A stretch of DNA of 26,669 nucleotides from Candidatus Hermodarchaeota archaeon (GTDB lineage Archaea; Asgardarchaeota; Hermodarchaeia; Hermodarchaeales; Hermodarchaeaceae): positions 1 through 26,669 of the forward strand of contig JAEOTB010000033.1 of NCBI GenBank assembly GCA_016840065.1. Direction: 5' to 3'. The notes below the pieces were generated by a model that saw only the letters and a list, made by a program, of their open reading frames with translations, was not told the origin of the DNA and ran no database searches. The position numbers and the translations under genes were made by a program. Shown piece after piece: positions 1 to 26,669 of the stretch (its first letter is position 1; every line of letters begins with the position of its first letter).

Positions 1-65
1 CAGAAGGCTCCTTGTCCCTCAGGTTCTTCGTGGTGCTCTTGGTGCTCGTCATGGTGTTCGTGCAT
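1..65 (-). CDS. 5' end (partial) of a protein with a His/Glu-rich N-terminus, probably a metal transporter or metal-binding protein
   Basis: Manual translation from ATG at 65 gives MHEHHDEHQEHHEEPEGQGAF..., running off the window; divergent from nikR. Confidence 0.7.
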   Translation of the reverse strand, partial: MHEHHDEHQEHHEEPEGQGAF

Positions 66-111
66 GGCAAGATCTCGTTGTGATAGCTATGAAGAAGGAC
101 AGGACTCCACA

Positions 112-185
112 AATATTAAGTGAGTGCTAATACAAAGGGAATTCTTAATAATAATTAATAATTCAGACGTATAATCTTAATAATG
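112..185. promoter_or_regulatory. AT-rich divergent promoter region; candidate NikR operator(s)
   Basis: Inverted repeat TATTAAG(114-120)/CTTAATA(144-150); TTAATAAT at 145, 155 and 177; GTGCTA-N16-TAATAA (124-151) loosely fits the NikR half-site spacing. Confidence 0.35.
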
Positions 186-196
186 AGAGTGTTTCC

Positions 197-646
197 ATGC
201 CAATTGTTAGCATCTCACTGACCAGAATCCTTCTCAAGAAGCTTGACTCACTAATCAGAAACCGAGGATACTCCAGCCGCTCTGAAGCCATCCGGGACGC
301 CATCCGAGGAGCCCTTGAAGAGTTTGAGCTGAGCCGATTTAAACGCGGGAAAGCCACGGCGACAATTACGGTCATCTCCGAGCACATGAAACATGATGTC
401 GATGAACGCCTCACGCGCATCCGCCACCAACACAACGCCATCGTCTCAGGCAACATGCACCTCCACCTGGGGAAGCGGTACTGCCTAGATGTGTTAATCA
501 CCGAGGGCGAAGCCAAGGAGGTCATGACCTTCATCAGCCAAATCCGAGCGATTCGCGGAATTCACCAAGTCGCCTACACGCTGGTTCCCATCATCGATGA
601 GATACACGCCTCCGAAGGGACTGGGAGGAGCAAGAGGTCGGAGTAA
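197..646 (+). CDS. nikR: Nickel-responsive ribbon-helix-helix regulator NikR
   Basis: N-terminal RHH (IVSISL...LD.LI..RGYSSRSEAIRDAIR) plus C-terminal ACT-like domain with the His...HxH-x5-C Ni ligands (RHQH...HLHLGKRYC). Confidence 0.92.
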   Translation: MPIVSISLTRILLKKLDSLIRNRGYSSRSEAIRDAIRGALEEFELSRFKRGKATATITVISEHMKHDVDERLTRIRHQHNAIVSGNMHLHLGKRYCLDVLITEGEAKEVMTFISQIRAIRGIHQVAYTLVPIIDEIHASEGTGRSKRSE

Positions 647-711
647 GCGTTTTGTTAGGGCATGATACTCAACAACGAAACCGAGTCTACCAAGAAGTAG
701 CTCGAGAAAGT

Positions 712-729
712 AAAGGTTATTATTCTCCT
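712..729 (+). promoter_or_regulatory. BRE/TATA-like promoter of the 764 gene, shared with its inverted paralog
   Basis: AAAGGTTATTATTCTCCT; near-identical AAAGGTTATTATCTCCT lies on the minus strand at ~3526-3542, upstream of the 3499 start. Confidence 0.6.
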
Positions 730-763
730 TTTTTCATCTATATATTGGAGAAGTGAGTTCGTA

Positions 764-2362
764 GTGAATGGTATAAGGCAGCTATTCGTCTTGCTTCTGA
801 TATTACCTGTCTGTATGGGGTTCATCCAGTACCCGTATCCGGTGCAGGGGGTCACCGAGGAGTTCCCCATTGGTCTTGCATTGACCTATGCGGCTACTTG
901 GGAAGATGACAGTTGGGTTGAACGATACGATGTGATGCGGTGGGCCACCGAGGTGGGTGAACACATCGTGCAAATCGACATCACCACCTACACCGGCACA
1001 ACCACCCTTCAAGATCACATACTTGTTAACACCTCAACATGGAATTATGTTAATGCAAATGGCACACCCAGTATCGACGTGGTATCACCGCCCCTGTGGC
1101 TAAATACCTCAGATTGGATTGAATATATTCCAACATACATTCCACCATCAAATCTTGAATACGGTTTACGGAAGGGGATTCCTTCTGAGATTCCCGCGGG
1201 AACATACTTCAGCTGGGTAGCATCCTATCATTGGTCAGACCTTAGTACTAACGATCCTTGGACAAGCATCACGGATCGGCTCTATTTCGAAGAAGACAGT
1301 GGAACCTTGATTAAATGGAGTTATAGCCGATTCGATTCGGACTCCTACACTACAGAAACCAAAACCCTAACACTGACATCTGGAAATCTTCGGACCTTTG
1401 GAGTGCTTTCCATCCCAGAACAAGCTTTACCAGGCGTACTCCTCGGGGTCCTAATTCTTCTCAGTATAATTATGGTCAGCTGCGCAGTGTATAGACGACC
1501 ACCGAGCCCTGGGATTGAAAGGGAGAGAACTGTTACAGACTGGATTAACCTATTGAAAAACAATCAAGGGGATCCTGACGTTCGGCAGCGTGCTGCTCAG
1601 GCGTTAGGGCAGTCTGGGGATTTCCGTGCTACTAAGCCCCTTCTTGAGGTGCTCCGAGGGGATACACATAGTCGTGTGCGTCGAGCCGTTGCTCAAGCCC
1701 TTGGAAATCTCAGAGATCCCAGAGCAGTCAAAACCCTAATCAACATTTTGCTACGCGAGGGTAATATCGATGTACAGCGGGGGGCAGCTTGGGCACTAGG
1801 TCAGATTGGAGATCGCCAAACCGTGAACCCCCTCGTCCAAGTTTTGCGAAACGCTGAGTCTGATGAGGTACGCCAGAGCGCTGTGAGGGCCTTAGGACAA
1901 CTGGGAGATTATCGAGGCGTCACCCCCCTTCTCCATGCTTTGCAACATGATGAGGCGATAGAGGTGAAATTGAGCGCCGCATTAACCCTGCAGGATCGCT
2001 GGGATAGCCTCAGCCAAACGCAACAGCAGTTTGCGACGCGACTCATCCGAGACCTACCGCTTAGAACAGTAGAGGAGGACGACGCGGAACTCCAGCAGCC
2101 AGTAGTTCCCATCCCGCAGACCCTTCAGTGCATGTCCTGTGGCGAGACGGTTAAAGCGGAGGGAACGGTTTGTACCAAGTGTGGAAACCTCCTTCACCGT
2201 TGCATGGTCTGCCAGCGGCGTATAGGTCAAGGAGAAGGGCACAGCCGGTGTCCATTTTGTGGAACACTGGCGCACCGCGATCATCTGCTGCAGTGGCTTG
2301 ATATCCGGACAGTGTGCCCTCATTGCCAGCGGACTTTGCATCCCAGAGAACTTACATCTTGA
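764..2362 (+). CDS. Single-pass membrane protein: signal peptide, ectodomain, TM, PBS-lyase/HEAT repeats, C4 zinc finger and RING variant (putative membrane E3 ligase)
   Basis: Hydrophobic N-terminus; TM VLLGVLILLSIIMVSCAVY; about five VR..AA.ALG..GD.RA..PL repeats; CMSC..CTKC, then CMVC-x12-CPFC-x4-H-x2-H-x3-W-x6-CPHC. Confidence 0.85.
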   Translation: MNGIRQLFVLLLILPVCMGFIQYPYPVQGVTEEFPIGLALTYAATWEDDSWVERYDVMRWATEVGEHIVQIDITTYTGTTTLQDHILVNTSTWNYVNANGTPSIDVVSPPLWLNTSDWIEYIPTYIPPSNLEYGLRKGIPSEIPAGTYFSWVASYHWSDLSTNDPWTSITDRLYFEEDSGTLIKWSYSRFDSDSYTTETKTLTLTSGNLRTFGVLSIPEQALPGVLLGVLILLSIIMVSCAVYRRPPSPGIERERTVTDWINLLKNNQGDPDVRQRAAQALGQSGDFRATKPLLEVLRGDTHSRVRRAVAQALGNLRDPRAVKTLINILLREGNIDVQRGAAWALGQIGDRQTVNPLVQVLRNAESDEVRQSAVRALGQLGDYRGVTPLLHALQHDEAIEVKLSAALTLQDRWDSLSQTQQQFATRLIRDLPLRTVEEDDAELQQPVVPIPQTLQCMSCGETVKAEGTVCTKCGNLLHRCMVCQRRIGQGEGHSRCPFCGTLAHRDHLLQWLDIRTVCPHCQRTLHPRELTS

Positions 2363-2458
2363 GATGATGTACCCAGTAGGGGCTATTCACTCATTAGCTG
2401 TAAATCCCTGTACATTCTTCTTGTCGGACTCTGAGCGTTCTGAGAATCCTAGAAGGGG

Positions 2459-3499
2459 TTAGAGGTCGGAGGGTCGGAGTTTTTTCCGGCATATCGGGCA
2501 CCGCCCATTCACCTTGAGCCATTCAAGCATGTGACTCCTGTGAGCAACGCCCTTACAACGAGGGCATCTTAGGTAAGACGACCTCGCCTTAATTAAATGG
2601 CGGCAGACCATACACTTTGACCCAACAACATCGTCACCGCGTTCGGCTGTAGCTGCTGAACCCGCTTCTTCGCCTTCCAGCGATGTTGATAGTTCAAGCG
2701 TTGATTCTTCTTCAGCGAGAGGTATATCACTACCCTCATGAGGGCTAGATGACCTTCGTCCCCAAACTGCATAACAGACCATAATTACACTGATGATTAT
2801 TAGGAACCCCAGGAGTACGCCTGGAAAAACTCGTTCTGGAATTGTGAGTACTCCAAAGGCACGAAGGTTGGCGGATGTAAGGGTTTTTGATTTAGTGTCT
2901 TCTGACCAGGAGCTCGAATAGTGTTGAGTGAAGCTATAGCTCCATTCAAGCAAGATTCCACTTCCTTCTTCAAAATAAAACTTCTCCCTAGTGGTTCTCC
3001 AAGTACTCGAAATCCCCAAAGTTGACCAATAATAGGAAGCTTCCCAGCTAAGAAAGCTACCAGCTTGAACCCCTGAAGGGACGCCGTTCAGTAAATGGTA
3101 GTGGCGAACTGATGTTGGAATGAATATTGGGATTCCCACAGTCCAGTTCGAAGTGTCTAGCCAAAGGGGTGGTGAGACAACCTCAGTTCTTGGTGTGCCA
3201 TCAGCATTAACACAATTCCATGTTTGGGTGTTAACCAATAACTGATCCCGGATGGCACCTGTATCCGTGGTGATAAGGTCGATTTCGAGGATGTTCTCGC
3301 CAACCTCTATGGCCCACCGTACTACTTCGTAACGCTCAGTCCAGGTTGAATCGTCCTCAGTGACCTCATAGTTCAAGACCAGACCGATGGGGAACTCGTC
3401 TGTGACTGCTCGCACAGAATAGGAATATGGGATAAAGCCAAGACAGGCATTAAACATCAGAACCAAGAGGATTAGCTTTCTAATACCCTTCACAACCAA
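2459..3499 (-). CDS. Paralogous single-pass membrane protein: same ectodomain, TM, acidic linker and RING variant (no HEAT repeats or zinc finger)
   Basis: Shares VT.EFPIGL.L.Y, ERY.V.RWA.EVGE, VVSPPLWL.TS, YFEE.SG.L..WSYS and LTSxNLR.FGVL.IPE with the 764 protein; ends CMVC-x12-CPRC-x4-HRSHMLEW-x6-CPIC. Confidence 0.85.
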   Translation of the reverse strand: MVVKGIRKLILLVLMFNACLGFIPYSYSVRAVTDEFPIGLVLNYEVTEDDSTWTERYEVVRWAIEVGENILEIDLITTDTGAIRDQLLVNTQTWNCVNADGTPRTEVVSPPLWLDTSNWTVGIPIFIPTSVRHYHLLNGVPSGVQAGSFLSWEASYYWSTLGISSTWRTTREKFYFEEGSGILLEWSYSFTQHYSSSWSEDTKSKTLTSANLRAFGVLTIPERVFPGVLLGFLIIISVIMVCYAVWGRRSSSPHEGSDIPLAEEESTLELSTSLEGEEAGSAATAERGDDVVGSKCMVCRHLIKARSSYLRCPRCKGVAHRSHMLEWLKVNGRCPICRKKLRPSDL

Positions 3500-3735
3500 C
3501 TGCGAATGATAAATACCTGAGAGATAGGAGATAATAACCTTTGGTTTTTCTGAATCGCCTGTGAGTTCACCTTCAGCAAATCAATTAAACCTCAATCTCC
3601 AAATAGGACAATGAGTTATTGCAGGAGGGAAAAGGAGAGCGAGTTATTGCCTGAGTGCTGGAGTACTGTTATACCGGAAAAAGAGGATTTAATAACGGAG
3701 GTATATAGACGAATGACCCTTGGAGGACTTCTTCA

Positions 3736-4515
3736 TTGAGTGAACTGAAAAGCGGATTGTCTGTGTCGAAGTATTTTGGGCAACGACTCATTGAGCTAAT
3801 AGAGTTGCCTACGGGTGTTAGGGTGTTGGATGTCGGATTCGGGCTGGGCTCTTCATTGTTTCCTGCCGCTGAAATTGTTGGTTCACAGGGACGGGTGATT
3901 GGTATTGACATCGATGAGGAGAGAGTGCAAAAAACGGTAGCAGCCATCGCTGAACGAGAGATTAAGAATGCCCAGGTTTTCCAGATGGATGTCCTTGAGA
4001 TGTCTCTCGAGGATGACTTTTTTGACTTCATGTTGGGTGGGTTTGTTGTTCCTTATCTATTCAAACCAGATACACAGGTGATAGCTCCTGAGATTACTCG
4101 TGTCCTGAAGAGGGGAGGGCGTATTGGCTTCACAACTTGGGATTATATCGAAGACGATGATTGGATGATTGCTGCCCTAAAAGAAGAGCTGGGTTCTGAG
4201 ATTAAAGGTCGGAACCTCAGCATCTATACGAGCTATCCGGTTCAGGAATTGGAGGTATCCTTCTCGGAGGCAGGATTTGCTGACGTAATGCACCTCAGAG
4301 AGGTTGCTGAGTTTGTCTATCCAGATATGGAGAAGTGGTGGGCCGCAATGCAGTATCAATCTTGGATTTCCTGTTACAAGGATATCGAGGCAAGGGGTCC
4401 TGGTGAGTTGGAGCGATTCAAAGAAGCAACTTACCAGAAGCTGTTGGGTCCTGAAGCCGATGAGCTTCGCTTCAAGGTCTCTGTGGATTTCTTCTTTGGA
4501 ACATACCAAGAATAA
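3736..4515 (+). CDS. Class I SAM-dependent methyltransferase (UbiE-like)
   Basis: Motif I VLDVGFGLG, VIGIDID, FFDFML, RVLKRGGR; GGAGG SD at 3722 before the TTG. Confidence 0.9.
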   Translation: MSELKSGLSVSKYFGQRLIELIELPTGVRVLDVGFGLGSSLFPAAEIVGSQGRVIGIDIDEERVQKTVAAIAEREIKNAQVFQMDVLEMSLEDDFFDFMLGGFVVPYLFKPDTQVIAPEITRVLKRGGRIGFTTWDYIEDDDWMIAALKEELGSEIKGRNLSIYTSYPVQELEVSFSEAGFADVMHLREVAEFVYPDMEKWWAAMQYQSWISCYKDIEARGPGELERFKEATYQKLLGPEADELRFKVSVDFFFGTYQE

Positions 4516-4557
4516 GGCTGTTGGAACGTTCTTCTCGGAAGGTGGTGTCAATACTCT

Positions 4558-4620
4558 AATGTATTGGGTGACCGATACATTTTTAATATTGGACACCCAA
4601 TATAGGGCACCCAATACATT
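4558..4620. promoter_or_regulatory. Three tandem palindromic operators TATTGG-N4-CCAATA around a TATA box
   Basis: TATTGG-GTGA-CCGATA 4562-4577, TATTGG-ACAC-CCAATA 4587-4602, TATAGG-GCAC-CCAATA 4601-4616; TTTTAATA at 4581; 13-bp perfect inverted repeat 4558-4570/4608-4620. Confidence 0.75.
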
Positions 4621-4649
4621 ACCACGAAATCACCCAAGGAGCCAGGATA

Positions 4650-5264
4650 ATGGCAAAAGGAACCACATTAAAACCAAGACCCGAAAAACCCGAGGTATTA
4701 GAGAAGACACATGACATTTTCTCTGTATTTGCTAAAAGACGGAGCATCCGACGCTACAAGCCTTACGACATCCCCGATGAAGATTTAGAGCAAATACTTG
4801 ATGCTGCCCGCCTTGCTCCATCAGCAAATAACACACAACCCTGGCGCTTCATAATCGTCAAAGACGAGAAGGTAAAAACCCTCCTCGCCCAGCCTCGCCC
4901 ACAAACCTTCATCGAACACGCTAACGCCATCATAGTCGTCCTAGGAGACCCAAGTGTGTGGGGACCTAGAGGGGGTATGACCTGGACTACTCGTGACCCC
5001 ATCATCGCAACAGAAAACCTAGTCCTTGCTGCTACCGCACTTGGATATGGCAGTTGCTGGATCGCCATGTTCCAGTCCCGCCGTAGAGACTACCTTCTAG
5101 AAGTCAAAAGGACATTGAAAATTCCCGATGAGGTACAACTGATCTGTCTGGTAGCAATCGGAGTTCCCGATGAGCAACCAGAACCGCGTTCACGAAGGGC
5201 ATTGGAGGAGATAGTCTACTCCGAGACTTACGGAACTCCATGGAAATCAAACCCCGAGCCCTGA
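4650..5264 (+). CDS. Nitroreductase family FMN-dependent oxidoreductase
   Basis: RRSIRRY, AARLAPSANNTQPWRFIIV, NLVLAATALGYGSCWI, LVAIGVPDE motifs. Confidence 0.93.
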   Translation: MAKGTTLKPRPEKPEVLEKTHDIFSVFAKRRSIRRYKPYDIPDEDLEQILDAARLAPSANNTQPWRFIIVKDEKVKTLLAQPRPQTFIEHANAIIVVLGDPSVWGPRGGMTWTTRDPIIATENLVLAATALGYGSCWIAMFQSRRRDYLLEVKRTLKIPDEVQLICLVAIGVPDEQPEPRSRRALEEIVYSETYGTPWKSNPEP

Positions 5265-5301
5265 ATAACTCTCATAAATAGAAGATGAATGGAGGTGAAT
5301 A

Positions 5302-5427
5302 TTGTTGAATCCCAAAGAACCCCAAAAGGAAATCAAGGATGTTGAAGAGCTAGGAGAGGTAGAAGAGTCGGAAACCGACACTTTTCCATCATGCTGTGGA
5401 GAAACCGAACCAGAAAGTGGAACTTAA
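5302..5427 (+). CDS. Small acidic peptide (41 aa) with an SCCG motif; absent from the ORF track
   Basis: Perfect SD GGAGGTGA at 5291-5298, then TTG (5302 or 5305): MLNPKEPQKEIKDVEELGEVEESETDTFPSCCGETEPESGT*; followed directly by a terminator. Confidence 0.7.
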   Translation: MLNPKEPQKEIKDVEELGEVEESETDTFPSCCGETEPESGT

Positions 5428-5468
5428 GGGATCGTCCAACCAAGGACGCCCCCTTGTTCTCTTTTTTC
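5426..5468 (+). terminator. Hairpin plus U-tract terminator
   Basis: AAGGG-at-CGTCC-aaccaa-GGACG-cc-CCCTT followed by GTTCTCTTTTTT. Confidence 0.65.
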
Positions 5469-5570
5469 TAGCTCAGAAATAGCTAATTTTCCCCCGCCTT
5501 AACCAAAACAAGATATAAGAATGCCTTCAGTGTGATATTCGTTGAGCTTCTTACTTCGAGATGACGAAAA

Positions 5571-5846
5571 ATGAATGGGAACGAAATCATCATCGGACTT
5601 GTGAAGAACGGAGAATTCTACCAACTATCACCCAAGGCTGCCCTTGGCGAAGTGGTTCGCCTGACCCAAATCAGTAGGCAGGAGAGTAGGCCACCTGACG
5701 CTGGGCTAGTCGACTTGTCTGAGTTCGAGGGAGTTGTAATCGCAGTCCAAGGTATTCTTGATAGTGGGTGGCTTTACGAGGCGAACGTTGTGGAAAAAGG
5801 TGGAATCATATTAACGGCTTTAGCTCAAGAGGTATTTGGTGACTAG
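5571..5846 (+). CDS. Hypothetical protein (small, beta-rich, possibly OB-like)
   Basis: 91-aa ORF with protein-like composition; TATA-like GATATAAG at ~5512. Confidence 0.7.
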   Translation: MNGNEIIIGLVKNGEFYQLSPKAALGEVVRLTQISRQESRPPDAGLVDLSEFEGVVIAVQGILDSGWLYEANVVEKGGIILTALAQEVFGD

Positions 5847-5879
5847 ACACAATAAATGCGCGAATCCTCTTTGTCTTGG

Positions 5880-6914
5880 CTAAATAGGGAGATGGATGGC
5901 AAACTGGCAGGTGTCATCACCCTTGGCGAGAGATTTAACGATCTCTACTCTTACAGGTTCTCCCAAAATACCCTCCCATAGGCGTCTGACCCATCCACTA
6001 CCACAATAACAAAATGTGTGGGAAATCTTGTCTAGATTATCTCTAATCAGGGGACAGAAGCAGTTAGCTCGGCGTCGTTCAGCATCAGTCTTTGCCTTTT
6101 CAAGTTCTTCGGGATTAGCGGGTCTTTTCTGCGAGTAGAGTACGTTACCTTTACGAGTGAACCGTGGAAACCTAGTGTAGTCTGCGTGCATGGCTTCGAT
6201 GACTTTGTCTATGTCTCCTGTCTCTTCAAAGACTGCTCTTACAATCGCTATGCTGGCTTCGGGGAAGTCATGAGCGCAAGGGGAAAGGATTAGGTATTTC
6301 TGGTATTCATCTGCAATCTTGTCTAGACGATTCAACGCAGCTGCTGTCCAATCGAACCGCTCTGCGCGACTAGATTCGAAAGTGAGTGTATCAAAGCCCT
6401 CCAGGACCTTTGCTCGATCCTCAACTCCAAGGACCTGTTCTAGCCCAGCCAAAAAGCGTTTATGCCAGTTCTGAAGAACGACTTGGACTTCGGTGACGTT
6501 TTCCTCTGGGTTCTCAGGATTGATTTCCAGGAAGACCTCTCTGCCCGTCAATGCGCCCATGATTCCGTGTTCTCTCATGAACCCGTAGATCTTCTGGTAG
6601 GTTTCAGATATTGTGTCTTGAGACCCGTGGTGGTGTAGGGTTAGGGCTTCAACTGCTTCGAGGGTTCGACTTGTTATCTCACCTGTTTTTACTGTCCGTT
6701 TGATTGGGATACAGGCTTCGGCGTCGAATCCTTTGTCTACTGTGTCAGCGTGAAAGACGAGGATGGGAGGTCCACTCGTGTTTTCCTTACAGGCTTTACC
6801 TAGTTTGTCAAATGCCGGTACAAGTTCGGCTCTTTTCTGGACAATCAATCTGGTGCTCGCGACTAGCTGAGGTTTAATCTCTTTTGGGGTTATTCCCAGT
6901 TCCTTCAAAGACAT
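5880..6914 (-). CDS. GyrI-like small-molecule-binding domain fused to a Cys-rich (DUF6144/V4R-like) domain
   Basis: N-terminal GPP..FH, EACIPI, HHGS..TI..TY..I..F, REVFL (GyrI-like); C-terminal CAH, CFCP, FCYCGSGW, SLAKGDDTCQF. Confidence 0.75.
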   Translation of the reverse strand: MSLKELGITPKEIKPQLVASTRLIVQKRAELVPAFDKLGKACKENTSGPPILVFHADTVDKGFDAEACIPIKRTVKTGEITSRTLEAVEALTLHHHGSQDTISETYQKIYGFMREHGIMGALTGREVFLEINPENPEENVTEVQVVLQNWHKRFLAGLEQVLGVEDRAKVLEGFDTLTFESSRAERFDWTAAALNRLDKIADEYQKYLILSPCAHDFPEASIAIVRAVFEETGDIDKVIEAMHADYTRFPRFTRKGNVLYSQKRPANPEELEKAKTDAERRRANCFCPLIRDNLDKISHTFCYCGSGWVRRLWEGILGEPVRVEIVKSLAKGDDTCQFAIHLPI

Positions 6915-7052
6915 AGATGCTCATACCCTGGCAAAGCCATATTGCTTAGGCCTTCATTGATGAAGTTGGTTAAGGCAGTAATGAAGATTTATATTCTTGT
7001 GAACTTGGTGGTTCGGATTTGGGTAGGTATTCGAGAACGAACGCTTGCTTCG

Positions 7053-7898
7053 TTATTTTCGCCAGATGAAGGTTTGGTTCTGTTCGGCGATTTTGAATCC
7101 GAGGGACTCGTAGAGGCTGATGGCGACTTTGTTGTCTTTGTGGACTCGGAGGCCCGCTTGTTCCCCGCCCTCCTTCGTCAGGGTCTGTAACGCAAAGAGC
7201 ATGATTTGCCGCCCATAACCCTTCCCTCGGTGCTTGGGTGCTACGCCGATGTTGCTGATGAACTTGTTCTGCAGGCTTAGGTCGAGTATTCCAATGGCTT
7301 TTCCGTCCTTGTACGCCCAGTAGAGGTGCTGCATGTTATACCAGATGTCGAGGAACTTGTCGGGCATCCCTCGGATATTGTTCATGATGATTTCCACCAT
7401 TGTGTCAGGGCTGCCGCTCAAACACTCAATGAAGTGGGTGAGGTATTCACCTAGCTCTCCACGTTTCACTCTTTCAAAGACGAGTTCCGCTGTGGGTTCA
7501 AAGGATTTGGTGAGGGGACACACCATTCGGTAGCTGTTCGCCACTTCCTCGAATCCCATTTCCTCGAGTCTAGTGGCTAGGTTCTCGTGTTTGGAGGGAA
7601 ATGTGGCAGACACAAGGTCAACATCATTCTTCATTGCCAGGTTGTGAGCCTCTGAGAGGAAGTTTTCCAGCACGGCCGCCGGTAGTTTGAGAGTGTATAG
7701 CTGGATTCTCGCCACAGGGGTTCCTAGGGGGGCAAGAAGCTGTACTGGCTCTTTGCCTGTGTACAGGAGTCCGACTGGTTGCTTATCCTCGACGAATAGC
7801 CAATAAGACATGCCGAGGGCTTTGGCTAGCCCTGTGAAACCAGAGATTGTCTCCTCGAAGGGTTTCAGCTCAGAGTCTTCATGAGAAATGATTCGCAT
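7053..7898 (-). CDS. GNAT family N-acetyltransferase (probably tandem GNAT)
   Basis: ISNIGVAPKHRGKGYGR (motif A) and V.KDN..AISLYESLGF (motif B); degenerate N-terminal copy (RLEEMGFEE). Confidence 0.9.
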   Translation of the reverse strand: MRIISHEDSELKPFEETISGFTGLAKALGMSYWLFVEDKQPVGLLYTGKEPVQLLAPLGTPVARIQLYTLKLPAAVLENFLSEAHNLAMKNDVDLVSATFPSKHENLATRLEEMGFEEVANSYRMVCPLTKSFEPTAELVFERVKRGELGEYLTHFIECLSGSPDTMVEIIMNNIRGMPDKFLDIWYNMQHLYWAYKDGKAIGILDLSLQNKFISNIGVAPKHRGKGYGRQIMLFALQTLTKEGGEQAGLRVHKDNKVAISLYESLGFKIAEQNQTFIWRK

Positions 7899-8072
7899 GG
7901 TGTTTCAACCTCACTATTTCTTGTTTCCCGACGCGTTCTGGCTAAATAAGTTATTGTGAAGCGGCAGGTTCAGAAATGGTTAGCCAATTGGGAGAGGTAG
8001 CCTTTTTCTGAACTCGAAGGTTGCCATGCATAAATAACGTTCCGTGCCCTGGATTGATTTGAAGTGTGAATA

Positions 8073-8486
8073 ATGCAGGCTACAGAGCTTCTGGACAAGT
8101 ATCTGAAAGTGGTAAAAACAGCCCCCTCACCTGAAGCCCTTGAGGCTGCAGGCGAAGTCATCGTTGTTCTACACAAGACCAGATGGGCGAGGCTACTATT
8201 GGTGTGGAGGGTGGATGAACAGGAGAAGGTCATCATCGAGGTGGAGGTTTCACTGCCCAAGGTGGTAAAACGCGTCCGGGAATCAAACTTAGATGCTTGT
8301 GGTGATACGGAGGGTGAGATGGGGGAGCTGTTGACAGAGCTCATGAAGCACCAGCAGTACCTGCTTCGTCTCAAGAAGGTGGGCTTTACCTTGGATGTCA
8401 TCCGACAAGACTGTCTGTGGACAGCTTCAGGAGTTTTCACCAAGCAACCCAAACATGAGGTGTTTGAACTCCTAGTTCCGCCTTAG
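8073..8486 (+). CDS. Hypothetical protein
   Basis: 137-aa ATG ORF; TATA-like ATAAATAA at ~8028; divergent from the GNAT gene. Confidence 0.75.
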   Translation: MQATELLDKYLKVVKTAPSPEALEAAGEVIVVLHKTRWARLLLVWRVDEQEKVIIEVEVSLPKVVKRVRESNLDACGDTEGEMGELLTELMKHQQYLLRLKKVGFTLDVIRQDCLWTASGVFTKQPKHEVFELLVPP

Positions 8487-8558
8487 CTGTAGCTAAGCTC
8501 CATTGAGTATTTTGCACCCTCACTAATCTCACGTTTTTTCCAAGGCACCTTGCACCAA

Positions 8559-8690
8559 CAAGGTTATGTACCTATGGAAAAGTATCAATATAAGGTTACG
8601 AAATAAGGCCTGAGGGAAAGGTCCTTGAGACAAACTCCAACCGAGCAACCTACCATAGGACAGCTGCTCATCCAACTTGACTCACACTTT
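8559..8690 (+). promoter_or_regulatory. Promoter plus conserved 5' leader motif, copy 1
   Basis: CAAGGTTATGTAC, then GGCCTGAGGGAAAGGTCCT (8607-8625), ACAAAC, stem GAGCA/TGCTC, CCAACTTGACTC; matches the copy at 15673-15815. Confidence 0.6.
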
Positions 8691-8708
8691 GAGGAGGATG
8701 AATGAGAA

Positions 8709-10895
8709 ATGAATCTACGTACGAGAAGGATAACACAATTAGTACTCGCCCTAATCGTCTTAGGAGCGGGTGTACCACTGTCGGGGAGGAGTCTTCCACC
8801 CAATCAAGGATCTACCACGAAACCAGTATTCTCCCTGACCACATTCGAAGGTAGAGAGTTTTCACTACAAGCCCTCCCCCGAATGGAAGAGTCTAGGGTA
8901 GGTGTGAGAGCCCCTACCGGCTCCGCCAACGTTTCAATAACAAGTGACGCAGATTTCTCAGCGCAAGGCTTTCCTGGTTCAGGCACGCCCAGCGACCCTT
9001 ACCGGATTGCAAATCTGACAATTGACGTGAACCGTACGTTGTACAGCTACGGTATCATGGTGTACAACACTACGGCGTATTTCCGCATCGAGAATTGTAC
9101 TATACGCAACGCCACGCAAGCAACATTTAGCGCTGGAATTCTTATCTACGAGGTTAACTATGCCCAAGTCGTAAACAACACCGTGACAAACTGTTCAAAT
9201 GGAATTTACCTCTACGACTCCCAGTTTTCAGACATTTTCGAAAATATTTGCACCTACAATGATCTTCCGCATGAGAGTGCTGGCATCCGCCTGACCTATG
9301 CCTACAATACTACAGTTGCAAGGAACAACTGTACATCCAATTACCACGGAATCAAGTTATTCGCTGCGCATAACTCCACACTAACAAACAATCTTTGTAC
9401 ACTTAACGGTGCAGGAATCGAACTCAGTACGACACATCATTACTTAGTCGCCAGTAACAATTGTACCAGTAACGGCGTTGGTATCAGTACTGAACACTCC
9501 GAGTATGGTATTGTGAGGAATAACAATTGCAGCGGTAATGCGGGGACTGGGATAGATTTGTACTCTGTCGGATACTCGGGAGATGAAACGATTGCGCGGT
9601 TTGAAGATAACCTCTGTAATGATAATGGCTACACAGGTTTTTGGATCTACGATTCGAATGGTATTATTCTGTCCAATAACACGTGTAATACTAACGGCCA
9701 CGACTCCATTCATGATGGGGCAGGGATTTATTCATACGCCTCATCATATTTAACATTCGTTAACAACACGTGTAACTACAACGAGTACGGCATCCTCCCA
9801 AGTTGGTCTAGTATCATTACTCATAACTTAGTAGCGCATAACACGATGTACGGTCTTCTTGTGAGTAGTACGAATTCGCTCATATTATTCAATATCTTCG
9901 AGAATAATACCTTGAACGTCTTTGAACCGTGGTATAGGACGCGCTTGAACACCTTTGATTATAACTACTACTCTGACTATGCTGGATTTGACGCTGACCG
10001 TGATGGAGTTGGAGACACACCGTATTTAATCCCGAGTTCCTCCGAACACCTAGTATTTGTCTGGGATTATCATCCACTAGCACAACCTTTCAGGAGTGAG
10101 GCTCTTGAAGTCGTGGTCAGTTCCCATAATATCCGCGAGGCTATAGTGTTCTTTTTATTCCCTGTTGTTTTCACTCTCCTTGTCGCTGCCCTCACAGCCT
10201 TCTACATGAAACGAAGAATGATCTCAGAGAAGGAGTCCAGTATCTTCTTCAAATTCGGATACCTCGGATTCGTCCTACTCTTAGCCTCGCTTCTCCTCAA
10301 TAGAGTCTTCTTCGTGGATCTGTTCAACTTTCACCCAGTTAAGGCTGTACTCCTGGGCTTTTCTCTAGCAACCTACTCGCTCTGTAGCTTGGTCTTTCTG
10401 GGTTTGGTCACCGCGTACAGGTCAAAGCTAGGAGTTGTGGCGTTTATCACGACGATGGTCGCAGTCTTTTCTGTGGTGATTACAGGTCCGTTCGTTATCG
10501 TCCCGTACATACCTGGTGGGCTAGTGTTTGTGGGGATTGGGCTGCTGTTGTGTTATGTTATGCTGGTTTCTTGGAGTTTCCCAGTAATCCGGCATAGAGC
10601 GAGAATCGGACACCGACACACCTCACTGATTGTGCTGGTGGGGCTGTTCTTCCTTCTCGGCGGGCTTCTCCAAATAGATCCAGTTGGCTTTGCATATAAG
10701 ATTAGTAGGCTTCAAAGACTTCTGCCATGGTATCCTGAATTCTTCTTTGAAGATTGGTTCTGGTATCTCTGGGCACCATATGTTTGGATACCCTTCAATC
10801 CCCTCGCCACCATCTTCCTATCCATAGCATCTTTACTTGTCTTTGCTGTGTGGGTAGCGAAATTAGTTAAATCAAAGCGAGGATATGACAAATAA
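8709..10895 (+). CDS. Right-handed parallel beta-helix (NosD/CASH-like) ectodomain protein with a C-terminal multi-pass membrane domain
   Basis: Signal peptide; GFPGSGT.SDPY.I; many NN.C..N..GI repeats; NYYSDY.G.D.D.DGVGDTPY; about 7 C-terminal TM segments; SD GAGGAGG. Confidence 0.85.
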   Translation: MNLRTRRITQLVLALIVLGAGVPLSGRSLPPNQGSTTKPVFSLTTFEGREFSLQALPRMEESRVGVRAPTGSANVSITSDADFSAQGFPGSGTPSDPYRIANLTIDVNRTLYSYGIMVYNTTAYFRIENCTIRNATQATFSAGILIYEVNYAQVVNNTVTNCSNGIYLYDSQFSDIFENICTYNDLPHESAGIRLTYAYNTTVARNNCTSNYHGIKLFAAHNSTLTNNLCTLNGAGIELSTTHHYLVASNNCTSNGVGISTEHSEYGIVRNNNCSGNAGTGIDLYSVGYSGDETIARFEDNLCNDNGYTGFWIYDSNGIILSNNTCNTNGHDSIHDGAGIYSYASSYLTFVNNTCNYNEYGILPSWSSIITHNLVAHNTMYGLLVSSTNSLILFNIFENNTLNVFEPWYRTRLNTFDYNYYSDYAGFDADRDGVGDTPYLIPSSSEHLVFVWDYHPLAQPFRSEALEVVVSSHNIREAIVFFLFPVVFTLLVAALTAFYMKRRMISEKESSIFFKFGYLGFVLLLASLLLNRVFFVDLFNFHPVKAVLLGFSLATYSLCSLVFLGLVTAYRSKLGVVAFITTMVAVFSVVITGPFVIVPYIPGGLVFVGIGLLLCYVMLVSWSFPVIRHRARIGHRHTSLIVLVGLFFLLGGLLQIDPVGFAYKISRLQRLLPWYPEFFFEDWFWYLWAPYVWIPFNPLATIFLSIASLLVFAVWVAKLVKSKRGYDK

Positions 10896-11059
10896 TGAGT
10901 AGAGCCGTGGGTACGTGCTGTAAGATCGTGTTTGTAGGCTTAATACTGACCATTTGCATCGTGCAAATACCAACTTCGTTGGCTCAGCTAGTCCATTCTG
11001 AGACCGATTTCTGACTATCCGTCAACGGAGGATGAACTAATCTTTCGAATATCAGTTCT

Positions 11060-11572
11060 TCATTGGGGTATGTCAAACACGCGTGCTGCTTCTTTCTTCT
11101 TTCTCTCAGCTAGTGGCGCAGTAGCGGCTGTGGCTGGGCCCAGGCACCCTGGTCCTAGGATAAGGTCAATCTCATGTAGGACTCGCTGATAGAGCTGCAC
11201 TCGTTGATCAGGTTTTTCTTGGTATTCAGCCAAGGCGGCAGCGATGACCTCGTCAATCTCCTTCTCGAATTCCCGCAGGCGTTCCCCGATGTAGGCTCCA
11301 GTTGCCCTATCTGCTTCGGCGATGATTCTCCTTCGTTCCTGGGGGATTTCAGCTGAGCTCCATCCGCTTAGGGCTGGTGTGGCAATCGATTGAACTGGTA
11401 CGTGCTCTGATAGCATCAGGAAGCAGTCATATGCCAGGTCCTGGACCTCCTTCTCAATCTCAGGGGGCGGGTTCATCTTGAGGATTCTCTCAAAGCAATC
11501 TGATGCCTTGCTCCACCTCTTCTGTTCCATTAGCTGTTTCCCCTCACTGAGAAGGGCTGTTATCTCGTCCAT
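11060..11572 (-). CDS. Helical hypothetical protein with an N-terminal TPR-like motif
   Basis: LLSEGKQLMEQKRWSKASDCFERILKMNP fits the TPR consensus. Confidence 0.7.
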   Translation of the reverse strand: MDEITALLSEGKQLMEQKRWSKASDCFERILKMNPPPEIEKEVQDLAYDCFLMLSEHVPVQSIATPALSGWSSAEIPQERRRIIAEADRATGAYIGERLREFEKEIDEVIAAALAEYQEKPDQRVQLYQRVLHEIDLILGPGCLGPATAATAPLAERKKKEAARVFDIPQ

Positions 11573-11659
11573 CGCTAATCATCATATCTAGTACAGGTTC
11601 AATCCTTTTTTACTTGTTCTTCTCTTGGATATCTCGGATGAGTCAGCGCATATTGGGGT

Positions 11660-12439
11660 TTGTCTTTGAGCGAGAAACATAGTGGTCTCAATGTTTCGGT
11701 GTATTTTGGGAAGCATCTTGTTGAATTAGCCAACATTCATGAGGGAGCTAGAGTTCTTGATGTGGGGTGTGGTTGGGGAGCCTCACTGTTTCCAGCTGCT
11801 CAAAAGGTTGGTCCACAGGGACATGTCACTGGAATCGAGATCGACGAGAAATCTGTAGAGATCGTGGAGACTAGGTTCAAGGAAAGGGGTGTCACCAATG
11901 CTAGCATTCTCCTGATGGATGCTTGGAAGATGACCTTCGATGATGCCTCCTTCGACTATGTGCTTGGTGGTGCCGTCATCGGGTTCCTATTGAAGGAGGG
12001 CACACAGGAGCTCTGCCCGGAAACCCATCGTGTGCTGAAGAAAGGTGGGCGTGTCGGGTTCTCGACCTGGAAAACGATGGAGGACCTAGATTGGATGCTG
12101 GAATCTCTAAAGATGGGGTTCCCTGAGGTCCCGGAGAGCGAGTTGAGTGTCTACAGTCGCTACTCACCTGACGTATTGGCTGCTATCCTCTCTCAAGCAG
12201 GGTTTCACCAAATCACCAAGCACACTATTGGAACCGAATTCCTCTACAAGGACAAGGAGACATGGTGGAAGGATATGCAGCTATACACCTGGAAACCCTT
12301 CTACGACAAGATTGACGCAAGAGGTCCAGGCAAACTGGAGGAATTCAAGGACGCCGCATACAACTCACTACTGGATAACAGCCACAACAGCGATGGCTCA
12401 TACAATGTGACTACATACTTCATCTTTGGTACAAAATAA
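11660..12439 (+). CDS. Class I SAM-dependent methyltransferase, paralog of 3736-4515
   Basis: VLDVGCGWG; shares SGL.VS.YFG..L.EL, SLFPAA..VG.QG.V.GI.IDE, RVLK.GGR.GF.TW and I.ARGPG.LE.FK.A.Y with 3736. Confidence 0.9.
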   Translation: MSLSEKHSGLNVSVYFGKHLVELANIHEGARVLDVGCGWGASLFPAAQKVGPQGHVTGIEIDEKSVEIVETRFKERGVTNASILLMDAWKMTFDDASFDYVLGGAVIGFLLKEGTQELCPETHRVLKKGGRVGFSTWKTMEDLDWMLESLKMGFPEVPESELSVYSRYSPDVLAAILSQAGFHQITKHTIGTEFLYKDKETWWKDMQLYTWKPFYDKIDARGPGKLEEFKDAAYNSLLDNSHNSDGSYNVTTYFIFGTK

Positions 12440-12549
12440 CAGCAGGGAATCTCTGTTTTTTGATTCCTCAAGTACATGCTAAAACGTATTTAGGAGATGT
12501 AAGGCTAGAAACTGACAGCGTTTTAACCTAACTACATGAATAAGATTTC

Positions 12550-13362
12550 TTGGTGGATGATAAAATGACGAAGTCACTCGAAAAATACCATCAATTAGGA
12601 AAGAAGCTCACTGAAGAACTTCGATTACAGACGTTTCCCTTGGCTATCAAGCTGGTCAAGAGTGTAGACGAGTTCCCCGAAAAGACAAGGCGCCCCAGCA
12701 TGCTGGGTATGCGGATTGCGATGTGTCAGGGGTTCACCATGTCACGACGGATTGGCTGGACCTTGGGTCTTACCGCTGAGGATATGAAGTGTACTCCGAA
12801 TCTACTCGCCTACGGCTTCGTCGAGCTAGAGGACCCCAAAGCCCTAGTCGAAGCCTTTCAGACGATGGGCTATCACAAGTCAGATAAAGCGATTTCACAG
12901 TGGCAAGCGCAAATCCCAAGGCTCTCGACTGATGAGTACGTAGGGGTTGTGATTTCCCCACTCGGTTGGACAAAGGTTCAGCCGGATGTTGTCCTCATCT
13001 ACGGGAATTCTGCCCAAGTCATGCGGCTGATCCAGGCTGCTAACTACTCTAAGGGTGAGACAGTCACTTCATCGTTTTCAGGGTTCCTGGCAAGCTGTGG
13101 TGAAGGGGTTCTACGACCCTTTCTAACCAAACGCCCTCAAGTAGTGATACCCGGCGGAGGAGATCGGGTCTTTGCCGCAGCCCAAGACCACGAGGTCATC
13201 TTCAGTATTCCCTCAGAACAACTCGAGGAAACAGTAGGAGCCCTCAGGAAGGCAGGATACGCTGCAGGTATGCGTTATCCAGTACCCATTAGTTTGACAG
13301 AACCACCGATGGTACCCGAGGCTTGGGCCATACTTGACCGAAAGCTCAAACCAAGAAAATAG
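12550..13362 (+). CDS. DUF169 (COG2043) family protein
   Basis: P.AIKLV, CQ....RR.G......EDMKC, PL......PDVVLIYGN.AQ.MRLIQA, SCGEG, PG.GDR.FA...D.E. Confidence 0.85.
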   Translation: MVDDKMTKSLEKYHQLGKKLTEELRLQTFPLAIKLVKSVDEFPEKTRRPSMLGMRIAMCQGFTMSRRIGWTLGLTAEDMKCTPNLLAYGFVELEDPKALVEAFQTMGYHKSDKAISQWQAQIPRLSTDEYVGVVISPLGWTKVQPDVVLIYGNSAQVMRLIQAANYSKGETVTSSFSGFLASCGEGVLRPFLTKRPQVVIPGGGDRVFAAAQDHEVIFSIPSEQLEETVGALRKAGYAAGMRYPVPISLTEPPMVPEAWAILDRKLKPRK

Positions 13363-13430
13363 ACCTCAGGAAAATCTTCCCAGATACAACATACAATCAA
13401 AAGACTGGCTCGCAGCTCACAGCAGTCTCG

Positions 13431-13478
13431 AAAAAAAAGGGAAAAGGGGAGGTTTCTAGCCTCCCAAACGCGTTTGGA
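13431..13478 (-). terminator. Terminator of the 13479 gene (duplicated)
   Basis: Minus-strand GGGAGGC-TAGAA-ACCTCCC hairpin followed by a T-tract; overlaps the palindrome CCAAACGCGTTTGG. Confidence 0.75.
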
Positions 13479-14399
13479 CTATTTTCCTCGTTTTGACCGA
13501 TAGATCAGTAAGAAGATAATGATACAGATCACGATCACAACAGCGACGACAGCGATGATGATTGGCAGATTTGCAGCCGGGTTGATAGCGCCGGTGTAGG
13601 CGGTGGGAGTGGCTGCAAGGCTATAGTCCACTAGAGTGAGGTTACCAGACATGAAAATCTCTGTATAATCCCACATACTGTAAGGATAGAGGTTCACATA
13701 GTAGTCGAAGTTGATCTGGCAAAGGAAGCCGAGGCTCCACTCCCAGATAATCTCAAATTCGACTGTCATGTCCCAATAGCCGCTATAGGGTGGGTAAAAT
13801 ATTGACTGGTTTTCGTAGTACAGATAGTCAAAGCCAATCTTAACGGTACTTAGCTGGTTCAGGCCAACGGTGAAGGTTGGACCTGCCATCACTGGAATAC
13901 CGAATGCCATGTAGGTGTTGTTCTCATAGGGTGGTGAACTCTGTGAGTAGCCAAACTGAAGAGTGTCACCAGGTATAAGGCCTGGTGTAATGTAGACGAT
14001 GTCGCTGAACCAGAATGGCGCGTATTCAGTCCAGTCCATTGGGTTCATGGGGTGGATGTGGAGTATTGTATCTTCGTCATAGTGGTGCATTAACGCTGTC
14101 CAGTTTGACAAACCTGTGTATGGACCGAAGATGTCTGATGGACCGACCCACGTTGCAGTGGCGTTAGCATAGTACATGTCGTCTGTATGGTTCTGGATGA
14201 CGTGGGAAAAGTCTACTTGAATGTCATAGTCATCATCCGGTGGTCCAACTGCATACTTGAACAAGGCGTCAGCTTTGAATTCATAGTCTAGTTGGTCGTT
14301 GTCTGCGGGGAATGTTCCTTGGGAAGCAGCAGGTGTCGCTAGTGAGATCAGTAGAAAGGCGCATAGGGTCAAAGCAAGGATTGGTACTAGTTTTCTCAA
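13479..14399 (-). CDS. Secreted, C-terminally anchored cell-surface (glyco)protein, tandem copy A
   Basis: Signal peptide; Tyr/Asp/Trp-rich ectodomain with several N-x-S/T sequons; C-terminal TM and basic tail RSKRGK. Confidence 0.85.
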   Translation of the reverse strand: MRKLVPILALTLCAFLLISLATPAASQGTFPADNDQLDYEFKADALFKYAVGPPDDDYDIQVDFSHVIQNHTDDMYYANATATWVGPSDIFGPYTGLSNWTALMHHYDEDTILHIHPMNPMDWTEYAPFWFSDIVYITPGLIPGDTLQFGYSQSSPPYENNTYMAFGIPVMAGPTFTVGLNQLSTVKIGFDYLYYENQSIFYPPYSGYWDMTVEFEIIWEWSLGFLCQINFDYYVNLYPYSMWDYTEIFMSGNLTLVDYSLAATPTAYTGAINPAANLPIIIAVVAVVIVICIIIFLLIYRSKRGK

Positions 14400-14479
14400 T
14401 AGTTCTCCCTCAATAGGTACCTAGGTTTTTTTGAGGTAACTTCCTTATTCAGCACTGCTAAGCTAAAAGGCTTTCTCGT
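14376..14479. repeat. 104-bp exact direct repeat (start, SD and promoter), copy 1
   Basis: Identical to 15485-15588 by manual comparison. Confidence 0.9.
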
Positions 14480-14540
14480 AGGCATAATTACGGGTTTAAC
14501 AAGCACAAGTACCAGTTAGAATAGAGAGCAAGGGTCTCAA

Positions 14541-14590
14541 AAGAAAAAAAGAGAAAGAGGGAGGTTTCTAGCCTCCCAAACGCGTTTGGA
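14541..14590 (-). terminator. Terminator of the 14591 gene (duplicated)
   Basis: 14559-14600 is identical to 13447-13488. Confidence 0.75.
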
Positions 14591-15508
14591 CTATTTTCCT
14601 TTCCTTGACCGCCAGTACAGGAAGATTATGATGATAACCACGATAATGATTACAGCGGCAACGGCTGCCATAATGATTGGCAAGCCAGCAGCACCAGCTC
14701 CAGCGCCGATGTAGGCAGCGGGAGTGTCGGTAAGACTGTAATCAACAAGCGTCAGGTTACCAGATGCGAAAATCTCTGTTGGAGCCCAGGGGTCATATGG
14801 CCGAAGGTTAATGTAGTAATCGAAGTTAATCTGGCATAGGAAGCCGAGGCTCCACTCCCAGATAATTTCGAAGTCTACGGTCATATCCCAGTAGTCATTG
14901 CCTGTATATATTGTGTTGTTAGCGTAGTATAGGTAGTCTAAGCCGATTTCGACTGTGTTAAGCAGAGTAGGACCAACGGCGAAGTCTGGACCTTGTGTCA
15001 CTGGAATACCAACAGCCATGTAGGAGTTGTTCTCATAGGGTGGACCACTGCTGTCTGAGTAACCGAGTCTGACACTGTCACCAGGTACAAGACCCGGCTC
15101 GATGAAGAATAGGTCACTCGTCCAGAAGGGCGCGTATTCAGACCAGTCTTCAGGGTTCACCATGATGAGTTGTGGTATTTCTCCAGTTTGATAGTGGTGT
15201 AGGAGTGCGGTCCAGTTTGACAAACCGGTGTATGGACCGAAGATGTCTGTTGGACCGACCCAGGTTGCGGTGACATTAGCCCAGTAGAGGTCACCAGAGG
15301 AGTTCTGGATAACATGGCTAATGTCGACCTCGATGTCATAGTCATAGTCTGGTGGTCCATGTGCAAATTTCATCAGGTAGTCCATCTTGAATTCATAGTC
15401 TAGTCGATCGTTGTCATGGGGGAATGCTCTAGCAGGAATAGGTGTCGCTAGTGTTACTAGAAGGAAGGCGCATAGGGTCAAAGTAAGGATTGGTACTAGT
15501 TTTCTCAA
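14591..15508 (-). CDS. Secreted, C-terminally anchored cell-surface (glyco)protein, tandem copy B
   Basis: Colinear paralog of 13479 (DIFGPYTGLSNWTAL, FEIIWEWSLGFLCQINFDYY, SGNLTLVDYSL). Confidence 0.85.
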   Translation of the reverse strand: MRKLVPILTLTLCAFLLVTLATPIPARAFPHDNDRLDYEFKMDYLMKFAHGPPDYDYDIEVDISHVIQNSSGDLYWANVTATWVGPTDIFGPYTGLSNWTALLHHYQTGEIPQLIMVNPEDWSEYAPFWTSDLFFIEPGLVPGDSVRLGYSDSSGPPYENNSYMAVGIPVTQGPDFAVGPTLLNTVEIGLDYLYYANNTIYTGNDYWDMTVDFEIIWEWSLGFLCQINFDYYINLRPYDPWAPTEIFASGNLTLVDYSLTDTPAAYIGAGAGAAGLPIIMAAVAAVIIIVVIIIIFLYWRSRKGK

Positions 15509-15588
15509 TAGTTCTCCCTCAATAGGTACCTAGGTTTTTTTGAGGTAACTTCCTTATTCAGCACTGCTAAGCTAAAAGGCTTTCTCGT
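15485..15588. repeat. 104-bp exact direct repeat, copy 2
   Basis: Identical to 14376-14479. Confidence 0.9.
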
Positions 15589-15672
15589 GGGCGTTTAATC
15601 CCTTTTTAAGACTCTTGGACGGGTTCTTTGGTGTTTCGGGTGTTTTCTGGCGATGGTTGTGTGTGCCACCAT

Positions 15673-15815
15673 CAAGATTATGTACTTGAACCATGTAAAT
15701 TACCAGGAAACAGGCTATGGCCTGAGGGAAAGGTCCTGAAACAAACCCAGTCCAGCTACCCAATCAGTAACTCAGCTAGGAATCTAATAATGCAGACTGA
15801 CCCAACTGACTCGGG
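15673..15815 (+). promoter_or_regulatory. Promoter plus conserved 5' leader motif, copy 2
   Basis: CAAGATTATGTAC, GGCCTGAGGGAAAGGTCCT (15719-15737), ACAAAC, stem CAGTC/GACTG, CCAACTGACTC. Confidence 0.6.
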
Positions 15816-15861
15816 AATGCTGCTCACCTAGTCAAGGTTGCATCAAGGAGGCTTTCAGGTA

Positions 15862-16284
15862 ATGGCTACTTCCGGTTATCTACGACTTGAAATCAAAGGA
15901 TATAGCATAGAAGAGATAGTGAAAGTTTTACAGCCTAAGTGGTGTGGCTCAGTATTCACCAAGCTCTATGAACACGAGGGAAGAACGGTCCTAGGAATAC
16001 TGATGGGTTTAAAGTATAGTTGGTGGAACGATGCTGAAACAGGCGTTACCATCATCCTGCGCCGTGAACCTTACAAGACTGTATTGGAGGTTATTGGCTT
16101 CGCGGGAAAGCGAGGTTTCGGTGATGGGGGACGGAACAAGAATATAGTGAGGGATGTTGAGAAGATACTAGTCGAGAGGGGGTTCCCCGTTGTAAGGGTC
16201 CTCTTCACCGAGCTTGCACAACATTACAGAGTGGGAGAGGACCTGTACCCGATGATCGAGTCGATACCAGGAGATGAACGCTGA
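15862..16284 (+). CDS. Soluble alpha/beta protein, DUF6054-like; first gene of the membrane-protein operon
   Basis: SD AAGGAGG at 15845 favours ATG 15862; the pattern KY.......VT........T..E.I...G..G....G....V..VE.IL recalls DUF6054 (from memory). Confidence 0.6.
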   Translation: MATSGYLRLEIKGYSIEEIVKVLQPKWCGSVFTKLYEHEGRTVLGILMGLKYSWWNDAETGVTIILRREPYKTVLEVIGFAGKRGFGDGGRNKNIVRDVEKILVERGFPVVRVLFTELAQHYRVGEDLYPMIESIPGDER

Positions 16285-16606
16285 AATGATAACGCTAGTG
16301 CTCACAGTCATCGAGTGGATAATTATCGCTGTGGTTACTGTGTACCTTATCTGGTGGGGGCGCCGCCTCCAGACACTGAAGATGAGGCGGTTGTATCAAA
16401 TCTGTTTGGTCCTCCTCGTATGCATTCTGTTAGCGCGTTCTATCGAACGATTCATCCGCTTCGCGGGGCAACCCCACTTCATATCCGTCTTCTACTTCAG
16501 TATCGCAACCCACCTAATCGGACTCGGTGTCATGGTCTTCCTGTTACCATACTTGTCACGCCGCCAAGACGAAATATTCCTAGCCGAAGAAAGAGGAGGT
16601 GGATGA
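16274..16606 (+). CDS. Small 3-TM membrane protein
   Basis: Three hydrophobic segments; overlaps the upstream stop; ends in the SD for the next gene. Confidence 0.75.
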   Translation: MNAEMITLVLTVIEWIIIAVVTVYLIWWGRRLQTLKMRRLYQICLVLLVCILLARSIERFIRFAGQPHFISVFYFSIATHLIGLGVMVFLLPYLSRRQDEIFLAEERGGG

Positions 16607-17109
16607 ACATGACGGTTGACTTGATATTCATGAGTTTTATCTGGGTGTCTCTTGCCCTCGCGGTGTTGATGGGTATTCTAGGTCTGGTGCTGATACCACG
16701 CGTACCTGAACCCAAGAATAAACTTCTCCTGACGTTGATGGTAGGGGAGATGATCCACTACCTGATATATGGGGCGCTGGTTGTATTCGATACAACTACA
16801 AGAGCCTACAATTTCTCTTCCTATTTCCAAGAGTGGCTAGTTGACCCACCGACCCCTCTCGAACGTAGTCTAGACTTATTCTTCACCGCGGTTCTCCCTG
16901 GCTTACTTTCTGTAGCTTCCATCCTTATTGTGATGGTTGTGTCTTTCGGTCTGATACTGACGAGGCAGCGGCTCTCTGGTGGCTTGTTGTTTGTTGCTGG
17001 AATTCTCGTCATCTGGACTCTTGCCGGGGGGTTAATCATCATCGGTACGGCAATCTATGTACTTAGGAACCATGAGATGTTTCAAGAACCAAGTAAAGGA
17101 GATGAATAG
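16603..17109 (+). CDS. Multi-pass membrane protein (168 aa; start corrected from 16315)
   Basis: SD GAGGAGGT and ATGA overlap at 16603-16606; 4-5 TM segments. Confidence 0.75.
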   Translation: MNMTVDLIFMSFIWVSLALAVLMGILGLVLIPRVPEPKNKLLLTLMVGEMIHYLIYGALVVFDTTTRAYNFSSYFQEWLVDPPTPLERSLDLFFTAVLPGLLSVASILIVMVVSFGLILTRQRLSGGLLFVAGILVIWTLAGGLIIIGTAIYVLRNHEMFQEPSKGDE

Positions 17110-17112
17110 GAT

Positions 17113-17598
17113 ATGGAGGAGGAATCACAATCAGAGTATGATGATGAGAAATACACTATCACGATACGGGATGAAACATTAGCTAGGATTGCTCTTGTAA
17201 TCTTCGGTGTTCTGGTGCTGCCCTTAGTTTGGTTAGGTTACATTCTCATAACGCTCAACCTAGTCTGGGTTCTCATAGTCGGGAGTTTCCTAGCCTTCTG
17301 GTTCCTGGTCTATGCGGTGTTGGACTACTATGTACGCTCCCGGACAACAAGCAAAGCCAAGCGATTCATGGTCAGGTTCCTCCCAGCTTTACCGTTGACA
17401 CTAAGTCCGATAATAACATATTTTTTCGCTAGACGTGGATGGCCCTGGCAAGAGATGTGGATACCGGGTGTTACTAGTTCGATTTTCGTGTTTCTGATGA
17501 TTATTGAATCGGTGCTGCTCTGTGGTCTTCTACTGGCTGCAAGGCTTGAGAGAAGGTATCCCCCGCTCGAACCAGAAAAAGGAGGTAAGTCATCTTGA
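17113..17598 (+). CDS. 4-TM membrane protein, array paralog 1
   Basis: 4 TMs; IES.LL and C-terminal RLERRYP motif. Confidence 0.8.
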   Translation: MEEESQSEYDDEKYTITIRDETLARIALVIFGVLVLPLVWLGYILITLNLVWVLIVGSFLAFWFLVYAVLDYYVRSRTTSKAKRFMVRFLPALPLTLSPIITYFFARRGWPWQEMWIPGVTSSIFVFLMIIESVLLCGLLLAARLERRYPPLEPEKGGKSS

Positions 17599-18035
17599 AA
17601 CGTCACTGGCAACTCCTCATACTTCTTGTTAGCATAGTGCTGGCAGCTTTAATCGTTTTTTATGCTGTACCCCTCGTGGTAGCAGGGGAATTATTCACAC
17701 TCGTTTTCTGGTCTGCCTTCGCCCTCTACTCCGTTGCCATAATAGCGTTGGTGACTTATATGCGCCACCGTACCGCGGAGCAACGCTGGATATCCCTCGT
17801 CTACTGCGCCTTGGTGTTACCAATCCTTCTCTTCTCTTGGGGTTATTTCCCGTTTTCGAGCACCCGTCCAGAGACAGGGTGGTGTGTCTTGTTCGTGCTT
17901 CTGGAGTCATGGCTCTTGTTCTTTGGGTTCGTGTATCCGTGGCTGAAACGACGATTCCCCGAAAAAAGGAGGATAGGAAGGTTTCCCGAGAAGGTTCCCG
18001 AGTTAAAACCAGCTACAGGAGATGAACTTTCATGA
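17595..18035 (+). CDS. 4-TM membrane protein, array paralog 2
   Basis: MKR start; Y.R.R after TM2; LES.LL; PWLKRRFPEK. Confidence 0.8.
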   Translation: MKRHWQLLILLVSIVLAALIVFYAVPLVVAGELFTLVFWSAFALYSVAIIALVTYMRHRTAEQRWISLVYCALVLPILLFSWGYFPFSSTRPETGWCVLFVLLESWLLFFGFVYPWLKRRFPEKRRIGRFPEKVPELKPATGDELS

Positions 18036-18457
18036 AACATACAACGCGGCTCGCTATATTCCTTGTAATCGGTATTCCATTGACAGCGCTGCTTATGTGG
18101 ACCGCTATCCCTGTTATCCTTGGAGGCTCGGTTCAGGGCATAATTGTTGCACTATATTGGGCAATCTATACAACCGCTTTCTTCCTGTTTTTCACTTACA
18201 TTAGATACCGTGACCCGCGATGTGGTTGGTACATTCTTGCCACCATACTCTTTGTCATCCCTTTCGCCACTGCACAAACTCTCTTCAACGTTTTCTTCGA
18301 TCTCAGCTTGATTGAAATCCACTTCTACTTGGTAACCATAATTGAAGCGCTTCTCATCCTATGGTTCGTTGAGCCAAGGTTAAAGGATAGGTTCCCAGAG
18401 AGGAAGAGTCCCCAAGCGATTCTCATCGAACATGGTCATGGAGGTGATTATTCTTGA
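18032..18457 (+). CDS. 4-TM membrane protein, array paralog 3
   Basis: MKH start; GGSVQ; YIRYRDP; IEALL; PRLKDRFPER. Confidence 0.8.
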   Translation: MKHTTRLAIFLVIGIPLTALLMWTAIPVILGGSVQGIIVALYWAIYTTAFFLFFTYIRYRDPRCGWYILATILFVIPFATAQTLFNVFFDLSLIEIHFYLVTIIEALLILWFVEPRLKDRFPERKSPQAILIEHGHGGDYS

Positions 18458-18873
18458 AGCGTTCAACTAGACTTATAGTGTTCGTTGTTGTGGGGGTCTT
18501 GTTGGCTGTACTGCTCGTGTTGACCGTAGTCCCTTCATGGATTGGAGGTTCAGTTCAGGTTTTTCCCTTTGCCCTTTTTGTGGTGTTGTACGTGACTGTC
18601 TTCTCCCTCTTGTTAGTCTACATTAACCATCGAGACCCGGGCAGCTGGCGTGCATATTTTGCCCTATCAGCCATCTCGGTGCCCTTCGTCGTAGCTGCTT
18701 TCATCCTGTTCGATTTCAACTGGTTCACCCTGAACGATTCCATCTATTTCTTCATAGTAGCTCTGGTGACTTACATTCTCCTCTGGCTCATTCAGCCAGT
18801 CCTGGAGAAGAGGTTCCCGAAGAAGAGTGAAAAAGAGATTGTATTCAGCCGCCGAGGAGATGATTCATCGTGA
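18454..18873 (+). CDS. 4-TM membrane protein, array paralog 4
   Basis: MKR start; GGSVQ; YINHRDP; PVLEKRFPKK. Confidence 0.8.
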   Translation: MKRSTRLIVFVVVGVLLAVLLVLTVVPSWIGGSVQVFPFALFVVLYVTVFSLLLVYINHRDPGSWRAYFALSAISVPFVVAAFILFDFNWFTLNDSIYFFIVALVTYILLWLIQPVLEKRFPKKSEKEIVFSRRGDDSS

Positions 18874-20777
18874 AGCGTTTACCCTTCTCTCTGTTACTTG
18901 TGACCAGCACAGTCATTGTGGCTTTGGTGTTTGTTCACCCTCCGAATCAGCTCTTTTCAGTGAATACTGCAAGAGCTGTTACTCCTGACCAGTGGGTTCA
19001 AGACTATGGGAGTAATGATAATCAAGAACAAGCAGCAGGTGTGGTGGAGTGTGGCAATGGTGACTTCTTGATAGCTGGGACGACACACTATTCCGGGCCT
19101 TGGGATGAAGAAATCATCTTGATGCGTGTCGACTCCTACGGAAACCAGCTCTGGAACCGAACCTACAACAGTGAGCAAAGGTCCAGGGCAGAAGCCCTTA
19201 TACAAACGGGGGAGAACCAGTACTTGATTGTGGGTGCAACCTACAATGCAACAGAATGCGATGTTCAAGTCCTGCAAGTTAACGAGCTTGGAGTAATAGT
19301 CTGGAACGTGTCCATCGGCGGACCCCTTAATGAGTATCCCCTTGATGCCGTACCTTGTTCTGATGGGGGAGCAGTCATCGTGGGTTCAACATATCCTGAT
19401 CATATAGAAGATAGGGACCTCTTTGCCTATCGGATTAGCAGCACCGGCTCCTTGGAGTGGAACTTGACTTATGATGGCGGTGGTTTCGAAAGTGCCTATG
19501 ATGTCTATCAATGCAGTGATGGGTCATTTCTTCTCGCAGGATATTACCGGGGTTTTGATTTGGGTTCCCTGAAAATGGGACTCGTCATGTCGCTCAACTC
19601 GACGGGGGACATTGAATGGGTGGAGCATTATTCCCGTAGCACTGATTTCACACCACTCTCCATAGCAGAAACTCCAACAGGAGGTTTCATCATCGGTGGA
19701 TACGTCATGGGTGATTTTGCGGATCAGAATTCGTACTTTGGCATTTACGATAGCAGCAGGGAAGAGGTGTATAGCCAGACCTACATCATACCTCAATACA
19801 ATCGTATCACAGATATTGTACCCTGCTCTGATGGTTTCCTCCTGGTAGGAGTGCACTCCAAGTATTATGGGGCACTCGTTGTAAGACGAATTATTTTCTC
19901 AGGGGGACTAATCTGGGATTGGGCTATCGGAGTCAGATTCAGGGACTATGGTGGTCGAATTTTCCGAGCCATATCCTGCAACTCTGGAGGATTCTTTCTA
20001 GCTGGCCGGGCTAATGTTCAAATCTCACCGGTACCATACAGTATAAGCTCAAGCCAAGTCTTTGCTGTTCGAATCTTAGAGTTTCCTCTATCACCGGACT
20101 TCCATTACAAGACAACGCTTCTTGGATACTCCATGGTCTTTGCTGTTTTATTCGTTATTAGCCTCTACCTCCTCTTTCGGCGACCCTCCTGGATTCGCAC
20201 AAGATGGTCCTTGAGAAAAGATATGCCAGCCATATTACTGGTTTTTCAATTGCTTATCTACCCCTCTTTCATGGTGTTTTTTTTGGTATTCCAGATCTTC
20301 AGTTTACGCCAGATGTATGGGCAGATCAGTACCTCTCAAGAAGCTCCTCTTTCCCTTTTAAACCCGGTTAGCTTTCCTCTTGTGCTTGTGGCTGTTCTAG
20401 CATCTGTTGTTATTGAGGTTTTCTTTTTCCGTTATATCTCTGGGCTGAACTTACCAAGTAATTGGGTGCCTCCAAGGAAGGTAGCCATTCTATTCCCTCT
20501 GATACTCCTGATATCCCCGATAGTCAGGTTGCTTGACTGGTTTTTCTTCCCTTGGCTTGACCTTCTCCTATTCCCCCTCTTAGTGGGTTTTGCCTTGGTG
20601 AGCCTCTTCCCCCTTTACCTTCTTACCCGACGCTGGGAGGTGACCCACCAGCGAAAACTCGTAAATCAGGGAAAGACTGTTGTAACTGTACCGATAGATA
20701 CAATGGAGGCAACATTGGAGCCAGTGAATGGAGATGATTCCTCAGGAACGCAGCCCGCAACCAAGGCTGAAGATTAA
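18870..20777 (+). CDS. Extracellular beta-propeller-type repeat domain with a C-terminal multi-pass membrane domain
   Basis: N-terminal hydrophobic segment; about 7 ~50-aa repeats (C.DGGF..AG.T....D......D..G...WN.TY); about 5 C-terminal TMs. Confidence 0.8.
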   Translation: MKRLPFSLLLVTSTVIVALVFVHPPNQLFSVNTARAVTPDQWVQDYGSNDNQEQAAGVVECGNGDFLIAGTTHYSGPWDEEIILMRVDSYGNQLWNRTYNSEQRSRAEALIQTGENQYLIVGATYNATECDVQVLQVNELGVIVWNVSIGGPLNEYPLDAVPCSDGGAVIVGSTYPDHIEDRDLFAYRISSTGSLEWNLTYDGGGFESAYDVYQCSDGSFLLAGYYRGFDLGSLKMGLVMSLNSTGDIEWVEHYSRSTDFTPLSIAETPTGGFIIGGYVMGDFADQNSYFGIYDSSREEVYSQTYIIPQYNRITDIVPCSDGFLLVGVHSKYYGALVVRRIIFSGGLIWDWAIGVRFRDYGGRIFRAISCNSGGFFLAGRANVQISPVPYSISSSQVFAVRILEFPLSPDFHYKTTLLGYSMVFAVLFVISLYLLFRRPSWIRTRWSLRKDMPAILLVFQLLIYPSFMVFFLVFQIFSLRQMYGQISTSQEAPLSLLNPVSFPLVLVAVLASVVIEVFFFRYISGLNLPSNWVPPRKVAILFPLILLISPIVRLLDWFFFPWLDLLLFPLLVGFALVSLFPLYLLTRRWEVTHQRKLVNQGKTVVTVPIDTMEATLEPVNGDDSSGTQPATKAED

Positions 20778-20793
20778 TGAAGCAGAAAAATAG

Positions 20794-21072
20794 TTGGTAG
20801 CCACTTTGATTTACCTCTTCTTGTCTTTTATGGGTGCCCTGTTTTTCTGGGGATTCCTTATCGGTGTGTTCCTTGGAATCATGGGGCTCTGCTGCCTGAT
20901 TAAGAGCTTGACTGGATCCTCTAAGGCCAGTCGACCAGCAGCTACGATTCCACGCTATACAAGAGAGCTTTCTATGCGACCACCGTTGAACCAATGCCCT
21001 CGGTGCGGGGCAGAGCACGGAGAGGATGATCTCTTCTGCGATGCCTGCGGTACTCAATTGAGAGAAGATTAG
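20794..21072 (+). CDS. Small membrane protein with a C-terminal zinc ribbon
   Basis: Hydrophobic N-terminus; CPRCG......FCDACG. Confidence 0.75.
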   Translation: MVATLIYLFLSFMGALFFWGFLIGVFLGIMGLCCLIKSLTGSSKASRPAATIPRYTRELSMRPPLNQCPRCGAEHGEDDLFCDACGTQLRED

Positions 21073-21098
21073 GTCAAGGAGAACTGGAGGGGATAGTA

Positions 21099-21491
21099 TT
21101 GGAACGATATGAAATTGGGACTAGCATATTATGGGGAATGATGGTTGGTTATGGTTTGATTGTCTTTACGCCTATTGTGCTACAAACGGGCGGAACCTTC
21201 ACCGTCTTCCTTTCCTTGTTTTCAGTAATTTATCTCCTCGTTGTTTTCTGTTTGCATTTCTTTGTTTATCGTCGAACAAGAAATCACTGGTGGACGCTCC
21301 TCACTTTCGTGCTGTGTATTCCCATATTCTTTGTATTATTCTTTGTGAATGCTTTTGGCGTGGGGCATATGGGCTTCTATATGTCTTCCGTTAATTTGTC
21401 CCTCATTATTTGGTTACCAATCCGTGAGTGGTTGACGAAGCGATTTCCGGATAAACTCACCCAGTTCGAGGAGGAATTACGCAGGAAATAG
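21099..21491 (+). CDS. 4-TM membrane protein, divergent array paralog 5
   Basis: SD GGAGGGG; VYRRTRNHWW after TM2; EWLTKRFPDK. Confidence 0.75.
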   Translation: MERYEIGTSILWGMMVGYGLIVFTPIVLQTGGTFTVFLSLFSVIYLLVVFCLHFFVYRRTRNHWWTLLTFVLCIPIFFVLFFVNAFGVGHMGFYMSSVNLSLIIWLPIREWLTKRFPDKLTQFEEELRRK

Positions 21492-21635
21492 CAGGTGCTT
21501 ATCTAGTCTTTCATCTCCATCCTTCCTTATTGACTGGTAGAGCCTTCGTTGGCTTTGCCGCTTTCCATGAGTTTATATTTGCCCGCCCTCCTTTTCTCCA
21601 TTGCAGGCGTAAGCTGGCTCTAGGAAGGATTTGAG

Positions 21636-21854
21636 ATGCACTTTCAGCTCAAGAGGTTCTTCTACCGGAGGTACCATGAGGATTCAGATAGTGCCCGTAT
21701 CAGAAATGCGTTGCAGGCCTATCTTGACGCGAAGAGGGCTTTCAGGTTACTCTACGGCCGTGACCCCGATATGGGTACTGACGATGTTGACATTATTGGT
21801 GAACTCTATCTTTTGGGATTGATGTCAAAGCGCTACGGAGCCAAGAACGACTAG
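21636..21854 (+). CDS. Small hypothetical helical protein
   Basis: TTTATATT at ~21573; AGGAAGG before the ATG; 72 aa. Confidence 0.55.
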   Translation: MHFQLKRFFYRRYHEDSDSARIRNALQAYLDAKRAFRLLYGRDPDMGTDDVDIIGELYLLGLMSKRYGAKND

Positions 21855-21952
21855 TGAAGAACAGAGTCGAGTCCTTCGCTTCAAGCTTCTAAAATATCAA
21901 GTTTCCCAAAACCTTTAGTTTCGGGGAGATATTGATGAGCTTGTGACCAATA

Positions 21953-22135
21953 ATGCCATTGAATAAAGCGGTGCTAGGTTTGACCTTAGGGACGATCCTT
22001 GGGGGGCTGCTGGGTGTTTTCCTCTGGATTAGCTATGGAGAGATACTTTACTGGCTCATTTTCATGTTCATAGGGTGCAGCATTGGCCTAATCCTTGGTT
22101 ATGGGCAACATGAAGCCGAAACCTCAAGGGAATAG
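21953..22135 (+). CDS. Small Gly-rich 2-TM membrane protein
   Basis: Two GxxxG-rich hydrophobic helices. Confidence 0.7.
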   Translation: MPLNKAVLGLTLGTILGGLLGVFLWISYGEILYWLIFMFIGCSIGLILGYGQHEAETSRE

Positions 22136-22166
22136 GGAAAATTCCTTCCAGACATCATCTAAATCG

Positions 22167-22181
22167 GAACCTTGGGGTTCG
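22167..22181. repeat. Palindrome GAACC-N4-GGTTC(G), copy 1
   Basis: GAACCTTGGGGTTCG; 14/15 identical to 22901-22915. Confidence 0.5.
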
Positions 22182-22434
22182 GTAACTGACTGTTTTCCTC
22201 CCTTCTTTCTCCTTTTTCCCAACCTGTCCTCTCCCACGGAAATAAATCAGTCCAAGCCCTACTTCTCCTTGAGCAACGATGTCTGATAGCAATATGATCT
22301 TCCGATACATAGCCTATGACGAGGCCCTAGGGTCTATTCCCACAGTTCTAAGGCGGAACCTCAAACGAGTGCAAGGCATGAGGTTCTGGTTGAGTAGAGT
22401 ATAATTCATTAGACCAGTAAGGAGGTGATACAAA

Positions 22435-22659
22435 ATGGAGAAATTCGCTAAAACGAAAATCGTGAAGCCCAAACCTTTCCTGTTCACCAAGCCTGTGCTG
22501 CATCAGCGTATCCCTCGCCTTCAGACTCTTCCACCGGAAGTTCAGATAAAGGCAATCCTACGTCCCAGAGTAGCTGATCAGGTGGTTGGCCGAAACGCCA
22601 CCCAGGATCGCAAGAACGCATTCACCTGGGCCCTGTTCACCCACCGAACAGCAAGATAG
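22435..22659 (+). CDS. Small basic hypothetical protein (74 aa)
   Basis: Perfect SD AGGAGGTGA about 6 nt before the ATG. Confidence 0.65.
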   Translation: MEKFAKTKIVKPKPFLFTKPVLHQRIPRLQTLPPEVQIKAILRPRVADQVVGRNATQDRKNAFTWALFTHRTAR

Positions 22660-22900
22660 AATATTCTACCTGCCTATTCTAGGAGGGTCAGCGAGGAAGA
22701 CAACCAACCTTGACATGAGCAGGCACCTTGGTGGTAGTACACTCACAACGGACCTCTAGGGAGTGCTGAAGAGCTCCCAGTCGTTCCTTACAAATGGTCG
22801 CGCAGAAACAAGCCCTTAATCCTCCTCTGGTTCCTTCAGCCTTCCCGTGAGGTCCGTTCTCACCTTCTTTTTCATTGATCCCCTTTTCCCACCGTTTTCT

Positions 22901-22915
22901 GAACCGTGGGGTTCG
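22901..22915. repeat. Palindrome GAACC-N4-GGTTC(G), copy 2
   Basis: GAACCGTGGGGTTCG. Confidence 0.5.
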
Positions 22916-23199
22916 CTTCTGCCCATTTTCAGCCCATTTGGGGCTTATTTCCTCACCAGGCTTCTACCGTGTACTAATATCAGACGGTGGGCACATGACA
23001 TTGTAGAGGTGTTTGAAGTGCAAATCTGTAAACACGCTTACATCCGGCTACCAAAAATAACCTTGAAGACCCCCGTAAAGGTGTCCAAGCCAGAAGGGAG
23101 AGCAGGCGGGAAATCTGTAGCTTCAGATAACGAATAGTCATAGCCCAAGTAGAGGTGGCCCACAGAGGGTGGTGGGACACCTCCCCTTCAAATCGTGAG

Positions 23200-23217
23200 T
23201 CCTCAGGCTTAAATAGT
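23200..23217 (+). promoter_or_regulatory. BRE/TATA promoter shared by two RING genes, copy 1
   Basis: TCCTCAGGCTTAAATAGT, identical to 25833-25850. Confidence 0.7.
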
Positions 23218-23255
23218 TCTTCCACGTAGTTCCCCTTAGACGTTGGGCTTCTAGC

Positions 23256-25307
23256 ATGGGAGCAGTTATGGTATTCAATCAGCGTAGAAGCAAGCAAGTG
23301 CAAGGAGTCATTATTCTCCAGCTGGTTATTATTTTACTTGGAGTTACCCCAGTCACGGTACTATCCTTTGACCACATTGTATCCGACAACTTGTTCAAGA
23401 GGAGCATGGCTCAAGCCAGTACTCCAAATCTAACACGTTTTGTTCAGTCGGGTTCGCTGGAGTTCCGAGACATAAACACTGATGACCCAGACCTGATATG
23501 GAGCCAAGTTCTTGGTGGAGCAGAGAGTGAAATATGCTGGAGTCTTGTAGAATGCTCCAGCGGTGGATTCGTCACAGTCGGGAAAACCGAAAGCTATGGT
23601 GCTGGCGGACAAGATGTGTGGCTCATCCGCTTTGACAGTCATGGCAGCTACATGTGGGACACCACCTTTGGTGGAGTAGGGGAAGACATCGGCAGGGACA
23701 TAGTAGAATGTGCAGGAGGAGGGTTCATCATCGTTGGGCATACGACCAGCTTTAGCACAGGTTCTGGTGACGAGTATGACTTGTGGTTAATTCGTATCGA
23801 TGCCAGTGGGAATCTTTTATGGAATCGGACGTTTGGTGGTGAAGAGGAGGAAAAAGGATGGGCCGTCGTTGAGTGTTCTGGAGGCGGGTTCGCCGTTGCT
23901 GGGCATACTGATAGTGGCTTAACAGGGAGCCGAGATGGGTACCTGGTTCGCGTCGATGCGGATGGAAACCTTCTGTTCAACCAAAGCTATGGAGGATATG
24001 ATGAGGACGTTTTTCGAGATCTTATTGAAGTCAGTGGTGGGTTTGTCCTTGCTGGCTATACAACCATTGATTCGGCTACTGATGGGTGGTGGATGCGTAC
24101 AGATGATTTAGGGAGTGGAATAGCCGCTTCAACCCTCCACTACGCCGGCGTTGCTCAATACATCTATTCTGTGATTCAACCCAGCGGAGGCGGATACATC
24201 GTAGCAGGCATGAATATTTTTTCGAAGTTAAGAGATGATGGAACTCTCGAATGGAGGAAAATCCCGCCTGGTTCAGTCGGGGGTGACACTTCGGTTGTGG
24301 AATGTACCAAAGGCGGTTTTGCCCTCTGTGGCTACTCCTCCGGAAAGGGGGCGATAATTCGCACAGATGCAAATGGCAATTATCTTTGGGGAGAGACCTA
24401 TGATGCGTCTGGTGGGGCAGGAACCAGCGCCCTTTATGGTCTTATAGAGTCCAGTGATGGGAATTTCACGTGTACGGGATACGCTGACTTAAGAAGTAAC
24501 CATGATGTTTGGTTGGCGAAGGCCCCTGATGTTGACATCTGGTGGGACGAAGAGCCGAGAGACCAAATCGTTTATTGGTTGGATAGTTTCAGATACGACT
24601 TGGATGCGTCTGCCTGGGGGGGCATCAGCACCTGGTGGCTCGATGATACAGAGAACTTCATTATCGACGATGACGGAGTTATCACCAACACGACTGCTGT
24701 AGCTGAAGAAGTCTGGCATTGGTTGGAAGTCACCGTCAATGACACGAACGGCAATACTCTGGTTGGCAGCTTCAACGTGATTTTTCTCAGCTTTCCTCCA
24801 CCAGACGAATATTGGCCCAATCCCGTTGACATATTGATACCTGTAGCCCTATTTCTTCTGATACTTCTGATTATCGGAGTCTTAGTGATGAAGGCTAGAA
24901 CCGATAACGAACCAGAACCACTCGCTAGGGAAAGACGAAGAAGGCGAGTAACCAGAAGAGTAACAACTCCAGATCCGGCGGAAATCCAAACCTATCCCAT
25001 ACCAGGTATGCCAGTTGCTGAGGAGCCGGAAGACCCGAGTATTGAGGGGCGCTTGGCAACTCCTAGCCGATTCCGCTGCATGGAATGCGGCGAGTTTATC
25101 ACGGGTGGCAAAGATGTGTGCCCAGAGTGTGGGGCAAAGCAGGTGAGGTGCATGGTGTGTCAACAATTCATCGGGCAAGAAGAACTCTATATTATGTGCC
25201 CGCATTGTGAGCAGCTCGCCCACCGTGCTCATCTGCTGGAGTGGGTCAAAATCAAGGGTATTTGCCCCTACTGTAAAGAGAAACTTCGACGGTCGGATAT
25301 AGGTTAG
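23256..25307 (+). CDS. Single-pass membrane protein: beta-propeller-type repeats, Ig/cadherin-like domain, TM, C4 zinc finger and RING variant
   Basis: Signal peptide; about 7 VEC.GGGF..G.T...DVWLIR.D..G...W repeats; WWLDDT..F.ID..G.ITN...LEVTVNDT.GN; TM; CMEC..CPEC-x6-CMVC-x12-CPHC-x4-H-x2-H-x3-W-x6-CPYC. Confidence 0.88.
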   Translation: MGAVMVFNQRRSKQVQGVIILQLVIILLGVTPVTVLSFDHIVSDNLFKRSMAQASTPNLTRFVQSGSLEFRDINTDDPDLIWSQVLGGAESEICWSLVECSSGGFVTVGKTESYGAGGQDVWLIRFDSHGSYMWDTTFGGVGEDIGRDIVECAGGGFIIVGHTTSFSTGSGDEYDLWLIRIDASGNLLWNRTFGGEEEEKGWAVVECSGGGFAVAGHTDSGLTGSRDGYLVRVDADGNLLFNQSYGGYDEDVFRDLIEVSGGFVLAGYTTIDSATDGWWMRTDDLGSGIAASTLHYAGVAQYIYSVIQPSGGGYIVAGMNIFSKLRDDGTLEWRKIPPGSVGGDTSVVECTKGGFALCGYSSGKGAIIRTDANGNYLWGETYDASGGAGTSALYGLIESSDGNFTCTGYADLRSNHDVWLAKAPDVDIWWDEEPRDQIVYWLDSFRYDLDASAWGGISTWWLDDTENFIIDDDGVITNTTAVAEEVWHWLEVTVNDTNGNTLVGSFNVIFLSFPPPDEYWPNPVDILIPVALFLLILLIIGVLVMKARTDNEPEPLARERRRRRVTRRVTTPDPAEIQTYPIPGMPVAEEPEDPSIEGRLATPSRFRCMECGEFITGGKDVCPECGAKQVRCMVCQQFIGQEELYIMCPHCEQLAHRAHLLEWVKIKGICPYCKEKLRRSDIG

Positions 25308-25319
25308 AGGTGTCGTGAA

Positions 25320-25754
25320 TTGCAGCAACCAGACAACTTTTTGGCAGCTATCATCATTGGAGCTTGGGTAGCTATCATTATTGGATTAGGCATCTATTTT
25401 GGGTGGAAGAGAAGAAGGGAAGATGCGGAGCTGCTTGACGCAGAGGTATCATATACGCGAGTAGAAGAAGAGTGGGACCAATGGAGTTCCACCGAACGAC
25501 AAGCGAGACCAAGCCGGTTCCGGTGCTTCAAGTGCGGAGAGTACATCACAGGGGGCGAGGCGGTCTGCCCCAAGTGTAAGGCGAAGCAACAGCGTTGTAT
25601 GGTCTGTAAGCAGTTCATCGGTCAAGAGGAACTCTACAACAGCTGCCCCCACTGTAAACAGCTCGCCCATCGGAACCATCTGCTGGAGTGGCTCAAGGTC
25701 AAGGGCACTTGCCCTTATTGTAAGAGAAATCTACAACCGTCGGATGTTGTATAG
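25320..25754 (+). CDS. N-terminal TM, C4 zinc finger and RING variant (no ectodomain)
   Basis: SD GAGGTG; one TM followed by KRRR; same ZnF-RING as 23256. Confidence 0.85.
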   Translation: MQQPDNFLAAIIIGAWVAIIIGLGIYFGWKRRREDAELLDAEVSYTRVEEEWDQWSSTERQARPSRFRCFKCGEYITGGEAVCPKCKAKQQRCMVCKQFIGQEELYNSCPHCKQLAHRNHLLEWLKVKGTCPYCKRNLQPSDVV

Positions 25755-25832
25755 GTTTTCCAGTGCATCTGGTCGGCGGGAAATCAGTTGCCTCCGAAGA
25801 CAAATAGACTGTCAAGGTGAAGCTCCGACGAC

Positions 25833-25850
25833 TCCTCAGGCTTAAATAGT
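25833..25850 (+). promoter_or_regulatory. BRE/TATA promoter shared by two RING genes, copy 2
   Basis: Identical 18-mer, at the same distance from the homologous start codon as copy 1. Confidence 0.7.
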
Positions 25851-25888
25851 ACTTTTAATCCAGTTTCTTAAAGCGCTTGGGGTTCAAT

Positions 25889-26446
25889 GTGGGAGCTGTC
25901 TTGGTAAACCATCAAAACACCAACAGACTGAGGGAATTTGTCACTCTCCTTGTTTTCGTTCTAATTCTTTTAGTTGTGGGCTTGGTTATGTCTCACCCCA
26001 GCATGCTCCAAGTGTTAGACCAACTTGGGTTGCCACCGAGAATAACACTAGTTATGGTTATCTGTGTTGTCCTTATCATTTTGTGTGGTTTTCTAGCCTC
26101 GAGAAGATGGAGGGGTGAAGAGCAAGATATGAGAGAAGGAGCGGTATCAGATTCTGAGGATGATTGGGGTAGTGAAAGCATCTTTGAGAGAGAGACAAGA
26201 CCTAGTCAGTTCAGGTGTCTGGAGTGCGGAGAGTTCATTACTTATGGGAAGGCTGTTTGCTCAAAATGCGGTGAGAAGCAGAAGCGGTGCATAGTTTGCC
26301 AGCAGTTTATTGGGCAGGAGGAACTCTACAGTAAATGTCCCCACTGCAAACAGCTAGCACACAGAGTCCACCTACTTGAATGGGTTAAGGTCAAGGGCTC
26401 ATGCCCTTACTGCAAGGAGAAACTGCGTAAGGAAGAGCTGGTTTAA
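25889..26446 (+). CDS. 2-TM protein with C4 zinc finger and RING variant (start probably GTG 25889 or TTG 25901 rather than 25877)
   Basis: VGAVLVNHQ aligns with MGAVMVFNQ of 23256; same ZnF-RING. Confidence 0.85.
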   Translation: MGAVLVNHQNTNRLREFVTLLVFVLILLVVGLVMSHPSMLQVLDQLGLPPRITLVMVICVVLIILCGFLASRRWRGEEQDMREGAVSDSEDDWGSESIFERETRPSQFRCLECGEFITYGKAVCSKCGEKQKRCIVCQQFIGQEELYSKCPHCKQLAHRVHLLEWVKVKGSCPYCKEKLRKEELV

Positions 26447-26669
26447 ACACCAAACCCTAGATAACGGAAGATGAAGGTGGGGAAACCAAAGAGGGGGAGC
26501 AGGAGGTCCACACCTAAGATGATGAGGATGATACCGGCGATCCGGCTTAGCCAGCGGCTGACAGTCAGGTATCGCTCACTCAACAAGTCGTGCCCCTTTG
26601 CCACGAAGGGACTAGCTATGATGAGGGGGGTTCCCAGTCCGAATCCGAATAGGAAGAGGAGCCCAAAGC
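26443..26669 (-). CDS. 3' end (partial) of a CcdA/DsbD-like transmembrane protein
   Basis: Manual translation: FGLLFLFGFGLGTPLII...RWLSRIAGIILIILGVDLLLPLFGFPTFIFRYLGFGV*; typical of the last two helices of CcdA/DsbD. Confidence 0.6.
   Translation of the reverse strand, partial: FGLLFLFGFGLGTPLIIASPFVAKGHDLLSERYLTVSRWLSRIAGIILIILGVDLLLPLFGFPTFIFRYLGFGV

Follow-up and report, generated by a model that had tools for sequence, protein, structure and literature searches.

The five genes described here, from an Asgard (Hermodarchaeota) archaeon, are fairly likely to code for RING-type ubiquitin E3 ligases that are anchored in the membrane, as judged from sequence comparisons and structural models. 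Since their C-terminal tails are of the same RING type as the ligase of this genome's own ubiquitin operon, ubiquitin ligases that are bound to the membrane and shaped like receptors, known as a hallmark of eukaryotes, probably existed and diversified already in archaea. An earlier note on the same DNA had proposed a family of five such proteins acting as one system; its account of the RING tail, the E2-binding hallmarks, the cytoplasmic layout, the ubiquitin cascade and the exchange of modules stood up to analysis, while the limit of five members and the single system did not. To our knowledge, archaeal RING proteins have so far been studied only as the small soluble RING of the ubiquitin operon. 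In the literature searched, nothing came to light that describes RING proteins of Asgard archaea as membrane-anchored or receptor-like.

The genes lie in a stretch of 26,669 nucleotides (the whole of the DNA analysed, hereafter ‘the window’), where they form two small, separate clusters at the ends of the contig (Table 1). Between the clusters are genes for NikR, methyltransferases, a nitroreductase, a GNAT protein, a NosD-like beta-helix protein, a DUF169 protein and an orphan membrane operon. These are unrelated to the RING genes, and the five genes therefore do not constitute one ‘system’ extending across positions 764–26446. Genes 3 and 4 are separated by a gap of 12 bp, and genes 3 and 5 are alike in their N-termini and upstream DNA. 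The position previously given as the start of gene 5 (25889) is an internal GTG of a longer ORF. As had been noted, no ubiquitin, E1 or E2 gene was found in the window, which counts against the ligase reading.

Table 1. The five RING genes of the window and their predicted features
Feature	Position	Strand	Residues	Description or basis
Gene 1	764..2362	+	532 aa	signal peptide, open beta-barrel ectodomain, TM, cytoplasmic HEAT repeats, zinc ribbon, RING
Gene 1 TM helix	1424..1492	+	aa 221-243	followed by RRPPSP; hydropathy scan
Gene 1 cytoplasmic HEAT repeats	1541..1990	+	aa about 260-409	HEAT_2, E 1.3e-32
Gene 1 zinc ribbon and RING	2129..2326	+	aa 456-473 (ribbon), aa 480-521 (RING)	
Gene 2	2459..3499	-	346 aa	signal peptide, gene 1-type ectodomain, TM, acidic linker, RING
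Gene 2 ectodomain	2855..3427	-	aa 25-215	model: 11-strand open beta-barrel
Gene 2 RING	2489..2614	-	aa 296-337	zf-RING_2 23.9 bits; family HMM 82.9 bits
Gene 3	23256..25307	+	683 aa	signal/anchor, beta-propeller, possible Ig-like domain, TM, basic/Pro-rich linker, zinc ribbon, RING
Gene 3 surface beta-propeller repeats	23493..24500	+	aa about 80-415	homologues, paralogue
Gene 3 TM helix	24831..24890	+	aa 526-545	hydropathy scan
Gene 3 zinc ribbon and RING	25077..25274	+	aa 608-673	
Gene 4	25320..25754	+	144 aa	6-residue N-terminus, TM (aa 7-29), KRRR, acidic linker, zinc ribbon, RING
Gene 4 RING	25596..25721	+	aa 93-134	domain used for structure prediction
Gene 5	25877..26446	+	189 aa	TMs (aa 21-39, 56-75), RRWR, acidic linker, zinc ribbon, RING

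Translation and alignment of the tails confirmed that all five ORFs end in the motif C-x2-C-x12-C-x2-C-x4-H-x2-H-x3-W-x6-C-P-x-C, with Q, R, K, K and K (genes 1 to 5) following the last cysteine. The motif is not a chance pattern, since a strict regular expression recovered it from 21 ORFs genome-wide and an HMM from 31. A zinc ribbon (C-x2-C-x10-C-x2-C) lies directly before the RING in four of the five window proteins and is missing from that of gene 2. The RING consensus reads C-x2-C-x9-39-C-x1-3-H-x2-3-C/H-x2-C-x4-48-C-x2-C, with eight zinc ligands; the window tails depart from it, presenting their eight ligands as C-x2-C-x12-C-x2-C-x4-H-x2-H-x10-C-x2-C. In HMMER comparisons with Arkadia, EL5 and RNF24, the second cysteine of the middle CxxC aligned to canonical C3, the two histidines aligned to ligands 5 and 6, and canonical H4 was unmatched. 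By its ligand pattern, the window RING is a C4H2C2 variant, and this departure speaks against the ligase reading.

The residues that mark E2 contact in RING ligases, previously pointed out for the window tails, proved to be kept across 33 RING domains of the family. An aliphatic residue (V/I/L) precedes the second cysteine in 32 of these, tryptophan is retained in 27 (with Phe/Tyr in 5 more), and proline follows the seventh ligand in every one; the window proteins have Val, Trp and Pro at these positions without exception. The basic linchpin (Lys/Arg after the last cysteine) is present in 22 of the 33, and its replacement by a non-basic Gln in the protein of gene 1 counts against the ligase reading. 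The window proteins scored 18.0–23.9 bits against zf-RING_2 (PF13639), below the Pfam gathering cut-off of 27.3 bits, which is a further point against that reading, yet spanning model positions 2–44 of 44, and three paralogues exceeded that cut-off (the operon RING with 27.9 bits, and members on contigs C73 and C106 with 29.2 and 28.8). Matches to Prok-RING_1 (PF14446) were partial, reaching only model positions 3–33 of 54 with 13–22 bits, below its cut-off of 29.1; the full model was never covered.

An AlphaFold2 model of the gene 4 RING tail (pLDDT 91.8) was compared with solved structures, and the best 50 matches were all RING or U-box domains. TRIM37 superimposed with a TM-score of 0.82 and an rmsd of 1.6 Å over 58 of 59 residues; further matches included Rad18, RNF24, RNF38, RNF165, EL5 and RNF13 (TM-scores up to 0.83, rmsd 1.1–2.3 Å, 48–58 of 59 residues, Z 6.8–9.2). 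On these matches, the modelled tail is confidently predicted to take the RING/U-box cross-brace fold. A PHD finger has a C4HC3 pattern and a conserved tryptophan two residues before the seventh ligand; here the sixth ligand is a histidine and the tryptophan stands six residues before the seventh, which is the RING-H2 position. PHD entries were absent from the best 50 matches of either fold comparison and from the matches of the family profile. The ligand pattern, the position of the tryptophan and the fold matches speak against a PHD finger or a pair of separate ribbons, and the identification as a RING, made earlier from sequence, is supported. A complex prediction of the operon E2 with the RING tail, run without controls, scored 0.25 against a mark of 0.32 and is counted neither for nor against E2 binding.

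Judged from its gene content, the ubiquitin cascade of this genome is complete. Another contig carries a ubiquitin–E1–E2–RING cluster adjoining ESCRT-I/II genes; the ubiquitin ends in GG, the single canonical E2 has the HPN motif and the catalytic cysteine, and JAB peptidases are also encoded. The operon RING (contig C69, 44483–44758) belongs to the same family as the window tails, scoring 77 bits with the family HMM, sharing their exact ligand spacing and having 37% identity to the tail of gene 4. RINGs of archaeal ubiquitin operons are active E3 ligases in vitro (PMC5654768; bioRxiv 10.1101/2023.07.25.550441), and residues I30, W58 and R69 of the Caldiarchaeum subterraneum protein, srfp, are needed (PMC5654768). 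Both srfp and the Helarchaeia operon RING of those studies are of the same RING family as the window tails, and the Ile/Val, Trp and Arg/Lys positions that srfp needs are kept in the window family. Unlike srfp, which is small (about 80–100 residues), soluble and located beside Ub/E1/E2 inside the operon, the window proteins are 144–683 residues long, are anchored by TM helices, are encoded far from the operon and carry additional ectodomains, HEAT repeats or a zinc ribbon.

The family is considerably larger than the five members first reported. At least 31 family RING proteins were found by HMM in this 2.6-Mb genome (34–35 in a cross-genome count), and about 20 of them, roughly two thirds, carry TM helices. 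This copy number is the highest among the 151 Asgard genomes sampled, and compares with 9–19 copies in the same genus and 3–7 in a sister genus. Rather than being confined to this genome, the family is Asgard-wide, and its occurrence matches that of E2 almost perfectly. The family RING occurs in 110 of the 151 genomes and E2 in 108, and the tallies of the two per taxonomic family are identical bar two incomplete genomes. Matches outside Asgard archaea, obtained with a single tail as query (Thermoplasmatota, ANME-1, Methanosarcinales, Syntrophoarchaeum and bacteria), turned out to be simple pairs of zinc ribbons that lack the HxxH-W-CPxC segment, and are uninformative about RINGs outside Asgard.

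An uncharged run of 19–24 residues precedes the tail in all five proteins and is directly followed by basic residues (RR, RR, K.R, KRRR and RRWR in genes 1 to 5), so that the TM helix with positive charges on the RING side, described before, was found in each by hydropathy scan. An N-terminal hydrophobic signal is present, which supports an outside location of the N-terminal part and a cytoplasmic RING, and all ten N-x-S/T sequons fall inside predicted ectodomains. Genes 1–3 would thus encode a signal peptide, an ectodomain, a single TM helix and a cytoplasmic RING. This topology was derived from the hydropathy scan, the positive-inside rule and the distribution of sequons rather than from a trained predictor.

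The ectodomains of genes 1 and 2 are 49% identical. A model of the gene 2 ectodomain (pLDDT 89) matched 4fvs with a Z-score of 10.5, as well as LmcA, MucB/RseB and LolA/LolB; as modelled, the domain is an open beta-barrel resembling LolA/RseB/DUF3108/LmcA. It occurs with a RING, with HEAT repeats and a RING, or without a RING, and in sister genomes it is found in RING-less proteins, either simple type I surface proteins whose tail is only short and basic or proteins with a zinc ribbon. This first ectodomain family had just 3 matches among 5.8 billion proteins. The gene 3 propeller has more than 1000 homologues, which elsewhere are fused to secretion or surface-anchor domains (PKD, T9SS tail, PGF-CTERM, cadherin), and a propeller paralogue without a RING is encoded at 18870–20777. 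The HEAT part of gene 1 is collinear with a soluble HEAT-RING paralogue on contig C116. Feature searches of an atlas returned 0.87 with no family for the ectodomain and 0.83 with He_PIG/Big_9 for the membrane-proximal part of gene 3, both below the 0.9 mark and to be read as leads. Of the modules listed earlier, the HEAT repeats (predicted to be cytoplasmic), the shared ectodomain and the propeller are retained, and the Ig-like part is a weak lead. That modules are interchangeable is borne out by this swapping of ectodomain, HEAT repeats and propeller between paralogues, with or without a RING; duplicated copies whose modules have been exchanged also exist, both in tandem and inverted. The tail is conserved, with 78% identity, whereas the ectodomain diverges fast, bringing the overall identity down to 41%.

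In the mechanism that we propose, the N-terminal part (a barrel or propeller ectodomain, or one to two TM helices) would lie outside or in the membrane, and the C-terminal RING (C4H2C2, usually after a zinc ribbon) would face the cytoplasm. There it would recruit the genome's single canonical, ubiquitin-charged E2 and promote transfer of ubiquitin to lysines, either on the ligase's own chain or on membrane proteins nearby. Ectodomain, TM segments or HEAT repeats might select location or substrate, and the mark could then be read by UEV-Vps23/ESCRT or the proteasome. E2 binding, catalysis, substrates and outside-to-inside signalling are steps that we infer. Only tentatively, and with more doubt than conviction, do we suggest that these are receptor-type transmembrane E3 ligases, in which ectodomains that diversify (barrels binding lipid or glycan, and propellers) would detect something at the cell surface and switch the RING, leading to ubiquitin marking of membrane proteins for UEV-Vps23/ESCRT.

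There is a distinct possibility, short of an even chance, that the ligases are active but constitutive at the membrane, with a role in turnover or quality control like that of Hrd1, gp78 or MARCH proteins. They would then ubiquitylate themselves and their neighbours for removal by ESCRT or Cdc48/proteasome, and the ectodomain would be adhesin or envelope cargo rather than an input gated by a ligand. The RING-less forms of the gene 1-type ectodomain and of the propeller, the latter also widespread among surface proteins, fit this explanation, as do the lack of an ectodomain in two of the five genes (4 and 5) and the presence of Hrd1 and gp78 among the profile matches. The contrast between a rapidly diverging ectodomain and a conserved tail, on the other hand, would fit recognition as well.

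It is unlikely that the tail serves oligomerisation or scaffolding as a zinc finger without catalytic function that makes no contact with E2, either of the GATOR2/SEA and IFT-A type, where the C-terminal RING follows a propeller and an alpha-solenoid, or of the inactive RING-heterodimer-partner type. Some structural neighbours of the tail model are indeed non-catalytic scaffold RINGs (WDR19 of IFT-A, WDR24 and WDR59 of GATOR2), which, with SEA-complex RINGs, recur in structure and profile matches; gene 1 lacks the basic linchpin, and a single E2 would have to be shared by more than 30 RING proteins. However, the best matches of the family profile were the eukaryotic RING-H2 E3s Arkadia (E 2e-8), EL5 (6e-8) and RNF24 (8e-8), followed by Hrd1 (3e-5) and gp78 (1e-4), with ZNRF3 and RNF13 also matched. 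The scaffold RINGs matched more weakly (WDR19 7.5e-5, WDR24 1e-4, WDR59 6e-4), the best catalytic E3s leading by three to four orders in E-value. When the zinc ribbon was included in the profile, catalytic E3s remained the best matches, and WDR19, WDR24 and WDR59 were not among the matches listed; a GATOR2/MIOS-type identity is accordingly not favoured. The conserved E2-contact residues, the restriction of the family to where E2 occurs and the same-family operon member, of a type shown to be active, also argue against a scaffold.

A fast-evolving recognition repertoire directed at viruses, symbionts or neighbours, with the RING triggering receptor removal or defence, would fit the strongly varying copy number, the module-swapped duplicates, the divergent ectodomains and the rarity of the first ectodomain family, but is unlikely, as the surroundings of the five genes in the window showed neither defence genes nor mobile elements and birth-and-death turnover is usual for ordinary surface proteins too.

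Among eukaryotic proteins, RNF24 and the plant ATL/EL5 ligases resemble genes 4 and 5 in that one or two TM helices at the N-terminus are connected by a linker to a C-terminal RING that has the Trp and CPxC. They are C3H2C3 RINGs, whereas the window RING is C4H2C2 (fourth ligand Cys in CxxC, sixth His); the window proteins add a zinc ribbon and an archaeal host, and the GLD motif of plant ATLs is absent from the sequences of genes 4 and 5. PA-TM-RING proteins (RNF13, GRAIL/RNF128) and RNF43/ZNRF3 have the same layout as genes 1–3, and the RINGs of RNF13 and ZNRF3 are significant matches, but the ectodomains of genes 1–3 (an open barrel; a propeller with a possible Ig-like domain) are unrelated to the PA domain, which Pfam did not find in them. 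Common descent of the whole ectodomain-TM-RING architecture is not indicated, and convergence by domain fusion is therefore likely. Hrd1/synoviolin and gp78/AMFR are RING-H2 ligases that are embedded in the membrane and act on proteins located there, but unlike the window proteins, with their one or two TM helices, they are multi-pass proteins with roles in retrotranslocation.

Much of the ubiquitin specificity of eukaryotes comes from modular E3 ligases, which number in the hundreds and are in many cases membrane-bound, and the classical cargo of ESCRT consists of ubiquitin-marked membrane proteins. With more than 30 domain-shuffled RING proteins, two thirds of them membrane-anchored, beside a single E2 in 2.6 Mb, the arrangement of many modular E3s around one E2, and the link from membrane protein through ubiquitin to ESCRT, would both predate eukaryogenesis. 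If the receptor reading is true, the down-regulation of receptors by ubiquitin would have had a forerunner in prokaryotes, in which dozens of modular E3s depended on one E2. The cytoplasmic tails, at 60–90 residues, are short constructs that can be tested with the genome's own E1, E2 and ubiquitin.

The five open reading frames described in the earlier note were all present on translation (see table), and the pattern claimed for their C-terminal tails, C-x2-C-x12-C-x2-C-x4-H-x2-H-x3-W-x6-C-P-x-C, proved exact in each of them. The C-termini of genes 1–5 align without gaps and share 17 invariant columns, including all eight zinc ligands, the tryptophan and the proline of CPxC; the residue after the last cysteine is Q, R, K, K and K, respectively, as previously read. 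A C-x2-C-x10-C-x2-C zinc ribbon lies directly upstream of the RING in four of the five genes; in the alignment of the five tails, gene 2 lacks it. The claimed transmembrane (TM) helix corresponds to an uncharged stretch of 19–24 residues upstream of every tail, with a basic cluster immediately after it (RRPPSP, RRSSSP, KAR...RERRRRR, KRRR and RRWR in genes 1–5).

Coordinates of the RING genes and other features of the window
Feature	Position	Strand	Remark
NikR-type regulator	197-646	+	ordinary neighbour
Gene 1	764-2362	+	ORF, RING tail at C-terminus
Gene 2	2459-3499	-	ORF, RING tail at C-terminus
NosD-like right-handed beta-helix protein, 728 aa	8709-10895	+	ordinary neighbour
DUF169 protein	12550-13362	+	ordinary neighbour
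Type I surface protein	13479-14399	-	tandem paralogue
Type I surface protein	14591-15508	-	tandem paralogue
Operon of orphan membrane proteins	15838-21491	+	tightly packed
Small 4-TM paralogues	17113-18873, 21099-21491		within the operon
Propeller protein, 635 aa	18870-20777	+	RING-less, multi-TM
Zinc-ribbon protein, 92 aa	20794-21072	+	one TM, without RING
Gene 3	23256-25307	+	ORF, RING tail at C-terminus
Gene 4	25320-25754	+	ORF, RING tail at C-terminus
Gene 5	25877-26446	+	ORF, RING tail at C-terminus

Matches of the window tails to Pfam zf-RING_2 are full-length but fall below the 27.3-bit cut-off (18–24 bits), and those to Prok-RING_1 are partial. We aligned 25 paralogous tails and modelled that of gene 4 (25575-25751). 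The model (pLDDT 91.8) contains one helix and two short hairpins, and its best 50 Foldseek matches in the PDB are all RING or U-box E3 domains, among them TRIM37 (TM 0.82, rmsd 1.6 Å, 58 of 59 residues), Rad18, RNF24, RNF38, RNF165, EL5, RNF12, RNF13 and TRAF6. In a comparison by VIA-align, the best 50 matches were again all RING or U-box (Z 6.8–9.2). The tail profile matches Arkadia (2e-8), EL5 (6e-8) and RNF24 (8e-8), as well as RNF165, RNF126, RNF4, Hrd1, RLIM, gp78, ZNRF3 and RNF13. In these profile alignments the middle CxxC of the tail supplies the canonical third cysteine with its second Cys; the canonical His4 has no counterpart, the first Cys of the same knuckle standing in for it, and the two histidines are ligands 5 and 6. 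Such an assignment of ligands makes the tail a predicted C4H2C2 variant of the RING. In a PHD finger ligand 6 must be Cys, and the Trp lies two positions ahead of ligand 7; the His at ligand 6 and the position of the Trp speak against that reading, and ligand pattern and fold matches both favour the original call of a RING. The scaffold RINGs of IFT-A WDR19 and GATOR2 WDR24/WDR59 also match the profile (E 7.5e-5 to 6e-4), 3–4 orders of magnitude more weakly than the catalytic RINGs, and are gone from the matches once the profile includes the zinc ribbon; WDR19 compares with the tail model at TM 0.81–0.83.

The predicted topology has the RING on the cytoplasmic side and the large domains outside. 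It is based on four observations: genes 1–3 have N-terminal hydrophobic segments; a basic cluster lies on the RING side of the last TM in every one of the five genes; all ten N-x-S/T sequons are confined to predicted ectodomains; and proteins homologous to the gene 3 propeller occur elsewhere in fusion with PKD, T9SS sorting, PGF-CTERM and cadherin domains. A cytoplasmic location would also suit a zinc domain rich in Cys and His.

The window is an entire contig of an assembly of 2.59 Mb that is 84% complete. Ubiquitin, E1 and E2, on which the earlier reading depends, are all encoded elsewhere in this genome, on contig C69, in the order E1 (ThiF, 6e-64), E2 (UQ_con, 5e-34), ubiquitin (8e-12) and an 81-aa RING protein (the operon RING). 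The ubiquitin terminates in GG, the E2 has its catalytic Cys and HPN motif, and genes for UEV-Vps23, Vps28 and EAP30 (ESCRT-II) are divergent from this row; JAB peptidases are also encoded in the genome. The ligand spacing of the operon RING is identical to that of the window tails, and it scores 27.9 bits, above the Pfam RING cut-off, and 77 bits with the family HMM. The equivalent protein of Caldiarchaeum is an active E3 in vitro that requires I30, W58 and R69 (PMC5654768), and that of a Helarchaeia operon is also active, the operon ubiquitylating UEV-Vps23 (bioRxiv 10.1101/2023.07.25.550441). Positions equivalent to the three Caldiarchaeum residues are conserved in the 33 RING domains of this genome, across which the E2-contact hallmarks invoked earlier are indeed kept (V/I/L in 32, W in 27, P in all 33 and K/R in 22). 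Adjoining the ubiquitin operon (locus L004) are a membrane protein that has a Yip1 domain and, at its N-terminus, a zinc ribbon (5792-6550, +) and a 174-aa protein that has no Pfam match (8839-9363, -) and is probably the conserved uncharacterised neighbour of bioRxiv 10.1101/2023.07.25.550441.

The five genes exist as described, but a family of five is an undercount: the motif occurs in 21 ORFs of this genome by regular expression, and the HMM finds 31 ORFs with 33 domains. TM helices are predicted N-terminal of the RING in about 20 of the 31, and other paralogues include soluble HEAT-ZnR-RING, LRR-RING and DUF2341-TM-RING proteins. Three RING genes lie side by side on contig C30 (21780-24130, -), two of them with two RING domains each; in some of these, ligands 3 and 4 follow a 'TPCC' variant. 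Among 151 Asgard genomes, this RING type is present in 110 and a canonical E2 in 108. Matches number 34 here, the most of any genome, 9–19 in congeners, 3–7 in the sister genus and 12–29 in a few other lineages, a count somewhat biased towards this genome by an HMM trained on its own paralogues. Family by family, the tallies of RING and E2 agree, apart from two incomplete genomes with RING only; both are absent from whole families (0/26 and 0/5) and both occur in 1/7 genomes of another, related genomes being non-independent observations. Of 26 RING ORFs sampled in three genomes from other Asgard families, 16 have TM helices N-terminal of the RING, among them proteins of 600–830 aa laid out as signal, ectodomain, TM and RING. 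A search of 1.84 billion cluster representatives gave 774 matches at E <= 1e-10; among the best 141 with the motif, the RING lies within 25 residues of the C-terminus in 132, follows a TM in 87 and belongs to a receptor-like layout in 24. Among named relatives, the nearest is a Candidatus Hermodarchaeota MAG, in which one contig has a 2-TM-RING gene adjoining a propeller-TM-RING gene.

The notion of interchangeable modules held up, since the same ectodomain occurs with different tails and the gene 3 propeller with or without RING. Genes 1 and 2 are 49% identical over 293 residues spanning signal peptide, ectodomain and TM, and the ectodomain is thus common to both, as had been proposed. The cytoplasmic HEAT-ZnR-RING part of gene 1 is collinear with a soluble protein, also HEAT-RING, encoded on contig C116 (34% identity, E 7e-42), and gene 1 is thus a fusion of a gene-2-type front with a C116-type back. 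In the window, the RING-less multi-TM protein has a propeller paralogous to that of gene 3 (E 1e-23). Genes 3–5 form a duplicated array sharing a 246-nt tail repeat (68–73% identity), with upstream elements common to genes 3 and 5, and comparison between congeners gives 78% identity in the tail against 41% over the whole protein. The ectodomain of genes 1 and 2, a near-orphan with three matches among 5.8 billion proteins, is joined to a TM-RING both in a gene of contig C131 and in genes of two congeners; in other relatives it is joined only to a TM with a short basic tail, or to a TM with a zinc ribbon and no RING. At one congener locus (L091, 1318-2262) a lone double zinc ribbon replaces ribbon and RING after this ectodomain and TM, suggesting stepwise gain or loss of tail modules. 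Modelled from 12 family sequences (pLDDT 89), the ectodomain forms an 11-strand open beta-barrel. Its nearest neighbours among solved structures are the DUF3108/YmcC-like lipoprotein 4fvs (Z 10.5), LmcA, MucB/RseB, the ApoB/vitellogenin barrel and LolA/LolB; among predicted structures, archaeal hypothetical proteins and DUF3108-like clusters come closest (TM 0.60–0.68). These neighbours suggest, with modest support, that the ectodomain may bind a hydrophobic or amphipathic ligand of the envelope.

The best-supported reading, which we consider fairly probable, is that the family consists of membrane-anchored RING E3 ligases that would recruit the genome's single E2~Ub to the membrane's inner side. 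The ectodomains may gate ligase activity, as in the 'sensor' idea of the earlier note; they may be mere cargo or adhesins under ubiquitin-dependent turnover; or they may serve recognition of other cells or viruses. A tail acting as a non-catalytic scaffold is less likely, because the E2-contact residues are conserved and the family is dependent on E2. Lists of eukaryotic signature proteins in Asgard archaea already contain RING E3s, and the operon RING has undergone biochemical tests. A 2026 preprint names RING-type E3s among Asgard-eukaryote solenoid clusters; our literature search found no account of Asgard RING expansions that are membrane-anchored or receptor-like.

Elsewhere in the window, the two tandem surface proteins each have a signal peptide, a sequon-rich ectodomain, a C-terminal TM and a short basic tail (RSKRGK/RSRKGK), with no RING and no Pfam match. 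No Pfam families were found in the operon of orphan membrane proteins, which includes several small 4-TM paralogues; its 635-aa propeller protein has a signal peptide and a multi-TM C-terminal half. Further ordinary neighbours are two class I methyltransferases, a nitroreductase and a GNAT protein. The 92-aa protein carries its single TM at the N-terminus and a CxxC...CxxC zinc ribbon at the C-terminus, and may be a minimal relative of proteins with the TM-zinc-ribbon layout.

Follow-up and report, generated by a model that had tools for sequence, protein, structure and literature searches.

Genes and shared blocks at the two loci

The window, i.e., the whole stretch of 26,669 nucleotides analyzed here, comes from an uncultured archaeon with an assembly of 2.59 Mb in 131 contigs (84% complete). 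Two unrelated membrane-protein loci about 7 kb apart and on the same strand carry a common intergenic element upstream, and the first gene of each is preceded by a strong SD (Table 1). The product of gene A carries a signal peptide and combines an ectodomain of the parallel beta-helix type, in which N-glycosylation sequons abound, with a polytopic membrane domain at the C-terminus; it matched the Pfam families Beta_helix (3.7e-27) and NosD (5.1e-26) and the NCBIfam para_beta_helix repeat. At the second locus, gene B encodes a 140-aa soluble protein, and its start was corrected to the ATG at 15862. It opens an operon of ten genes, in which tightly coupled orphan membrane proteins follow, including 4-TM paralogues (paralogy among 17595, 18032, 18454, and 21099). 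None of the operon proteins reached the cut-off for a Pfam or NCBIfam family.

Table 1. Features of the two loci (window positions) and copies of the family F repeat (positions on the contigs named).
Feature	Position	Strand	Sequence and description
Upstream gene	8073-8486	+	137-aa orphan protein directly upstream of copy A
T6 run	8534-8539	+	After upstream gene 8073-8486; candidate oligo-T terminator
Block 1, both copies	A 8553-8571, B 15667-15685	+	CACCAnCAAGrTTATGTAC, 17/19 identical
Block 2, both copies	A 8607-8635, B 15719-15746	+	Exact 19-mer GGCCTGAGGGAAAGGTCCT, then (T)GArACAAAC; 27/29 matches
Block 3, both copies	A 8670-8683, B 15800-15812	+	AyCCAAC(T)TGACTC, 12/13 matches
Copy A, block 1	8553-8571	+	CACCAACAAGGTTATGTAC; candidate BRE/TATA-like core promoter, TATA-like TTATGTAC at 8564-8571
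Copy A only, second promoter-like site	8576-8593	+	GGAAAAGTATCAATATAA; PWM score 6.84, in non-conserved spacer
Copy A, block 2	8607-8635	+	19-mer GGCCTGAGGGAAAGGTCCT plus TGAGACAAAC; weak hairpin GGCCU/AGGUC, 7-nt loop
Copy A, short stem-loop	8643-8669	+	GAGCA 8643-8647 / TGCTC 8665-8669; closes variable insert
Copy A, block 3	8670-8683	+	ATCCAACTTGACTC; 12 matches with copy B
Gene A	ATG 8709, to 10895	+	SD GAGGAGGA 8691-8698; 728-aa membrane protein
Copy B, block 1	15667-15685	+	CACCATCAAGATTATGTAC; candidate BRE/TATA-like core promoter
Copy B, block 2	15719-15746	+	19-mer GGCCTGAGGGAAAGGTCCT plus GAAACAAAC
Copy B, stem	15748-15799	+	CAGTC 15748-15752 / GACTG 15795-15799; closes 42-nt variable insert
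Copy B, block 3	15800-15812	+	ACCCAACTGACTC
Gene B operon	ATG 15862, to 21491	+	SD GGAGG 15847-15851; ORFs
Family F copies	L058:1240-1410, L062:2000-2170, L060:6250-6420, L067:810-980, L084, L092-L103	minus (L084)	

Copy A (8553-8683) and copy B (15667-15812), both on the + strand, have three co-linear blocks in common. In block-wise global alignments of A versus B, 0 of 500 shuffles reached block 1, 2, or 3, while the segments separating the blocks (the 35/33-nt spacer after block 1 and the 34/53-nt variable insert after block 2) and both outer flanks were similar only at the level of shuffles. Since the blocks lie far above chance and the spacers at chance, constraint on islands rather than a recent copy is indicated, and the pattern favors selection acting on every block. 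The 19-mer GGCCTGAGGGAAAGGTCCT was found at 8607-8625 and 15719-15737 and nowhere else in the assembly, the nearest further site having 3 mismatches.

A preliminary description of this DNA had reported a conserved element in two copies upstream of two transcription units, an identical 19-mer in both of them, and a variable insert closed by different but complementary arms. All this was confirmed, and block 1 was recovered as well, although it reaches 6 nt further 5' than had been given. The claim that the downstream genes are non-homologous and do not represent a simple gene duplication also held, as BLASTP detected no similarity between the downstream proteins of A and those of B.

Several coding readings were considered for the region. 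Small ORFs run across the element on either strand. The candidate upstream ORF on the + strand starts with TTG in copy A (8625-8705), where copy B has CTG, and in block 3 the reading frame is displaced by a 1-nt indel; the codon scores of the + strand candidates (-0.31 and -0.33) are those of non-coding sequence. On the minus strand, the ORFs 8529-8675 (A) and 15572-15763 (B) both read GPFPQA over the 19-mer, with blocks 1 and 2 discordant in frame. The coding readings were rejected because the 2-nt difference in spacer length and the 1-nt indels put blocks 1-3 in different frames. The upstream gene of copy A, by comparison, is a real gene, with a codon log-odds of +0.14 for its + frame versus -0.24 for the minus-strand ORF. 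As a candidate regulator it was discarded, having no match in Pfam, NCBIfam, or the Atlas.

The region 15508-15861 is at the same time the divergent partner of leader copy B. Two surface-protein genes in tandem, 13479-14399 and 14591-15508, lie on the minus strand; 14399-14590 and 15508-15861 are their upstream regions and share ~64 exact 17-mers. These represent the duplicated promoter and 5' end of the tandem genes. On the minus strand, GAGAAAGCCTTTTAGCTT at 15586 was the best promoter site of 15508-15861.

Promoter profile and predicted transcription start sites

The genome is archaeal, since TBP is encoded in it, and a BRE/TATA profile was therefore derived from its own tRNA and gene upstream regions. 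The tRNA upstream regions displayed a clear GGAAA(A)-N2-3-TTTAAA pattern (e.g., C78:106541 and C69:19429 in this genome, G000). An iterative profile from 420 gene upstream regions plus the tRNA upstream regions yielded the consensus aGAAAAGcTTTTWAAgg (BRE and TATA). Its motif start peaked 50-70 nt 5' of SD-led start codons, and by this positional peak the profile was validated. The modal spacing implies typical leaders of ~15-30 nt and few leaderless genes. For the annotation of this lineage, the genome-specific profile is useful in its own right.

When both intergenic regions were scanned with the resulting PWM, block 1 was the sole promoter-like site whose position coincided between the aligned copies. 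In copy A (CAACAAGGTTATGTACCT) the score was 6.02 at 8556, which is within the top 0.16% of genome positions. In copy B (CATCAAGATTATGTACTT) a score of 3.25 was obtained at 15670 (top 0.7%), a weak match and the best + strand site from 15620 to the gene. Among the best sites of real upstream regions, the two scores fell at the ~34th (A) and ~8th (B) percentile, and the TATA-like part of the block (TTATGTA) is weak. Judged by its fit to the genome's own profile and by its consistent position, block 1 looks like an archaeal core promoter, in copy B weakly so. It is better read in this way than as a part of the leader, where it had been placed before; that earlier description followed a bacterial logic, which does not suit an archaeal genome. 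Scans for bacterial sigma-70 promoters and intrinsic terminators, which are not applicable to an archaeon, found nothing, and the latter gave no terminator-like site at the leaders.

A second promoter-like site, GGAAAAGTATCAATATAA in the spacer behind block 1, is found in copy A and has no counterpart in copy B. It slightly outscores block 1 of copy A, and its BRE part matches one tRNA-Arg promoter of the same genome. A start from this site would fall inside the 19-mer.

An archaeal TATA box lies ~28 nt 5' of the start site (PMC8553660). Counting 26-28 nt past the TATA-like center of block 1, we predict starts near 8593-8597 and 15707-15711, i.e., 10-14 nt before the 19-mer. The corresponding leaders would measure ~113 nt (A) and ~152 nt (B) and thus exceed the length implied by the modal promoter-to-ATG spacing. 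Going by the promoter profile of the genome itself, the transcribed leader probably includes the 19-mer and all sequence 3' of it. In copy A, the T6 run is likely the archaeal oligo-T terminator of the upstream gene, and given such a terminator a new transcript would have to begin 3' of it.

RNA structure and composition of the leaders

The preliminary description had called the leader structured, which folding did not support. Whole-leader MFE z-scores of -0.57 and +0.77 equaled those of shuffles, and RNAalifold, applied to n=2 sequences, returned 0 compensatory pairs and a single consensus helix, the invariant 5-bp hairpin of the 19-mer. This hairpin contains one G-U pair, which is functional in + strand RNA only. 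Its energy was -7.6 kcal/mol in copy A (z -1.1) and -5.7 kcal/mol in copy B (z -0.3), neither beyond shuffles. Pairing of block 2 with any downstream segment was not better than in shuffles; the pseudoknot proposed earlier between CUC(A/G) and UGAG, a pairing of 4 bp, fared the same. Block 3 could pair with the SD region at -12.6 kcal/mol in copy A (p 0.046), a result not reproduced in copy B (p 0.39).

For the whole window, 0 Rfam matches were obtained at the gathering score. At E up to 10 only noise was seen, with matches of E 1.7-2.8 around copy A. A K-turn or box C/D RNA was considered and rejected: by inspection, the 19-mer lacks tandem sheared G-A pairs, a 3-nt bulge, and ordered C (RUGAUGA) and D (CUGA) boxes, and the only C/D RNA match in Rfam was sR52, which with E 2.6 fell far short of the gathering score. 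Overall, evidence for a structured RNA in the leaders is thin.

Two features hint at a function on the RNA level, namely a 5-bp stem of differing sequence beside block 3 and the composition of the leaders. The 3' arm of the stem abuts block 3 in both copies, and 3 of the 5 pairs are changed on both sides between them. Shuffling gave a joint P of 0.0008 (strict) to 0.01 (lenient) for a stem adjoining block 3 in both copies, in a post hoc comparison, so that the stem pointing to the RNA strand is suggestive only. Beyond the 19-mer, the two leaders are G-poor and consist of 68 and 65% C+A, a level reached by only 2-3% of intergenic 60-nt windows and 3-6% of sense-strand upstream windows. This bias is strand-specific and implies little structure.

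Direct repeats flank the stems of both leaders, TCCAAC in copy A (8636-8641/8671-8676) and ACCCA in copy B (15744-15748/15800-15804). They could represent a recognition motif that occurs twice in single-stranded form, or else the trace of a tiny insertion.

Distribution of the element

A third copy in the genome was not recovered by exact or fuzzy matching (allowing up to 4 mismatches), by BLAST, or by nhmmer --max. No copy with up to 1 mismatch was found among 60 relatives, BLAST of 18 genomes of the family gave no match better than E 0.3, and the pattern GAGGGAAAGG-N3-6-GARACAAAC matched none of 399 other genomes of the phylum. Viral contigs gave no matches either. The exact 18-mer GGCCTGAGGGAAAGGTCC had 10 matches in 596 Gb of genomes, where ~17 were expected by chance, and 21 in metagenomes; the flanking blocks were absent at every 18-mer match in both collections. 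Five of the matches belong to a multi-copy intergenic repeat, family F, which has this same 18-mer in some of its copies. Family F was rejected as a relative of the module, as its flanks are unrelated and the segment holding the 18-mer is variable, with CCTAGGGGAAAGG, CCTAAGGGAAAGG, and others as alternative forms. Because the 10 matches in the genome collection do not go beyond the number expected by chance, we take the shared 18-mer to be a coincidence.

Orthologues of gene B in three genomes of the family (G007, G004, G015) possess a canonical TATA ~45 nt before the ATG, short ordinary leaders, and no module, and the region upstream of the orthologue in G003 is unrelated, too. The long leader would thus have been acquired in this lineage. 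For the gene B protein, two homologues only were found among 5.8 billion proteins, and no orthologue of gene A exists in the family, where the best match reaches 38% identity. A spread of two copies in one genome is unlike that of a riboswitch class. What we observed is a real cis-regulatory module, private to one genome, ordinary in kind and without a known family.

Possible roles of the shared module

We tentatively favor, at chances coming close to even, a lineage-specific promoter and leader module shared by both loci for their co-regulation, with a leaning toward recognition on the RNA level. Block 1 would serve as a weak BRE/TATA-like core promoter at both loci, and transcription from the predicted starts would give C+A-rich, G-poor, largely unstructured leaders in which the 19-mer with GArACAAAC (at ~+11 to +40), the stem closing the variable insert, block 3 as another conserved element in single-stranded form, and the SD follow in this order. 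The sharply bounded islands may be the recognition sites of one or more factors that co-regulate the two loci. Where the blocks are transcribed they may be read in the RNA, with protein binding affecting stability or translation, and we consider this somewhat more likely than reading in the DNA. Several points weigh against the module as favored here: the number of copies is two, folding is at shuffle level, the stem statistic is post hoc, block 1 of copy B is a weak promoter match, the 8576 site of copy A scores slightly better than block 1, and short exact patches are fairly often shared by intergenic regions of this genome. From the candidate regulatory RNA of the preliminary description, the shared element and a predicted transcribed leader remain, while the aptamer-like structured RNA does not.

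Recognition at the DNA level would turn the 19-mer, an imperfect dyad of GGCCT-N7-AGGTC, into a repressor operator at or after the start, and the RNA would have no role; blocks 1 and 3 would bind this repressor or a different transcription factor. Archaeal repressors often bind just after the start, and exact conserved sites near it are typical of those that block polymerase recruitment. An exact identity of 19 nt near the predicted start is in accordance with this, as are the start inside the 19-mer that the 8576 site of copy A would set and the absence of a signal in RNA folding. The resemblance to archaeal BRE/TATA core promoters with adjacent factor sites lies in block 1, which fits the genome's own profile in both copies, and in a conserved element just past the predicted start. 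The module differs from them by the weakness of its TATA-like part and by a conservation that runs at least 100 nt into the predicted leader. Moreover, the dyad is 4/5 as DNA but complete as RNA with the G-U pair, conservation spans 130-150 nt in three blocks, and a duplex operator leaves both the strand-specific C+A bias and the compensated stem unexplained. No regulator gene was recognized adjoining either copy. We regard a DNA operator as on the unlikely side, with an appreciable chance of being right. A more trivial origin was also weighed, in which recombination or patchy gene conversion produced a copy of a promoter region that is now decaying, so that the blocks mean nothing beyond the basal promoter. 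Local duplications and patches shared between intergenic regions are indeed abundant in the genome, and just 7 kb separate the copies, which lie on the same strand. A decaying copy should, however, show graded similarity, whereas three islands of ~90-100% with unequal spacers at shuffle level were found, and the downstream genes are unrelated. This origin appears improbable to us.

Very improbable, in our view, is a mobile-element remnant, either as MITE or IS ends or as attL/attR repeats around a 7-kb island. Two direct repeats on one strand do flank 7.1 kb of accessory-looking genes, and the TCCAAC repeat flanks small inverted arms in copy A. Nevertheless, only two copies exist, the arms comprise just 5 bp over a stretch of 27 or 52 nt, and terminal inverted repeats of useful length were not found. 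Against att sites speaks that the similarity is divided into three blocks on both sides of a core and that both flanks are partly shared, which does not resemble a single att core. Pfam detected no integrase or transposase domain in those genes between A and B that were scanned, and viral contigs lacked matches. A metabolite-sensing riboswitch or another widespread class of structured cis-regulatory RNA, the likeness to which had been proposed before, agrees with the position of a long predicted 5' leader upstream of the SD of both genes and with the small hairpin and the compensated stem. The module nevertheless differs from riboswitches and other Rfam cis-regulatory families in having no covariance-model match, no stable conserved fold, and no phylogenetic spread, given a G-poor and largely unpaired sequence that is limited to two copies and is absent from the phylum and family genomes and the viral contigs searched. 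In its widespread form this reading is refuted already, and we consider the whole class extremely unlikely.

Returning to the promoter and leader module, two leader-based systems were used for comparison, the 5' hairpins of the bacterial ompA type and archaeal L7Ae, which binds a K-turn in its own leader. What the module would share with these is a small hairpin close to the predicted 5' end (~10-14 nt away), a long leader before the SD, and the occurrence on two messages. The hairpin of the module differs by its low stability (-5.7 to -7.6 kcal/mol) and by showing no K-turn features on inspection, and the comparison serves as a lead only. Its boldest extension would be an Asgard-lineage RNA regulon, in which a protein-recognized leader couples the surface beta-helix protein with the orphan membrane operon post-transcriptionally. 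The invariant hairpin, the single-stranded motifs CAAAC/CCAAC, and the variable stem-loop would be its parts. We give such a regulon a small, though not negligible, chance; if true, it would be a first example of a leader-based regulon in the Asgard phylum.

Should one factor recognize the blocks, a surface beta-helix protein would be linked to a ten-gene orphan membrane operon. This would provide a first functional hint for the operon genes and a defined cis element as bait. Being private to one genome, the module says little on general biology.

Other shared intergenic patches and the family F repeat

With contig starts set aside, the internal intergenic regions of the genome form 68 pairs with a common exact match of at least 17 nt; ~7 are expected by chance over all intergenic DNA. 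In 43 of the 68 pairs, 12 or fewer 17-mers are shared, and some pairs represent tRNA genes or promoters of paralogues. Small duplicated promoter or leader patches thus seem common in this genome. The module pair is set apart from the other shared patches by three ordered islands before non-homologous genes. The 127-nt overlaps seen at many contig ends are a k-mer artefact of the assembly.

The family F repeat is a conserved intergenic sequence of ~170 nt without an Rfam match and was found in two high-GC uncultured bacterial MAGs (5 and 8 copies) and in several metagenome contigs (Table 1). Internal segments of it look hairpin-like, with compensated changes such as ATGTGC..GCACAT versus ATATGT..ACATAT, and CTAGGGGA..TCCCCTAG. 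Family F may represent a MITE or a small RNA not described before.
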